NCBI GenBank assembly: GCA_033764505.1 | Contig: JANRIW010000027.1 | Coordinates: 100,720-164,719, forward strand | Source: Gemmatimonadales bacterium | GTDB lineage: Bacteria; Gemmatimonadota; Gemmatimonadetes; Gemmatimonadales; GWC2-71-9 | Direction of reading: 5' to 3' | DNA: 64,000 bases | Part shown: one piece after another, positions 1-64,000 of the stretch | How the letters are laid out: each line of letters begins with the position of its first letter | How positions within the stretch are numbered: the stretch's first letter is position 1 | Program-made: the position numbers and the translations under genes | Notes under the pieces: model-generated | What the model was told of the DNA's origin: nothing | Database searches by the model: none | What the model saw: only the letters and a program-made list of their open reading frames with translations

Positions 1-71
1 GGGTCCTGCGCAGGGGCAAGCTACCGGAGGTTCCGTGGACTTTCAACGGAGCCAAGGACAGGATTGAGGCA

Positions 72-2576
72 ATGACCGCGCGTCCCCCTCGCCCCTCGGT
101 GCACAAATTCGGTGGTGCCTCGCTCGCCGATGCCTCGGCGGTGCGGGGTGCCGTGGCCATCATCGCCAGTCGGCCGGCTCCGCGCGTGATCGTCGTGTCG
201 GCGCTCGCCGGGGTCACCGACCTGCTGCTCGACGTGATTCGCCTGGCGACCAGCGGGGATACCGAGACTGCGCTGGCCCGCGTAGCCGCCTTCCGTGCGC
301 GCCATCTCGAGGTGCTCAACGAGCTGCTCCCCGCCCGGCTTCGGGGTGACGTTCGGGTTGCCGTCACCCAGGCCGCCGACGAGCTGCAGGGGCTCGCCGC
401 GTCACTCGGCGTGCTCCGCGAAGCCTCGGCACGGGTGCGCGACCACATCGTGGGCCGCGGCGAGCGGCTGAGCGCCCTGCTCGTGGCCACCGCGCTCGAG
501 GCCGCGGGTCATCCGGCTGTCTTGGTGGAGCCGAGCGAGGTGGTGATCACGGCCGGCCCCTATGGCGGGGCCGTCCCCGATCTCGACGCGACCCGGCGGG
601 CGGCACGACGCACCCTCGCCCCGCTGCTGGCGCGTGGCGCGCTCCCCGTGGTGCCCGGCTTTCTCGGACGCGCCCCAGACGACGGCACCGCCACGCTCGG
701 CCGCGGCGGTTCCGACCTCACCGCCACGCTGCTTGGTCGCGCACTCGACGCCCCGTCCATCACGCTGTGGAAGGATGTGCCCGGGTTGCTCACCGCCGAC
801 CCGCGCGTGGTGCCCGATGCACGCCTGCTGCCGCATCTCCACCTCGAGGAGGCGGCGGAGCTGGCGTACTACGGGGCCAAGGTCCTCCACCCCAGGGCGC
901 TCCTGCCGCTGGTCGGGCAGCGGACGATGCTTTTCGTGCGACCCTTCGCCGATCCCGAGGCCGCGGGCACGGAGATCTCGGCGCGGCGTGACGCCGAGCG
1001 GTCGCCGGTGCGCGCGCTCTCCGCGATCCACGATCAGGCATTGGTGACCATTTCCGGATCCGGCATTCTCGGCGTGCCCGGCATGGCTGCACGCACCTTC
1101 GCGGCATTGCAGGACGCGGGGATCTCGGTCTCGCTGATTGCCCAGGCCTCGTCGGAGTACACCATCGACTTCACCATGCCCGCGACGGTGGCGAACGATG
1201 CGGTACAGGCCCTGCGACGCGCCTTCCGCGCCGAGATCCGCGCGGGCGAGATCAACGGGGTCGAGGTGCGTACCAGGATTGCGATCATCGCGGTCGTCGG
1301 GCAGAGCATGGCAGGTCACCCGGGCATCGCCGCCCGCGTCTTCGATGCGCTGGCGGACGGACAGGTCAATGTCATCGCGATTGCGCAGGGCTCGAGCGAG
1401 CGCAACATCTCGGTCGCCGTGGACGAGCGCGCGGTGCCCGAGGCGCTGCGCCGCATCCACGACACCTTCCAGCTCGGCAAGGTCGGCGGCGGCCGCCCGC
1501 GGCAACACGCCGGTCGCGACGTGGTCCTGCTCGGCGCGGGCACCATCGGCTGTGCCGTGCTCGACCTGCTCGCCGCCCATCCCGCGCGCTTCACGCGCCT
1601 GCGGATCGTCGCCGTGGTGGATCGACGGGGCGCGGCGATCAACCCCGACGGCTTCTCGCCGGATGCGCTGCGCGAGCTGGCCGCAGCCAAGCGTGGCGGC
1701 GCGTCGCTGCGTGACCTGCCGCATGGTCGCAGCGGATCACCGCGCGAGATTCTGCACGAGCTCGCGCGCCGCGCGCTGGTGCGGCCCATTCTCGCGGACT
1801 TGACCGCCGACGACACCACGGCGTTGCTGCGCACCGCCGCCGAGTCCGGCTTCGACCTCGTGCTGGCGAACAAGCAGCCGCTCGCGGCCCCGATCGCCGA
1901 CATCGAGGCGCTGCGTGCCGCCCTCGCGGCGCGCGGCGGCGCGATCCGCTATGAAGCCACCGTCGGCGCGGGCCTCCCGGTGCTGGCGGCACTCGAACAA
2001 TTGACCGGCACCGGCGATCGGGTGCGACGCGTTGAGGGGTGTCTCTCCGGCACGCTCGGCGTGGTGCTCTCGGCCATCGAAGAGGGCACGCCCTTCTCGG
2101 TCGCCGTGCAGGATGCGCTCACGCGCGGCTTCACCGAGCCGGATCCGCGTGACGACCTCAGCGGCCTCGACGTCGCGCGGAAGGCCCTCATCCTCGCGCG
2201 CCTCATGGGGCAGCGCCGGGAGTTCACCACGCTTGACCCGGAGTCGCTGGTGCGCCGCGGTGCCTCGCTGCCGGTGAGCAAGTGGCTCGCCGGGCTTGCC
2301 CGCGACGACCAATGGTGGGCCGATCGAGTCGCGGTCGCGCGCGCCGAGGGTGCCGCGCTGCGCTATGTGGCGAGTGTCACGCCCACGACCATCACCGTCG
2401 GCCTGCGCGCGGTGCCACACGCATCGTCGCTCGGCCAACTGCGCGGCGCCGCCAATCAGTTGGTGATCACCTCGGACCGTTATCACGACTCGCCGCTCGT
2501 GATCACCGGGCCGGGGGCCGGGCCGGACGTGACCGCCACGGGCGTGCTCGCCGACCTGCGGGCACTCGCCGGATGA
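72..2576 (+). CDS. thrA: bifunctional aspartokinase / homoserine dehydrogenase
   Basis: 834-aa ORF. N-terminal aspartokinase signature KFGGASLAD, central ACT-like region, NAD-binding GAGTIG and a C-terminal homoserine dehydrogenase part. Its stop overlaps the thrB start (ATGA). Confidence 0.9.
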   Translation: MTARPPRPSVHKFGGASLADASAVRGAVAIIASRPAPRVIVVSALAGVTDLLLDVIRLATSGDTETALARVAAFRARHLEVLNELLPARLRGDVRVAVTQAADELQGLAASLGVLREASARVRDHIVGRGERLSALLVATALEAAGHPAVLVEPSEVVITAGPYGGAVPDLDATRRAARRTLAPLLARGALPVVPGFLGRAPDDGTATLGRGGSDLTATLLGRALDAPSITLWKDVPGLLTADPRVVPDARLLPHLHLEEAAELAYYGAKVLHPRALLPLVGQRTMLFVRPFADPEAAGTEISARRDAERSPVRALSAIHDQALVTISGSGILGVPGMAARTFAALQDAGISVSLIAQASSEYTIDFTMPATVANDAVQALRRAFRAEIRAGEINGVEVRTRIAIIAVVGQSMAGHPGIAARVFDALADGQVNVIAIAQGSSERNISVAVDERAVPEALRRIHDTFQLGKVGGGRPRQHAGRDVVLLGAGTIGCAVLDLLAAHPARFTRLRIVAVVDRRGAAINPDGFSPDALRELAAAKRGGASLRDLPHGRSGSPREILHELARRALVRPILADLTADDTTALLRTAAESGFDLVLANKQPLAAPIADIEALRAALAARGGAIRYEATVGAGLPVLAALEQLTGTGDRVRRVEGCLSGTLGVVLSAIEEGTPFSVAVQDALTRGFTEPDPRDDLSGLDVARKALILARLMGQRREFTTLDPESLVRRGASLPVSKWLAGLARDDQWWADRVAVARAEGAALRYVASVTPTTITVGLRAVPHASSLGQLRGAANQLVITSDRYHDSPLVITGPGAGPDVTATGVLADLRALAG

Positions 2577-3496
2577 GCGCGAGCGAGGTGCGCATCTATG
2601 CGCCGGGGTCGGTGGGCAACGTCGGGCCGGGGCTCGACATCCTGGGCCTCGCGGTGGCGGGCGCGGGCGACACGGTCGCGGCGGCGTGGCACGAGGGCAC
2701 GGCGATCGTGGTGCTCGATGCCGGACACCCGGAGCTGCCGCGCGATGCGTCGCGCAACACCGCGGCGATTGCGGCAGACGCCGTGCGGCGTCGCGCCGGC
2801 GATTCGCGCGGGGTGGCCCTGCGCGTGACCAAGGGGCTGCCACTCTCCGGCGGGCAGGGCGGCAGTGCGGCATCGGCCGTCGCCGGTGCCGTGGCCGCCG
2901 ACGCACTGCTCGCCTCGGGACTCGATGCAACGGCGCTGCTCGAATGCGCCATGGAAGCCGAAGCCACGGTGGCGGGTCGGCACGCCGACAATCTTGCCCC
3001 GTCGCTGCTCGGCGGTCTGGTGCTGGTGCGCAGCGTCGCGCCGATGGACGTGATCCGCCTGCCGGTGCCCGACGCGCTTCGGGTCGTGCTGGTGCATCCG
3101 GACCAACGGCTCAACACGCGGGATGCCCGCGCCGTGTTGCCGACCACCGTCTCGCGCGACGTGGCGCTGCATCAGGCGGCACACGTGGCAGCGATGGTGG
3201 CCGGCGCCTGTCTTGGCGACCTGGCGTTGCTCGGGCGCGGACTCGACGATCGCATCGCCGAGCCGGCGCGCAGCGCCCTGCTGCCGGGGTTTGTCGCGGC
3301 GCAGTCCGCGGCGCGAGCGGCAGGCGCGCTCGGTGGTTCGATCAGCGGCGCCGGCCCGACCGCATTTGCGCTCACCGATGGCGACACCGTCGGCGACGAA
3401 GTGCTGGCGGCAATGCTCGCCGCCTACGCGGCCGTTGGCGTGCGGGCGACCGGGCGCGTGGCACAGGTGGACCATCTGGGAGCGAGGCGCGTGTGA
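2573..3496 (+). CDS. thrB: homoserine kinase
   Basis: Internal ATG of ORF 2282..3496, overlapping the thrA stop. N-terminus IYAPGSVGNVGPGLDILG and GHMP-kinase motif GLPLSGGQGGSAASAVAGA are typical of ThrB. Confidence 0.9.
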   Translation: MSASEVRIYAPGSVGNVGPGLDILGLAVAGAGDTVAAAWHEGTAIVVLDAGHPELPRDASRNTAAIAADAVRRRAGDSRGVALRVTKGLPLSGGQGGSAASAVAGAVAADALLASGLDATALLECAMEAEATVAGRHADNLAPSLLGGLVLVRSVAPMDVIRLPVPDALRVVLVHPDQRLNTRDARAVLPTTVSRDVALHQAAHVAAMVAGACLGDLALLGRGLDDRIAEPARSALLPGFVAAQSAARAAGALGGSISGAGPTAFALTDGDTVGDEVLAAMLAAYAAVGVRATGRVAQVDHLGARRV

Positions 3497-4791
3497 GCGA
3501 GCAGCGAGCGAGTTGGCAACGGTGTGACGCCTGCGGCGCGGAATTCGACGAGCTCGATGCGGCGCCACGGTGCCGCGCCTGCGGTGGCCTGCTGGCGATC
3601 GTGCATCAGGCACCGTCGGGTGATCCCGCGCAATGGCGCGCGCGCTTCGCGGCGTCGTGCTGCGCCCGCCCGAGCGCGACGGCGTCCGGTGTCTGGCGAT
3701 TCGGCGAGGTGGTGCTGCCGACTGCGATGGGCGTCGCGGTCACCCATCCGGAGGGGAACACGCCACTCATCGTGCGCCCCGCGCTCAGTCGGTGGGCCGA
3801 CCTCGAGGACCTGCTGCTCAAGCACGAAGGGCACAACCCCACCGGCTCGTTCAAGGATCGGGGGATGACGGTGGGCGTCACGCAGGCCAAGCGCATCGGT
3901 GCCACCGCCGTGGCCTGTGCCTCCACGGGCAACACGTCGGCATCGCTCGCGGCCTACGCGGCGCAGGCCGGACTCCCGGCATTGGTCTTCGTCCCCGACG
4001 GACAGATCGCCCTCGGGAAGCTGACGCAATCGCTGGCCTACGGCGCTCGCACGCTGCTGGTGGAGGGCGACTTCGATGCCTGCCTGCGGCTGGTGCAGGA
4101 GTCGAGCGAGGCGCTGGGGATCTACCTGCTCAACTCGATCAACCCGTTCCGACTCGAAGGCCAAAAGACCATCGTCCTCGAGATGCTGCAACAGCTGGAC
4201 TGGCAGGTCCCCGACTGGATCGTCCTCCCGGCCGGCAACCTCGGCAACACGGCCGCCTTCGGGAAGGCGTTGCTCGAGGCGCAATCGTGGGGACTCATCT
4301 CGCGGCTCCCCCGGATCGCGGCGATTCAGGCCGAGGGGGCGTCACCGTTCGCCCAGTCCTTTGCCCGCGACTTTGACCGGCTCGTCCCGATGGCCGCACA
4401 TACCGTCGCCACGGCCATCAAGATCGGCGCCCCGGCGAGTTACGACCGCGCCGTTCGGGCCATCCGCGCCAGCCGCGGCGTGGTGCGCTCGGTCCCCGAT
4501 GCGGAGATCCTTGCTGCCAAGGCGGCGATCGATGCCGCCGGCGTGGGGTGCGAGCCGGCGAGCGCGGCGACGCTGGCGGGGGTTCGCCGACTCCGCGCGG
4601 AAGGGGTGATTCGCCCGGGCGAACGGGTGGTTGGGATCCTCACCGGCCATGTCCTCAAGGACCCGGGGATCCTCCAGACCATGCACCAGGAGACCAAACC
4701 ACCGCCGTCCTGGGCCAATCGTCCGATACGGATCGCCCCGGAGGTCTCGGCGGTCCGAACAGTTCTTGAGGCGGCTCTGACCACAAAATGA
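3493..4791 (+). CDS. thrC: threonine synthase
   Basis: GTG start overlaps the thrB stop (GTGA). N-terminal Cys4 zinc-ribbon (CDACG...CRACGG) and PLP-lysine motif GSFKDRG. The long upstream part of ORF 2686..4791 is out-of-frame overlap with thrB. Confidence 0.9.
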   Translation: MSEQRASWQRCDACGAEFDELDAAPRCRACGGLLAIVHQAPSGDPAQWRARFAASCCARPSATASGVWRFGEVVLPTAMGVAVTHPEGNTPLIVRPALSRWADLEDLLLKHEGHNPTGSFKDRGMTVGVTQAKRIGATAVACASTGNTSASLAAYAAQAGLPALVFVPDGQIALGKLTQSLAYGARTLLVEGDFDACLRLVQESSEALGIYLLNSINPFRLEGQKTIVLEMLQQLDWQVPDWIVLPAGNLGNTAAFGKALLEAQSWGLISRLPRIAAIQAEGASPFAQSFARDFDRLVPMAAHTVATAIKIGAPASYDRAVRAIRASRGVVRSVPDAEILAAKAAIDAAGVGCEPASAATLAGVRRLRAEGVIRPGERVVGILTGHVLKDPGILQTMHQETKPPPSWANRPIRIAPEVSAVRTVLEAALTTK

Positions 4792-4802
4792 CCGCAATAC
4801 TG

Positions 4803-4830
4803 TTGCACGGATGCGACAAGTAACTACTTT
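4803..4830 (+). promoter_or_regulatory. candidate sigma70-type promoter for the PEP-CTERM gene
   Basis: TTGCAC, 16-nt spacer, TACTTT (inside ACTACTTT), in an AT-richer gap just after thrC. Sequence resemblance only. Confidence 0.3.
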
Positions 4831-4998
4831 TTCGCGGAATTCGCGCAACATCATCGGCGGATCGGTGGTTGCTGACAAGCAACAGGTGTGGCGGAAGTGG
4901 CGCGATCGCATCGATTTGCCACATTGGTCCGCGGGTGGCCCCTCCTTTGCTTGGGAGTAGGGCATGGTGCCATGACGGCACCGAGATCCGAGGTTCCC

Positions 4999-5739
4999 AT
5001 GCGCATCACGTCAATCAACAATCTCCTGCTCGCCCTCGGGGCCGTGGTCGTCACGGCCACTCCGCGGACGGCAGCCGGGCAGCTCCCCGCCGACTTCGGC
5101 AATCCGTCGCCGATCATTGCGACCGGCGACCCGATGATCGTCTCGTACTATGGCTGGGAGAACACCACGGTCTATGGCCACACCCTGTGGGCGATGACGG
5201 TGGCGGACTACACCTCCAACCTCGGCCCCAGCAACTGCTACGCCTGGGCCGGCGGCGGCAGCTGCGCCGGGACCGCGATGTTCACCAAGAGCTACGGCGT
5301 CGCCACCAATCCCTACCTCGCGCAGCCGACACCACTTCCGCCGCTCACGTACAACCTCAGCTGGGCCGCGGGGACGGAGCTCGTGCTGGCGCTGCAGGTG
5401 AACATGAACAACAACTGGATGTGGTTCTTCTCCGGTGCCCCGGTGCGCAATGCCGATGGTCGCGCGCACGTCGCGTACTTCGGCAATGGCGGCGTGGCGG
5501 GCAACACCGGTGTCGGGATCATCCCTGGCACCGAGGGGCTGCATGCCTTCGGCTTCGAGGACGTGTACTACAACAACAGCGACTGGGACTTCGACAACGC
5601 GATCTTCGCGATCAACGACGACGGCATCTCGCCGCCGACCGAAGTGGTGCCGGAACCGGCCACGATGACGCTGATCGGCTCCGGCTTGATCGGATTGGCC
5701 GCCGCTCGTCGGCGCCGTCGCCTCGATCCGGATGCCTGA
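4999..5739 (+). CDS. PEP-CTERM sorting-domain secreted protein
   Basis: Start chosen at MRITSINNLLLALGAVVVTATP (signal peptide). The C-terminus VPEPATMTLIGSGLIGLAAARRRRR is a canonical PEP motif followed by a TM helix and an Arg cluster. Confidence 0.8.
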   Translation: MRITSINNLLLALGAVVVTATPRTAAGQLPADFGNPSPIIATGDPMIVSYYGWENTTVYGHTLWAMTVADYTSNLGPSNCYAWAGGGSCAGTAMFTKSYGVATNPYLAQPTPLPPLTYNLSWAAGTELVLALQVNMNNNWMWFFSGAPVRNADGRAHVAYFGNGGVAGNTGVGIIPGTEGLHAFGFEDVYYNNSDWDFDNAIFAINDDGISPPTEVVPEPATMTLIGSGLIGLAAARRRRRLDPDA

Positions 5740-7291
5740 AGACGACACGTCGTCCCCCCGCACCATGAACGGCCTTCGCACGAGGCCGGCCCTGCAGGCC
5801 GGCCTCGTTGCCTTGGTGGTCGGCGCGGTGGCGCAATGGATCTCGCACCAGCAGCACATCGTCTTTGCCTTCTGGGACGCTCAGGCGCACCTCGACATCG
5901 CGCGACGCGTGGTCGACTCGGTGACGCCAGGGCTCCAGATGCTCGGCACGGTCTGGCTCCCGGTCCCGCACCTGCTCCTGCTGCCGTTCACGCTCGTGGA
6001 CGCCTGGTGGTGGAACGGCCTCGCGGGGGGCCTGGTGGGGTTGCTGGCGTTCGTCGTGATCGGTGCGGCCGTGCACGACCTGCTGGTGCGCCGCACGGGG
6101 CACCCGGCCTTGGCGTGGTGTGGCACACTGCTCGTCCTCGGCAACCCTTCCCTGCTCTACCTCCAGACCACGGCGATGACGGAGCCGGTGCTGCTCGCCT
6201 TCCTCACCGCCTCGGTGGCTGCCCTCGATCGCTGGGCCGAGGCCACCGACGGGCGCACCCGCGCGCTGGGCGTGGCGGCGTGGTGTGCGGCGCTCGCGGT
6301 CGGGACCCGCTACGACGGCTGGTTCTATGTGATGCTGGCGACCCCGGTCGTCGCGTGGCTCGCCCACGTGCGCGGTGCGGGGTGGTTCCGCGCGGCATGG
6401 CGCTTCGGATGGCCCAGTGCCCTGATGGTTACCGCATGGTTGGGGTACAACGCCCTCTACTTCGACGACCCCCTCGCCTTTCAACGCGGGGCCTGGTCGG
6501 CGCAGAGTCAGCAGGCTGCCCTCGCAGCGCAGGGCCTGCTGCCGACCAAGGGCAATCTGCTGACGGCCACCACCACGTATCTGGGTGCCGTCGGCCTGAC
6601 CGTGGGGATGCTCGTGGGTGCCGCCGGACTGCTCGCCTTGGGAGTCCTCCTCCGGCATCGCCACCGGTTCGCCGGGGCGCTCCTCCTCTATGCCGCCTTG
6701 CCGTTCAACATCCTGGCGCTCGTGGGAGGCCAGAGCGCCCTCTCACTCCCGTGGAGCGACCCCCCCGGGGTGGCCAACCTCCGCTATGGGCTCATGCTGC
6801 TCCCTGCGGCGGCCATCGGACTCACGCTGGCGGCGTCTCGCGCCATGCGCCGGGGTGAGCGCTGGCGGCGGGGCACGCTCCTCGCTCTTGGAGTGCTCGT
6901 GGTCGCCCAAGTGGGGCTCTGGACCATCGGCGGGACCGCCCAGATTGGCGCCCTGCGCGAGGGACTGGCGATCCGCGACGGCGATCCGCGGCAGCAGGCC
7001 GCCGCCGATTGGCTTGCGATGCATTACGACCAGGGGCGGGTGCTGGTCGACCCGGCGATCAACGTCTCGCCGCGCAGTCGGATCGCGCTGCGCGATCGGA
7101 TCTACGCCTGGACGTGGCAGTTGGGACCGGCCGCGCTGGCCGCCCCGGAAGATGCGGTGGATTGGGTCCTGGTGGATCAGCGGGCGAATCCCAATGCGGT
7201 CGCGGCCGCCATCAAGGATCGCCCTCCCTTTCTCGCTCGATTCGACCGCCGTTTTGCCCAGGATGGCCTGGAAATTTGGAGGCGTCGCTGA
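5732..7291 (+). CDS. polytopic membrane protein, GT-C-like (ArnT/PMT-type) glycosyltransferase candidate
   Basis: 519 aa with many hydrophobic helices. The first-loop motif WDAQAHLDIARRV resembles the DExxY/H..AR motif of GT-C enzymes. Paralogous to 11166..12557. Alternative start at 5765. Confidence 0.5.
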   Translation: MPEDDTSSPRTMNGLRTRPALQAGLVALVVGAVAQWISHQQHIVFAFWDAQAHLDIARRVVDSVTPGLQMLGTVWLPVPHLLLLPFTLVDAWWWNGLAGGLVGLLAFVVIGAAVHDLLVRRTGHPALAWCGTLLVLGNPSLLYLQTTAMTEPVLLAFLTASVAALDRWAEATDGRTRALGVAAWCAALAVGTRYDGWFYVMLATPVVAWLAHVRGAGWFRAAWRFGWPSALMVTAWLGYNALYFDDPLAFQRGAWSAQSQQAALAAQGLLPTKGNLLTATTTYLGAVGLTVGMLVGAAGLLALGVLLRHRHRFAGALLLYAALPFNILALVGGQSALSLPWSDPPGVANLRYGLMLLPAAAIGLTLAASRAMRRGERWRRGTLLALGVLVVAQVGLWTIGGTAQIGALREGLAIRDGDPRQQAAADWLAMHYDQGRVLVDPAINVSPRSRIALRDRIYAWTWQLGPAALAAPEDAVDWVLVDQRANPNAVAAAIKDRPPFLARFDRRFAQDGLEIWRRR

Positions 7292-7320
7292 ATCGTCCTG
7301 ACGCCATGGAGGAAGCCGTG

Positions 7321-9378
7321 ATGATGACCCGATGGACCCCGACTCTCCGTGCCGCCAGTTGCGTCCTTGCCGTGTTGGCAACGGCGTGCGGCGCGGACCG
7401 CCCCGCCCAGCAGGTCGAGGGGCCGGCGGCCCCGACCCCCGCGATGGCCGACTCGTTGGCCGGACGCCCGGACACGGTGGCCGGCGATGCGGCAGGCGCC
7501 GAAGCGCGCCCGACGCTGGTGGTTGCCGACAGCGCGTGGCGTGACGCGGCGGTCACCGGCCTGCGGCTGCCGCTCCAGTCGATCGGGTATCGCGATGGCG
7601 TGACACTGCTCGGCTCGACCGACGAGGTCACGCTCACCATTCCGGTGAACAGCGGCCTTGCCCCGGCGACCCTCGCCCTGAACGTGATCCCGACGCCCGG
7701 GATGCCGGCCGCGACGCTGGTGCTCCAGCAGCGCGATCGCATCCTGGCGCAGCGCGCCCTGACCGACACGACGACCCTGCTCACGCTGCCGCTCGGTGAC
7801 GCGCTGGTGGTGGATGGAAAGGCCTCGGTCACGCTCGCCCTCACCATCCCGGGCCGCGACGTCTGCGAGGCCCAGCGGTACTACCGCACCGTCTTCACCG
7901 GGGCGAGCGCCGTCAGCTTCAGCGGCGCCCCGAGCGCGCCGGCCACGATCAGCGGCTTCTTCGAGCCGTGGCTGGAATCGGTGACGTTCTACCTCGCCGA
8001 TCAGCCCTCGCTCGATGCGGCGCAGGCAGCACTCGATGCATCCGCCTTCGTCGCCCGGCGCTACCGCGGCATGGCCACGCGCTTCGAGATCAAGCCGTTG
8101 CCGCCCGCCGGCACGCCGATCCCCGAGCCGGGTCCGTACCAGCGCGCGCTCACCTGGTCGGCCACCGGGGCCACCGAGATCATGCGCAGCGACAGCACGC
8201 GCGGCACCATGCTCGCCCTCGCGGCGCGTCGCGACGCCCGGCAGCTCTTCACGCTCGTTGATGGCGACGCGGTGGTCGCGGCCAACGGCTTCCGCGGCAC
8301 GACCGTCTCGCTCGGCCGCAACACGCCGGTCGGCGGTCCGGGGAGCGTGACGCTGCACGAGCTCGGGCAGTCCAGCCGGACCATCGAGGGAAGCGCGCTG
8401 CTGGTGAGCGCCATCCCGTTCGCCCTCGCCGATCTCGGCGGCAACACCCTGCCCAGCTCCTTCCGCCTGGTGGCGCAGCATTCCGTGCTGCCGCCCGACG
8501 GCGATGGCTCGGTTCGCATCCACCTGAACGGCAGCCTGATCCAGTCGCGCGCGCTCGACGGCTCCGCGCTCGACATCACGATCCCGCTCCCCGCCCACCT
8601 GCTGCAGCGCGACAACGTGCTCGAGGTCCGCTTCCAGGTGATGCTCGGCGAAGGCGCCTGCCGGCTCGGCGGCGCGGTCTTCACGGCCACCATCGACGAG
8701 CGCTCGACGCTCGTGACGGATCGGGGCACGCCGATCGCGCCGGGATTCAACAGGTTCCCCTCGGCCTTTGTCCCGGCGTTCTCCGTGCTGCTCGAGCCGC
8801 GCGATCGCTTCCGCGTCGAACTTGCCGCGACGACCATCGGCGCGATGCAGCAGACGACGCGCACGCCGCTCGCCCCGGCGCTGGCTCGTGACGCGGCGGC
8901 GGCGGTGGGTCCGCTGCTGGCCATCGGGACGAGCAACCTCGCCGACGTCCTGACGGCGCCGATCCACTCGGCCGGCTTCCGCCTGCGCGACAAGGATGGG
9001 CGCATCTGGGATGAGTTCACCCCCGATGCCTCATATGCCACGATGCAGGGATGGACCGCCGATGGGCGTGACATTCTCCTGCTGCACCACACGGGTGACA
9101 ACGGCTTGCCGCTGCTGCAGCTGCTCGACGAGACGCTGGCCCCGTATGGCTGGTTCGGGACGCGCGGTGACGTGGTGATCCGCGGCCTGGCCGGGCCGTC
9201 GCGCCCGCTCACGCTCGCGAATGGCGGATGGCGCCTCGAACCGCTCCCCGCCTCGTCGGGAAGCTGGCTCGCGCGCTACCGCACGCCCGCCTTCCTGCTC
9301 GCCGGCGCCCTGGTCCTGGCGCTGCTCTGGTTGCTCTACCCGCGAGTGGTGAGGCGTGAGCTCGACCCGGCTGGGTGA
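7321..9378 (+). CDS. BcsB-like periplasmic synthase subunit (lipoprotein signal, C-terminal TM anchor)
   Basis: The ATG at 7321 is preceded by GGAGG (7309-7313). Signal peptide MMTRWTPTLRAASCVLAVLATAC. Two repeated modules of the type 'LG..G...V.L.IP....PA.L.L...P......L.V.LNG..I..R.L...........C' and one C-terminal TM helix match BcsB architecture. No HMM was run. Confidence 0.55.
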   Translation: MMTRWTPTLRAASCVLAVLATACGADRPAQQVEGPAAPTPAMADSLAGRPDTVAGDAAGAEARPTLVVADSAWRDAAVTGLRLPLQSIGYRDGVTLLGSTDEVTLTIPVNSGLAPATLALNVIPTPGMPAATLVLQQRDRILAQRALTDTTTLLTLPLGDALVVDGKASVTLALTIPGRDVCEAQRYYRTVFTGASAVSFSGAPSAPATISGFFEPWLESVTFYLADQPSLDAAQAALDASAFVARRYRGMATRFEIKPLPPAGTPIPEPGPYQRALTWSATGATEIMRSDSTRGTMLALAARRDARQLFTLVDGDAVVAANGFRGTTVSLGRNTPVGGPGSVTLHELGQSSRTIEGSALLVSAIPFALADLGGNTLPSSFRLVAQHSVLPPDGDGSVRIHLNGSLIQSRALDGSALDITIPLPAHLLQRDNVLEVRFQVMLGEGACRLGGAVFTATIDERSTLVTDRGTPIAPGFNRFPSAFVPAFSVLLEPRDRFRVELAATTIGAMQQTTRTPLAPALARDAAAAVGPLLAIGTSNLADVLTAPIHSAGFRLRDKDGRIWDEFTPDASYATMQGWTADGRDILLLHHTGDNGLPLLQLLDETLAPYGWFGTRGDVVIRGLAGPSRPLTLANGGWRLEPLPASSGSWLARYRTPAFLLAGALVLALLWLLYPRVVRRELDPAG

Positions 9379-11200
9379 TCATCTCGTCCAGCGTGGGCTG
9401 ATCACCGAGATGCAGCTCGCCGTGGCGCTCCAGCAGCAGGAGCGCACCGGCGAGCGGCTGGGACGCCTGCTCCTGATCCTGGGGAGCATCCGGCGGCTCG
9501 ACCTCGGCCGCGCCCTGGCCGAGCTGTGGAAGCTCCCGTTCATCATGATCACGCCCGAGGCGGTGACGCCGGCGGTCGCCCAGCGCTTCCCGCTCGAGGC
9601 GACGCTGCGCTTCCGCGCCGTCCCGATCCGCGATGACGGGACCACGCTCACCGTGGCGATCGCCGATCAACCCACGGACGAACTGCGCGACACGCTCCGC
9701 GTCGTGTACCCCGACCGCACGCTCGACATGCGGGTCACCACCGAATGGGACATCGACCAGGCGATCGCGATCGCCAACCGCCGCAAGGTGGTCGACACCT
9801 CGATCTACGGCCTCTACTTCCGCGACCAGTCCGAGAGCGCCTTCACCGTCTTCACGCTGCCGCAGTACCTGCTGCTCGGCGTGGTGCTGCTCGCTCTGCT
9901 CGTCGGCCTCTGGGCCGCGCCCACCACGACGCTGTTCGCGCTCAACGTCCCGATCACCCTCTTCTTTCTCACGGTGGTGATCTTCCGCACCGTGGTGGGA
10001 ATCAGCGGCGCCGCGGCCGAGACCACGGTGACGATCACCGACGAGGAACTGCAGGCGCTGCGCGACCGCGACCTGCCGACCTACAGCATCCTGGTGCCGG
10101 CCTATCGCGAGTCGGCGGTGATCGGGCGGCTGCTGCGCTCGTTGCGTGCCCTCGACTATCCGGCCGACAAGCTCGACATCCTGCTCCTCCTGGAGGAAGA
10201 CGACACCGAGACGCTCGCCGCGGCCAAGGCGGCGGCCCCCGGGGCGAACGTGCGCCTGATGGTGGTGCCCAGCGGCCAGCCGCAGACCAAGCCGAAGGCG
10301 TGCAACGTCGGCCTGCTCTTCGCGCAGGGCGAGTACCTCGTGATCTACGACGCCGAAGACCAGCCCGAGCCCGACCAGCTCAAGAAGGCGGTGCTCGCCT
10401 TCCGTCGCGGACCGAAGGAACTGGTCTGCCTGCAGGCCGCCCTCAACTACTACAACTGGAACGAGAACTTCCTCACGCGGATGTTCACGCTCGAATACTC
10501 CTTCTGGTTCGACTACCTGCTGCCGGGCCTCGACAAGCTGCGGCTGCCGATCCCGCTCGGCGGCACGAGCAACCACTTCAAGACACAGATCCTGCGCGAA
10601 CTCGGTGGCTGGGACCCCTTCAACGTCACCGAGGACGCCGACCTCGGCATCCGTGCCGCGATGCACGGCTACCGCGTCGGCATCGTGAACTCCACCACGT
10701 ACGAGGAAGCGAACAAGAAGCTCGGCAACTGGATCCGCCAGCGTTCCCGCTGGATCAAGGGCTACATGCAGACGGCGCTCGTGTTCTCGCGCAACCCGGT
10801 GTCGCTGGTGCGCCGCGCGGGCCTGCGGCAAACGCTCGGCTTCGCGCTGCTCATCGGGGGCACGCCGCTGATCTTCCTCTTCCAGCCGATCTCGATCCTG
10901 CTCACCATCGGCTGGTTGATCACCCGGACGACGGCGCTCGACCCGCTCTTTCCGCCGGTCATTCTGTACCTGTCGCTCTTCAACCTGCTGATCGGCAACG
11001 CGCTGGCGATCTACATCAACATGTTCGCGGTGTTCAAGCGGCGCCTGCACCCGCTGGTGCTCTTCTCGCTGCTGAATCCGCTGTACTGGCTGCTGCACTC
11101 GATCGCGTCGTTCAAGGCGCTGGGCCAGCTGTTCACGCGACCCTACTACTGGGAGAAGACCACCCATGGTCTCACCCGGCACCCCGCCGCTACCCACTGA
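9356..11200 (+). CDS. processive family-2 glycosyltransferase (BcsA/synthase-like) with N-terminal MshEN c-di-GMP-binding domain
   Basis: GTG start overlaps the upstream gene by 23 nt. N-terminal T2SS-E/MshEN domain, 2 TM helices, and a GT2 core with the DAED, TEDADLG and QRSRW (QxxRW) motifs of processive beta-glycan synthases. C-terminal TM helices; no PilZ domain. Confidence 0.8.
   Translation: MSSTRLGDHLVQRGLITEMQLAVALQQQERTGERLGRLLLILGSIRRLDLGRALAELWKLPFIMITPEAVTPAVAQRFPLEATLRFRAVPIRDDGTTLTVAIADQPTDELRDTLRVVYPDRTLDMRVTTEWDIDQAIAIANRRKVVDTSIYGLYFRDQSESAFTVFTLPQYLLLGVVLLALLVGLWAAPTTTLFALNVPITLFFLTVVIFRTVVGISGAAAETTVTITDEELQALRDRDLPTYSILVPAYRESAVIGRLLRSLRALDYPADKLDILLLLEEDDTETLAAAKAAAPGANVRLMVVPSGQPQTKPKACNVGLLFAQGEYLVIYDAEDQPEPDQLKKAVLAFRRGPKELVCLQAALNYYNWNENFLTRMFTLEYSFWFDYLLPGLDKLRLPIPLGGTSNHFKTQILRELGGWDPFNVTEDADLGIRAAMHGYRVGIVNSTTYEEANKKLGNWIRQRSRWIKGYMQTALVFSRNPVSLVRRAGLRQTLGFALLIGGTPLIFLFQPISILLTIGWLITRTTALDPLFPPVILYLSLFNLLIGNALAIYINMFAVFKRRLHPLVLFSLLNPLYWLLHSIASFKALGQLFTRPYYWEKTTHGLTRHPAATH
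9368..9529 (+). other. tandem 24-residue MshEN motifs (c-di-GMP binding site)
   Basis: RLGDHLVQRGLITEMQLAVALQQQ fits RLGxx(L/V/I)(L/V/I)xxG(L/V/I)(L/V/I)xxxxLxxxLxxQ exactly. A 5-residue spacer (ERTGE) follows, then a second, more degenerate copy RLGRLLLILGSIRRLDLGRALAEL. Confidence 0.75.
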
Positions 11201-12557
11201 GCCGCGCGCGGCGCGGTGGGTCCGCGCGGTGCTCGCCGTGCTGGCCGCCGCCCCGCCGGCGGTCGCGGCGTGGTTGCTGATTGGCCAGGGATGGCGAAGC
11301 GACGCGCACGGCGCCTTCCTCCAGCGCGTGCTCTTCGCCGCCGACCGCGGCCGCCTCGAGCTGCTCGGCTTCGAGTATCCGCCGCTGCCGTTCCTGCTGC
11401 TGTTGCCGTCGCCGACCGACGGCTGGACCATCCTGCTCGGGGCGCTCGGACTGGCGGGCCTCGCCTGGTGCGTGGTGGACGAGTGCACCTCGCGGCGGAC
11501 CCTGCTCCCGTACCTGCTCCTCCTTTCGGTGCTGTGGACGCCGCTCGGGCTGCACTTCACCGCCTCGAACTTCAACGAGGCGCTCGGGCTGGCGGCGCTC
11601 TTCGTCGGCTGGCGGCATTACCGTCGCTGGTGGGCCACGCGCAAGACGGTGCACGGCCTCTACACCGGATTGTGGCTCGGCCTCGCGTTCTACACTTCGC
11701 CCCTCGGACTCGGCCTCGCGCTGATCGCGGGGGCCGTGTTGCCCATCCTCTTCCCGCGACTGCAGATCCCGCCGTTTGCGTCGCAGATGGTGCTGCTCGT
11801 CTTCCCGGGCTTTGCCGCCACGGTGACGTGGGCGTACCTCTCGCTGGTCTTCACCGGTCGGGTGGCGTTCCCGTTCACGCCATGGGAGCGCGACTCGCCG
11901 ACGGTGGTGCAGATCCTCCAGTGGACGGTGCCGTACCTCGTGGTCACGGCCATGGCCATCCTGCGCCCCAAGGTCACCACCGCGGGCATGTTGCTGCCGT
12001 TCCTGCTCCTCGCCGCGGCGACCTTCACGGGCTGGCACTTCTCGCTCGCCTTTGCCGCGACGATGCTGATGCTGGTCGCGATCGTGGCATTGCCCGCCGA
12101 CTTGAACCGGCCACAGCGCTGGATGCTGGCCGCCATTGCCATCATGCAGGCGGTGGCGGCGTGGTGGCTGCTGCCGTGGCCGACGCCGAGCGATGCCGAC
12201 CGGCGCGATCGCGCCGTGGCGCAGGCCCTGGCGGTGGCGCCCCCGCGAAGCATCCTGCTCGACGACCGCTGGGCCTCGGGGCTGCTCAAGTGGACGCCGT
12301 CGTTCGCGCCCTACCTCACGACCCGCGACACCGGTTTCGACATCGCCTTGGCGCTGCCGAGCATGGCCGTACAGTACATCCTGGTGACCGCCGACGATGA
12401 CGGCCTCAGCCTCGACATGGATCGGCGGCCGCCGGTCGGCTTCGTCGAGGAATGGAGCTGGAGCGGGTACACGCTCTACCGTCGCCCGGCCGCGCCGCGA
12501 TTGCCGGTGCGATTCACCTCCACGCTCACGTCCGAGACGCGGGGTTCTGCCCAATGA
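11166..12557 (+). CDS. polytopic membrane protein, paralogue of 5732..7291 (GT-C-like candidate)
   Basis: 463 aa, multi-TM. Shares DA..H/..R.V, L(E/Q)(L/M)LG, P(L/V)P(F/H)LLLLP and (N/T)E..(L)LA..L....RW blocks with the 5732 gene. Start overlaps the GT2 gene end. Confidence 0.5.
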   Translation: MVSPGTPPLPTEPRAARWVRAVLAVLAAAPPAVAAWLLIGQGWRSDAHGAFLQRVLFAADRGRLELLGFEYPPLPFLLLLPSPTDGWTILLGALGLAGLAWCVVDECTSRRTLLPYLLLLSVLWTPLGLHFTASNFNEALGLAALFVGWRHYRRWWATRKTVHGLYTGLWLGLAFYTSPLGLGLALIAGAVLPILFPRLQIPPFASQMVLLVFPGFAATVTWAYLSLVFTGRVAFPFTPWERDSPTVVQILQWTVPYLVVTAMAILRPKVTTAGMLLPFLLLAAATFTGWHFSLAFAATMLMLVAIVALPADLNRPQRWMLAAIAIMQAVAAWWLLPWPTPSDADRRDRAVAQALAVAPPRSILLDDRWASGLLKWTPSFAPYLTTRDTGFDIALALPSMAVQYILVTADDDGLSLDMDRRPPVGFVEEWSWSGYTLYRRPAAPRLPVRFTSTLTSETRGSAQ

Positions 12558-13372
12558 CGTATCGCCTCCTTGTCGCGTTGTGCGTCGCGCCGTGCCTGCT
12601 TCCCTCCGCGGCACTGCCGGCGCAATGGACCGTGAAGCCGGGGGGCTGGTTCATGTCGCACGGCTTCAATACCGGCCGCTTTCCCGATCGCTTTTCGAGC
12701 GGGCCGTTCGCGACCGAGAACGCGCTCGAGAAGCGCGACTGGGGGATGTACTTCATCTACGGGTGGAAAGAGGGATTGAGCGTCGGCCTGGGCCAGGGCT
12801 TTGCCCGCCTCGAAGACAAGCGCAACGGCCAGTCCACGACCACGACCGGCTTCGGGGCCACCGGTCTCTTCGTGATGAAGCGCCTCGCGCAAGGCAAGGG
12901 CGGCATCCTCTCCATCCAGCCGCGCGTGGACCTGCCGCTGCTCTACGACACCGAGGCGCGGCCGGTGCTCGGACCGGTGAGCACCGACGCCGAGATCCGG
13001 TTGCTGTACGGCAACGGCTTCGGCGCCCTTGGCACCCGCGGCTTCGTGAGTGCGTCCGCGGGAGCGGCCGCCTGGCGGCGCGGCGCCGATGAAATTCGCT
13101 ACGACCTCACCGTGGGACTCGACGCCGGCCCCCGGTTGCTGCTGATGGCCCAGGCCTTCAACGTCGCCGCCTTCGAGGCCGGCGACCTCGCCTACAGCGC
13201 CACCAAGATCGGCGGTTCCGCCGTCTGGCGCGTCTCGAAGGGTGTCGGCATCCAGGCGGGCTATTTCGGCGGCGTGTCGGGCAAGAACACCGCCCGCGAG
13301 CGGACGGCGTCGGTCGGGATCTGGCTCAACCGCGAGGCCCCGGTGGGGGCCACGGCGGCGGGACCCCGCTAG
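12554..13372 (+). CDS. secreted protein, possible small outer-membrane beta-barrel
   Basis: The ATG overlaps the upstream stop (ATGA). Signal peptide MTYRLLVALCVAPCLLPSAALPAQ, then alternating hydrophobic/polar strands rich in G, Y, F. Function not recognised. Confidence 0.4.
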   Translation: MTYRLLVALCVAPCLLPSAALPAQWTVKPGGWFMSHGFNTGRFPDRFSSGPFATENALEKRDWGMYFIYGWKEGLSVGLGQGFARLEDKRNGQSTTTTGFGATGLFVMKRLAQGKGGILSIQPRVDLPLLYDTEARPVLGPVSTDAEIRLLYGNGFGALGTRGFVSASAGAAAWRRGADEIRYDLTVGLDAGPRLLLMAQAFNVAAFEAGDLAYSATKIGGSAVWRVSKGVGIQAGYFGGVSGKNTARERTASVGIWLNREAPVGATAAGPR

Positions 13373-13441
13373 CTTCCTGCTCCTCCGCCGCGCCGCGACC
13401 CCTTCGTCGGCGCCCGGATGCCCACCGGAGTTGGACGTAGT

Positions 13442-15343
13442 ATGGCTTTGCTGGCACTGCAGGACCTGACAATCGCCTTTGGCTCCGCCCCCCTGCTCGA
13501 TGGCGCCAATCTCGTCATCGAGCGGGGCGAGCGCGTCTGCTTGCTCGGGCGCAACGGCGCCGGCAAGAGCACCGTGATGAAGCTGCTCGACGGCTCGCTC
13601 GCCCCCGACAAGGGCGTGTTGGTCAAGCAGACCGGCGTGAGCGTCACGCGGCTCGAACAGGACGTTCCCGGCGACGTGGCCGGGACCATGTTCGACATCG
13701 TGGCCGAAGGCCTGGGTGAGGCCGGCCTCCTCCTCGCCCGCTACCAACGCGCCTCGCATCGCATCGCCACCGACCACAGCGAAGCCGCCCTCAACGAGCT
13801 CGACCGACTGCACCATGCCCTCGACGCCGCGAATGCGTGGCAGGTGAAGAGCCGCGTCGAGACCGTGCTCGAACATCTCGGCCTCGATCCCGAGGCCCTC
13901 TTCGCGGCCGCCTCCGGTGGGCGGAAGCGTCAGGCGCTCCTCGCCCGCGCGCTGGTGCGCGAGCCCGACGTGCTGCTCCTGGATGAGCCGACCAACCACC
14001 TCGACGTCGAAGCGGTCGAGTGGCTCGAGGAGTTCCTGATCGCCAAGGGGATCACGCTGGTCTTCGTGACCCACGATCGGACCTTCCTGCGTCGCGTAGC
14101 CACGCGCATCGTCGATCTCGATCGCGGCCAGCTGATTGACTGGGGCACCGACTACGACACCTACCTCGAGCGGAAGGAAGCGGCGCTCGAGGTGCAGGCC
14201 AAGGAGTGGAGCGAGTTCGACAAGAAGCTGGCGCGCGAGGAAGTGTGGATCCGCACCGGCATCCAGGCGCGCCGCACCCGGAACGAGGGACGTGTGCGCG
14301 CGCTCGAGGCACTCCGCCTGGAGCGCAGTGCACGGCGGGAGCGCGTGGGCACGGTCCGATTGCAGGCGCAGGAAGCCGAGCGGTCGGGGCGCCTGGTGAT
14401 CGAGGCGAAGGGCGTCTCGTTCAGTTATGGCGAGCGGCCGATCGTGCGCGACCTCACCACCACCATCACCCGCGGTGACCGCATCGGCCTGATCGGCCCG
14501 AACGGTTCCGGCAAGACCACGCTCATTCGCCTCCTGCTCGGCCAGCTCGAACCGCAGGCCGGGACGGTGCGGCTCGGCACCAACCTCGAGATCGCCTACT
14601 TCGACCAGCTGCGCGAACAGCTCGATCCTGAGCAGACCGTGGTGAACAGCATCGGTGACGGCACCGAGTTCATCGAGATCAATGGCAACCGCAAGCACGT
14701 CCTCGGCTACCTGCAGGACTTCCTCTTCTCGCCCGAGCGCGCGCGCACGCCGGTGAAGGTGCTCTCCGGTGGCGAACGCAACCGGCTGTTGCTGGCGCGG
14801 CTCTTCACGCAGCGCTTCAACGTGCTGGTGCTCGACGAGCCGACCAACGATCTGGACATCGAAACGCTCGACCTGCTCGAAGACCTGCTGCTCAACCTCA
14901 ACGCGACGTTGCTGGTGGTGAGCCACGACCGCGCGTTTCTCGACAACGTCGTCACCAGCACGCTGGTCATGGAGGGCGCGGGTCGGGTGGGCGAATACGT
15001 CGGGGGCTACTCCGACTGGCAGCGGCAACGCGCCGCCGCGGTGCGCGAGGCGGCCAAGCCCTCGACTCCCAAGGCGACGGCCCCGGCACCCTCGAAGAGC
15101 AGCAAGAAGAAGCGCCTCTCCCACAAGGAGGCGATGGAACTCGCCGCGCTGCCCGACCAGATCGACGCCGCCGAGCAGGAGCGGCAGCGGCTGCTCCTGT
15201 CGCTCGCGACGCCGGCGATGCTCCGGGACGGGGACGCGATGGCCCGGGCCAAGGCCGAGTTGGTGGGCCTCGACGAGCGGATCCATGCCCTGACCGGGCG
15301 CTGGGAGGCGCTGGAGCTGCTGGCCGCAGGGGAGGAGGGGTGA
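13442..15343 (+). CDS. uup: ABC-F family ATPase (Uup-like)
   Basis: Two ABC cassettes (GRNGAGKST, GPNGSGKTT; [18 protein letters not shown]; LSGGERNRL) and a C-terminal charged coiled-coil tail. No TM domain. Confidence 0.8.
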   Translation: MALLALQDLTIAFGSAPLLDGANLVIERGERVCLLGRNGAGKSTVMKLLDGSLAPDKGVLVKQTGVSVTRLEQDVPGDVAGTMFDIVAEGLGEAGLLLARYQRASHRIATDHSEAALNELDRLHHALDAANAWQVKSRVETVLEHLGLDPEALFAAASGGRKRQALLARALVREPDVLLLDEPTNHLDVEAVEWLEEFLIAKGITLVFVTHDRTFLRRVATRIVDLDRGQLIDWGTDYDTYLERKEAALEVQAKEWSEFDKKLAREEVWIRTGIQARRTRNEGRVRALEALRLERSARRERVGTVRLQAQEAERSGRLVIEAKGVSFSYGERPIVRDLTTTITRGDRIGLIGPNGSGKTTLIRLLLGQLEPQAGTVRLGTNLEIAYFDQLREQLDPEQTVVNSIGDGTEFIEINGNRKHVLGYLQDFLFSPERARTPVKVLSGGERNRLLLARLFTQRFNVLVLDEPTNDLDIETLDLLEDLLLNLNATLLVVSHDRAFLDNVVTSTLVMEGAGRVGEYVGGYSDWQRQRAAAVREAAKPSTPKATAPAPSKSSKKKRLSHKEAMELAALPDQIDAAEQERQRLLLSLATPAMLRDGDAMARAKAELVGLDERIHALTGRWEALELLAAGEEG

Positions 15344-15461
15344 CGTTTCGCGATGAAACCTTCACTCCCGCCCTCACGTAACTTCCGGGAACGCTCCATC
15401 ACGGAGCGCGGCATCACGGCGGCCCACAGGGGGCCGTCGGCATTTTCCCGGAGACGACGTC

Positions 15462-15953
15462 ATGCGATTCACCCCCGCTGCCCTTCTGCTCACGCTGCTC
15501 CCCGCTGCCCCGATCGCCGCCCAGGCGCAGGAGCGGCATGAATTCCAGCTCCACGTCGAGCCCGTCGCCGTCGGCATCCGCTCCGCCACGCCAATCGGCA
15601 AGGGATGGCGCGTCGGTCCCACCCTGATCGCCGGCCCCTTCGAGGGGGTCGACCTCAACGAATCCACCTCGGGCGACCTGCAGGAAATCCTGAATGGCTT
15701 CCTCACCTTCGGGTATCGCTTCACGCCCGGTGCCGAGCTGGTGATCTCCCCCATTGGCGCCTCGCTCGGTACGGGCGACGACTACGCCGCCGTCTACCCG
15801 AGTGCGCAGGCCGGCCTGCAGGTGAAGGTGGGTCGGGCGTGGATCGGATCGGATATTCGGGTCATCCGCATCGCCGAGGGCAACAACCAGGGCACCTACT
15901 GGACGCAGTGGATTCCGCTGCGCGTCGGCCTGACGCTCGGCAAGGGTCGCTGA
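15462..15953 (+). CDS. hypothetical secreted protein
   Basis: 163 aa. Signal peptide MRFTPAALLLTLLPAAPIAAQA and SD-like GGAG upstream. No recognised family. Confidence 0.5.
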   Translation: MRFTPAALLLTLLPAAPIAAQAQERHEFQLHVEPVAVGIRSATPIGKGWRVGPTLIAGPFEGVDLNESTSGDLQEILNGFLTFGYRFTPGAELVISPIGASLGTGDDYAAVYPSAQAGLQVKVGRAWIGSDIRVIRIAEGNNQGTYWTQWIPLRVGLTLGKGR

Positions 15954-16015
15954 GCCGTTGGTGCGCATCGGTCGCCGGGCAGCGTCTCCATCACACTGAC
16001 GCCGCCCGGCGTCCG

Positions 16016-16408
16016 ATGGCCCAATCCCCGGAGTTGCCCGTGTTCACCTCGCCTGCTGCCCCACGATCGCGTCGCGCCCGTCTGCTCCTGGCCTCGCTCG
16101 CGACGCTCGTCCTGACCGCGTGCCCTGGCGCCACCGACATCAAGAAGCTGCTCGACGATCCCTCGCAGTATGAGGGCAAGACCGTCCGGATCGCGGGGGA
16201 AGTGACGGAGTCTGCAGGCGCGCTTGGCTACGGCGTCTATCAGGTCAAGGACGAGACCGGCACCCTGACGGTGGTGAACCAGACCGGCAGCGGCGGCGTG
16301 CCTCGCGTTGGCGCCAGGGTCGGGGTCGAGGGCACCTTCCGCTCGGCGTTCACCGTGGGGAGCCGAACGGTCGCTGTGGTCATGGAGAAGAAGCATCGAA
16401 CCGAATGA
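16016..16408 (+). CDS. hypothetical lipoprotein (OB-fold-like C-terminal part)
   Basis: Internal ATG of ORF 15605..16408. Lipobox LVLTAC. The mature part, YEGKTVRIAGEVTE...YQVKDETGTLTVV, resembles small OB-fold periplasmic proteins. Confidence 0.5.
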   Translation: MAQSPELPVFTSPAAPRSRRARLLLASLATLVLTACPGATDIKKLLDDPSQYEGKTVRIAGEVTESAGALGYGVYQVKDETGTLTVVNQTGSGGVPRVGARVGVEGTFRSAFTVGSRTVAVVMEKKHRTE

Positions 16409-17372
16409 GAGGCCCCGCATCAATTCCTGCATCTCCCTGACCATCCAGACGAGCGCGCTTCTCCTCCTGCTTGGATGCGGCAACACTGCACCGCCGAGCC
16501 GGGAGGGGAGGCTCACCGTCCCCGCGGCCCAATTGTGGTATCGCGTCGTCGGGACGGGTGACGCCGTGCCGCTGCTCGTGATCCATGGCGGTCCCGGCGG
16601 ACGGAGCTGTGACCTCGCCCAACTCGAGGCGCTCGCCACCGACCGTCCGGTGATCTTCTACGACCAGCGGGGCAGCGGCCGATCTTCCCTGGCGACCGAC
16701 ACCGCCTCGTGGAACCTGCCCCGCTTCGTGGCCGACCTCGACACCTTGCGCCGCGCCCTCGGCCTGTCGCAACTGCACGTGTATGGCCACTCCTGGGGCG
16801 CCGCGCTCGCGGTGGAGTACCTCCTCACGCACGGCACCGAGGGCGTCCGGTCGTTGACGCTGGCATCGCCCCTGGTGAGCGCGCCGCGCTGGGCGGCCAT
16901 CACCGACTCCTTGCTCGGCGCGTTGCCTGCGGGCTCGCGCGACGCGGCTCGGCGGCTCGAGGCGCAGGGCGCCACCGATTCTCGCGAGTATCGCCTGGTC
17001 GTGCGACGCTTCGACGAGCGGTGGGGACGTCGCGTCGCGGAGCCGTACGAAGTGAGCACGGCTTGCGCCTCGGGCGGCGACCGCAACGATCAGCTCTACC
17101 AATACATGTGGGGACCGAGCGAATTCGCGGCGACCGGCACGCTGCGCGACTTCGACCGCTTCGAGGCGCTGCGCGGACTGCAGGTGCCGACGCTGGTGAT
17201 GGTCGGCGAGCATGATCTCGTGGTTCCGGCGGAGGCGGAGCAGATTGCCGCGCAGATCCCGGGGGCAGAGCTCGCGGTGATTCCAGGAGCGGCGCACGTC
17301 GCGATGCAGGACGCGCCGGGGCCGTATGTGGAACGGCTCCGGCGCTTTCTGGCGAGGACGGGTGGGCACTAG
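16308..17372 (+). CDS. alpha/beta hydrolase, prolyl aminopeptidase-like
   Basis: HGGPGG oxyanion motif and GHSWGA nucleophile elbow. Lipobox LLLLGC about 55 aa after the only canonical start, which overlaps the upstream gene by 101 nt, so the true start is uncertain (see finding). Confidence 0.7.
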   Translation: MAPGSGSRAPSARRSPWGAERSLWSWRRSIEPNERPRINSCISLTIQTSALLLLLGCGNTAPPSREGRLTVPAAQLWYRVVGTGDAVPLLVIHGGPGGRSCDLAQLEALATDRPVIFYDQRGSGRSSLATDTASWNLPRFVADLDTLRRALGLSQLHVYGHSWGAALAVEYLLTHGTEGVRSLTLASPLVSAPRWAAITDSLLGALPAGSRDAARRLEAQGATDSREYRLVVRRFDERWGRRVAEPYEVSTACASGGDRNDQLYQYMWGPSEFAATGTLRDFDRFEALRGLQVPTLVMVGEHDLVVPAEAEQIAAQIPGAELAVIPGAAHVAMQDAPGPYVERLRRFLARTGGH

Positions 17373-17375
17373 CCC

Positions 17376-18662
17376 CTACTGCAACCCGCCCGGCAACCGT
17401 GGCGACGACAAGAGCTCGCCGAATGCACGCCAGCGTGCGGCGGGGTCGGCTCCGGCGCGCTCCACGTACGCGGCCACCAGGTCGCGTCCGAGGTTGTAGT
17501 TGATCACGTAGCTGCGATACGTCTGGATGAAGCGCAGGGTCTTGGCGGCCGCCTCCGGCGACTGCAACCACCACCGCTCCATCAGCGCCACGGCACCGGC
17601 CGAGTCCACCGCCCCGTCGAGGTAGCGGCGAGCCACCGCGTTGCGCGCGTGGTTGAGTTGCTCCATGACCTGGCGCACCTCGGCGTTCTGTCCTGCCATC
17701 GCGGGATCGAGCCCGGCGAGCGGAAAGAGCGAATCGCGCTCGAAGGCGGTGCGCGTCTCCCCCGGAAATGCCATCTCGATGCCGTAGTTGGCACTTCCCT
17801 CGGCGATGAGTGATTGCGGCGAGAACAGCGGATACACCGACATCTCGACCCACCCGCGGCCGCGCACCAGCGCCTCCTCAAGGCGGGCGTTGTACACATG
17901 GTGCCCGGGATATCCCTCGTGGCAGGCCAGGTCCACCGCGCGATCCACCGGGATCGGAAAGTCGAGATTGACCTGGATCAGCGAGTGATACTCGCCCTTG
18001 TACCAGTTGTAGGCATTCCAGGAGGTCCCCTTCACATACTCCAGGTCGAATCGCTCTTCGGCGGGGAGCGGCATGTGCTCGAGCGTGCGCGCCCGACACG
18101 CCGCGATGGCGACCTTGAACACCGTGTCCACCTTCGCGGCCGGGATCATCGCGCCATCCCGAAACTGCTGATAGCGTGCGGCGAGCGGGCCGGGCCCCGG
18201 GATAAGCATGTCGAGCCGATTCACCAGCGAGTCGAAGTGCGCATCGGGGAGCGTGGGCGGCGTCACATCGTAGAGTGCCTTCGCCTCTTCATCGAACGTG
18301 AAGCGCTTGCCGCCGAGCATCGCGGCGCGTGCCGAGAGGGCGCCCAACTGGGTGCGGAGGTATCGGTGGCGCCACTGCACGAGTGAATCGGCGTAGGCCG
18401 GCACGCTGTCGCCCAGGATGGCAAGCAGCGAGTCGGCGGTCGCGCCGATCGTGGCCACGGGCAGCGAGTCGCGATCGGCCGCCGCCTTGAGCGAGTCGGG
18501 GCCGTAGTAGGCGTCCACGTAGTTGGCGTCGTGGTGCCCGAGACGCAGCACCAGCCCGACGTAGCGGAAGGCAATGGCATCGAGCGCTGCCGGGTCCGGC
18601 GCGGTCGGCGCGCATCCCGTGGCGAGGGTGGTGCAGAGGAGCAGCGTGCGAAGGTGGCGCAT
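17376..18662 (-). CDS. DUF885-family lipoprotein (putative metallopeptidase-like)
   Basis: Start at MRHLRTLLLCTTLATGC (lipobox). Contains the HEGYPGHH motif characteristic of DUF885. Confidence 0.65.
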   Translation of the reverse strand: MRHLRTLLLCTTLATGCAPTAPDPAALDAIAFRYVGLVLRLGHHDANYVDAYYGPDSLKAAADRDSLPVATIGATADSLLAILGDSVPAYADSLVQWRHRYLRTQLGALSARAAMLGGKRFTFDEEAKALYDVTPPTLPDAHFDSLVNRLDMLIPGPGPLAARYQQFRDGAMIPAAKVDTVFKVAIAACRARTLEHMPLPAEERFDLEYVKGTSWNAYNWYKGEYHSLIQVNLDFPIPVDRAVDLACHEGYPGHHVYNARLEEALVRGRGWVEMSVYPLFSPQSLIAEGSANYGIEMAFPGETRTAFERDSLFPLAGLDPAMAGQNAEVRQVMEQLNHARNAVARRYLDGAVDSAGAVALMERWWLQSPEAAAKTLRFIQTYRSYVINYNLGRDLVAAYVERAGADPAARWRAFGELLSSPRLPGGLQ

Positions 18663-18690
18663 CAGAGCACTCCGTGGATGGAAAGAGGCT

Positions 18691-20220
18691 TCAGCTGGCG
18701 CTGGTTGCACCACGCGCCGTCAGTCGAGCGAGCACCTCGCTGCGTGCTTCGAGGCCATGCACCGGCAGCACCAGCAGATCACCGGGCTGCGCCCATGCGA
18801 GCGCCGCCTCGACGGCCTCGACTTCATCGAGCACGGTGACCAGTTGCTCGGGTGATGCACCGAGGCGAAGCAGTTCCGCGCCCAGCAGCGCCGGCACTTC
18901 TCCTTGCTCGCGCCCACGGCGATAGCCCTCGAGTTCCTTCAGCACGATGCGATCGGGACGCGCACTCCATGCCACCTCGGCCAGCGCGGCGAGGGCATCG
19001 TCCTCGCGATTCCCCGCCTGCCCGAGCAGCAGCAGGAGTCGGCGGGGGGCCAGGCCTCGTGCCACCGCCAGCAAACCCGTCAAACCGGTCGGGTTGTGGG
19101 CGTAATCCACCAGGACCTCGAAGCCCGCGAGCCGGAAGTGACTCAGCCTCCCCGCGTTGTCCTCAGGTCGGGCGCCGAAGTGCGCGACCACTTGTGCAAT
19201 GGTCCCCGCGGGAACCCCGAGTGACGAGGCGGCGAGCGCGGCGGCCAGGATGTTGGCGATGTTGTAGGTCGCAGTCCCACCGATGGTGAGGGGCATGGTT
19301 CGCAGGCCACCGAGGTCGTGGATCCCCTCGCGGTCGCGCAGCCAGAGGTGATCGCCCTCGCGCCACGCATCCGGCACGACTCCAATGTCCGCACCGCTCG
19401 CCGCAAACCATCGCACCCGCACTCCCTCGGGGAGCGGGACCGCACGCAGGGTGTCATCGTCCGCGTTCAGGACCAACACGCCGTTCGGGCCGAGCCCCTT
19501 CGCCGTCACCAGCTTGACGCGGGCGAGATCGGCGAGGTTTCGGACGCCATACTCGCCGAAGTGATCGGCCTCGACATTGGTGACCACGGCCACGTCGGCA
19601 TCGAGCACGCCGAGTCCCCGGCGGAGGATGCCACCGCGGGCCGTCTCCAGCACGGCGGCCTCAACGACCGGGTCGGACACGACGCGTTGGGCGCCGCCCG
19701 GGCCCGACCAATCGCCGTGTTCCACGGCCACACCCTCGATGAAGACGCCGTCGGTGCAATTCCAGCCGCTCCGCCAACCGTGCGCCGTGGTCATCGCGGC
19801 GATGAGGCGGGTGGTGGTGGTCTTGCCGTTGGAGCCCGTGACGAGGGCCACGTGTTGGGCCGCCGCTGCCCGGACAGCGAGTTCGCTCGAGGGAGCCCGT
19901 TGCTCGATCTCGGCGAGGACGGCCAATTGCACCATGGCCGCCGCCTCATCGTGCGGGAGGTCGCCCGGCGCGAGGCGCGGGGGGTCGGTCGGGAGTCCGA
20001 GCGCTCGACCGGCCGCCTCCCACGCCCATTCGTTCACTTCGGTGGCGGTGAGGAGGCGGTCACCGGGTGCGGTGAAGGCGAGCACCAGGTGGTCATCGTG
20101 CTGCTGGACCGCGATGGTGGGCACTGGCCACCCAAGAGAGGCAGCCAGCCTCCCGACCACTTCACGCCAGCGCGACGCCATCTCGGTCGCACGCTCCGCG
20201 TCGACGTGCCCCTCGAGCAC
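18691..20220 (-). CDS. Mur-ligase-family protein, cyanophycin synthetase M-domain-like paralogue
   Basis: 509 aa. About 130 aa of unrecognised N-terminal region, then Mur ligase P-loop TGSNGKTTTTRL and middle/C-terminal ligase domains. No ATP-grasp domain. Lies 89 nt downstream of cphA on the same strand. Confidence 0.65.
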   Translation of the reverse strand: MLEGHVDAERATEMASRWREVVGRLAASLGWPVPTIAVQQHDDHLVLAFTAPGDRLLTATEVNEWAWEAAGRALGLPTDPPRLAPGDLPHDEAAAMVQLAVLAEIEQRAPSSELAVRAAAAQHVALVTGSNGKTTTTRLIAAMTTAHGWRSGWNCTDGVFIEGVAVEHGDWSGPGGAQRVVSDPVVEAAVLETARGGILRRGLGVLDADVAVVTNVEADHFGEYGVRNLADLARVKLVTAKGLGPNGVLVLNADDDTLRAVPLPEGVRVRWFAASGADIGVVPDAWREGDHLWLRDREGIHDLGGLRTMPLTIGGTATYNIANILAAALAASSLGVPAGTIAQVVAHFGARPEDNAGRLSHFRLAGFEVLVDYAHNPTGLTGLLAVARGLAPRRLLLLLGQAGNREDDALAALAEVAWSARPDRIVLKELEGYRRGREQGEVPALLGAELLRLGASPEQLVTVLDEVEAVEAALAWAQPGDLLVLPVHGLEARSEVLARLTARGATSAS

Positions 20221-20309
20221 GACACCGGGAGCGTCGAGCCAGCGGGACGGTCCGAGAAGCCGCCGGGAGTCGCTGAACTCGGGCGCGCGAACGGCAGTGC
20301 GAGTGGCGG

Positions 20310-23099
20310 TCAGTCGTCGCTCTCACGGGCGAGGCGCACGCCCCGCTCGTCGCGAATCAATGTGGCACCGTCGAGGGCGAGCCCGGGCTCGCGGCGCGGC
20401 GTGGCGGTCACCACGGGGAACTCGCCGGTGGTCCGCTGAACGGGCTCGCTGCCATCGGCACGGAAGTTGGTGATCTGCTCCCACGACCGCTGCAGCGCAT
20501 CGGCGAAGATCAACACGAGGTCGCCGGCGCGCGCCGACCGCAGCGCATGCTCGATCGCGGCCTGCTCGTCGGGAATCTCCGCCACCCGCTCCGCCGGCAC
20601 GCCCGCCGCCACGAGCGCTCGCGCCAGCATCCGCGGCACTTCATCGCCGTCGCGACCGCGGAGACCGTCGTCGCGCCGACAGATGTAGGAATCGAAGTGT
20701 CCGGCCACGGCCTCGCCGATGGCGCGCACGTCCTCGTCGCGGCGGTCACCAGGGGCGGCCACGACGACGATGCGCCGACCCCGCACTTCGAGCCGTCGGG
20801 CAAGGTCCACCATGGCGGAGACGGCGTGGGCGTTGTGGCCGTAGTCGAGGATCACGCGGAAGGGATGGTCCGAATAGACGTTCATCCGACCCGGCGCCTG
20901 GAAGAACGAGGGGTCGAAGGTGCGGAGCCCCGTGCGAATGCTGTCGAGCTTGATCCCCATCGCGAAGGCCATCACCGCGGCGAACATCGCGTTCTGCACG
21001 TTGTGCATGGCGCGCCCTTCGAGCGTGGCGGGGATCAGGTGCGTCCAGAGCAGCGGGATGTGGGCGCCGTGATCGTAGAGGGTGATCATCTCGCCGTTGA
21101 CGCCCGCCTCGAGGGCGCAGGCGCGCCCACCGGCCCGGATGTGTTCGCGCACCAGCTCGTGCGCCGGGTTGGTGGTCACGTAGCAGAGGTGTTTCGCCTC
21201 CGTCGCGTCGGCCATGCGGAGCACCAGCGGGTCGTCGGCATTGAGCACCGCCGTGTCACGGGCCACCTCGGCGACGACCTGCTTGACCTCGGCGAGCTGC
21301 TCCAACGTGTCGATCCCCTTCAGGCCGAGGTGATCGGAACGCACATTGAGCACGGCACCGACGTCGACGTAGCGCGTCCCCATGCCGGCGCGCAGGAGGC
21401 CGCCGCGCGCCACCTCGAGCACGGCGACGTCGATGCTCGGATCGCTCAGCACCATGCGCGTGGACGCGGGGCCCGTCATGTCGCCCTCGACGGTGCGCTG
21501 CCCGTTCACGTACACGCCGTCGGTGGTCGTGAGCCCGGGCGTGAAGCCCGCCATCTGGCAGATGTGCGCCAGCATGCGGGCGGTCGTGGTCTTGCCGTTG
21601 GTGCCGGTGATGGCCGCAATCGTCACCACGCTCGGGCTGCCCTTGGGGAAGAGCATGTCGATCACCGGGCCGGCGACGTCCCGCGGCGTCCCCTCGCTCG
21701 GGGCCGAGTGCATGCGGAAGCCCGGGGCAGCGTTGACCTCGCAGATGCCGCCGCCGTGCGTCTTGTACGATTGCGTGATGTCCCTCGTGAGGAAGTCCAC
21801 GCCGCCCACGTCGAGCCCGACCGCCTTGATGGCCCGCACCGCCATCTCGACATTGTCGGGATGGATGATGTCGGTCACGTCGGTCGCCGTGCCGCCGGTG
21901 GAGAGGTTCGCCGTGGCGCAGAGATAGACCACCTGCCCTGCCTCGGGGACACTGGACTCGGTCATGCCGACGGCGGCCAGGAGTTGCAGAGCCTTGGCGT
22001 CGAGCTCGAGACGGGTCAGCACCTTCTCGTGCCCGATGCCGCGGCGCGGATCGCTGTTCACCACGGCGACCAGTTCGGCGATGGTCGAGCGACCGTCGCC
22101 CACCACGTGGCCCGGCGTGCGCCGCGTGGCGGCGACGAGGGTACCGTCCACCACCAGCAGGCGATGGTCGTCGCCGGTGACGAAGCTCTCGACGATCACC
22201 GAGCGCGACACTTCCTGGGCCAGGGCAAATGCCTGGGTGACCTGCTCGTCGGTGGTCAGGTGGATCGAGATGGCGCGGCCATGGTTGCCGTTGTACGGCT
22301 TGACCACGACGGGAAAGCCGATCCGGCGCGCGGCGCGCACCGCGTCCTCCGCGCGCTGCACCAGTTCCTGGCGCGGAACCGGCAGGCCAAGCGTGGCCAG
22401 CAGCTTGTTGGTCTCTTCCTTGTCGCTTGCCAGCTCGACGGCGATGTGCGACGTGCGCCCCGTCACCGTGGCCTGGATCCGCTGCTGGTACTTGCCATAC
22501 CCGAGCTGCACCAGCGAAAAGCTGTTGAGACGCATCCACGGGATGCCGCGCGCTTCGGCGGCGTGCACCAGCGACGCGGTGCTCGGACCCAGCGCACGGC
22601 GCTGCGCGAAGCGGATGTAGCTGTCGCGCTCGCGCGCAAAGTCCCAGTCCACCGGCACGGCATCGAGCGGGCGGCACTCCTCCGGGAGCAGTGCCGTCAA
22701 CAGGCGAAGCGCAAGTTCGCCCGCCTCGAGGCCCTCGTCGCGCTGCTCGTACTCGTACACCACGTCGTACACGCCCTCGGGCCCCGCGCCGCGGGTCTTC
22801 CCGAAGGTGACCTTGATGCCGGCGATGTTCTGGAGCTCGATGGCGACATGCTCCAGCACGTGGCCGAGCCAGGTGCCCTCGTCCTCCGTCATGCGCCGGA
22901 CGAAGCCGCCCGGCTCGCCGTAGCTGCAGCCATGCTCGTGCAGGCCCGGCAAGGCAGCCAGCAACCCGTCCACGAAGCGGGGACCGAGGCGGCTGGTGGG
23001 CCACGCCTCGAGTGCACCGAGATCGAGACGGAGCCGGATGACGGGGAAATGCGCGTAGAGCGAGGGGCCGACGTAGACCGCACGATCAAGAATCTTCAT
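20310..23099 (-). CDS. cphA: cyanophycin synthetase
   Basis: 929 aa. The N-terminus MKILDRAVYVGPSLYAHFPVIRLRLDLG is typical of CphA, followed by an ATP-grasp (G) domain and a Mur-ligase (M) domain with ITGTNGKTTTARML. Confidence 0.92.
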   Translation of the reverse strand: MKILDRAVYVGPSLYAHFPVIRLRLDLGALEAWPTSRLGPRFVDGLLAALPGLHEHGCSYGEPGGFVRRMTEDEGTWLGHVLEHVAIELQNIAGIKVTFGKTRGAGPEGVYDVVYEYEQRDEGLEAGELALRLLTALLPEECRPLDAVPVDWDFARERDSYIRFAQRRALGPSTASLVHAAEARGIPWMRLNSFSLVQLGYGKYQQRIQATVTGRTSHIAVELASDKEETNKLLATLGLPVPRQELVQRAEDAVRAARRIGFPVVVKPYNGNHGRAISIHLTTDEQVTQAFALAQEVSRSVIVESFVTGDDHRLLVVDGTLVAATRRTPGHVVGDGRSTIAELVAVVNSDPRRGIGHEKVLTRLELDAKALQLLAAVGMTESSVPEAGQVVYLCATANLSTGGTATDVTDIIHPDNVEMAVRAIKAVGLDVGGVDFLTRDITQSYKTHGGGICEVNAAPGFRMHSAPSEGTPRDVAGPVIDMLFPKGSPSVVTIAAITGTNGKTTTARMLAHICQMAGFTPGLTTTDGVYVNGQRTVEGDMTGPASTRMVLSDPSIDVAVLEVARGGLLRAGMGTRYVDVGAVLNVRSDHLGLKGIDTLEQLAEVKQVVAEVARDTAVLNADDPLVLRMADATEAKHLCYVTTNPAHELVREHIRAGGRACALEAGVNGEMITLYDHGAHIPLLWTHLIPATLEGRAMHNVQNAMFAAVMAFAMGIKLDSIRTGLRTFDPSFFQAPGRMNVYSDHPFRVILDYGHNAHAVSAMVDLARRLEVRGRRIVVVAAPGDRRDEDVRAIGEAVAGHFDSYICRRDDGLRGRDGDEVPRMLARALVAAGVPAERVAEIPDEQAAIEHALRSARAGDLVLIFADALQRSWEQITNFRADGSEPVQRTTGEFPVVTATPRREPGLALDGATLIRDERGVRLARESDD

Positions 23100-23120
23100 G
23101 TCGTCCCCTGAGGTGGATCG

Positions 23121-23963
23121 CTAGGACTTGCTGGTGGCCAGGTCGCCGGCGGAGGCTTCCCGCGTGTGCAGGTTGAACTGCGCACCGCGTGTGAGGATGT
23201 GGAGTTGCACGCCAAGCAGGGAGACGGGCTCGTTCTCCGAGACACGATCCATCGACGAAAACTTGAGGCCGCCGCAATCGAGGATGGTGACCGAGCCGCT
23301 GCCCTCGACCTCGACCGTCTCGTCGGGACCGATGAACGCCGCCGTATCTTCGTCGAGGCCGAGGCCGATGGCGAAGGGGTTGTAGGCCAGCGCACTGAGC
23401 AGGCGGCCGAGGCGGTCGCGCTGCCGGAAGTGCTGGTCGATCACCACGCGGTTGGTGAGCCCGAGGCCGGGGGCAAGCGTCACGCCGCGCGCCGTGGGCG
23501 ATGCCCCTTCCGCCCCGAAGGCGATCATGTGCTCGGAGAGGAAGGCCGCACCCGCCGAGGTACCGGCCACGTGCACGCCGCTCGCGTTGAGGGTGCGGAG
23601 CTGCCGGGACACCGAGGTGCCGCCCAGCAGCGTGGACAGCCGCAGCTGGTTGCCGCCCGTCAGGAACACACCATCGCATCGGCCGAGGTTGGCGAGGCGA
23701 CCAGGCTCTTCGCAGTCACGCCGGGTGTCGAAATCCATCACCAGCACTTCGGCCGCACCCAGCTCGTGGAAGAGCGCGTGATACCGCGGCCCGGTGTCGA
23801 GCAGCTGGGACGCGGTCGGGATGACGCCGATGCGCGCATCGCGGCCGCCGCAGAGATCCACGAAGCGCTGCAGGATGGCCACGTCGCCGACCTTGGCCTC
23901 GGCACCGCCGATCGGAATGATCCAGCCGCGGGTCTCGCCGTGGGGCACCTTCGCTGGACTCAC
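23121..23963 (-). CDS. cphB: cyanophycinase (peptidase S51)
   Basis: GTG at 23963 overlaps the iadA stop (GTGA). Motifs IIPIGGAE and nucleophile GTSAGAA. No obvious signal peptide. Confidence 0.85.
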   Translation of the reverse strand: MSPAKVPHGETRGWIIPIGGAEAKVGDVAILQRFVDLCGGRDARIGVIPTASQLLDTGPRYHALFHELGAAEVLVMDFDTRRDCEEPGRLANLGRCDGVFLTGGNQLRLSTLLGGTSVSRQLRTLNASGVHVAGTSAGAAFLSEHMIAFGAEGASPTARGVTLAPGLGLTNRVVIDQHFRQRDRLGRLLSALAYNPFAIGLGLDEDTAAFIGPDETVEVEGSGSVTILDCGGLKFSSMDRVSENEPVSLLGVQLHILTRGAQFNLHTREASAGDLATSKS

Positions 23964-25129
23964 GACCGCTCCGATTCGAAGGTACCCTTCACCTGCACCT
24001 GCCCCGCGCGCACCTGCCACCGTCCGCCGCACATCACGTCGTGAATTCCCCCATTCGAGTCGAGCACGACCAGGTCGGCGTCAGCGCCGACCGCAATATG
24101 GCCCTTGCCCGGAAGCCGCAACAGGCGGGCGGGGTTGCTGGTGAACGGCAGCAGCGCGGTCGCCAGCGGAACACCGCGTGCCACGAGTTCCGCCAGCGTG
24201 ACCGGCAGCGAGCCGGGCTCGCCCACGCCCATCGTCGCCACCCGTCCCTCGGCATCAAAGGTCGGCAGACAGCCGCCACCGTCGGAGGAGACCGAGAGGC
24301 GCTCAGGCGGCGCGCCGCTGTCGAGGTAGCGGATGACCGCCGTCGCGGCGTCCCAGGCGTCCTCGTCCTCGGCGACGGGAAAGGCGGTGACGTCCACGTG
24401 CGACCCGCCCTTGGCGAGGGCGATGGCCTCGTCGAACAGCGCGCGACGACGGTTGACATGCGTCGGCTGGAAGACCCGGGGTGGCAACTCGCTCGCGGCC
24501 AGCGCCTGACGAATCGGTTCGAGGCCGCGCGCGCCGTCGCCAACATGGAGGTGCACCACACCAGCCTTGTTGGTCATCAGGCCACCGACGTGCGCTTCGC
24601 TGCCGAGCCGCAACAACTCGTCGAGCGTCGGCTGCGATGAGCGATGGTCGCTGATCGCGGATTTGACGCCGATGATGCAATCGATCGCCGCGATGTCGCC
24701 GCGCACCGTTCCCGTGAGTGTCACCGGCGGCAGGTGATAGCCCGCCGTCCAGCACCAGGCGCCGAGCCCTTCCGCGCGCAGCCCATGCACGGCCGCGACG
24801 AGTTCGGCAGGGGAGCGCGTCGCGTCATCGGTGCCGAGCAATCCCACCACCGTCGTCACGCCATGGCGCGTGAAGCGCGACAAGCCGAGCGGCGGGACCT
24901 TGGTGCCGGGGCCCGCCTCGCCGCCGCCGCCAGTCACGTGGACGTGGCCGTCGACCAATCCGGGGATGAGGCGCCGGCCGTCGAGGTCGTGCACGGCAAC
25001 GCCGAGGCCGCTCGGCAGCGACGGCGGCTCGGTGCCGAGCCACAGCACCTGGCCGCCGCCGATGAGGAGATGGTGGTGCCCCAGCGAGGCCGGGGCATGC
25101 AGATCTGCGTTGAGGAGGAGGTGCATCAC
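23960..25129 (-). CDS. iadA: isoaspartyl (beta-aspartyl) dipeptidase
   Basis: Amidohydrolase fold with GLVDGHVHVTGGGGE. Length and context match IadA. Start is GTG 25129 or ATG 25126. Confidence 0.85.
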   Translation of the reverse strand: MMHLLLNADLHAPASLGHHHLLIGGGQVLWLGTEPPSLPSGLGVAVHDLDGRRLIPGLVDGHVHVTGGGGEAGPGTKVPPLGLSRFTRHGVTTVVGLLGTDDATRSPAELVAAVHGLRAEGLGAWCWTAGYHLPPVTLTGTVRGDIAAIDCIIGVKSAISDHRSSQPTLDELLRLGSEAHVGGLMTNKAGVVHLHVGDGARGLEPIRQALAASELPPRVFQPTHVNRRRALFDEAIALAKGGSHVDVTAFPVAEDEDAWDAATAVIRYLDSGAPPERLSVSSDGGGCLPTFDAEGRVATMGVGEPGSLPVTLAELVARGVPLATALLPFTSNPARLLRLPGKGHIAVGADADLVVLDSNGGIHDVMCGGRWQVRAGQVQVKGTFESERS

Positions 25130-25135
25130 GTGCCA

Positions 25136-25143
25136 AATCTAGT
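25136..25143 (-). promoter_or_regulatory. candidate -10 box (ACTAGATT) immediately upstream of iadA
   Basis: On the minus strand ACTAGATT is followed by tggcac and then GTGATG. No SD is visible. It sits in the 47-nt gap after metB. Confidence 0.25.
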
Positions 25144-25176
25144 CCGTGATGCCGCCTCCGCGCCCTCCCCGCCCCC

Positions 25177-26364
25177 TCAGACCGACGCCTGGGCGAGGGC
25201 GGTGGCGGCCACCCGATCGAGGGTGCCGAGGAGGTCGGCCACCAGGTCGCCCGGGTCCTCGATGCCGACGGAGAGGCGCAGCAGGGCATCGCCGATTCCC
25301 GCGGTGACTCGGGTCGCCGGATCCATCGCGGCATGGGTCATCGTGGCGGGATGGGCAATGAGGCTCTCGACGCCGCCGAGCGACTCCGCGAGCGTGAAGA
25401 GCTCCAGCCCGGTGGCGACTGCCTCGACCGCAGCCGGACCGCCTCGCACCGAGAAGGAGAGCATCGCGCCGAAGCCCTGCTGCTGGGCCGCGGCGATGGC
25501 GTGCCCCGGATGATCGGCCAGTCCGGGATAGTGGACCGTCTCCACCAACGGATGCGCCGAGAGCGCCGCGGCGACGGCATGGGCGTTCTCCTCGTGGATG
25601 CGCATCCGGGCGTGCAGCGTGCGCACCCCTCGCAGCGTGAGAAATGCGTCGAAAGGCGCGCCAGTGATCCCCAGACAGTTGGCCCACCAGGCGAGCTCTT
25701 CGGCCAGCACAGGCGTGGCGGCGACCAGCGCACCGCCCACGATGTCGCTGTGCCCGTTGAGGTACTTCGTGGTGGAGTGCACCACCAGGTCCGCGCCGAG
25801 CGCGATGGGCTGCTGCAGTGCCGGGGAGAGAAAGGTGTTGTCGGCCACCACCAGGGCGCCGGCCGCGTGGGCCGCATCCGCAACGGCGCGAATGTCGGTG
25901 ATGCGGAGCAACGGATTGCTCGGCGTCTCGATCCACACCAGCCGCGGTCGCCGTGCGAGCGCTGCGGCCACCGCATCCGGATCGGTGAGGTCCGTGAACG
26001 CCACGTCGAAGTGTCCTCGCCGTGCGAGGTGCGTGAGCAGTCGATGCGTGCCGCCATAGCAGTCGTGCGTGGCGACGATCACCTCGCCAGGCTGCACCAG
26101 CTGGACCGCGAGCGTGACGGCCGCCATGCCGGAGGCGGTGATGATGGCACCGGCTCCCCCCTCGAGTGCCGCGATGGCCTCGGCGAGCTGATCGCGCGTC
26201 GGATTGCCCGAGCGCGAATAGTCGTAGCGCCCCTTCACGCCGAACGCCGGGAAGCGATAGGTGGAGGAGAGGTGGATCGGCGGCACCACCGCGCCGTGCT
26301 GGCCATCGGTGCCGATGCCCGCGCGCACCGCACGCGTCGCCGTGGTCAGGGACTCACGCGGCAT
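25177..26364 (-). CDS. cystathionine gamma-synthase / O-acylhomoserine (thiol)-lyase family (MetB/MetZ-like)
   Basis: 395 aa. PLP-lysine motif STTKYLNGHSD and N-terminal RAVRAG..HGAVVPPI..SSTY typical of the Cys/Met PLP family. Overlaps the metX end by 11 nt. Confidence 0.8.
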   Translation of the reverse strand: MPRESLTTATRAVRAGIGTDGQHGAVVPPIHLSSTYRFPAFGVKGRYDYSRSGNPTRDQLAEAIAALEGGAGAIITASGMAAVTLAVQLVQPGEVIVATHDCYGGTHRLLTHLARRGHFDVAFTDLTDPDAVAAALARRPRLVWIETPSNPLLRITDIRAVADAAHAAGALVVADNTFLSPALQQPIALGADLVVHSTTKYLNGHSDIVGGALVAATPVLAEELAWWANCLGITGAPFDAFLTLRGVRTLHARMRIHEENAHAVAAALSAHPLVETVHYPGLADHPGHAIAAAQQQGFGAMLSFSVRGGPAAVEAVATGLELFTLAESLGGVESLIAHPATMTHAAMDPATRVTAGIGDALLRLSVGIEDPGDLVADLLGTLDRVAATALAQASV

Positions 26365-27337
26365 GGCGCGCCCTCCGCTCGAGTGCCGTGGTCAGCAGCT
26401 CGGAGACGGCCTCGACCTCCTTGAGGAAGGCATCGTGCCCGTAGCGCGATGTGATCTCGACCACGCGGCCCGGCCCCCCGAGGCGCCCGAAGAGCTCGTG
26501 CACCTGCCAGACCGGCACGAGCTGGTCGCCCTCGACCGCCAGCAGCGTGATCGGCGTGGTGATCTCGGCGGGGTCGATCCGATGCAGGTCGATCGACTCG
26601 GAGAGCGCGAGATAGCGCTCCGCTTCGCAGCGGATGGCGAAGCGCGTCCCGCCATGTTCGAGGTACTCCTCGACCGGGAAGCGATACCCGGTGGCCGTGC
26701 GCACGGGCGCCGCCGCGAAGCGCTCGGCGAACTCTTCCGCGGTGCGGTAACTGGCGATCCCGAGCGCGCGCGCCAACGCGATCGCCTCGTGCGCACGGCC
26801 ACTCTTGATGCCGAGGCGGACCACGCCGCGCTGGATGGTGCGGAGCGCGGTGGCCATCGGATGGCTCTCGTGCGCCGCCGAGAGGACCACGAGCTGGCCG
26901 ACGCGGGCGGGAAAGAGCGTGGCGAACGCGAGCGCCACCATGCCGCCGTACGAGGCGCCGATGATCGCCTCCACGGACGCGATGCCGAGTCGGTCGAGCG
27001 CCACGGTGAGTGCGTTGGCCTGATCGCGGGCATCGACCGGATGCCCGGGCACCGTGAGCCAGTCGATGCTGACGATGCGATAGCGCGCCGGATCGATCAC
27101 GCGACCAGGACCGACGATGGCTTCCCACCATCCCGGCGTGGGATCGTCGGCGTGGGCGGCCACGTGCGCCGAGGCCGAGATGCCGCCGAGGACGACGAGG
27201 ACGGGGGCGTCGGGGGCCCCTTGGACCTCGACCCGCAGGGTCGATAGCGGGACGATGCCGCCGTGGAAACCGGCGAGTGTGGGACTCTCCGCCTCGACGG
27301 TGGTGGGGGAGCGACGGAACAAGGTGGTCAAGCTCAC
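26354..27337 (-). CDS. metX: homoserine O-acyltransferase (MetX family)
   Basis: Alpha/beta hydrolase with GASYGGMVA nucleophile and a MetX-like N-terminal region. I prefer GTG 27337, which is preceded by AGAGG. The ORF track start, TTG 27370, abuts a strong hairpin. Confidence 0.75.
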   Translation of the reverse strand: MSLTTLFRRSPTTVEAESPTLAGFHGGIVPLSTLRVEVQGAPDAPVLVVLGGISASAHVAAHADDPTPGWWEAIVGPGRVIDPARYRIVSIDWLTVPGHPVDARDQANALTVALDRLGIASVEAIIGASYGGMVALAFATLFPARVGQLVVLSAAHESHPMATALRTIQRGVVRLGIKSGRAHEAIALARALGIASYRTAEEFAERFAAAPVRTATGYRFPVEEYLEHGGTRFAIRCEAERYLALSESIDLHRIDPAEITTPITLLAVEGDQLVPVWQVHELFGRLGGPGRVVEITSRYGHDAFLKEVEAVSELLTTALERRARHAA

Positions 27338-27608
27338 TGGAACCTCTGGTGCGTCGGGGGTGAACAGCAAGGCGCCCCGGCGATCTCCGAAGAGAGGGCC
27401 GGGGCGCCGCGCCGACTGTCGTCGGCTGGTCGTGACTACGCAGGGATGCGCAGCGGCCCGTCCGTCTCTCCCGTGGGAGTTCCGGTCGCAAGAAGTCGGC
27501 GCATGAACATTCGAACGGCGCGCGCGGGCTGTGGCATTCCCTGCTCCTCTGGTAGTTCAGGACCCCCGAACACGAAAAAACGCCGGGGGCAATACTGCCG
27601 CCAGGCGT
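27338..27608 (-). promoter_or_regulatory. long structured 5' leader of metX-metB (riboswitch/attenuator candidate, class undetermined)
   Basis: About 240-270 nt lie between the candidate promoter and the start codon, with several stable hairpins (CCCCCG..CGGGGG, GCCGAC-GACA-GTCGGC, and the 11-bp terminal hairpin). No coding potential recognised. Confidence 0.35.
27371..27408 (-). terminator. attenuator-like hairpin in the metX leader
   Basis: Perfect 11-bp GC stem (GGCGCCCCGGC / GCCGGGGCGCC) with a 16-nt loop, followed on the minus strand by UUGCUGUU. Confidence 0.4.
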
Positions 27609-27615
27609 CCTGTGC

Positions 27616-27644
27616 ACTTTAGCATTTGTTTAACGTGGCTGCAA
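27616..27644 (-). promoter_or_regulatory. candidate sigma70-type promoter of metX
   Basis: On the minus strand TTGCAG, 17-nt spacer, TAAAGT, inside a conspicuous AT-rich island (ttaaacaaatgctaaagt). Confidence 0.35.
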
Positions 27645-27720
27645 GCAGCGGCAAATCACCACGGGGGCAAGACGATTGTGGAAGCATTGTACGCGAAGGG
27701 CAGATGGTCGTCAAGGGATC

Positions 27721-27830
27721 GAGAAGCGAGAAGCGAGAAGCGAGGGGCGGAGACCGGGAGTTGACGCGAGCGATCCAATCACCGAAACTCGAGTGGTCCC
27801 ACGCTTCTCGCCTCTCGCTTCTCGCTTCTC
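27721..27830. repeat. inverted heptamer arrays (GAGAAGC)3+GAGGGGC ... (GCTTCTC-type)4
   Basis: Left array 27721-27748, 54-nt spacer, right array 27803-27830 (GCTTCTC GCCTCTC GCTTCTC GCTTCTC). The arms are near-perfect reverse complements. Confidence 0.9.
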
Positions 27831-27861
27831 GGCTTTCTGACTCTCACCGCCAGGCCACCCC

Positions 27862-28284
27862 ATGTCTGCCATCCCCCCCTTCCACCTCGCCTTCCCCGTG
27901 GACGACCTCGATGCCGCGCGCCGCTTCTACGGCGGATTGCTCGGCTGTGCCGAGGGACGTTCGTCCGACCAATGGGTGGACTTCAACTTCCAGGGGCACC
28001 AGATCGTGGCGCACCTCGCCCCGGAGGAGCTCGGCCGGACGGCGGCCAACCAGGTGGACGGTCACGCCGTCCCGGTGCGGCACTTCGGCCTGATCCTCGA
28101 GTGGGAGGCGTGGCACCAGCTGGCCGATCGGCTCCGCGCGGAGGGGATCCACTTCATCATCGAACCCGGGATCCGCTTTGTGGGGCAAGTCGGGGAACAG
28201 GCAACGATGTTCTTCCTGGACCCGGCGGGCAACGCCATCGAGTTCAAGTCGTTCCGCGATCCCTCGCAGACGTTCGCGCGGTAG
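27862..28284 (+). CDS. VOC-family (glyoxalase/dioxygenase fold) protein
   Basis: 140 aa. [22 protein letters not shown] at the N-terminus and [12 protein letters not shown] at the C-terminus are typical VOC beta-alpha-beta modules. Confidence 0.75.
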
Positions 28285-28293
28285 GGCGGCGAC

Positions 28294-28893
28294 GTGACCG
28301 CCGCCTACCTCCTGGCCACGATCCTCGGCGTCGGGTTGCTGCTCTTCTCCTCGTTCGGCGGAGGCGACAGCGCGAGTGACGGCGGCGACGTGACCGACCT
28401 TGCCGGAGACGGCGCGGTCGGTCACGACCTCGACGCCGGCCCGGGCGGCGCGAGCCACGTCCTCATCGGCCTCTTCAGTATCCGCAACATCACGTTCTTC
28501 CTCGCGGCGTTTGGCAGCACCGGCCTGCTGCTGACCGCGCTTGATGCTGGCGCGAACCGCACCGCCGTGCTGGCCACGTTGCTCGGCCTCACCGGGCTCG
28601 GCCTGTCGCACGCCGTCTTCACCTGGCTGCGCCGCAGCGACGCGTCGGTGGAGGCGCCGGGTGACCGCGACTTCGAGGGAGCCCTCGGACGCATCGTGCT
28701 GCCGGTGTCCGCGGAGAATCGCGGCCAGGTGGCATGCGTGATCGGGGGCCGCGAGTGCTACCTGACCGCCTCGCTCGCCGACGGCGTGGACCAGCCGCTC
28801 GCGATTGGACAAGAGGTTATCATTGTGGCTTCCCATGACGGCGTGGTCCGCGTCATGCCCGCCAGTTCGCTCGACCTCCCCTCCACCACGTGA
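28294..28893 (+). CDS. NfeD-like membrane protein
   Basis: N-terminal TM helices and a C-terminal soluble OB-like domain (GRIVLPVSAENRGQVACVI...GQEVIIVASHDGVVRV). Its stop overlaps the flotillin gene start. Confidence 0.6.
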   Translation: MTAAYLLATILGVGLLLFSSFGGGDSASDGGDVTDLAGDGAVGHDLDAGPGGASHVLIGLFSIRNITFFLAAFGSTGLLLTALDAGANRTAVLATLLGLTGLGLSHAVFTWLRRSDASVEAPGDRDFEGALGRIVLPVSAENRGQVACVIGGRECYLTASLADGVDQPLAIGQEVIIVASHDGVVRVMPASSLDLPSTT

Positions 28894-30179
28894 GGCCGGA
28901 CATGGATCTCGCCGTTGCCGCCGCGATGGGTGCCGTGTTTCTCGGCATTCTCCTCGCCATCACCATCGCCGTCAAGACGCTGATCGTGATCTGTCTCCCC
29001 AACGAGATGGTCGTGATCACCGGGCGTCGGCGGATGATGCCCGATGGTCGGGAGATCGGCTACCGGATTCTGCGCGGTGGTCGGACGCTGCGCATTCCGC
29101 TGATCGAGCGCGTGTCGCGCATCGACCTGCGGACCATCCCGATCGAGGTCGCGGTGCGCAACGCCTACTCGATGGGCGGCATCCCGCTGCTCGTGCAGGG
29201 CATCGCCAACGTCAAGGTGAGCGGCCGCGACCCGACGTCGCACAACGCGGTGGAGTGCCTGCTCGACAAGCCGTTCGGCGAGGTGATGCAGATCGCCAAG
29301 GACACGCTCGAGGGGAACCTCCGCGGCGTGCTGGCGACGCTCACGCCGGAGGAGGTCAACGAGGACCGCCTCAAGTTCGCGCAGCGGCTGATCGAGGAGG
29401 CCGACGAGGACCTGCGGAAGCTCGGCCTCGAGCTCGACACCCTCAAGATCCAGAACGTCACCGACGAGGTGAACTACCTCGGCTCGATCGGACGGCAGAA
29501 GACGGCGGAGATTCTCAAGATCTCGCGTGTCGCCGAGGCGCAGCGCGATGCCGAGGCCGAGCAGACCGAGGCCGCGTCGCGGCAGGCGGCACAGGTGGCA
29601 TCGCTGCAAGCCGACCTCCGCATCGCCGAGGAGAGCAACCGGCTTCGCGTTCGCCGGGCCGAACTGGAGGGAGAGGCCGTGGCGCGCGAGGCCGAGGCGG
29701 CGGTGGCCGGCGAGAAGGCACGCGTCGTGGCGCAGCAGGCGCTGCAGCAGGAACGCATTTCGTTGGAGCAGCGTCGGCTCGAGGCCGACGTGCTGTTGCC
29801 GGCGCGCGCCGAGCAGGAGGCATCCGAGGCGCGGGCACGCGGTGCCGCGGCCAGCATCGCCGAAGACGGCAAGGCCAAGCTCTACGTGCTCGAGCAGACC
29901 ATCAAGCTGTATCAGGGCGCCGGGACCGACGCCGAGCGGATCTTCATCCTCAACATGCTGCCCGAGATCATTGCCCAGATCAGCGGGTCGGTCGGCGAGA
30001 TGTCGATCGACAAGGTCACGGTGTTCGACTCCGGCAATGGCGCGACCGGCGTGGCGAATGCCGCCGGTCAGCTGCCGACCGCCATCATCCAGTTGACCAA
30101 GCAGATCGAAGCGGCCACGGGGGTCAACATCCTCAGCCGACTGCAGCAGACCCCCCCGCCGGCGACTCCCGGCGCGTAA
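28890..30179 (+). CDS. flotillin / SPFH (band 7) domain protein
   Basis: N-terminal TM helix, SPFH domain, and a long Ala/Glu-rich coiled-coil (AEAQRDAEAEQTEAASRQAAQ...). Pairing with NfeD is typical. Confidence 0.85.
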   Translation: MRPDMDLAVAAAMGAVFLGILLAITIAVKTLIVICLPNEMVVITGRRRMMPDGREIGYRILRGGRTLRIPLIERVSRIDLRTIPIEVAVRNAYSMGGIPLLVQGIANVKVSGRDPTSHNAVECLLDKPFGEVMQIAKDTLEGNLRGVLATLTPEEVNEDRLKFAQRLIEEADEDLRKLGLELDTLKIQNVTDEVNYLGSIGRQKTAEILKISRVAEAQRDAEAEQTEAASRQAAQVASLQADLRIAEESNRLRVRRAELEGEAVAREAEAAVAGEKARVVAQQALQQERISLEQRRLEADVLLPARAEQEASEARARGAAASIAEDGKAKLYVLEQTIKLYQGAGTDAERIFILNMLPEIIAQISGSVGEMSIDKVTVFDSGNGATGVANAAGQLPTAIIQLTKQIEAATGVNILSRLQQTPPPATPGA

Positions 30180-30240
30180 CCGGCCCGCGTCTTGCTCCCT
30201 CCCCTGTCCCTCCGGCAATTCAAGCCCACCTGACCGAAAT

Positions 30241-30259
30241 CCCCCCCAAAAGGGGGGGG
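30241..30259 (+). terminator. C7-A4-G8 hairpin downstream of the flotillin gene
   Basis: cccccccaaaagggggggg lies 62 nt after the stop codon. No T-tract follows. Confidence 0.35.
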
Positions 30260-30405
30260 CTGGTGGCGTGAGTTGTTGGGCGGGGCCCACGGCGCTGTGG
30301 CACATTCGCCACGCTTGGGTGTTGCCGGACTTCGTCCGATACCCGAAGTTGGTCCCCCGGGGCGGTCCTCGCCCGGCCATTCCAGACATCTCCTCAGGAG
30401 TCCCC

Positions 30406-31929
<1,524 letters not shown>

Positions 31930-31960
31930 GCCGCGCGGCAGGCATCACGACAGACACGAC

Positions 31961-31991
31961 AACGGGGGGCCGCGCATCGCGGCCCCCCGTT
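31961..31991. terminator. bidirectional stem-loop between convergent genes
   Basis: Perfect 14-bp stem aacggggggccgcg / cgcggccccccgtt with a 3-nt apex, between the S8 protease and DPP-IV gene ends. Confidence 0.6.
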
Positions 31992-32014
31992 GCTCTGTCC
32001 GGTGTGGCTCCGGC

Positions 32015-34123
32015 TCAGGACACCGGCGAGCCCTTCATCACCAGGTTCTCGATGAAGAACTCCATCATCCGCTGCTGGTTCACGGCGGTGTGCCCGGCAT
32101 CCGGCCCCACCTGCACCTCGAAGCTCTTGCCCGCGGCCTGCAAGGCCTTGATCAGCTGCATCGAGTTGTTCGGGTGCACGTTGTTGTCGGCCGTCCCGTA
32201 GTAGATCAGCAGCCGACCCTTGAGGTCCTTGGCGTAGGTCATCGCCGATCCGGCCGTGTAGCCCGCCGTGTTCTCCTGCGGGATCCACATGTAGCGCTCG
32301 GTATAGATCGTGTCGTAGTGGTTCCACGCGGTCACGGCCGAGGACGCCGCGGCCGCGGCCACGAGATTCGGGAAGCGCAGCAGCATCATCGCCGAGGTGT
32401 AGCCGCCGTACGAGGTGCCGAAGATCCCGACGCGCGCGCCGTCGATGTACGGCCGCGTGGCGAGTGCCTTCAACCCCTCGGCCATGTCGTCCATCTCGGT
32501 GGTGCCGAGCTTCTCGTAGAGCGCGTCGAGCGTGCGCTTCCCCATGCCCGGCGCGGCGCGCGAGTCGAGATTCACGACGATGAAGCCATACTCGGTCATC
32601 GACGAGGGAACCGACCAGGTCTCGCGCGCGGTGCTGCTCGCCGAGGCGGGACCACCGTAGACCGGCATGAGGACCGGGTACTTCCGGGCGGGATCGAAGT
32701 TGGACGGGTAGTGGATCAGCCCGCGCAACGTGGTCTTCCCGTCGGCCGCGAGGAAGGTGAACATCTCGACCTTCTTGAGGCCGAGCGCGTTGAACTTGGT
32801 GAGGTCCGACTCCGCCAGCGTCGCCACGGGCTTGCCGGAGGCGTCCAGCACGCGGGTGACGGGCGCCATGTTGTGCGCCTGGGCCACGTCCACGATGAAC
32901 TTGGCATCGGGCGAGAGATTGACGGTGTGATGGAGCGTCGGATCGGTGAGGCGCACGTTGCCCTTGCCGTTGAGCCCGACGCGGTGCAGCTGGAGCTTGA
33001 GGTAGTTGTCGCCGCTGCGCGCCATGTACCAGAGCACGCCGGCCGCCTCGTCGAGCTTGACGATGTTGGCCACCTCGAACTCATGCTGGGTCAGCGGTGC
33101 GATCAGCTTCCCCGAGAGGTCGTAGAGGTAGAAGTTCCTGAAGCCGTTGCGCTCCGACACCCAGAGGAAACGGTTGTTGTCGGCGAGCCACGTCATCTGC
33201 GGCCGATTCTCGACCCAACCCGTCGGCCACTCCTCACGGATCACCACGCGGCACTTGGCGGTCTCCGGCGAGCAGGCCGCGAACTCCATCACGTTCTGGC
33301 GACGGTTGGTGCGGTTGACCAGCAGCTCCTTGCCGTCGGGCGACCAGCGCACGTTGTAGACGTAGTGCCCCACGACATCGTTGCTCCACGGCTTGCCGTC
33401 GCGGATGTCGAGCTTGACCGACTGCTTGCTGACCACGTCGTAGACGAAGATGTCCACGACCGGATTGTCCACGCCGGCCTTGGGGTATGCCTCGACGTCG
33501 AGCGTCGACTGCACCTTGGTCTGGTCCATCTGCAGGAAGAAGTCGGGCACCGGCTTCTCGTCGAAGCGGTAGTACGCCACCTTGGTGCTCGAGGGATTCC
33601 ACCACATCGCCGTGGTCTGGCTCAGCTCCTCGCCGTACACCCAGCTCGCGGTGCCGTACTTGATCCGCTCCTTCTCGCTGCCATCCGTGGTGATCGGGGT
33701 GGCGTTGTTGCCGGCGCTGTCGGCCATGAAGAGGTTGCGGTCGCGGTAGATGGTCTTGAGCTGGCCGTTCGGCGCCACGGCCTCGGTCGCCTGCCGTCCG
33801 CGCTCGACGCCCGCCATCCCGCGCCCGCCGGCGCCGCGCCCGCCCGCGGGGGTCGCCGGCGTGCCGGGCGTGGTCACCTCGGCCACCTTCCGGGTGGCGG
33901 CGTCGAAGCGGAAGCGCTTGCCGTCCCACGCATACTCGAAGCCCTTCCCGCCGTCCACCCACTGCCCGTTGACCTGGCCGCTCTTCACGCTGCCGGCGAT
34001 CTGGGGGGCCATCCGGGTGTACTGCTCGTACCCCGGCATGTTCTTGAGGCGATCCTGCGCGGCCAGGGCGCCGGGGAGCGCCAGTGTCAGCAGCAAGGCG
34101 GAACGGATGTGCCGTGTCGTCAC
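32015..34123 (-). CDS. dipeptidyl-peptidase IV family serine peptidase (S9B)
   Basis: 702 aa. Signal peptide, DPP-IV N-terminal propeller region, and a C-terminal alpha/beta hydrolase with GIFGTSYGGY. Confidence 0.85.
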   Translation of the reverse strand: MTTRHIRSALLLTLALPGALAAQDRLKNMPGYEQYTRMAPQIAGSVKSGQVNGQWVDGGKGFEYAWDGKRFRFDAATRKVAEVTTPGTPATPAGGRGAGGRGMAGVERGRQATEAVAPNGQLKTIYRDRNLFMADSAGNNATPITTDGSEKERIKYGTASWVYGEELSQTTAMWWNPSSTKVAYYRFDEKPVPDFFLQMDQTKVQSTLDVEAYPKAGVDNPVVDIFVYDVVSKQSVKLDIRDGKPWSNDVVGHYVYNVRWSPDGKELLVNRTNRRQNVMEFAACSPETAKCRVVIREEWPTGWVENRPQMTWLADNNRFLWVSERNGFRNFYLYDLSGKLIAPLTQHEFEVANIVKLDEAAGVLWYMARSGDNYLKLQLHRVGLNGKGNVRLTDPTLHHTVNLSPDAKFIVDVAQAHNMAPVTRVLDASGKPVATLAESDLTKFNALGLKKVEMFTFLAADGKTTLRGLIHYPSNFDPARKYPVLMPVYGGPASASSTARETWSVPSSMTEYGFIVVNLDSRAAPGMGKRTLDALYEKLGTTEMDDMAEGLKALATRPYIDGARVGIFGTSYGGYTSAMMLLRFPNLVAAAAASSAVTAWNHYDTIYTERYMWIPQENTAGYTAGSAMTYAKDLKGRLLIYYGTADNNVHPNNSMQLIKALQAAGKSFEVQVGPDAGHTAVNQQRMMEFFIENLVMKGSPVS

Positions 34124-34196
34124 GTCGGAAACTCCGGGAGCGGTGGACTGGGGGTTGGGGAACAGTGGAGATACGCGCGGGGGAGGGAAAAGTTTG

Positions 34197-34324
34197 GGTG
34201 AACGGTGAACGGTGAACGGGGGTGCTGGTGAGGGGTGAGGGGTGAGGGGTGCTCAGTCTCTCCCCCCTCACTCCTCACCCAGCGCGGCGGTTGGCCGCGC
34301 CCCGTTCACCGTTCACCGTTCACC
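34197..34324. repeat. nested inverted heptamer arrays: (GGTGAAC)3 ... (GGTGAGG)3 / CCTCAC units ... (GTTCACC)3
   Basis: Outer arms 34197-34217 and 34304-34324 are perfect 21-nt reverse complements. An inner GGTGAGG array (34227-34247) faces cccctcactcctcaccc (34264-34280). There is also a GCGCGGC-ggttg-GCCGCGC hairpin at 34282-34300. Confidence 0.9.
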
Positions 34325-34331
34325 TGCCCCG

Positions 34332-34859
34332 CTACTTCGCCAGCTGAATCGCCGCCTTCAAATCATCATACGCCGTCGGGTCGATCTCGCGGAACGGCCG
34401 CATCACCTTGGCGATCTTGCCATCCTTGCCGATCACGAAGAGCACCCGGCTGTCCACGGTCCCGGCCGGGTTGGCCACGGCAAACGCCCGCCCGATGTTG
34501 CCGCCCACATCCGAGCCGAAGCGGAACGGGAACGCCTCGTCCTTGGCCCACGCGGCCAGGGCCTCGGGGGTGTCGGTCGAGATCGCGATGAGCTCGGCGT
34601 CCTTGCCGAAGAGCTCGTCGAAACGGTCGCGGTACGCCTTCATCTGGATGGTGCACCCGGAGGTGCGGGCCCGCGGGAAGAAGGCCAGCACCACGACCTT
34701 GCCCTTGAGCGAGGCGAGCGAGACCGGCTTCGAGGCGACACCATCCTTGCCCGCAACGGTCATCGAGACCGCCGGCGCGGCGTCACCCACGACGGGGCCC
34801 TGGGCCGTCAGCGCGGCCGGGAAGAGAAGCAGTGCAGCGAGGGAGAGGGAACGACGCAT
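34332..34859 (-). CDS. secreted peroxiredoxin (Bcp/AhpC-TSA family)
   Basis: Start at MRRSLSLAALLLFPAALTAQ. Peroxidatic Cys motif FFPRARTSGCT. Confidence 0.8.
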   Translation of the reverse strand: MRRSLSLAALLLFPAALTAQGPVVGDAAPAVSMTVAGKDGVASKPVSLASLKGKVVVLAFFPRARTSGCTIQMKAYRDRFDELFGKDAELIAISTDTPEALAAWAKDEAFPFRFGSDVGGNIGRAFAVANPAGTVDSRVLFVIGKDGKIAKVMRPFREIDPTAYDDLKAAIQLAK

Positions 34860-34926
34860 CGTGAGTGACCCGAAGTCGGAGTGGGGGCCGTGCGGACTGC
34901 CGCAGGAACCCCCAAAGATACCCCCG

Positions 34927-36153
34927 TCAGCGCGGCTCGATCCGGATGATCCGGGCATGGTCGTCGTCCGCCACGTACACCACGCCGTTGGGGGCGATGG
35001 CGACCCCAGCCGGCCTCAGGGAGCCCGGCTTGTCGGTGGTGCGCAGGAAGATCCGACGCTCCCCTGCCGGCAGCCCGGCTGCGTTGAGGGGCTGGAAGAG
35101 CACCATGTGGCCCGCCTCGGGGAGCGGAGCGCGCGTGCGAGACCCGTGGAAGGCCAGGAAGAGCCCGTTGCGCCAGGCCGCGGGGAGGGCCGCCGTGGCC
35201 GGCGCGATCGCCATCGGCGACCAGTGGCCGGGATACCCTGCTGCAGGCTGACTGCGCCGGTCACAGGCCGCTCCCCCCTCCTGCTTGTCGTACTCCGGCG
35301 CGACCATCAGCGTGGTGGCGCTGTCCCGCCACCGCCCCATGCAATAGGGCCAGCCAAAGTCCGCCCCCCGGGTGACCCGCAGCAGCAGCTCGGCCGGCTG
35401 ATTGGCCGACTCCTCGGCGCTCCAGCCCCAGGCCCGATTGAGGAAGTCCCGGCCGTGCGAGGCGGCCCAGAGTGTCCCAGTGGCCGGGTCGTGCGCCAGC
35501 GCCATCGCGTTGCGGAGTCCGGTGGCGTGCCGACTCCCGACCCACGCTGCCCCGGCCTTGGCCGGCGGGGTGAAGCGCCAGATCCCGGCGCGCGTCGAGA
35601 GTTCCGGGCACGGCCACAGCCCCTCCTGCGGCATGATCTCGGGGGAGGGCTGGCAGTTGTCGGTGGCTGAACCGATCGAGACATAGACCGCGCCGTCCGC
35701 GCCGACGGCGATGCCCTTCATGGTGTGGGCCCAGCCGCTGCTCCCCGCGGCAGGAAGCCCTTGGGCAATCCACTCCCCCTCGCCGGTCGGTGCACGCGCC
35801 GCCGCAGGCCAGGGAATCCGATAGACCCCGACGTCGGCCGCGAAGTAGACCCATCCGCCGGACCAGGTCACGCCGGTACCCCCTTCCCCGGGCCCGAAGC
35901 GGGTCACCACGTCGGCGATTCCGTCGCCGCTGGTGTCGGCCAACGCGACCAGTCCGGGGGGCAACTTGGTGGCGGCGATCACCACCCCGGTGGGGTGCAC
36001 CACCAGCTGCCGCACCGGCCCGACCTTCTCGGCGAAGGGGCGGACGCAGAAGCCGGCAGGGACGACGAGGGGGGTGAAGAAGCCGTCGCAGTCGCGTGAC
36101 TGGGCCGGGAGGGGAGCGGCGATGAGGAGGAGCAACAGGGGCAAGCGTCGCAT
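34927..36153 (-). CDS. PQQ-dependent sugar (sorbosone/glucose) dehydrogenase-like beta-propeller protein
   Basis: Start at MRRLPLLLLLIAAPLPAQ. The GADFGWPYC motif and propeller-like repeats match the soluble GSDH family. Confidence 0.6.
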   Translation of the reverse strand: MRRLPLLLLLIAAPLPAQSRDCDGFFTPLVVPAGFCVRPFAEKVGPVRQLVVHPTGVVIAATKLPPGLVALADTSGDGIADVVTRFGPGEGGTGVTWSGGWVYFAADVGVYRIPWPAAARAPTGEGEWIAQGLPAAGSSGWAHTMKGIAVGADGAVYVSIGSATDNCQPSPEIMPQEGLWPCPELSTRAGIWRFTPPAKAGAAWVGSRHATGLRNAMALAHDPATGTLWAASHGRDFLNRAWGWSAEESANQPAELLLRVTRGADFGWPYCMGRWRDSATTLMVAPEYDKQEGGAACDRRSQPAAGYPGHWSPMAIAPATAALPAAWRNGLFLAFHGSRTRAPLPEAGHMVLFQPLNAAGLPAGERRIFLRTTDKPGSLRPAGVAIAPNGVVYVADDDHARIIRIEPR

Positions 36154-36168
36154 CGGGCCTCGCTGCAG

Positions 36169-36203
36169 GGTCGTAGGTCGTAGGTCGTAAGTCGTAGGTC
36201 GCC
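36169..36203. repeat. solo tandem heptamer array (GGTCGTA)3-AGTCGTA-GGTCGCC
   Basis: Five period-7 units in the 67-nt divergent gap between the dehydrogenase-like gene and ettA. I found no inverted partner within the neighbouring sequence. Confidence 0.85.
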
Positions 36204-36205
36204 CG

Positions 36206-36213
36206 ACTATTTT
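36206..36213 (+). promoter_or_regulatory. ACTATTTT box 7 nt upstream of the ettA ATG (candidate -10 of a leaderless mRNA)
   Basis: gACTATTTTctcctccATG. No SD is present (the 7 nt are CTCCTCC). The same octamer with the same spacing occurs at aguB. Confidence 0.3.
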
Positions 36214-36220
36214 CTCCTCC

Positions 36221-37897
<1,677 letters not shown>

Positions 37898-37900
37898 CGC

Positions 37901-38032
37901 GAGAAGCGAGAAGCGAGAGACGAGAAGCGAGCCCGCGCGCAAAGATCCTTCCGCATGAGCTCGCTTCTCGCTTCTCGCTTCTCGCTTCTCGCTTCTCGCT
38001 TCTCGCTTCTCGCTTCTCGCTTCTCGCTTCTC
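37901..38032. repeat. inverted heptamer arrays (GAGAAGC-type)4 ... (GCTTCTC)10
   Basis: Left array 37901-37928 (third unit GAGAGAC), 34-nt spacer, then ten perfect GCTTCTC units at 37963-38032. It fills the whole gap between the ettA stop (37897) and the stop of the small minus-strand gene (38034). Confidence 0.92.
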
Positions 38033-38033
38033 G

Positions 38034-38183
38034 CTAGACGACCTTCCGCCCCGAAATGAGCCGCACCAGGAAAATCACGATGGCGATGACGAGCAGCAGG
38101 TGAATCAGGCCGCCGAGGGCATAGCCGGTGCCCATGCCGAGGGCCCACATGATGATCAGGATGATGGCGATGGTCTGCAGCAT
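38034..38183 (-). CDS. small membrane protein (lmo0937-like, about 49 aa)
   Basis: MLQTIAIILIIMWALGMGTGYALGGLIHLLLVIAIVIFLVRLISGRKVV has two hydrophobic helices. It is the C-terminal part of ORF 38034..38576, taken from the internal ATG. Confidence 0.6.
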   Translation of the reverse strand: MLQTIAIILIIMWALGMGTGYALGGLIHLLLVIAIVIFLVRLISGRKVV

Positions 38184-38481
38184 GGGACGTTCCTCGTGTG
38201 TGGTCGTGGCGCGGTGCGCGAGACCGTGGTGAACCAACGAAGCCTGACCGGACGGCCAAAGGTGGCGTCCAGTCTGCCCCGGGTGACGCGCCGCCGGGGG
38301 CGGTGGACACACCGTCCGGGAGGCTGTTCCGCTCCAGCGTGACGACGGCAAACACCCACTCCATCTGAGGATGGACGTTTCCGGAGCGCCGCAATCGCGA
38401 GGCAACGTTCCCTCCATCCGCCTCAGGCAGTAGCTTCCTCCGTCCCCATCCCGTTCCTCCGATCCACCGGAGTTCTCCGAC

Positions 38482-41253
38482 ATGCCGCTGCCTTCTCCGC
38501 GCCCCTCATTCCTTCGGTTGATGCTGGTTCTGCTGGCCGCCGCTCCCCCACTCTCGGCCCAAGCGGCCCAAGGCACGACGCCCCCGAAGTCGTGGGCCGA
38601 CGAGACGATCAGTGCCGAGCGCTACGTGGCGCCGCCGGCCGAGGTGGCTCGACTGGTCGGGGCCCCGCGCGAAAGCAACGCGAGCTACGCCGCCGCGAGT
38701 CCCGTCAATCGTCGCTGGTTCCCGCGCACCATTGGCGACGGCATGCCGACCCTCGCGATGATGGCGAAGCCGTACCACAATCTCGGCGGATTCCAGGTGG
38801 ACATCCGGGGCAGCCGCAGCCGCGGGCTCACCACGCGCAGCAATGCCGGCTACGAGCTCTACGACCGCACCACCGGGAAGAGCGTGACGGTGCAGGTGCC
38901 GGCCGGCGCGCGCGTCGGCACCACGTCGTGGTCGCCCGACGGGACCACGATGGCGTTCCTCGCCCTCTTCGACGATGCGACGCACATCTATCTCGCCGAC
39001 GCCGCTACGGGTCGCTCACGTCCGCTCACGCGCACTCCGCTCCTCGCGACGCACGTGACCAACTTCGAATGGACCGCGGGCGGCAAGGCGATCGTCGCGG
39101 TGCTGCTCCCCGAAGGGCGCGGTCCCGAGCCGAAGGCGCCGCCCGTGGCGACCGAGCCGATGGTGCGCGTGAACGAGGGCAACAAGCTCAAGACCCGCAC
39201 CTACGCCGATCTGCTGGAGTCCACCCACGACAAGGCACTGCTCGAGTACTACAGCATCGGGCAGCTCGCCGTGATCGATGCCAGGAGCCGGGCGGTGACC
39301 AAGGTCGGCGCACCGGGGATGATCCGCGCGCTCAGCGCCTCGCCCGATGGCACGATGTTCCGGGTGACGTACCAGGAGAAGCCGTTCTCGTACGTCCTCC
39401 CGGTCTCGTCGTTCGGGTCGCGCGAGGTCATCATCGACGCGGCCGGCAAGGAGATCCGCGAATTGAGCAAGCGGCCGCTCCGCGAAGGGGAGTCCACCGA
39501 CAGCATCGCCGCGCGTCCGCCGGCGCCGCCGGTCGGCACCACGCCGGCAGCGGGCGCCGCCAACGCGGCCGCCGCGGCCGACACCGCGAAGCGGTCGTTG
39601 ACCTGGCATCCGTTCAGGTCGGGGATGACCTATCTGCAGCAGGTCCCCGCCCCGCCGCGCGCCGCGCGCACCGCCGGTGACAGCACCGCGCCCGCCGCAG
39701 CCGCCCCCGGCGCGCGTGGCACCGGTGGTCGTGGGGCGACTGGCGGCGCCACGGCCTCCACCCAGCGCCCCGATCGCCTGATGCACTGGGCGGCACCGTT
39801 CGACTCGACCTCGGCGTCGGTCATCTACCAGTCCGACAACCGCATCCTTGCCACCCGCTGGTCCGAGGATGGCAGCATCCTCTTCACCACCGAGACGGCG
39901 ACGCGTGGCACCTTCGAGTACGCCATCTTCCTCGCCGACAGCAACAAGAAGGTCGCGCTCGTGACGCCGCCGGCTCGGGCAGCGAATGACTCGACCGCCG
40001 CCGGTGGCCGTGGCGGCGCGGCGCCTGCCGCTGCGCCCGCCGGGCGTGGCGGTGCAGGCGGTGGCCCGGCGCTGGTAATGCGTCCCGGCAGCCGCGGTGG
40101 CTCGGTCGTGATGCGTTCCAGCGACGGGAAGTCGGCCTTCCTGCAGGGCAGCACCACCGACACGGTCACCAAGATTGCGCGGCCGTGGGTGGATCGGGTG
40201 GAGCTCGCCACCGGCACGCGCACCCGGATCTACGAGGGGAAGGGCGACGTCACCGAGTCCATCTCGACCGCGCTCGACGACGACTTCACCACCGCGCTGG
40301 TGCAGCGCGAGTCGGCGACGCAGGTGCCACAGTCGTATCTGCTGACGCTCGCGACCGGTGCGACCAAGCAGTTGACCAACAATCAGGAATTGATGCCGGA
40401 GATCCGGAACGCCATCACGAAGACGGTGACGGCGCGTCGGGCCGATGGCTACTCGTTCCGCGTGAAGGTCACGCTGCCGGCCGACTACAAGGAAGGGACT
40501 CGCCTCCCGGCCATGTTCTGGTTCTACCCGCGCGAGTATGCCACGCAGGAGGCGTACAACCGCGGCATCGTGAACGCCGACGATCCGCCGACCCGCTTCC
40601 CCTCGTACGGCCCGCGCTCGATGTCGTTCCTGACCACGGTCGGCTACGCCGTCGTGGAGCCGGACGCACCGATCTTCGCGTCCGAAGGGCAGCTCCCGAA
40701 CGACAACTACGTCGTGGACCTCCGCAACAACCTCGCGGCCACCATCGACGCGCTCGACTCCCTTGGCTACATCGACCGCCATCGCCTCGGGATCGGCGGC
40801 CACTCGTACGGTGCCTTCTCGACCGTGAACGCCATGGTGCACACGCCGTTCTTCAAGGCGGGCATTGCCGGTGACGGTGCCTACAACCGGACGCTCACCC
40901 CGAACGGCTTCCAGAGCGAAGGGCGCGACCTCTGGCAGGGACGGCAGACCTACCTCGAGATGTCGCCGTTCCTCTACGCCGACCAGCTGAACGGGGCGCT
41001 GCTGCTCTATCACTCGACCGACGACCAGAACGTGGGCACCGACCCGATCAATTCCACCAAGCTCTACCACGCCCTGCAGGGCCTCGGCAAGACGGTCTCG
41101 CTGTACATGTACCCGTACGAAGATCACGGCCCCGTGGCCCGTGAGACGGTCATGGATCAGTGGGCCCGCTGGGTGGCCTGGCTCGACAAGTACGTCAAGA
41201 ACGCCAACAAGCCGGCCGCCAAGGACGAGAAGAAGCTGGCCTCCGAGGAGTAG
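38482..41253 (+). CDS. secreted S9 prolyl-oligopeptidase-family serine peptidase with N-terminal beta-propeller
   Basis: 923 aa. Signal peptide, TolB/DPP-like propeller, and a C-terminal hydrolase with GIGGHSYGAF and HSTDDQNV. Two Ala/Gly/Arg-rich low-complexity inserts. Confidence 0.8.
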   Translation: MPLPSPRPSFLRLMLVLLAAAPPLSAQAAQGTTPPKSWADETISAERYVAPPAEVARLVGAPRESNASYAAASPVNRRWFPRTIGDGMPTLAMMAKPYHNLGGFQVDIRGSRSRGLTTRSNAGYELYDRTTGKSVTVQVPAGARVGTTSWSPDGTTMAFLALFDDATHIYLADAATGRSRPLTRTPLLATHVTNFEWTAGGKAIVAVLLPEGRGPEPKAPPVATEPMVRVNEGNKLKTRTYADLLESTHDKALLEYYSIGQLAVIDARSRAVTKVGAPGMIRALSASPDGTMFRVTYQEKPFSYVLPVSSFGSREVIIDAAGKEIRELSKRPLREGESTDSIAARPPAPPVGTTPAAGAANAAAAADTAKRSLTWHPFRSGMTYLQQVPAPPRAARTAGDSTAPAAAAPGARGTGGRGATGGATASTQRPDRLMHWAAPFDSTSASVIYQSDNRILATRWSEDGSILFTTETATRGTFEYAIFLADSNKKVALVTPPARAANDSTAAGGRGGAAPAAAPAGRGGAGGGPALVMRPGSRGGSVVMRSSDGKSAFLQGSTTDTVTKIARPWVDRVELATGTRTRIYEGKGDVTESISTALDDDFTTALVQRESATQVPQSYLLTLATGATKQLTNNQELMPEIRNAITKTVTARRADGYSFRVKVTLPADYKEGTRLPAMFWFYPREYATQEAYNRGIVNADDPPTRFPSYGPRSMSFLTTVGYAVVEPDAPIFASEGQLPNDNYVVDLRNNLAATIDALDSLGYIDRHRLGIGGHSYGAFSTVNAMVHTPFFKAGIAGDGAYNRTLTPNGFQSEGRDLWQGRQTYLEMSPFLYADQLNGALLLYHSTDDQNVGTDPINSTKLYHALQGLGKTVSLYMYPYEDHGPVARETVMDQWARWVAWLDKYVKNANKPAAKDEKKLASEE

Positions 41254-41281
41254 CCCCCCAGTCGGCCGGTAACGGAACCAT

Positions 41282-41312
41282 GGCGGGGCGCAAGGACACC
41301 TTGCGCCCCGCC
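41282..41312 (+). terminator. stem-loop terminator after the S9 peptidase gene
   Basis: Perfect 14-bp stem ggcggggcgcaagg / ccttgcgccccgcc with loop aca, followed by ctgtgtttcgcctcttt. Confidence 0.6.
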
Positions 41313-41335
41313 CTGTGTTTCGCCTCTTTCCCCGG

Positions 41336-43507
41336 ATGACACCCCTGCGCCAGAAAATCCCTGCCCTCCCGCCGCGGCTCGAGGGCCTTGCTGCACTCGC
41401 CACCAACCTCGCCTGGAGCTGGCATCGCTCCGCCCGGGCGCTGTTCCGCCGGATCGACGACGCCGTCTGGCGGTCGTCGCACCACAACCCGATCATGGTG
41501 CTCCAGCAGGCCGCCCCGGAACGGCTCGAGTTGCTGGCGCGCGACCCCGATTTCTGCGCCCACTACGACGGCGTGATGGAATGGTTGGCGGTTGAGCGGT
41601 CGGCGCCGAGCGGCTGGTTCCTCGACCAGTACCCGGGGCTCGATGCCTCGCGTCCGGTGGCGTACTTCTGCGCGGAGTTCGGCCTCCACGCCTCGGTGCC
41701 GATCTACTCCGGCGGCCTCGGCGTGCTCGCCGGCGACCACTGCAAGACGGCATCGGACCTGGCCATCCCGCTGGTCGGGATCGGCCTCTTCTACACCAAG
41801 GGCTACTTCGACCAGCGCATCCGCCCCGACGGGTGGCAGGAAGACTCGGACGATGCCGTGAAGCCCGAGACCACCCCGCTGATCCCGGTGCTCTCGCCCG
41901 ACGGGACGCCGTGGCTCACGGTCCTGCAGACGTTCGACCGCCCGATCCACATCCGCGCCTGGACGCTCGCCGCCGGTCGCACGGTACTGTACCTGCTCGA
42001 CACCAACCTCGAGGCCAATCACCCCGACGATCGCGAGCTGACCTCGAAGCTCTATGCCGGGGGGCTCCCGATGCGACTGCGCCAGGAGTGGATCCTGGGC
42101 GTCGGCGGGGTGCGCGTGTTGCGGGCGCTGGGGATCACGCCGGGCGCCTGGCACGCCAACGAGGGGCATGCCGCCTTCATGATGCTGGAGCGCGCCCGTG
42201 AGCTGGTGCTGGGCGGGTCCTCGTTCGACGAGGCCGTCGCCACCGTGCGGGCCTCGTCGATCTTCACGACCCACACCCCGGTGCCGGCCGGCCACGACGC
42301 CTTCGACGTGGGCCAGGTGGTCTCCTGCATGGGGATGGGGTTCCTGCAGGATTTCGGCGCCGACTTCGAGCGCGTCCCCGCCCTCGGCATCCATCCCGCG
42401 CGCGAGCCGGGGCAGTTCCAGATGACGGTGCTCGCCATCCGCCTCGCCGGCCATGTGAACGGCGTGGCCCAGCGCCATGGCGTCGTCTCGCGGGAACTCT
42501 GGGGCGACATGTGGAGCGAGCGGCCAACGGAGCAGGTGCCGATCGGGGCGGTCACCAACGGCGTGCACCTCGCCACCTGGATGGCGAACCCGATGATGCG
42601 CCTGCTCGACATCCACCTCGACAGCGATTGGGGGAGCCGCCTCGACGAAGCCGAGACCTGGGACGCCGTGCTCGGCCTCGACGCGCGTGAGCTCTGGCAC
42701 ACGCACGAGGAATTGAAGGGGACCCTGCTGCGCTACATCCGTGAGGAGGCGCGTCGTCGGTGGACCGGCAACTGGCACGAGGCGGCGCAGGTGGTCGCGG
42801 CCGGCACGCTGCTCGACCCGAACGCCTTCACCATCGGCTTTGCCCGGCGCTTCGCCACCTACAAGCGGGCCAACCTCCTGTTCCGCGACACGGAGCGGCT
42901 GCGCGCGATGCTCACCGATTCCAAGCGCCCGGTGCAGCTGCTGATCGCGGGCAAGGCCCACCCGGAGGACACGCCGGGGAAGGAAGTGTTGCAGTCGCTC
43001 TATCACTTCGCGCGCGATCCGATGTTCGAGGGGCGCGTGGCCTTCCTCGAGGGCTACGACATGCACCTGGCGCACGTGCTGGTGCAGGGCGTGGACCTCT
43101 GGCTCAACGTGCCGCGCGTGCCGCTGGAAGCCTCGGGCACCAGCGGGATGAAGGCCGCGCTCAACGGCGTGCCGCAGCTCTCCACCCTCGACGGCTGGTG
43201 GGAGGAGGGATACAACGGTCGCAACGGCTGGGCGATCCCGAAGGCCGACCCCGACGCCGACACCGCGACCACCGATGCGGCCGACGCCGAGCACCTCTAT
43301 CGGCTGTTGACGGAGGAGATCGTCCCGCTCTGGTACCAGCGCGATGAACGGGGCATCCCGCGCGGCTGGGTCCAGAAGATGAAGGCCGCGATCCAGGTGG
43401 CGGGCCGGCGCTTCGACTCGCGGCGGATGCTGCAGGACTACGCGATCCGCTACTACGCGCCGATCCTCCGAGGGGATCCCTTCCACGACGACCCGCCACT
43501 CGGATGA
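41336..43507 (+). CDS. glgP: alpha-glucan phosphorylase (GT35)
   Basis: Start chosen at MTPLRQKIPALP, downstream of the terminator hairpin. Motifs LAWSWH and PLP-lysine region EASGTSGMKAALNG. Confidence 0.85.
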   Translation: MTPLRQKIPALPPRLEGLAALATNLAWSWHRSARALFRRIDDAVWRSSHHNPIMVLQQAAPERLELLARDPDFCAHYDGVMEWLAVERSAPSGWFLDQYPGLDASRPVAYFCAEFGLHASVPIYSGGLGVLAGDHCKTASDLAIPLVGIGLFYTKGYFDQRIRPDGWQEDSDDAVKPETTPLIPVLSPDGTPWLTVLQTFDRPIHIRAWTLAAGRTVLYLLDTNLEANHPDDRELTSKLYAGGLPMRLRQEWILGVGGVRVLRALGITPGAWHANEGHAAFMMLERARELVLGGSSFDEAVATVRASSIFTTHTPVPAGHDAFDVGQVVSCMGMGFLQDFGADFERVPALGIHPAREPGQFQMTVLAIRLAGHVNGVAQRHGVVSRELWGDMWSERPTEQVPIGAVTNGVHLATWMANPMMRLLDIHLDSDWGSRLDEAETWDAVLGLDARELWHTHEELKGTLLRYIREEARRRWTGNWHEAAQVVAAGTLLDPNAFTIGFARRFATYKRANLLFRDTERLRAMLTDSKRPVQLLIAGKAHPEDTPGKEVLQSLYHFARDPMFEGRVAFLEGYDMHLAHVLVQGVDLWLNVPRVPLEASGTSGMKAALNGVPQLSTLDGWWEEGYNGRNGWAIPKADPDADTATTDAADAEHLYRLLTEEIVPLWYQRDERGIPRGWVQKMKAAIQVAGRRFDSRRMLQDYAIRYYAPILRGDPFHDDPPLG

Positions 43508-43511
43508 CACC

Positions 43512-45008
43512 ATGAACGCCTCCACGCCGCTGGTGCTGCCCTCGATCGAGGGCGCCGCACCGATGCTCGTCCATCTCAGCGCCGAGTACTACCCGTACGC
43601 GCGCACGGGAGGGCTCGCCGAGGCGGCGTGGGGGCTGCACCGCTACCAGGCCCGCCGCGGGCTGCAGACGGCGGCGATCGTGCCGCTCTACCGCGTGGCG
43701 CATCAGCACCTCAATGCCATGGAACAGGTGGGCGAGCCGTACACGCTCCACTTCGGCGACCGCGCCGAGACGTTCCGGCTCTGGCGCGACCTCGACCCCG
43801 CCTCCGAGACGCCCACCTGGTTCATCCAGCACGACGGCTTCTTCGACCGTGCCGGCATCTATGGCGAGGGGGGCCGCGACTACCCCGACAACCATCGGCG
43901 CTTCGCCGCCTTTGCCGCGGCCGCGGTCGCCGCGCTTCCGAGGCTGACCGACGGACCAGTGTTGTTGCATGCACACGATTGGCATGCATCGCTCGCAGCG
44001 GTGTACTTGCGCCGCTGGTTCGCCGGGCAGGCGTGGTTCGACCGGATTCCGGTGGTGCTCTCGGTGCACAACGGCGGCTACCAGGGGCACTTCGGTGCCG
44101 AGGTGATGCCGGAGCTCGGGCTGCCGTGGTCGCTCTTCCACTACGAGGCGCTGGAGTGGTACGGGAAGGTCAACCTGCTGAAGGGCGGCCTGACGCACGC
44201 CGACATGGCGACCACGGTCTCGCCGGCGCACGCCGTGGAGCTCTGCACCGACGAAGGCGGCTTCGGCTTGCAGGATGTCTTCCGCAGCATGGGGGATCGT
44301 TTCACCGGCGTCCTCAACGGGATTGACCAGGACGAGTGGGACCCGCGCACCGATCGCCACCTGGTGGCGAGGTACAGCGCCGACGACCTGGCCGGCAAGA
44401 AGAGCTGCAAGGCCGACCTGCAGCGCCGCTTCGGACTGCCGGAGAATCCGTTCGTCCCGGTGATCGCCCTCGCGGGTCGGATGGTGATGCAGAAGGGGCT
44501 CGATCTGGTGGTGCACAACTACCCGCTCTTCCAGCTCCCGGCGCAGTTCATCTTCCTCGGCAGCGGCGAGGCGCGCTACGAGCAGGCCTTTGCCCAGCTG
44601 CAGGCCGCGATGCCGCACCGGATCGGCGTCTCGACGCGCTTCTCCGACGAGCTCGAGCACCTGCTGATGGCCGGCGCCGACCTCTTCCTGATGCCGTCGC
44701 AGTACGAGCCGTGCGGCCTCACGCAGATGCGCGCCCAGCGCTACGGCACCATCCCCGTCGCCCGGCGCGTCGGCGGCCTGGCCGACACCATTGACGACAG
44801 CGTCACCGGCTTCCTCTTCGACGCCTTCGAGGAGCGGGCCGCGGCCGGCGCCGTCTGGCGCGCGCTCACCGAGATGCGCTCGCCCCGCGCCTGGCAGGAA
44901 ATGCAGCGGGAGGCGATGTCACGCGACTTCGGCTGGGATCGGGTCGCGGAGAAGTATCTTTCGATCTACACCGACGCCATCTCCCACCGTGCGAGGCACT
45001 CCGCGTGA
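43512..45008 (+). CDS. glgA: glycogen synthase (GT5)
   Basis: SAEYYPYARTGGLAEA (KTGGL-type motif with Arg), the PSQYEPCGLTQM block, and GGLADT. Alternative start at 43563 (MLVHLSAEY). Confidence 0.85.
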   Translation: MNASTPLVLPSIEGAAPMLVHLSAEYYPYARTGGLAEAAWGLHRYQARRGLQTAAIVPLYRVAHQHLNAMEQVGEPYTLHFGDRAETFRLWRDLDPASETPTWFIQHDGFFDRAGIYGEGGRDYPDNHRRFAAFAAAAVAALPRLTDGPVLLHAHDWHASLAAVYLRRWFAGQAWFDRIPVVLSVHNGGYQGHFGAEVMPELGLPWSLFHYEALEWYGKVNLLKGGLTHADMATTVSPAHAVELCTDEGGFGLQDVFRSMGDRFTGVLNGIDQDEWDPRTDRHLVARYSADDLAGKKSCKADLQRRFGLPENPFVPVIALAGRMVMQKGLDLVVHNYPLFQLPAQFIFLGSGEARYEQAFAQLQAAMPHRIGVSTRFSDELEHLLMAGADLFLMPSQYEPCGLTQMRAQRYGTIPVARRVGGLADTIDDSVTGFLFDAFEERAAAGAVWRALTEMRSPRAWQEMQREAMSRDFGWDRVAEKYLSIYTDAISHRARHSA

Positions 45009-46654
45009 GCCTGGGCTTTGTCCTGACGCTGCACAGCCACCTGCCGTGGGTGCTCCACCACGGGCGGTGGCCGCACGGCAGCGACTGGCTCTGCGAGGCC
45101 GCGCTCGACACGTACCTGCCCCTCGTCGGCGCCCTGCGCCGTCTCGAGGCTGCGGGTACCGCCGCTCCGATCACGCTCGGCGTCACGCCCATCCTTGCGG
45201 CACAGCTCGCGCACCCGTCGTTTCGCGAGGAGCTCGAGGCGTACTTCACCCATCGGCTCCAGACACTCCATGAGGCACCCGCCTCGCTGCGCGAGACCGG
45301 TGACCAGGCATTGTTGCCCGTGGTGCCGTGGTGGCAGCAGCACATCCAGGAATTGAAGCGGATCTGGCAGGCCATTGATGGCGACCTGATCGCGGAGTTC
45401 CGTCGTCACGCCCAGGCGGGGCGCCTCGAGCTCATCTCGTCGGCGGCGACGCACGGCTTCCTCCCGCTGCTTGCCCGCGACGAGAGCATCCGGCTGCAGT
45501 TGCTGGTGGGGCGCGCGGAGCACCTGCGGCATTTCGGCGAGCTGCCGCACGGCTGTTGGGTGCCGGAATGCGCCTATCGCCCGGCGGGCCCGTGGCATCC
45601 GCTCCCTTCGGCGCCGGCTGTCCCGATGCGCCGCGGGATCGAGGATCACCTGCGCTACGCCGGCTTCCGCTGGTTCTTCGTGGACGCCCACCTCGCCGAG
45701 GCGGGCGAGGCCTCGGACCTCTACGGCGGCATGTCCACGGGCGTGCGTCGTGGCGGGCCGCGGTCGCCGTATCGGGCCTATCAGCTCGGCACGCCGGCGC
45801 GCGGCCGACCGCTGCACGTGCTGGTGCGCGATCCGCGCTCCACCACCCAGGTGTGGAGCCGCTATGGCGGCTATCCCGGCGACGGCCGCTACCTCGAGTT
45901 CCACAAGATCCGCTACCCGGGTGGACTCAAGCTCTGGTCGGTCACCGACATCACCGCCGACCTCAGCGAGAAGCAGCCGTATGTGCCCGAGGCCGCGCGA
46001 GTCGCGGCGTCGGCGCATGCCCAGCACTTCGCCTCGCTGCTCGACTCGGTCGATGCCGCCGCGCTCCGGGGTGACTCGGCCATCGTCGCACCGTTCGACA
46101 CGGAGCTCTTCGGGCACTGGTGGTTCGAGGGGGTGGACTTCATCGAAGACCTCTTCGGTGAGCTCACGCAGAGCAGCGCCGTACGCCCGATGACCGCCGC
46201 GACCATGCTGCGCGACACACCGCCAGACACCACCATCCGCCTCGGTGCCGGCTCGTGGGGCGCCGACGGCGACTTCTCGATGTGGCTCAACCCCGAGACA
46301 GCGTGGACCTGGGAGCGGCTCTGGCCCCTCGAGCATCGCTTCTGGGAAGCGGTGCCGACCGCGCTGGAGCAGCCGCTGCTCCTGCCGGTCCTGGAGCAGG
46401 CGGCTCGTGAGCTCTTGCTGGCGCAATCGTCGGACTGGCAGTTCATCATCTCGACGGGTGCGGCGGGCGACTACGCCACCAAGCGCTTCAACGAACATTG
46501 CGAGGCGCTGGAGCGACTGCTCCCGGTGCTCGAAGATCCGAACCTCGAGAGCAGCGGGGCCCGGGCACTCGCGGCATCGCTCGAGCGCATTGACGGTCCC
46601 TTTCCCGACTTGGTTGGCGCCATCGCCGCCGCCTCGGACGTCACCGCGGCATGA
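45005..46654 (+). CDS. GH57-family 1,4-alpha-glucan branching enzyme-like protein
   Basis: N-terminus FVLTLHSHLPWV, typical of GH57/DUF1957 branching enzymes. Start overlaps the glgA stop. Confidence 0.75.
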   Translation: MSLGFVLTLHSHLPWVLHHGRWPHGSDWLCEAALDTYLPLVGALRRLEAAGTAAPITLGVTPILAAQLAHPSFREELEAYFTHRLQTLHEAPASLRETGDQALLPVVPWWQQHIQELKRIWQAIDGDLIAEFRRHAQAGRLELISSAATHGFLPLLARDESIRLQLLVGRAEHLRHFGELPHGCWVPECAYRPAGPWHPLPSAPAVPMRRGIEDHLRYAGFRWFFVDAHLAEAGEASDLYGGMSTGVRRGGPRSPYRAYQLGTPARGRPLHVLVRDPRSTTQVWSRYGGYPGDGRYLEFHKIRYPGGLKLWSVTDITADLSEKQPYVPEAARVAASAHAQHFASLLDSVDAAALRGDSAIVAPFDTELFGHWWFEGVDFIEDLFGELTQSSAVRPMTAATMLRDTPPDTTIRLGAGSWGADGDFSMWLNPETAWTWERLWPLEHRFWEAVPTALEQPLLLPVLEQAARELLLAQSSDWQFIISTGAAGDYATKRFNEHCEALERLLPVLEDPNLESSGARALAASLERIDGPFPDLVGAIAAASDVTAA

Positions 46655-48630
46655 GCACGGGACTGCGCCACGTGGTGGTGCACGGACACTTCTACCAGCC
46701 GCCACGCGAGGAACCGTGGCTCGAACTGGTCCCGCACGAGAAGAGCGCCGCCCCCGACCACGACTGGAACGCCCGCATCACGCGTGAGTGCTACGCCGCA
46801 CTCGCCAAGGCGCGCGTGCTCGATGCACAGGGGCGCCTGCGGCGCACGATCAACGCCTACGAGTGGTGTTCGTTTGACGTGGGGCCGACGCTCTTCCACT
46901 GGTTCGATCATCACGCGCGTGAGGTCGGCGCGGCCATCGTGGCGGGTGACCGTGCTGCGCGCGCACGCCTTGGTTACGGCAACGCGCTGGCGCAGCCCTA
47001 CCACCACGTGATCCTTCCGTTGGCGTCGCGACGCGACAAGGTCACCGAGGTTCGCTGGGGCATCCGTGACTTCCAGCGGCGCTTCGGACGCGACCCGGAA
47101 GGAATGTGGCTCCCCGAGACCGCCGTGGATCACGAGACGCTCGAGGTGCTCGCGGCGGAGGGGATTCGCTTCACGGTGCTCTCACCGCATCAGGTCACCG
47201 CGCCGCCGCCACATGGCCGCCCGGGACGGTGGCAGCATGCCGGGCGCGAGCTGGCGATCTTCTGCTACGACGGCCCGCTGGCGCATGACATCGCCTTCAG
47301 CAGCGTGTTGCGCGAAGCCCACGGCTGGCATCGCCGGATCGCGGCCGTGCCGATGGCCGACGACGGCGTCACCATCTGTTCCGTGGCCACCGATGGCGAG
47401 ACCTTCGGCCATCATCATCGGCAGGGCGATCTGGCGCTCGCCTCGTTGATTGATCGCCTCGAACGTGACCCCGAAGGGCGCTGCACCAACTTCGCCACCA
47501 TCCTCGCCGACCATCCTCCCGTCCACGACGTGACGCTGGTCGAGCGCACCGCATGGAGCTGCCCGCACTCGCTGGGGCGGTGGCAACACGACTGCGGCTG
47601 CCGGATGAATGGCGGGTCGTCGCAGGCGTGGCGGGCGCCGCTCCGGAACGGGCTGCAGCAGTTGGCCGATGGCATTCACGAAGCGGTCGAGGCGCACTGG
47701 CCCGCCGACGCCGGCGATCCCTGGGCGCTCCGCGATGCGGCCGGTCCGATGCTCGACGAGGCAGGGGCATTGCCTGGCGCGGTCTCTCGACTGCTCGAGG
47801 CCGAGCGGCATGCACTCGCCATGTTCACGTCGTGCGGCTGGTTCTTCGACGACCTCGAGCGGATCGAGCCGCCGATCGTGCTGCGCCATGCGGCGCGCGC
47901 GCTCGAGCTGCTGCCGGCTGGCGTGCGCGAGCCGCTCGAGTCCGCGCTGCTCGAAACCATCGGGCAGGCGCAAAGCAACGACCCCGCCAAGGGCAACGGC
48001 ATCGCGATCTGGCAGCGCGAGGTGCTGAGCGAGGCCTCAGGTCCGGCGCGCCTCGCGGCGGGGATCGCCGCGCTTCGCGACGTGGTCCCCGATGCCATCG
48101 ACGACCTGCTCATGCCGGCACACCTGGTCCGGCTCGAGGGCGACGAGATCGTCCTCGAACACCGCCGTATTGCCGAGGTGACACGCTGGCGTGCCGAGAC
48201 GGTGGTGGCTGGGGTGGTGCCGGTGCGCGTGCACGTCCGGCGCGTGGATGCCGCAGGCACGGCCGCGGAGCACTTCCCGATCAGCATGGTCCCACGGCCG
48301 GTGCGCGAGCTGCTCCTGGCTGCGGCGCGTCCGATGGTCTTCGACGCGACCCTTGGCGATGCCCAGCGCGAGGCACTGCGGGACGGCCTACTGGCGCCCG
48401 ATGCCGCGCGGATGGCGGCACTTGATGGGGCGTGGCTCCTCGTGGGACGCGACGGATTGGACGAGGCCGGCGTGGTGGTCCACGCCGCCCTCGACCTCTT
48501 CGACCTCGATCAGACCACTCCACCCGATGCCGCCGTGGTTGCGGCTTTCGAGGCCCTGGCCTCGCTGCCTCAATCACCGATGCGCGATGCACTCGCGTCG
48601 CGCCTAGGCCTGGCGCTCCCGGAGTCCTAG
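46651..48630 (+). CDS. GH57-family glycoside hydrolase with C-terminal DUF3536-like extension
   Basis: The N-terminus VVVHGHFYQPPRE is the GH57 signature. 659 aa. Start overlaps the upstream stop (ATGA). Confidence 0.7.
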   Translation: MSTGLRHVVVHGHFYQPPREEPWLELVPHEKSAAPDHDWNARITRECYAALAKARVLDAQGRLRRTINAYEWCSFDVGPTLFHWFDHHAREVGAAIVAGDRAARARLGYGNALAQPYHHVILPLASRRDKVTEVRWGIRDFQRRFGRDPEGMWLPETAVDHETLEVLAAEGIRFTVLSPHQVTAPPPHGRPGRWQHAGRELAIFCYDGPLAHDIAFSSVLREAHGWHRRIAAVPMADDGVTICSVATDGETFGHHHRQGDLALASLIDRLERDPEGRCTNFATILADHPPVHDVTLVERTAWSCPHSLGRWQHDCGCRMNGGSSQAWRAPLRNGLQQLADGIHEAVEAHWPADAGDPWALRDAAGPMLDEAGALPGAVSRLLEAERHALAMFTSCGWFFDDLERIEPPIVLRHAARALELLPAGVREPLESALLETIGQAQSNDPAKGNGIAIWQREVLSEASGPARLAAGIAALRDVVPDAIDDLLMPAHLVRLEGDEIVLEHRRIAEVTRWRAETVVAGVVPVRVHVRRVDAAGTAAEHFPISMVPRPVRELLLAAARPMVFDATLGDAQREALRDGLLAPDAARMAALDGAWLLVGRDGLDEAGVVVHAALDLFDLDQTTPPDAAVVAAFEALASLPQSPMRDALASRLGLALPES

Positions 48631-50333
48631 CCGAACTGCCCGACCGGCGGACCGTCCATCGGTCGCCGCGGCACCACCACGCTCAGCACCACGCCCACCA
48701 CCAGCACCGTCACCGCCCCCACCACGTTGTGCCAGAGGAACGACACCTCGGGCATCCCGAACGACACCGCCGCCACCGTCCCCATCCCCGCCAGCAATCC
48801 GAAGAAGGCCCCCGCCCCGCTGGTGCGCGGCAGCATGGCCAGCAAGAAAACGCCCAAGATCGAGCCGTAGAAGAAGGAGCCGAAACGATTCACCACCTCG
48901 ATGAGTGAGCCAAGGTTGGCGGCATAGGTGGCCACCACGCAGGCGAAGAGTCCCCAGAGCCCGGTCGAGAGCTTCGAGACGCGCAGCAACTCCTGTTCGC
49001 CACCATCAGGCCGCCACCACCGCCGGTAGAAGTCGATCACCGTCGCGGTGGAGAGCGAATTGAGCTCGGCGGCAATGCTCGACATCGCCGCCGCCATCAC
49101 CCCGGCGATGAAAATCCCCGCGAGGCCGAGCGGGAGGAAGTGCAGCACGAAGTGCGGGATGATGTAGTTCACGTCGCGAGCGGGGGCTCCGGTGACCTTG
49201 GTGACCAGCGCCAGGGCTTCGCCGCGAACGGTGTTCACCTTGGCCTCGGAGGCGAGCAGCGCCTCACGGTCCGGACTCGTGCGCTCGGCACCGACGCCAT
49301 GCTCCCCCGAGACGGCAAACTGCGCGTCCTGGCGCCGTTCATTCACCGCCGCGACATAGCGCCCCTGCAGCTCCTGGTATGCCGCGGGCTCGGCGGCGAT
49401 CACCTGTTTCTCGGCCGCGGGATTCCAGAGCAGCGGTCCACCCGCGAAGAGATAGAAGACCCAGACCAGGATGCCGACGATCAGCACCAGTGCCTGGAGC
49501 GGAATCTTCCAGTAGGCGCTCATCAGCAACGACGTGCGGGCGTCGTCCACCGACTTGGCGGTGAGGTAGCGCTGGACCTGGCTCTGGTCGGTGCCGAAAT
49601 AGCTCAGCATGAGGAAAGTGCCGCCGAGGATGCCCGACCAGAACGTGTAGGTCTTGGTCAGGTCCCAGGAGAAGTCGAACACCTTCAACCGCCCGGTCGC
49701 ACCGGCCAGCTCGAAGGCGTCGCTTGGCGAGACCGGAATCTCCACCAGCAGCACGATCACGATGGCCACCAGCGCGAAGACGATCAGCACCATCTGCTTC
49801 ACATCGGCCCAGGTCACCGCCTGCACGCCACCGAACATGGTGTAGAGCACAGTGGGGATGCCGATCAGCGCCACGGACCAGGTCATGTCCCAGCCGAAGA
49901 TCGCCGAGAACACCACGGCCGGCGCGGCGATGATGGTGCCGCACGACATCCCGCGCGAGAGCAGGAAGAGAAAGGCGGTGAGTGACCGCGTCTTCGCGTC
50001 GAAGCGCTTCTCCAGAAACTCGTAGGCGGTGAACACCTTGGCACCGTGGAGGAACGGCACCAGCGTCACGCCGAGGATGACCATCGCGATCGGCAGCCCG
50101 AAGTAGAACTGGACGAAGCGCATCCCGTCGGTGGCGCCCTGTCCGGTGGTGCCGATCATGGTCACGGCGGAGAGCTGGGTGGCCATGACCGAGAGCCCGA
50201 CCGCCCACCAGGGGAGCGATCGGTTGGCGAGGAAGTAGCCCTCGATGTTGGTGGTCTCCTTGGAGCGGCGGAGGCCGTCCCACACCACGTACACCAGGTA
50301 GGCGATCACGATCGCCCAGTTCAGCGGATGCAT
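48627..50333 (-). CDS. sodium:solute symporter family (SSF) transporter
   Basis: 568 aa, about 13 TM helices. N-terminal pattern YFLANRSLPWWAVGLSVMATQLSAVTMIG is typical of SSF. Confidence 0.85.
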   Translation of the reverse strand: MHPLNWAIVIAYLVYVVWDGLRRSKETTNIEGYFLANRSLPWWAVGLSVMATQLSAVTMIGTTGQGATDGMRFVQFYFGLPIAMVILGVTLVPFLHGAKVFTAYEFLEKRFDAKTRSLTAFLFLLSRGMSCGTIIAAPAVVFSAIFGWDMTWSVALIGIPTVLYTMFGGVQAVTWADVKQMVLIVFALVAIVIVLLVEIPVSPSDAFELAGATGRLKVFDFSWDLTKTYTFWSGILGGTFLMLSYFGTDQSQVQRYLTAKSVDDARTSLLMSAYWKIPLQALVLIVGILVWVFYLFAGGPLLWNPAAEKQVIAAEPAAYQELQGRYVAAVNERRQDAQFAVSGEHGVGAERTSPDREALLASEAKVNTVRGEALALVTKVTGAPARDVNYIIPHFVLHFLPLGLAGIFIAGVMAAAMSSIAAELNSLSTATVIDFYRRWWRPDGGEQELLRVSKLSTGLWGLFACVVATYAANLGSLIEVVNRFGSFFYGSILGVFLLAMLPRTSGAGAFFGLLAGMGTVAAVSFGMPEVSFLWHNVVGAVTVLVVGVVLSVVVPRRPMDGPPVGQFG

Positions 50334-50343
50334 GCGGCGCTCC

Positions 50344-50451
50344 TCAGCTGGTGAAGTGCCGCTGGAACCACCAGAGGAGGAGCAGCGTCACCAGCTGCAC
50401 CAGGAGCACCTGGGCGGCGGTGCGCCGGAAGCGCGACACCTCGCCACTCAC
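50344..50451 (-). CDS. possible 35-aa single-TM small protein upstream of the symporter
   Basis: Not in the ORF track (too short). GTG overlaps the amidohydrolase stop (GTGA). Translation is MSGEVSRFRRTAAQVLLVQLVTLLLLWWFQRHFTS. Its TGA is followed by GGAG and then the symporter ATG. Confidence 0.35.
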   Translation of the reverse strand: MSGEVSRFRRTAAQVLLVQLVTLLLLWWFQRHFTS

Positions 50452-51602
50452 TTCGGGAATCCTGCCTTGGGGAGGCCGGGGATGATCCGCAGCGCGTTCC
50501 GATAGTAGAGCTTCTGCAGCACCACGTCGGAGAGCCCCATGCCGTACATCTTCCAGAAGGCGTGGTAGCCGCGGTAGTAGTCGAAGTACTCGTCCTCTGT
50601 CTCGAAGACGCGCCAGTAGTAGGGATACTCATCGGGCTGGAAGGCGTCCTTGCCGAAGAGGATCCGGTCCTGGTACTTGGTGAAGAAGGCCTTCGCGGCG
50701 CGCGGCTGGCGGCCGAGGTCATACAGCACCGCCCCCACCTCGCTGTGGAGATTGGGGAAGCGGTCGAAGAGCCTGCCCAGGCGCGCCAGGTCGTTGGCGT
50801 GCCAGCCGAGGTGGGCGATGATGAAGGTGGTGTTGGGATGGCGGGCGAAGAGGCGGTCGCGCTCTGCCATCAGCGTCTCGAAATCAGGCGCGCGGCTGCG
50901 GTCCTGATAGCGGCGATCGCTGAACAGCGCGAGTTCAAGCCAGCGCTCGTTCTGGAAGTCGAGCGGCGCCCAAAACTCCGACGGATCGGCCACGTGGATG
51001 AAGATCGGAATCTTGAGGCGCGCGGCCGTCTGCCAGACCACGTCGAGCTCCGGGTCGTCGATCTGCAACCGCGTCCCGTCGCGCTTGCGCGTCGAGATGC
51101 CGAAGCCCTTGCCGATCTCACCCACACCCACGGCGCCCGCCTTGACGTCGGCCTCGAGCTGCGCGGCGATCGTCGCCCCCGAACCGGGCGCGATGTCGCG
51201 CAGGTTGAGCGTGGTGAAGAAGGCGAAGCGATCGGCCTTCCCCGCCGCCTTCACGCCGGCGATCTGCTGGGTGAGTCGATCACCCGAGCTTCCCGAGGCG
51301 TTGATCATCATCCGCACGTTGAGCGAGTCCATGGCACCGGTGACCCGCTCGATCACCTCGGGGAGCACCAGCGTCGGCGGATGGCCGTGCAGGTCAATGG
51401 CCGGGTACTTGGCGCGAGGAACGGTGTGAGTCGGCACCACCAGCGTCGAGCGCGGCTGGTAGTCGAGGATGGATGGCGCCGGGAACTCCGGGGCGCGGAA
51501 CTGCCCCGGCCGGACCTCGGCCTGCCCGGCGGGCTTGGTGGTGCCCTGGGCCATCAGCAGCGTCGGGGCGGCGAGCAACGCCGCAAGGAGGAGGCGGCTC
51601 AT
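50448..51602 (-). CDS. secreted metal-dependent amidohydrolase (TIM-barrel, amidohydrolase_2-like)
   Basis: Signal peptide MSRLLLAALLAAPTLLMAQ. Motifs AIDLHGHPP and FIHVADP are consistent with amidohydrolase-superfamily metal ligands. The ATG overlaps the M28 gene stop. Confidence 0.65.
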   Translation of the reverse strand: MSRLLLAALLAAPTLLMAQGTTKPAGQAEVRPGQFRAPEFPAPSILDYQPRSTLVVPTHTVPRAKYPAIDLHGHPPTLVLPEVIERVTGAMDSLNVRMMINASGSSGDRLTQQIAGVKAAGKADRFAFFTTLNLRDIAPGSGATIAAQLEADVKAGAVGVGEIGKGFGISTRKRDGTRLQIDDPELDVVWQTAARLKIPIFIHVADPSEFWAPLDFQNERWLELALFSDRRYQDRSRAPDFETLMAERDRLFARHPNTTFIIAHLGWHANDLARLGRLFDRFPNLHSEVGAVLYDLGRQPRAAKAFFTKYQDRILFGKDAFQPDEYPYYWRVFETEDEYFDYYRGYHAFWKMYGMGLSDVVLQKLYYRNALRIIPGLPKAGFPK

Positions 51603-53227
51603 CGGGGGCTCACGAACCAGAGCTTGGCCGGCACCGGCTTGTCGAAGCGCGGGCGGACGTCGCTATTGGCCACCATCCATAGGGTCACGTAGGCCATGCG
51701 GGCGGCGTTCTCCATCTTGACGGGGTCGAGCTTGATCACTTCGTCGGTCTGCCGGTGATAGTCACCGTGCAGGCCGGTGAAGAACTGGATCGCAGGAATG
51801 CCGTTCTCCATGTAGGGCGCCGCGTCGGTCCGCGGGTAGAAGAACTCGTGGTTGGCGTCCTCGTAGCGGCGGTTGATGCTGGCGTACTTGTAGTCGCGCA
51901 TCACCTGCCCGAGGATCTGTTCGTGCACCGTGCTCATCAGGCCGGGGCCGACCACGTAGACCTCGCCCGGCGCCGAGAGCTCCTGCTCCCCCTGGACGTC
52001 GCTGCCCGGCGCCTTGGTGCGGCCGATCATGTCCACGTTGATGTAGCTGACGGCCTGCTTGGCCAGCGGTCCATGCGCGAGGAAGCGCGAGCCCCAGAGG
52101 CCGGTCTCCTCGCCTGAGTCCCACACCATCAGCACCGAACGCTTGGGGCGCGGCCCGGCCATCAGCGCGCGGGCGATCGCCATGTTGCCGGCGCTGCCGG
52201 TGGCGTTGTCGTCGGCGGCGTTGAAGATCGAGTCGCCGGCCGGGTTCGCGCCGCGGCCCACCGAGCCATCGAGGTGCGAGCCGATGATCACCCACTCGTT
52301 CTTGAGGACCGGGTCGCTCCCTTCCACGAAGCCGACCACGTTGTAGGGCATCACGGTGTCGGCGGTGGCGGCGACCAGGTCAATCTGGAGCGGCCGCGAC
52401 GGATCAAGCGCGACTGAACTCGGGAAGATGCGCGTCGAATCGGCCGAGAGCACCGCGTCGGCGGTCAGCGTGCTGCCGCTCAGCAGCCGCACGATCATCG
52501 AGCGCGACGCCAGCAGCTGCGGCAGCGGGTACGGCGCGTACGCACGTCCGACCGTCTCGCGCAGGTCGCGCCCCATCGGCGCGCGACGGCGCGTCACCTC
52601 CCAGCCGTTGAGCGACGCCGTGGTCGGCACCGTGATGATGCCGAGTGCGCCGCGACTGCGGGCTTCCTCGAGCACCGTGGTGTAGTCCACGCCGATCGTG
52701 CCGAGCTGGGCGCGGGTGATGCCATCGGGGAGCGCCATCCGTCCGTGCGCCACCACCCACTTCCCCTTGATGTCCACACCCGCGTACGGATCGAGGCCGA
52801 GCTTGGCCGACCGGATGCCATGGCCCACATAAGCCACCCCGCCCGTGCGGCTGCCGGCGGTGACGAACGACGTCACCAGGAAGTCGCTGCCCCACATCCA
52901 GTGCGAACTGCCGAACATCGCCATGGTGCGGGCGGTGTCGAGCGTGTTGCGCACCAGCGGGTAGTGCTGGAAGTAGCCGCCGTTGTCGCCCATGGGGCGG
53001 ATGCCGAGCGCCTTGAGCTGCTTCGCCACGAAGGCGGCGGCGGAGTCGTAGCCGACCGATGGCGTGGCGCGCCCGGCGAAGGCGTCGGAGGCGAGCACCG
53101 AGACGTCGCGGAAGAGGTCGGCAGCGGTGATCGTCTCGGCGGCTTTCGCGACGGCACCCTGGCCGGAGAGCGGCGCCGCGGCGAGCAGCAGGGCAACGAG
53201 GCTGGAACGGAGTGGAACGGGCATCAA
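51599..53227 (-). CDS. secreted M28-family aminopeptidase with PA domain
   Basis: Signal peptide. Zinc-ligand blocks AADDNATGSAGNMAIARAL and VWDSGEETGLWGS. Confidence 0.8.
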   Translation of the reverse strand: MMPVPLRSSLVALLLAAAPLSGQGAVAKAAETITAADLFRDVSVLASDAFAGRATPSVGYDSAAAFVAKQLKALGIRPMGDNGGYFQHYPLVRNTLDTARTMAMFGSSHWMWGSDFLVTSFVTAGSRTGGVAYVGHGIRSAKLGLDPYAGVDIKGKWVVAHGRMALPDGITRAQLGTIGVDYTTVLEEARSRGALGIITVPTTASLNGWEVTRRRAPMGRDLRETVGRAYAPYPLPQLLASRSMIVRLLSGSTLTADAVLSADSTRIFPSSVALDPSRPLQIDLVAATADTVMPYNVVGFVEGSDPVLKNEWVIIGSHLDGSVGRGANPAGDSIFNAADDNATGSAGNMAIARALMAGPRPKRSVLMVWDSGEETGLWGSRFLAHGPLAKQAVSYINVDMIGRTKAPGSDVQGEQELSAPGEVYVVGPGLMSTVHEQILGQVMRDYKYASINRRYEDANHEFFYPRTDAAPYMENGIPAIQFFTGLHGDYHRQTDEVIKLDPVKMENAARMAYVTLWMVANSDVRPRFDKPVPAKLWFVSPR

Positions 53228-53330
53228 GTCCTCTGGGGGGGAAGAACCCTTGAGGATAGCCCGGAAGGGCCGTGACGGGGAGGGTCTGCCGCTGTAGACT
53301 TACCCAACTTCCCCCTTTCCGGAGTTGCTC

Positions 53331-54017
53331 ATGCGCCGCCCCCTCGCCCTCCTGCTCGTCGCCACGCTCGCCGCCGGTTCCCTCGCCGCCCAGGACGCCG
53401 ACCGCTCGGTCAAGGACGGCGGGATCAAGGCCGCCGGCTGGAAGGGACGCATCGACCGCCGTGCCGCCACCCAGGGCAAGACCATCAACGACTCGAAGTT
53501 CATGGCGATGGGGAGCATGCTCCACCTGAGCGTCGGCCCTGCCGGCAATTTCTGGCGCGACACCGACGTGGCCAAGGGCGACTACGAAGTGAAGGCCACG
53601 TTCACCGAGGCTGCGATGGTGGCGTCGCACCCGCACTCGTTCGGCATCTTCATCGGCGGTGCCGACCTTGAGTCGGACACCGAGACGCTGATGTATTGCA
53701 TTGCGTATGGCAACGGGACCTACGCGGTGAAGACCTTCCACGGCGCCAAGGTGACCACGCTGGTGGCCCCGACGGCGCACGCCGCGCTGGTCAAGGCCGA
53801 TGCGGCTGGCAAGTCCACCAACACCATCGGCTGGAAGGTGCAGGGTGGCAAGCCGTCGTGCGTGATCAACGGCACCGCGGTCAAGACGTTCGAGCGCGCC
53901 GAGGTGATTGGCGCTGACAAGTTGACGTCCACGGATGGCGTGTACGGCATCCGGGTGAGCCACAACGTCGAGCTGACCGCGTCCACGCCGACGATGACCA
54001 AGCTCGGCGCGCGCTGA
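53331..54017 (+). CDS. secreted protein, DUF1080/LamG-like jelly-roll candidate
   Basis: The ATG is preceded by GGAG. Signal peptide MRRPLALLLVATLAAGSLAAQ. Beta-rich, with the pattern GDYEVKATF...GIFIGG...YGIRVSHN seen in 3-keto-disaccharide-hydrolase-like domains. Confidence 0.45.
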   Translation: MRRPLALLLVATLAAGSLAAQDADRSVKDGGIKAAGWKGRIDRRAATQGKTINDSKFMAMGSMLHLSVGPAGNFWRDTDVAKGDYEVKATFTEAAMVASHPHSFGIFIGGADLESDTETLMYCIAYGNGTYAVKTFHGAKVTTLVAPTAHAALVKADAAGKSTNTIGWKVQGGKPSCVINGTAVKTFERAEVIGADKLTSTDGVYGIRVSHNVELTASTPTMTKLGAR

Positions 54018-54018
54018 C

Positions 54019-54825
54019 GTGACTCGCCATCCCGGTCGCCTTGTCGCGCTGGCCCTGCTCACCCTCGGCTCGGCCTCCTGCGCCATCCTCTCGCAGCTGG
54101 GCTCGCCGCAGGGGGTGGAGGTCACCGCGGTGACCTACAACATCCGGCACGGCGCCGGGATGGACGACTCGCTCCGCCTGGAGCGGACAGCGGCGGCCCT
54201 CCGGCCGCTCGCCGCCGACTTCATCGCGCTGCAGGAAGTGGACAGGAACGTCAACCGCAGCAACAAGGTCGACCAGGCGCGCCTGCTCGGCGACCTGCTT
54301 GGCATGAAGTCGGCCTTCGGCGCCTTCATGGACTACCAGGGCGGCGAGTACGGGCTGGCGATCCTCTCGAAGTGGCCGATCGTGCGGAGTACGCCGCTCC
54401 GGTTGCCCGACGGCAACGAGCCGCGCGTGGCGCTGCTGGTGCAGGTCACCCTCGCCGACGGCTCACCGCTCACGGTGGTCTGTGTGCACTTCGACTGGGT
54501 GAGCAACGACAACTTCCGCTACGCCCAGGCCAAGGTGCTTGCGGCCACGCTCGACACCCTCTCGACGCCGTACCTGCTGATGGGTGACTTCAACGACGAG
54601 CCGGGCTCGCGCACCATCCGGCTCTTCGAGCGCGGTGCGATGGAGGCGGAGAAGCCGGCCGCCAATAACTTCACCTTTCCGGCCGCGCCGGCACCAGAGA
54701 AGGAGATCGACTTCATCTTCGTCTCGCCGGCCAAGCGGTGGCGCGTGGACAGCGTGGCGGTGGTCAACGAGCGGATGGCGTCGGACCATCGGCCGGTCGT
54801 GGCGAAGGTGGTGTTGCGGAAATAG
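54019..54825 (+). CDS. endonuclease/exonuclease/phosphatase (EEP) family protein
   Basis: Motifs VTYNIRHG, LQEVD, GDFN and the C-terminal SDHRPV. Lipoprotein-like signal ending in GSASC. Confidence 0.75.
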   Translation: MTRHPGRLVALALLTLGSASCAILSQLGSPQGVEVTAVTYNIRHGAGMDDSLRLERTAAALRPLAADFIALQEVDRNVNRSNKVDQARLLGDLLGMKSAFGAFMDYQGGEYGLAILSKWPIVRSTPLRLPDGNEPRVALLVQVTLADGSPLTVVCVHFDWVSNDNFRYAQAKVLAATLDTLSTPYLLMGDFNDEPGSRTIRLFERGAMEAEKPAANNFTFPAAPAPEKEIDFIFVSPAKRWRVDSVAVVNERMASDHRPVVAKVVLRK

Positions 54826-54857
54826 CGCGCGCGACCCTATCCGCCGTACGCCATTCG

Positions 54858-54879
54858 GCCGCGCCCGTCAGGGCGCGGC
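54858..54879. terminator. stem-loop between convergent genes
   Basis: gccgcgccc-gtca-gggcgcggc: 9-bp stem with a 4-nt loop. Confidence 0.5.
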
Positions 54880-54886
54880 TGAATGA

Positions 54887-55861
54887 TTACCGCGACAGCA
54901 CCACTCCGATCCCTCCGAAGAACTTCCCCGCATTCGGGTTGTTCTCGGCGTAGCGCGTGGTGAGCGCCAGGTTCGAGCCGACCTGGTAGCCGCCCTCGCC
55001 GACGAGGTGGAGCGGACCCACGTGGAAGCCGAGGTTGAGCGCGGTGACGATCCGCATGCCGGAGAGCTTCGGCTCGAGGACCTCGCCCACGGTGCCGGTG
55101 CCGGGATCGCGGTAGGCCACCTCGCCCTTCCCCGAGAGCAGATCCGCTCCCGCGCCGGCCGCGAACTCGAACCAACCGAAGCGCTTCCCCGCAAAGAGCC
55201 GCACGTCGATCGCCGAGGCGTTGAAGGTCCACGCGGTGGTCTGGCCGTTGGTGGTGCCGCCCATCTGCACCGTCGGGGTCGAACGCTTCATGATCGAGAG
55301 CGAGACCGTCGGCAGCTTCGCGCTCGTCATCCCGGCGCGGATGCCCCAGTCGAGCGAGACCGTTGCGTCCTGGATGGTGCGGCTGCCCGGCACCGGCGTA
55401 AAGAGATCGGTACGGTTGCGGGGAATGACCAGCGCCGAGAGGAGGAAGTCGACGCCGACCACGCCCATCGGCATCTGCTTCTGGAGGATCCCCATCGCGA
55501 GGTCCACGCGCGGGGCGTAGAGCTGCACGCGGCGGCCGACGGGGACGGTGTCGGTGTTGCCGGCCCAGGCGAGGTCGGGGACCACGGCCATCGCCGTGGT
55601 GGCTCGGAGCCCGAGGGCAATGTGGCCGAAGCGGCCGATCACGCCGGCGCTGCCGAGGCGGGGGTTACCGCCGTTCATCAGGAGCGCCGCAATCGGGTGG
55701 ATCATGGTGATGCCGTCGAGGGCCGCGGTGCAGACCTTGGCACCCGCCGTCGAGAGCCCGGTGGGGCAGACCACGGCGGCGGTGTCGGTGGTGGTCTGGG
55801 CGGCGGCCCGGCTGACAGGCACCAAACACGCGGCAACAGCGAGCAGGAGAACACGACGCAC
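54887..55861 (-). CDS. hypothetical secreted protein, possible outer-membrane beta-barrel
   Basis: Signal peptide MRRVLLLAVAACLVPVSRAAAQ. Gly/aromatic alternating strands. No recognised family. Confidence 0.45.
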   Translation of the reverse strand: MRRVLLLAVAACLVPVSRAAAQTTTDTAAVVCPTGLSTAGAKVCTAALDGITMIHPIAALLMNGGNPRLGSAGVIGRFGHIALGLRATTAMAVVPDLAWAGNTDTVPVGRRVQLYAPRVDLAMGILQKQMPMGVVGVDFLLSALVIPRNRTDLFTPVPGSRTIQDATVSLDWGIRAGMTSAKLPTVSLSIMKRSTPTVQMGGTTNGQTTAWTFNASAIDVRLFAGKRFGWFEFAAGAGADLLSGKGEVAYRDPGTGTVGEVLEPKLSGMRIVTALNLGFHVGPLHLVGEGGYQVGSNLALTTRYAENNPNAGKFFGGIGVVLSR

Positions 55862-56016
55862 GGCGACTCCGATCAGAGGTCGCCGTGCGAAATCGCAAGA
55901 ACTGAACCGCGGGTGGCGGGGTCTTAACCCTTGCTATTGCAATGGGTTATGCAGCCCAGCGGAACCCGGGAAACCGGCCATCCCTGCCGGAGCGGCAAGA
56001 ATGGCCGGGGGTCTGG

Positions 56017-57861
56017 CTACTTCGCCAACTCGCGCACCGCCTCGGCGAGCATCGCAACCTTCCCCTTGTCACTCGACGTCTTGGCATCGGTGTCCACCTG
56101 CCCTGCGATGCGCGTCAGCGCCGCAGTCCGGGCAGCACCATTGGCACGCTCCGCCGCCGTCAGGCCGCTCCGCAGCGCCGCAATCCGCGCCGCCGAGACG
56201 CCCTTGGACCGTTCAAGCTGATCCACGAACGACCGCGCCTTCGCGAAGCTCGCCGGCCACACCATCATCGGCTGCTCCTGCGGATTGAGCTCGGCCCAGA
56301 CCACCGTCTTGGCGGCATCAATTTCGTTCTGCGAGATGAACTTGCTCGGGGTAAGCTCGAACACATCGAGGCCACGCGCAATCTCGGAGTTGACGATCAC
56401 GCCGTTGTACCAGTACACCGACCACGAGCCACCGCTGGTGAGCTCGCCATCCTTGAGCGGGCCGCGGTCGTGGAAGGCGATCTCGAACGGGTTCGACGGA
56501 TCGGTCCAGTCGAAGATCGAGATGCCGCCCTGGTACCACCCCTGCACCATCACCTCGCGCCCCGGGATCGGGATCGGCGAGCCGTTGTGCGCCACGCAGT
56601 TCTCCCACTCGGTCTGGCGCGACGGCATCTTGTAGTAGCTCTTGAACACCATCTTGCCGTTCTCGATCGTGAAGAGCGCGTTGGCGCCCCACTCGTACTT
56701 GTCACTCGCGCGACAACGCGGCGCACGGCCCCCGCCCCACTCGTCGGTGAAGAGCACCGCCTTGCCGTCGTTGTGGAAGGTGGCCGAGTGCCAGAAGGAG
56801 AAGTTGGTGTCGGCCACCGCATCGATGCGGCGCGGATTGGCCGGATTGCTTATGTCGAGCAACAGGCCGTAGCCGCCGCACGCCCCACCCGCCAGGCCAA
56901 CCGCAGGATAGACCGTGATGTCGTGGCACTGGCTCGGACCGGTCCGGACTCGCGGCGCCCCACCCGCCGCACCACGGCCACCACCAGCCCCACGGCCGGC
57001 CGCAGAGGTCGAGTCACCTGCGGCACCACGTCCCGCACCCGCGCCACCACGAGCCGCCGCGTTCGGAGCCGGCGGCGTGCTGCGCGTCGGCGCCGGACCG
57101 AGGTCGGTGAAGATCCGCGGCGACGAGACGATCGCGGCCTTCGACGGATCGGCGAGCGGGACCTTGATCACTTCGATGCGGAAGAGCGCCGAGTTCGGGT
57201 CCTGGTCCGGTGCGAGGTTCGAGCAGCCCGGCAGCTCGTCGGCGGAGCGCACGCCTGACGAACCAGAGATGTACACGTAGACGTTGTCCGGGTCGTTCTT
57301 GTCGGTCACCACCGTGTGGGTGTGCGAGCCGCGGCAGGTCTGCACGTTGCCCACGTACTTCGGCCGCTGCGGATCGGTCATGTCGAAGATCCGGATGCCG
57401 CGCACCCGCTCCTTGCTGACCGGCTCGGGCACGCCCTGGGTGCCGCAGTCCATGCGACCCGTGAGCCCCTCGGCCGAGACAAAGGCGAGGTGTTTGTAGA
57501 CCGAGACGTCACTCTGCGACGCCGGGCAGTGGGCCCAGTTCACCAGGTGCGGCTTCGCCGGATCGGCGATGTCCCACACCAGGAAGCCGTTGTAGTTGCC
57601 CTGATAGACCTTGGTGCCTGAGAAGGCGAGGTCGGTGTTGTTGGCCAAAGCAAATGGCCCAGGCGACGGCGTCGCCGAGAGGAGCTTGAGGTTCCAGATC
57701 GCCTCGCCGGCGTCGTGCATCCCCGCCTTGAGCCCCTCGCGCGGATCGGGCGACGGCGTGGTCTTGACCTTCTGCTGGGCAGCAACCGGCAGCGCGGTCG
57801 CGGCGAGCAGCAGCCCGAGCAGCGGCAACGCTCGGCGGAACGAAGGGACAGCAACGGTCAT
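56017..57861 (-). CDS. secreted beta-propeller protein (LVIVD-repeat-like)
   Basis: 614 aa with a signal peptide. Repeated blocks of the type GFLVWDI, GIRIFDM, ISIFDW, VFEL. Gly/Arg/Ala-rich insert and a C-terminal helical tail. The family call is tentative. Confidence 0.5.
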   Translation of the reverse strand: MTVAVPSFRRALPLLGLLLAATALPVAAQQKVKTTPSPDPREGLKAGMHDAGEAIWNLKLLSATPSPGPFALANNTDLAFSGTKVYQGNYNGFLVWDIADPAKPHLVNWAHCPASQSDVSVYKHLAFVSAEGLTGRMDCGTQGVPEPVSKERVRGIRIFDMTDPQRPKYVGNVQTCRGSHTHTVVTDKNDPDNVYVYISGSSGVRSADELPGCSNLAPDQDPNSALFRIEVIKVPLADPSKAAIVSSPRIFTDLGPAPTRSTPPAPNAAARGGAGAGRGAAGDSTSAAGRGAGGGRGAAGGAPRVRTGPSQCHDITVYPAVGLAGGACGGYGLLLDISNPANPRRIDAVADTNFSFWHSATFHNDGKAVLFTDEWGGGRAPRCRASDKYEWGANALFTIENGKMVFKSYYKMPSRQTEWENCVAHNGSPIPIPGREVMVQGWYQGGISIFDWTDPSNPFEIAFHDRGPLKDGELTSGGSWSVYWYNGVIVNSEIARGLDVFELTPSKFISQNEIDAAKTVVWAELNPQEQPMMVWPASFAKARSFVDQLERSKGVSAARIAALRSGLTAAERANGAARTAALTRIAGQVDTDAKTSSDKGKVAMLAEAVRELAK

Positions 57862-57900
57862 CGTGGCATCCTCGGGAGGGTCAGGGTGATGCGGGGCAAC

Positions 57901-58485
57901 CTACGGACGAGACGGGGGTGGCAAGGCGTCGAGCATGGCCTGGAGAAATTCGATTTCGGTGGTCTGGTCGGCGTACACATCGGACGCAAAGCGGAAGACA
58001 AACTCATCCTGCCCTGCCCCGTGCGAGGCGAAGAGCTCGTCCACCATCGCGACGGCCCCCTCGTGGTGCTTGATCATCGAGGCGAGAAAGAAGCGATCGA
58101 ACTCGACGCCACGGAGCCCATCGAGCTTCTGCATCTCCTCATCGGAGAGCATGCCGGGCATGAGCATGGCATGCTCCATCCCGTCCATCTTCATCATGAC
58201 ATGCGTGGCGTTGGTATCGGGTACCGGCAGCCCCAGCCCGCGGAGCCAGGTGCGCATCGCGGCGATCTCGTCGCGCTGCGCCACCGCGATCCGCTCCGCG
58301 AAGCGCCGCAGCGCGGCACTGGCTCCGTGCGTCGGCGCCCAGCGCGCCATCTTCACCGCCTGGGCATGATGCGGGATCATGCCGGTGATGAACTTCACGT
58401 CGGCCGGCGACACCGGCGCCTGGGCCGGGAGCGCGGGGGCTGCAGTGACCAATGTGAGGAGCGCGAGCAGGGGCAAAGCCTTCAT
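57901..58485 (-). CDS. DUF305-family secreted protein
   Basis: Start at MKALPLLALLTLVTAAPALPAQA. Two HH motifs (MIPHHAQAV, MIKHHEGAV) are characteristic of DUF305. Confidence 0.75.
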   Translation of the reverse strand: MKALPLLALLTLVTAAPALPAQAPVSPADVKFITGMIPHHAQAVKMARWAPTHGASAALRRFAERIAVAQRDEIAAMRTWLRGLGLPVPDTNATHVMMKMDGMEHAMLMPGMLSDEEMQKLDGLRGVEFDRFFLASMIKHHEGAVAMVDELFASHGAGQDEFVFRFASDVYADQTTEIEFLQAMLDALPPPSRP

Positions 58486-58588
58486 GGGGACAGCTCCAGC
58501 AATGGCGGCTTGGGGATAAGCCTTGAGAATAGCCCCGCGAGCGGAGATGCGGGAGGTGCGCAGCAGACCGCGGCAAACCGCGGCCTGA

Positions 58589-58632
58589 CGGCCGCGGCTG
58601 AAAACGGCCGCGGCTGAAAACGGCCGCGGCTG
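58589..58632 (-). repeat. tandem 16-nt repeat (CGGCCGCGGCTGAAAA x2.75) forming reiterated terminator-like hairpins
   Basis: On the minus strand each junction reads CCGCGGC-cgttttca-GCCGCGG followed by CCGUUUU. It lies just downstream of the stop of gene 58649..59659. Further CCGCGG copies occur at 58568-58586. Confidence 0.7.
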
Positions 58633-58648
58633 GGACGGCTTGGGGTGG

Positions 58649-59659
58649 CTACCGCCGCACCACCACATCAATAGGCGCCCGCACGATGAAGCGGTAGCTC
58701 AGCTCCCAGGGCGTGTTGAAGAAGGCGATGCTCTCTTCATCATCGATGCGGTGCCAGCGCGCCTCGGCGTCGAAGGTCGCGCCACCGCCGATCCCGGTGC
58801 GCCGCAGCAGGCCGAGCTCGGTGTACTTGCGTCGAGCACGATAGAAATCGGGATCGAGCCCGGTCGAGTTGTAGTTGTTGTCGCCGGCCGCGGCCACGAA
58901 GTCGCGCCCGCGCCAGTGAATCGCGAACACCTCGACCCATCCGCGCGGCGTGATGCCTGCGCGCAGGTAGGTGCCGCGCCCCTTCGAGGCGCGCTCCGCC
59001 GGATAGTCCGGGTCGATGTTCCCGTCACTCCAGAGCCGCCACGCCGCCAGCGACGACGCACCCACCACGGGCAGCGTCCGCCGCACTGTTGCGCCGAGCG
59101 CGGTGACGCGGTTGTTGCTCACCGGCACGCCGGCGTCGAAGAGCTGCCCGCCACGATGCGACCAGAGGTGCTGTGCCTCCACGCTCGCCCACTCGACCGG
59201 GTCGAGGCGCACCGTGGCCCCCATCTCGAAGGCCTCGCGCTGCGTCGGCGTGTTGAGCTGCTGCCAATTGACCCAGGCCTCGCCCCGGAACGCACCGCGC
59301 GTCTCGATCCACTGGAGCCCCGACTCGACCGGCGTGGTCAGCTCGCGGGTAGTGACCATCAGCGGCTCGAGGAGTCCGTGGCGCCGGACCGTCTCCAGGG
59401 TCCCGACAATGCCCTCCGAGTGCCGTGTGCGATAGCGGAACGACACGATCGGCAGCAACGAGTCGGTGAACTGCTCGCTCCCCAGCCGACGATCGGCGTA
59501 GAGGCCGAGACGCAGTTCGGTCCGCCGACCCGGCTTGGCCGCCAGCCAGGTCTGGACCTGGGTGCCGAGGATGGTCTCGCCGGTGCGGTAGGGGGTGAAG
59601 AACTCGGTGTTGTCGCCGTAGAGCGCCGCGCGGACGCGCCAATCGAGCCGTTGCGCCAT
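58649..59659 (-). CDS. hypothetical secreted/outer-membrane protein (start probably upstream, non-canonical)
   Basis: 336 aa from the first ATG. The in-frame upstream codons encode IRVPITVLALAFVLAAPGPAMA, a canonical signal peptide, with no ATG/GTG/TTG before the upstream stop. Confidence 0.5.
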   Translation of the reverse strand: MAQRLDWRVRAALYGDNTEFFTPYRTGETILGTQVQTWLAAKPGRRTELRLGLYADRRLGSEQFTDSLLPIVSFRYRTRHSEGIVGTLETVRRHGLLEPLMVTTRELTTPVESGLQWIETRGAFRGEAWVNWQQLNTPTQREAFEMGATVRLDPVEWASVEAQHLWSHRGGQLFDAGVPVSNNRVTALGATVRRTLPVVGASSLAAWRLWSDGNIDPDYPAERASKGRGTYLRAGITPRGWVEVFAIHWRGRDFVAAAGDNNYNSTGLDPDFYRARRKYTELGLLRRTGIGGGATFDAEARWHRIDDEESIAFFNTPWELSYRFIVRAPIDVVVRR

Positions 59660-59779
59660 GGCCGGTCCGGGTGCCGCCAGGACGAACGCGAGGGCCAGAA
59701 CAGTGATCGGGACGCGGATGGGAGCCTCGGGGCCAGAGGACGGTTCCTCCCCGGGCGGATGCCGTCACCCGGGGCCAGC

Positions 59780-59787
59780 ACTATTTT
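59780..59787 (+). promoter_or_regulatory. ACTATTTT box 7 nt upstream of the aguB ATG (candidate -10 of a leaderless mRNA)
   Basis: cACTATTTTagtcgccATG has the same octamer and spacing as ettA. No SD. Confidence 0.3.
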
Positions 59788-59794
59788 AGTCGCC

Positions 59795-60691
59795 ATGACT
59801 ACTTCGCGAACCGTTCGGGTCGGTCTGGTCCAGCAGAAGGTGGGGCCCACCCCCGCCGGCAACCTCGACCGCGCCATCGAGGGGATCCGGGCCGCCGCTG
59901 CCAAGGGTGCCCAGATCGTCTGCCTGCAGGAGCTCTTCGGCTGGTACTACTTCTGCCAGCGGGAAGATCACGACTTCTTCCAGCTCGCCGAGGCGATCCC
60001 CGGCCCCTCGACCGACCGTCTCTCCGAGGTGGCCAATGAGCTCGGCGTGGTGATCATCGCCTCGCTCTTCGAGCGGCGCGCCCAGGGGCTCTACCACAAC
60101 ACCGCCGCCGTGATCGATGCCGACGGCAGCTACCTCGGCAAGTACCGGAAGATGCACATTCCGGACGACCCGCAGTTCTACGAGAAGTTCTACTTTACCC
60201 CCGGCGACCTCGGCTTCCGCAGCTGGGACACCAAGTTCGGCAAGATCGGCGTGCTGATCTGCTGGGATCAATGGTATCCGGAGGCCGCGCGTCTCACGGC
60301 GATGAGCGGCGCCGAAATTCTCTTCTATCCGACGGCGATCGGCTGGCTCCCGCCCGAGAAGGCGGAATACGGCGAGCGGCAGCAGGCAGCGTGGGAGACC
60401 ATCCAGCGCAGCCACGCCGTGGCCAACGGCTGCTACGTCTGCGCCGTGAACCGCACCGGACTCGAGATCCTGCCCGAGAGCCGCGACGGCGCGCCGGGGA
60501 TCGAGTTCTGGGGCGGGTCGTTCATCGCCGACCCGAATGGCCGCATCCTGAGCAAGGCAGGACAGGACGAGGAGATTCTCGTGGCCGACTGCGACCTCGG
60601 CAACGTGGACGTGGTGCGCACCCACTGGCCCTTCCTGCGTGACCGCCGCATCGACGCGTACGGCGACCTGACGAAGCGCTACCTTGACTGA
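59795..60691 (+). CDS. aguB: N-carbamoylputrescine amidase (nitrilase superfamily)
   Basis: Internal ATG of ORF 58640..60691. Glu-Lys-Cys triad blocks CLQELF, YRKMHIP and ICWDQWYPE. Adjacent to aguA. Confidence 0.85.
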   Translation: MTTSRTVRVGLVQQKVGPTPAGNLDRAIEGIRAAAAKGAQIVCLQELFGWYYFCQREDHDFFQLAEAIPGPSTDRLSEVANELGVVIIASLFERRAQGLYHNTAAVIDADGSYLGKYRKMHIPDDPQFYEKFYFTPGDLGFRSWDTKFGKIGVLICWDQWYPEAARLTAMSGAEILFYPTAIGWLPPEKAEYGERQQAAWETIQRSHAVANGCYVCAVNRTGLEILPESRDGAPGIEFWGGSFIADPNGRILSKAGQDEEILVADCDLGNVDVVRTHWPFLRDRRIDAYGDLTKRYLD

Positions 60692-61727
60692 GACGCCTGC
60701 CGCGCGCGGCTTCCGCATGCCGGCCGAGTGGGCGCCGCATCGGGGCACCTGGCTCTCGTGGCCCCACCGTGAGTCGAGCTGGCCGGGGAATTTCTTCCCG
60801 GTCCCCTTCGTGATCGCCGAGATGATTCGCCACCTCGCCCCGGGCGAGGAAGTGCACGTGAACGTGGCCGATGACGTGATGGAGGGCGAAGCACGCGCGG
60901 TGCTCGCCGAGGCGAAGGTCGCCACGACCAACGTCTTCTTCCATCACTTCCCGACCAACGACGCGTGGTGTCGCGATCACGGGCCGATCTTTGTGCAGCG
61001 TGAGCACGGTGGTGCGCGCGAGCAGTTGATCCTCGACTGGGGCTACAACGCGTGGGGCGGCAAGTACCCGCCCTTCGATCTCGACAACGAGATCCCGCGA
61101 CTGGTGGCCGAGGAGTACGGCATCGAACGCGTGTCGCCCGGGATGATCCTCGAGGGCGGTTCGATCGAGGTGAACGGCGAAGGGATCCTGCTGACCACCG
61201 AGGCGTGTCTCCTCAATCCGAACCGGAACCCGGAGCTCAACAAGGCGCAGATCGAGCAGCGCCTTCGCGACCACCTGGGCGTGCGCAAGATCCTCTGGCT
61301 CGGCGAAGGGATCGTCGGCGATGACACCGACGGCCACATCGACGACATCACCCGCTTCGTGGATCCGCGCACCATCGTCACCGTGCTCGAAGACGACCCG
61401 GCCGACGAGAACTACGCGCTGCTCCTCGAGAACCTGATGCGCCTCGAGGCGATGACGGACGAGGCGGGCGAGCCCTTCCGGATCGTGACCCTGCCAATGC
61501 CGCGGCCGGTGATCTATGAGGATCAGCGCCTCCCCGCGTCGTACGCCAACTTCTACATCGGCAACGAGGTGGTCCTGCTCCCGGGCTATGACGCCGAGCG
61601 GGACGAGATCGCCCGGGCCACGTTGCAGACGCTCTTCCCGACCCGCCGCGTGGTGGTGATCGACTGCACCGCGCTGATCTGGGGGCTGGGGGCGTTCCAC
61701 TGTTTGACGCAGCAGTGGCCGGAGTAG
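60684..61727 (+). CDS. aguA: agmatine deiminase
   Basis: N-terminus FRMPAEWAPHRGTWLSWPH and C-terminal catalytic-Cys block GAFHCLTQQWP. Overlaps the aguB end by 8 nt. Confidence 0.9.
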   Translation: MTETPAARGFRMPAEWAPHRGTWLSWPHRESSWPGNFFPVPFVIAEMIRHLAPGEEVHVNVADDVMEGEARAVLAEAKVATTNVFFHHFPTNDAWCRDHGPIFVQREHGGAREQLILDWGYNAWGGKYPPFDLDNEIPRLVAEEYGIERVSPGMILEGGSIEVNGEGILLTTEACLLNPNRNPELNKAQIEQRLRDHLGVRKILWLGEGIVGDDTDGHIDDITRFVDPRTIVTVLEDDPADENYALLLENLMRLEAMTDEAGEPFRIVTLPMPRPVIYEDQRLPASYANFYIGNEVVLLPGYDAERDEIARATLQTLFPTRRVVVIDCTALIWGLGAFHCLTQQWPE

Positions 61728-61730
61728 ACG

Positions 61731-61839
61731 GCGAACAGCGAACAGCGATCGGCGAACGGCGGGTTGTCGGGGTATTTCCCCATGTGTGCGTTCCCTGAGG
61801 TCGCGGACCGCGGTTCGCTGTTCGCTGTTCGCCGTTCGC
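61731..61839. repeat. inverted heptamer arrays (GCGAACA-type)4 ... (TGTTCGC-type)4
   Basis: Left array: GCGAACA GCGAACA GCGATCG GCGAACG (61731-61758). A 53-nt spacer follows. Right array: GGTTCGC TGTTCGC TGTTCGC CGTTCGC (61812-61839). Confidence 0.9.
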
Positions 61840-61895
61840 CGTCCCCCTGCAACCCTTTCGCCCCCCCGCCCCGTCTCAGTTGCGTGACCGCCACC

Positions 61896-62453
61896 ATGAC
61901 CCTTTCGAACCCTCTGGCCGGTGTGCCGGCCCTCGACATCGAGGTCTCCCTCGCCCGGGCGGCGGCGGGTGGCGACGAGGGGGCGTTCGAGCGTCTCTAC
62001 CGCCGACATGTGGCCCGGATCCATACCCTCGTGCGCCGGATGGCCGGCGACGATGCAGCCGACGACCTGACCCAGGACGTCTTCATCCGGGCGTGGCAGA
62101 AGCTGCCGACCTTTCGGGCCGAGAGCGCCTTCGGCACCTGGCTGCATCGGCTGGCCGTGAACGTGGTGCTCTCGCGGCATCGCAGCGGCCAGAGCGAGCG
62201 GAAGTGGATCCAGGACGACGAACTCGCCCTCGGTCAGGCCACGGGGCACCAGCCGCACCCCGCCGTGGCCATGGACCTGGAGGCGGCGATCCGCCGCCTC
62301 CCCGATGGCTCGCGTCAGGTCTTCGTGTTGCACGACGTCGAAGGGTGGACGCACGAGGAGATCGCTGACCGGCTCGGGTTGGTGGTCGGCACGTCGAAGT
62401 CGCAGTTGTCGCGCGCCCGCGCCGCGCTCCGGAGGATGCTCGATGGCCACTAA
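61896..62453 (+). CDS. ECF-type RNA polymerase sigma-70 factor
   Basis: Start chosen at MTLSNPL, downstream of the repeat. Region 2 (DLTQDVFIRAWQKL) and region 4 HTH (EIADRLGLVVGTSKSQLSRAR). Confidence 0.85.
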   Translation: MTLSNPLAGVPALDIEVSLARAAAGGDEGAFERLYRRHVARIHTLVRRMAGDDAADDLTQDVFIRAWQKLPTFRAESAFGTWLHRLAVNVVLSRHRSGQSERKWIQDDELALGQATGHQPHPAVAMDLEAAIRRLPDGSRQVFVLHDVEGWTHEEIADRLGLVVGTSKSQLSRARAALRRMLDGH

Positions 62454-63000
62454 TCAGGACGATCCAATCGACCCGCGCCTCGCGGAGGCGATCGCCACGC
62501 TGCGCGACACCCCGCCGAGCGACGACCTCTGGCCCGAGATCGCCCCACGCCTCGCGCCGCGGCATCCGGCGGGAACGCTGCTGCTCCGCTGGCCCACCGC
62601 GATCGCCGCGGGCCTGGTGATCGCGACCGCCTCGATTGGCGGCACGCTCCTGCTGCTCCGCGGCGATGCGGTGACGCCTGCGCCGAGCGCGACGCAAGCG
62701 TCACTCGCCACGCCGGCGAACGCCGTCGCGGCCGCACACACGCCCGCCGACCAGGCGCTGCAGCGCGCGATCGGTGAACTCGAGGGTCGGCTGGCGCTGG
62801 CCGAGGGTTCGTTCGATGCCACGACGCGCGATGGCATCCGCGCCTCGCTCGATGCCCTGGACCGCGCCATTGCCGATGCCGCCGCACGCCAGCGTGCGAC
62901 CCCCGACGATGCGCGGAGCGCCCACTACCTCACCTCGGCGTTGCAGAAGAAGCTCGAGGTGCTGCGCACCCTGACCCGACGCACTGCCATCCGGACCTGA
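62443..63000 (+). CDS. putative anti-sigma factor (single-pass membrane protein)
   Basis: The ATG overlaps the sigma gene end. Short cytoplasmic N-terminus, one TM helix (WPTAIAAGLVIATASIGGTLLLL) and a periplasmic helical domain. The call rests on position after an ECF sigma gene. Confidence 0.55.
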   Translation: MATNQDDPIDPRLAEAIATLRDTPPSDDLWPEIAPRLAPRHPAGTLLLRWPTAIAAGLVIATASIGGTLLLLRGDAVTPAPSATQASLATPANAVAAAHTPADQALQRAIGELEGRLALAEGSFDATTRDGIRASLDALDRAIADAAARQRATPDDARSAHYLTSALQKKLEVLRTLTRRTAIRT

Positions 63001-63021
63001 TCCGGTTTCGAGGATAAGCCC

Positions 63022-63930
63022 ATGCCCGCCACGTTCCTGCTCGCCGCCGCCGCCCTGAGTGGCCTCGCCACGCCCGACACGGTGGTCCGCCTTCGCAGCG
63101 GCGCCTCGATCGAGATCCATTCCGCCATGTGCGGCATCATGGTGCGCGTCGGGACCGAGGAGCGACTCAGCGTCACCGGCGGCTCCATTGAAGTGGACGG
63201 CGGTACCGCCGAGGTCAATTGCGCCTGGGGGCAGTCGAGTGTCATGAACATCACGGTACCACCGAGCAGCCGACTGGAGGTCAGCAGTGTCTCCGGCGCC
63301 GTGACACTGAACGGGGTCACCGAGCGACTGGAAGTGAACACGATGAATGGCGCCATCCGCCTCACCAACGGCGGCGGCCGCACCACGCTCGAGACGGTGG
63401 CCGGGACGGTGACGGTCACCAACTACCGCGGCGTGTCGCTCGCGGTGGATGCCGTGGCCGGCGTGGTGAGTATGGAGGATGTCGAGGTCACGGGACGGCT
63501 GAGTGCCGAGAGCATCAACGCCGGGGTGCGACTGCGCGGCGTGCGGGCGCAGTCGGTCAGCGCCTCGTCGGTGAATGCCTCGGTGGATTTTGCCGGAAGC
63601 CTGCGGCCCGATGGCAACTATGCCTTCGAGAGTCACAACGGCAGCATCACCCTCACGCTCCCGGGCAGCACCAGCGCCCGACTGCGCGTCTCGTCGGTGA
63701 TGGGCGACTTCGAGACCGAGATCCAGGGCACCCTGGCCTCTGGCCCGCGCCAGGCGCCGACTGCGAACCCGGAGCCGCCGCGGCCAGGGCGTGGTCGCAC
63801 CACTCCGCCCGCGCCGCCGGTGCCCCCGCGGCTCGACGAGTCCGACTTCACCATCGTCTACGGCAAGGGCGAGGCGCGCGTGACCGTGGATTCGTTCAAC
63901 GGCCCGATCCGCGTCAAGGTCGCGAAGTGA
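63022..63930 (+). CDS. DUF4097-like beta-helix protein (putative adhesin/cell-envelope stress module)
   Basis: Repetitive beta-strand units (GAVTLNGVTERLEVNTMNGAIRLTN, GTVTVTNYRG, GSITLTLPGS...RVSSVMGDF). Commonly found downstream of sigma/anti-sigma pairs. Confidence 0.55.
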   Translation: MPATFLLAAAALSGLATPDTVVRLRSGASIEIHSAMCGIMVRVGTEERLSVTGGSIEVDGGTAEVNCAWGQSSVMNITVPPSSRLEVSSVSGAVTLNGVTERLEVNTMNGAIRLTNGGGRTTLETVAGTVTVTNYRGVSLAVDAVAGVVSMEDVEVTGRLSAESINAGVRLRGVRAQSVSASSVNASVDFAGSLRPDGNYAFESHNGSITLTLPGSTSARLRVSSVMGDFETEIQGTLASGPRQAPTANPEPPRPGRGRTTPPAPPVPPRLDESDFTIVYGKGEARVTVDSFNGPIRVKVAK

Positions 63931-64000
63931 CCCTCAGCTGAAGCGTGGCGGGCGACGCAGGTGGATGTCGCTCGCCCGCTGCCACACCGCCGCCAATCGC

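Follow-up and report, generated by a model that had tools for sequence, protein, structure and literature searches.

We have found that intergenic elements of the form (unit)n, spacer, (reverse-complement unit)n, built from tandem repeats of seven nucleotides, are characteristic of a clade of Gemmatimonadales. We confirm that the pattern is real and lineage-wide and that it resembles the heptamer-array pairs of Xanthomonas, a genus with a G+C content of about 65%; no function is assigned to it. The analysis concerned the window, that is, a stretch of 64 kb from an uncultured Gemmatimonadales genome, in which an earlier note had marked five sites with period-7 arrays. By the homologues of its EttA protein, the window belongs to Gemmatimonadales. 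The explanation we favour, for which we see about equal chances of being right and of being wrong, is that the elements would be heptanucleotide microsatellite palindromes of this clade, formed by slippage, kept symmetric at the DNA level and co-opted at gene 3' ends as transcript-end hairpins.

Results

Period-7 arrays of the window

Tandem Repeats Finder and direct reading of the sequence placed period-7 arrays at all five sites, in agreement with the earlier note. At sites 1, 2, 4 and 5, four of the five, an array is followed by a spacer and a reverse-complement array, so that one heptamer occurs on both strands no more than about 150 nt apart; site 3 is a solo array. The four pairs, said by that note to be able to fold, do so as RNA at -70 to -99 kcal/mol and with long stems: -70.3 kcal/mol at site 1 (z -7.3), -98.8 for the minus-strand RNA of site 2 (z -13.3), -74.4 for the plus and -87.4 for the minus strand of site 4, and -74.0 at site 5 (z -7.3), the z-scores against shuffles spanning -4.9 to -13.3. 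It was likewise right that the unit varies between loci (GAGAAGC, GCGAACA, GGTGAAC, GGTCGTA and others) while the period and the inverted architecture stay. Head-to-tail units of 7 nt in at least three copies, a non-coding position and whole-unit polymorphism all identify heptanucleotide microsatellites. G-runs occur only in GGTGAGG (read as GGGGTGA), and the window units are not of the GGGNATC type that forms G-quadruplexes.

Chance, coding sequence and faulty assembly, any of which might have undone the pattern according to the earlier note, do not account for it. Exact arrays with at least three copies number six at period 7 and zero at each other period from 4 to 12, and none arose in 100 dinucleotide-preserving shuffles of the window, which together rule out a chance origin. 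Ten of ten window arrays are intergenic by the gene calls of the window and the called genes of relatives, and several units contain stop codons, ruling out a coding or peptide repeat; a crude gene caller, applied to the wider set, scored 5 of 93 elements as genic. These loci are found again in over 15 independent assemblies, which come from various samples and sources, and an assembly artefact is thereby excluded. A known RNA family is also ruled out for the arrays, none of which was matched by Rfam 15 at gathering score; its sole match in the window is a SAM_alpha riboswitch at 27598-27672.

Arrays in divergent gaps

Sites 1 and 3, two of the five, lie between divergent genes, where no GC-rich hairpin 3' of a stop codon is found. 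Their features are as follows.

27714-27709, minus strand: -35 box of the metX/riboswitch promoter, flanking the site 1 left arm
27718-27744, plus strand: site 1 left arm, (GAGAAGC)x3.6-3.9, between two back-to-back -35 boxes
27745-27801, plus strand: site 1 spacer, holding a conserved promoter for the glyoxalase gene
27761-27766 and 27784-27789, plus strand: -35 (TTGACG) and -10 (GAAACT) of that promoter, with a 17-nt gap, inside the spacer
27802-27831, plus strand: site 1 right arm, (GCTTCTC)x4.3, at the start of the glyoxalase mRNA 5' UTR (ATG at 27862)
36169-36201, plus strand: site 3 solo array, (GGTCGTA)x4.7, between the starts of a GSDH-like gene (36153, minus strand) and of ettA (36221)

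The site 1 spacer carries TTGAC[GTC], 17 nt and NAnnnT in five of five lineages, the arms of which use four different heptamers. The left arm precedes this promoter and the right arm belongs to the 5' UTR; because the conserved promoter sits inside the spacer, the two arms are not co-transcribed. At site 3, three relatives (L209, L211 and L225) have a complete pair, GGTCGTA...GACCTAT, and in L210 and in the window, spacer and right arm are missing. Judging from these genomes, the solo array, which shows no structure on folding (z +0.9), is the evident remnant of an inverted pair, and the comparison shows that hairpins can be lost, with solo arrays left behind.

Arrays next to stop codons

At sites 2, 4 and 5, a stable GC-rich hairpin lies 3' of a stop codon.

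34197-34219, plus strand: site 2 outer left arm, (GGTGAAC)x3.3
34227-34251, plus strand: site 2 inner left arm, (GGTGAGG)x3.6
34262-34324, plus strand: site 2 right arms, the inner of CCTCAC units near 34264-34280, the outer (GTTCACC)x3.3-3.6 at 34300-34324
37899-37931, plus strand: site 4 left arm, (GAGAAGC)x4.7 including one GAGAGAC variant, beginning 1-3 nt past the ettA stop codon (37895-37897)
37960-38035, plus strand: site 4 right arm, (GCTTCTC)x10.9, reaching and overlapping the stop codon of a convergent DUF5670 gene (38034-38183, minus strand)
61728-61761, plus strand: site 5 left arm, GCGAACA-type x4.4, immediately after the agmatine deiminase stop codon (61725-61727)
61809-61842, plus strand: site 5 right arm, TGTTCGC-type x4.4-4.9; an ECF-type promoter-like motif and an ECF sigma gene (ATG 61896) follow downstream

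Between the site 2 element and the AhpC stop codon (34332, minus strand) there are 7 nt, and 73 nt separate the element from the start of a DPPIV peptidase gene (34123). A consensus scan for canonical U-tract terminators found none at the array sites and no excess of them in 11 kb. The earlier statement that none of the loci has a U-tract thus holds for canonical terminators, but not to the letter at site 2, where a UUUU run lies 5-8 nt past the stem on the sense strand of the upstream AhpC gene. Other 3' gaps of the window have plain GC hairpins in which the U-tract is absent.

The same sites in related genomes

Relatives as distant as about 80% ANI bear arrays of this kind at the same four intergenic sites, and never in the adjoining gaps. 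Each site has two to four strongly differing allele classes with different heptamers, distributed in discordance with the species tree, and the units in use number at least ten. In the closest relative (94% ANI), the alleles differ from those of the window at all four sites; a hyper-fast turnover of units, as might be read from this genome, was dropped as an interpretation, since remoter genomes carry the window alleles almost unchanged. The site 4 allele is nearly identical in the window and in L225 at 89% ANI, the window and L209 (80% ANI) have a common site 4 unit and an alignable spacer, and a nested allele is common to L119 and L212 at 81% ANI. The pattern is one of old alleles and recombination, not of rapid rewriting. 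Judged by eye, allele sequences look no less conserved than the genes beside them, and occupancy is kept over about 20% divergence, which suggests some constraint beyond that on a neutral by-product.

Copy number, which the earlier note had proposed to compare among related strains, shifts by whole units between genomes at 99% ANI, and such changes fit replication slippage. The site 4 right arm has 6.9 copies in L209, 5.9 in L210 and 4.9 in L211 (L209 and L210 share 99% ANI, and L211 has the same EttA protein), and ten near-identical contigs vary in the site 4 array by one GCGAACA unit exactly. At the position orthologous to site 2, L209 and L210 have a plain GC hairpin and L214 a hairpin followed by TTTTT, and site 5 is absent in a relative with a 92% identical agmatine deiminase. 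The 40 spacers compared are mostly unrelated; the two cases of similarity between different sites (L003 and site 4 of L209, 23/26 bases; L003 and L009, in one genome, 14/14) hint at copying between loci.

Pairing, polarity and gene context

Pairing is specific to the clade: in a scan of a genome collection with (GAGAAGC)x3 only, 19 of 40 arrays were paired in Gemmatimonadota vs 2 of 92 in other taxa. Both arms share one unit in every case, co-transcribed or not. The purine/G-rich arm comes first (5') in 54 of the 61 scored pairs and the C-rich arm in none, the remaining seven being ambiguous because G equals C in the unit. Ordinary hairpins of the same genome show either polarity, with no purine-first rule. 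Solo (GAGAAGC)n arrays starting at stop codons in other phyla have the purine strand as the sense strand in 25 cases vs 9, and those of Gemmatimonadota show the same bias (12 vs 4).

Most elements adjoin stop codons, starting 0-12 nt from them. Pairs fall into convergent, co-directional and divergent gaps in the ratio 15/13/8 against a background of 42/113/60 (chi-square about 11), so that convergent gaps hold about twice as many as expected, and divergent ones 8 of the 36. Sense RNA is stabler than antisense in only 7 of 15 co-directional pairs, with a mean of +3.8 kcal/mol favouring antisense. For the principal units of 3' ends, the RNA:DNA hybrid of the pyrimidine arm, computed with literature parameters, ranks within the weakest 3-9% of genomic 9-mers; an argument from hybrid weakness fails for the GGTCGTA and GAGTCNT units. 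Because of this failure, and because ordinary hairpins lack the rule, the polarity is essentially unexplained by slippage and template switching.

Discussion

In the explanation we favour, arm symmetry would be upheld by template switching or gene conversion between arms in single-stranded DNA, and selection on an RNA hairpin would not be what keeps the arms alike. As the site 1 arms are not co-transcribed and sense RNA is no stabler than antisense, symmetry does seem to be kept at the DNA level. The arrays would spread into any unconstrained DNA, which would account for their position right beside stop codons, start codons and -35 boxes. Most of them lie at gene 3' ends, and there the very stable hairpins may have been co-opted as U-tract-poor, bidirectional transcript-end hairpins, which would terminate transcription or protect the 3' end; the promoter-flanking elements of sites 1 and 3 may be by-products, or may act on DNA or in the 5' UTR. 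Termination itself we infer solely from position. The divergent location of two of five window sites and of 8/36 pairs overall was counted against this explanation, as was the absent asymmetry between sense and antisense stability, which leaves no positive sign of RNA-level selection. The same holds for the polarity rule, for the spacers common to non-orthologous sites and for the conservation of occupancy and alleles, each of which also counts against it. The earlier note had argued that a terminator role cannot explain all sites, and this stands, since two of five are between divergent genes and the site 1 arms belong to separate transcripts. Its dismissal of termination was too strong, however, because most elements adjoin stop codons, convergent gaps are enriched, and orthologous positions carry plain or TTTTT-tailed hairpins.

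Two alternatives seem to us unlikely, and to a similar degree. The first is that the elements are primarily selected RNA structures, namely factor-independent bidirectional terminators of a high-GC genome without U-tracts, in which the pyrimidine-rich 3' arm would give a weak RNA:DNA hybrid and the repeats would let the hairpin form in many registers. Position at stop codons, convergent enrichment, the very stable folds, the replacement by plain or canonical terminators at orthologous sites and the lack of an excess of canonical terminators in 11 kb speak for it, and the polarity suits a weaker rPy:dPu hybrid for GAGAAGC, GCGAACA, GGTGAAC and AGGAGAG. However, purely RNA-level selection is weakened by the promoter in the site 1 spacer, which separates the arms into different transcripts, and by the missing advantage of the sense strand; at site 2 of L212, every unit of the sense RNA has an A-C mismatch, and it folds at -33 vs -67 kcal/mol for the antisense. 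Moreover, site 3 lies between two start codons, ordinary hairpins of the same genome show either polarity, and site 5 is missing in the relative with the 92% identical agmatine deiminase.

The second is that they are neutral or selfish DNA without function: microsatellites expanding in unconstrained intergenic DNA, with palindromy and polarity as side effects of mutational bias, for example if R-loops promote the expansion of purine-rich repeats of the sense strand after the stop codon has released the ribosomes from the RNA. The purine-sense bias of solo arrays, in this and other phyla, fits such a bias, and rapid copy-number change and polymorphism for presence or hairpin loss, at no obvious cost, agree with it. 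Against it stand the occupancy of the same four sites, and never of neighbouring gaps, to about 80% ANI, allele classes little changed across species, and a strongly clade-specific pairing that a universal mutational bias does not predict.

Less probable still, in our judgement, is a dedicated DNA-level process, common to Gemmatimonadales and Xanthomonas, that would write and maintain symmetric arrays of fixed chirality, the cassettes persisting as ancient allele classes exchanged between species. The G-rich strands would run 5' to 3' toward the centre, like two fused telomeres, and candidate processes would be the addition of repeats to the two 3' ends at an intergenic break, or transcription- or R-loop-driven expansion from stop codons.

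We consider it highly improbable that the elements are non-autonomous, REPIN- or MITE-like palindromes moved by a transposase encoded elsewhere, with the arrays as terminal inverted repeats. Near-identical arms and spacers at non-orthologous sites, and the wholesale, tree-discordant replacement of alleles at a site, would agree with mobility. Nevertheless, such similarities are only two among 40 spacers and could equally come from ectopic gene conversion between loci with identical arms; at least ten units are in use, and arms are unequal in copy number. Nor is there the conserved internal sequence of a MITE, the internal sequences being unrelated and a host promoter being conserved inside site 1 in all allele classes, or one conserved palindrome at many loci, as in REP/REPIN families, the units differing between sites. 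A single mobile element, already doubted in the earlier note, was rejected on account of the unrelated spacers and the absence of transposase, RAYT (Y1 transposase) and reverse transcriptase genes from the 64-kb window.

Finally, supercoil-absorbing cruciforms, or paired arrays through which a repeat-binding protein would loop or insulate promoters and gene ends, can almost be discarded, for despite the concordant, separately transcribed arms of site 1 with the promoter in the loop, and arrays adjoining -35 boxes, spacers of 27-60 nt make cruciform extrusion unlikely on kinetic grounds, many units per genome, four at one site across lineages, make a sequence-specific binder implausible, and a 7-bp period does not fit the helical repeat.

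The clade is an unusually clean system for the excess of heptamers among bacterial microsatellites, with many units per genome, a near-absolute polarity rule and orthologous sites that can be compared over a graded series of genomes; this excess has been reported since 2007 (Mrazek et al. 2007, as cited by Rehm et al. 2015, PMC4692102) and is not known to have an accepted explanation. At one site at least, DNA-level maintenance, and not RNA folding, appears to account for the mirror symmetry. Should the elements at gene 3' ends prove to terminate transcription, they would exemplify U-tract-free bidirectional terminators in high-GC bacteria, with which terminator prediction and operon calling in poorly studied phyla would have to reckon. 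The discordant allele classes could serve as a ready marker of recombination among uncultured species.

Comparison with known systems

Hairpin terminators without a U-tract ('I-shaped') have been proposed for high-GC Actinobacteria, and inverted pairs of uptake sequences serve as terminators in Neisseria and Haemophilus. Like the present elements, these are GC-rich hairpins right after stop codons with no canonical U-tract, some consisting of an abundant short motif present twice in inverted orientation; their stems, in contrast, have neither tandem repeats nor a fixed purine-first polarity, and the Gemmatimonadales elements are putative terminators only.

The REP, BIME and REPIN sequences of Proteobacteria are intergenic, often in 3' UTRs; they form inverted, hairpin-forming doublets that differ from strain to strain, and can either stabilise a transcript or terminate it. 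The likeness lies in the intergenic inverted doublets, their hairpins and their variation between strains. A REP has a fixed, conserved sequence that forms an imperfect palindrome of about 20-40 nt, and a RAYT transposase goes with it, whereas the Gemmatimonadales arms are tandem 7-mers of many kinds with unrelated spacers and no RAYT in the 64-kb window.

Cyanobacterial STRR and the TAACTGA repeats of Beggiatoaceae are also abundant intergenic tandem heptamers, in several unit families and by gene boundaries (MacGregor 2015, PMC4679880). Unlike the elements described here, they belong to low-GC genomes, lie mostly just 5' of start codons and are almost all direct arrays, Beggiatoa having 169 direct sets vs one indirect set (PMC4679880).

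The earlier note took inverted heptamer-array hairpins to be new for a high-GC genome outside the cyanobacteria, a claim that gives way before the precedent of Xanthomonas (Rehm et al. 2015, PMC4692102); we found no literature on Gemmatimonadetes-specific cases. In Xanthomonas, heptamer arrays form 70-75 pairs per genome, the two members near each other and 'always' convergent and most pairs lying directly 3' of an ORF, with GGGAATC as one dominant, G-quadruplex-forming unit (PMC4692102). In both groups the period is 7, opposite-strand arrays lie near each other in intergenic DNA with convergent G-rich strands, nearer to the end of the upstream ORF than to the next start, and are under-represented in divergent gaps; in both, length varies among related species and a function has not been found (PMC4692102). 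Allele classes discordant with the species tree, and proof that the arms need no co-transcription, are not described in Xanthomonas. The Gemmatimonadales elements further differ in belonging to another phylum, in their possible nesting and in the co-existence of at least ten units, most of them without G-quadruplex capacity.

Period-7 arrays and their gene context

Period-7 arrays are present at all five intergenic sites listed in the earlier note, as verified with Tandem Repeats Finder and by direct reading, and four of the five follow the plan of array, spacer and reverse-complement array. Our own scan of the window gave nine arrays of period 7 and none or one for periods 6 and 8–12; exact arrays of at least three copies numbered six for period 7, while each remaining period between 4 and 12 gave zero, as did 100 dinucleotide-preserving shuffles of the window. 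The four inverted pairs, previously described as foldable, have RNA folding energies of -70.3 kcal/mol at site 1, -74.0 at site 5, -98.8 for the minus strand of site 2 and, for site 4, -74.4 on the plus and -87.4 on the minus strand, with z-scores of -4.9 to -13.3, in agreement with that description; folding gave no RNA structure for the solo array of site 3. Genes were called with a GC3-based caller in the window (G+C 69%), together with the called genes of relatives and Pfam assignments. Homologues 97–100% identical to the window EttA are, by their NCBI names, Gemmatimonadales MAG proteins.

Table. The five sites and their gene context
Site 1; 27718-27831; (GAGAAGC)n / (GCTTCTC)n pair; divergent, SAM-II riboswitch/metX-metY operon (minus) and glyoxalase gene (plus)
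Site 2; 34197-34324; GGTGAAC pair enclosing a GGTGAGG pair; co-directional, AhpC stop to DPPIV-peptidase start, both minus strand
Site 3; 36169-36201; solo (GGTCGTA)n; divergent, GSDH-like gene start and ettA start
Site 4; 37899-38035; (GAGAAGC)n / (GCTTCTC)n pair; convergent, entire gap from ettA stop to DUF5670 gene stop
Site 5; 61728-61842; GCGAACA-type / TGTTCGC-type arrays; co-directional, directly 3' of the agmatine deiminase stop, with an ECF sigma gene downstream

Table. Other features of the window
27598-27672, minus strand; SAM_alpha (SAM-II) riboswitch, 47.5 bits (Rfam), upstream of metX-metY, with a promoter (-35 27714-27709, -10 27691-27686)
36203-36220; conserved TATTTT ending 7 nt before the ettA ATG
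61845-61880; conserved TGCAACC, 16–17 nt, CGTCT, upstream of the ECF sigma gene
58588-58632; perfect period-16 tandem repeat, (ACGGCCGCGGCTGAAA)x2.8, with the palindrome GCCGCGGC in each unit, located between a DUF305 gene and a divergently oriented CN-hydrolase gene; may be an operator array
12916-13441; 526 bp between divergent genes, high predicted structure, no gene from the GC3-based caller; possible site of an overlooked gene or an RNA
15954-16015, 31930-32014, 41254-41314, 54826-54886; perfect GC-rich hairpins of 11–15 bp at gene 3' ends, no U-tract

The riboswitch, of a family that is alphaproteobacterial by its Rfam description and is here found in a Gemmatimonadales genome, is conserved along with its promoter across relatives A to D; in one other locus, L131, the motif occurs upstream of ettA as well. 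The TATTTT, found at orthologous positions in L119, L209, L212, L213 and L214 and as TATCTT in distant relatives, resembles a -10 box that would give a leaderless mRNA, and the site 3 array fills the place expected for the ettA -35 box. The TGCAACC...CGTCT motif, also at orthologous positions in L219 and L220, resembles an ECF-type promoter under autoregulation; in the window, the stretch separating it from the stop codon before it harbours the inserted site 5 element, which L219 lacks.

Allele classes at orthologous sites

The ettA region was taken from relatives, and ANI was measured over about 20 kb.

Table. Lineages and ANI to the window (W)
A (L119 group, 10 contigs); 93.9%
B (L213); 87.8%
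H (L225); 88.9%, and 93% to B
C (L212); 81%
D (L209, L210, L211; L209 and L210 are 99% identical); 80%
E, F, G (L214, L217, L215); 73–77%

Table. Allele classes by site
Site 1; W GAGAAGC; A GCGAACA; B, D GATGATC/GATCGAT; C GAGGACC
Site 2; W, B GGTGAAC; A, C, H GTAACCA/GTGACCA; D plain hairpin
Site 3; W, D, H GGTCGTA; A, B, C GAGTCNT
Site 4; W, D, H GAGAAGC; A, C nested GCGAACA + GGTGAGG; B GAGGACC

In W, A, B, C, D and H, with few exceptions, each of sites 1 to 4 holds heptamer arrays, and the neighbouring intergenic gaps never do. Each of the four sites has a few sharply distinct allele classes, and alleles of one class are clearly homologous across lineages. At site 4, W and H have in common the variant unit GAGAGAC and almost the entire spacer, the W and D spacers can be aligned, and A and C share the loop GGGGGAACAnCCCCC; even the last two DUF5670 codons track the allele, being GTGGTG in A and C (nested) and the synonymous GTCGTC in W, B and D. 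The distribution of alleles conflicts with the species tree (((W,A),(B,H)),C,D), in a different way at each site, so that the cassettes must be old: either alleles that recombination has reshuffled, or polymorphisms of long standing. Rewriting of the cassettes since the W–A split is ruled out by this distribution.

Copy number, on the other hand, changes fast. The comparison across relatives that the earlier note envisaged reveals differences of whole units: the group A contigs differ by one GCGAACA unit, and the site 4 right arm has 6.9, 5.9 and 4.9 copies in L209, L210 and L211, respectively. The solo array of the window at site 3 results from loss of the spacer and right arm, a loss that L210 has undergone independently. 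One relative, with a 92% identical agmatine deiminase, lacks site 5, and in another the site is a solo purine-rich array directly 3' of the stop codon.

Polarity, position and a possible role at transcript ends

Inverted pairs were scored for polarity in the window, in relatives and in Gemmatimonadota loci; of the 61, the purine/G-rich arm comes first in 54 and the C-rich arm in none, the remaining 7 being ambiguous (G = C in the unit). Pairs lie in 15 convergent, 13 co-directional and 8 divergent gaps, against a background (gaps of at least 40 bp) of 42, 113 and 60, which makes convergent gaps about two-fold enriched. In convergent gaps the element spans from stop codon to stop codon (distances 0–6 nt), and in co-directional gaps it adjoins the upstream stop (0–12 nt). 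In solo arrays beside a stop codon, the sense strand is the purine-rich one in 12 cases versus 4, a bias shared by (GAGAAGC)n arrays in other phyla (25 versus 9), many of those in Vibrionaceae starting exactly at the stop codon. The units themselves are related, most fitting G-Y-G-A-R-N-N and standing 1–2 substitutions apart, and mixed arrays hold intermediates (e.g., CGTTCGC TGCTCGC TTCTCGC in the L212 site 4 right arm).

As the elements follow position rules (stop-codon adjacency, convergent enrichment), a terminator-like role at 3' ends is plausible, albeit secondary. Canonical terminators with hairpin and U-tract showed no excess in the 11 kb scanned (1 found versus 4.5 expected from shuffles), and the other 3' gaps of the window have plain GC hairpins without U-tracts, which suggests that transcript-end hairpins of this genome generally lack them. 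The orthologous site 2 has a plain hairpin in lineage D and a GC stem followed by TTTTT in lineage E; downstream of ettA, several more distant lineages apparently have, on reading the sequence, small hairpins only.

Hybrids of pyrimidine RNA with purine DNA are weak, which offers a physical rationale for the purine-first polarity. With nearest-neighbour values attributed to Sugimoto et al. 1995, the 3'-arm hybrids of GAGAAGC, GCGAACA, GGTGAAC and AGGAGAG are 2.1–3.3 kcal/mol per 9-mer weaker than those of the 5' arm, and fall in the weakest 6–8% of genomic 9-mers. By the same calculation, the GGTCGTA and GAGTCNT units do not fit this argument. In only 7/15 co-directional pairs does sense RNA exceed antisense RNA in stability, and at L212 site 2 every unit of the sense strand has an A-C mismatch. 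An explanation at the RNA level only is further weakened because the ordinary GC-rich 3'-end hairpins of the window take either strand polarity. None of the tested models accounts for the polarity rule.

Symmetry between arms and shared spacers

The spacer of site 1 contains, in 5/5 lineages, a conserved promoter (TTGAC[GTC], exactly 17 nt, NAnnnT). The left arm lies upstream of this promoter, between the glyoxalase-side -35 box and that of the divergent metX promoter, and the glyoxalase 5' UTR begins with the right arm; therefore, the arms are not on one transcript. The two arms nonetheless have the same unit in each of the four allele classes. Because of this, and because sense RNA has no stability advantage, we infer that the two arms are kept symmetric in the DNA itself, where template switching or gene conversion between them would do so.

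The spacers are mostly unrelated to one another, which speaks against a REPIN-like mechanism; near-identical spacers at some non-orthologous sites leave it a low probability. L003 and the lineage D site 4 agree at 23/26 spacer bases, and L003 and L009, two sites on one contig, have GGGATCTTCCCGCC in common. Such sharing would follow from ectopic conversion among loci whose arms are identical, with no need of a transposase; Pfam assignments in the 64-kb window reveal no encoded transposase, reverse transcriptase or RAYT. GAGAAGC-pair spacers of different loci and genomes also show a common GGGATCT(T/C)CCCGCC-like core containing GATC (window 37932-37959; L003 6947-6976; L009 6109-6140; L007 ~7754-7790; L209 11703-11737); this core may have been copied from one locus to another, or may serve as a functional motif of the loop.

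Distribution and comparison with known systems

A scan of the genome collection with (GAGAAGC)x3, the sole heptamer scanned, gave more than 118 loci, 33 of them in Gemmatimonadota MAGs, often several per genome, and the others in Vibrionaceae, Pseudoalteromonas, Planctomycetota, Acidobacteriota, Bacteroidota and further groups. Of the (GAGAAGC)n arrays, 19/40 in Gemmatimonadota are paired with a reverse-complement array no more than 200 nt away, versus 2/92 in other taxa. Outside the clade, solo GAGAAGC arrays reach 16–18 copies in Vibrionaceae, Pseudoalteromonas, Planctomycetota, Bacteroidota and others (L005, L023, L039, L045, L067, L073, L075, L084, L098, L117, among others), and they often begin immediately at a stop codon. 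Around more distant EttA genes we counted 27 heptamer arrays in about 800 kb, several-fold sparser than the 9–10 per 64 kb of the window. L215 (77% ANI) has up to six different-heptamer arrays in succession in two neighbouring intergenic gaps (4275-5134 and 11703-11762; units GAGGGGT, AAGGTGA, GTCGTAG x12, TGGATGT, CACCCCT and CCGTTCG), and two different direct arrays, back to back, after ettA.

A literature search for heptamer arrays in Gemmatimonadota found nothing. PMC4692102 credits Mrazek et al. 2007 with the finding that heptamers are over-represented in bacterial microsatellites. Xanthomonas genomes have 183–186 GGGAATC repeats each, including 70–75 convergent inverted pairs (Rehm et al. 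2015, PMC4692102), mainly just 3' of ORFs and rarely between divergent genes, with a length that varies by species and no function identified (PMC4692102). Their orientation is "always convergent" (PMC4692102), the same as the polarity described here, whereas cyanobacterial STRR and the TAACTGA repeats of Beggiatoa are direct arrays (PMC4679880). The earlier reading is thus partly supported: the observation itself stands, but its novelty does not, as the Xanthomonas pairs were already described (PMC4692102). The window arrays are a variant, of moderate novelty, on those inverted heptamer pairs. New with respect to known systems are the many co-existing units, mostly unable to form G-quadruplexes, the nested arrays, the quantified polarity, the phylogeny-discordant allele classes and the case for symmetry maintained at the DNA level.
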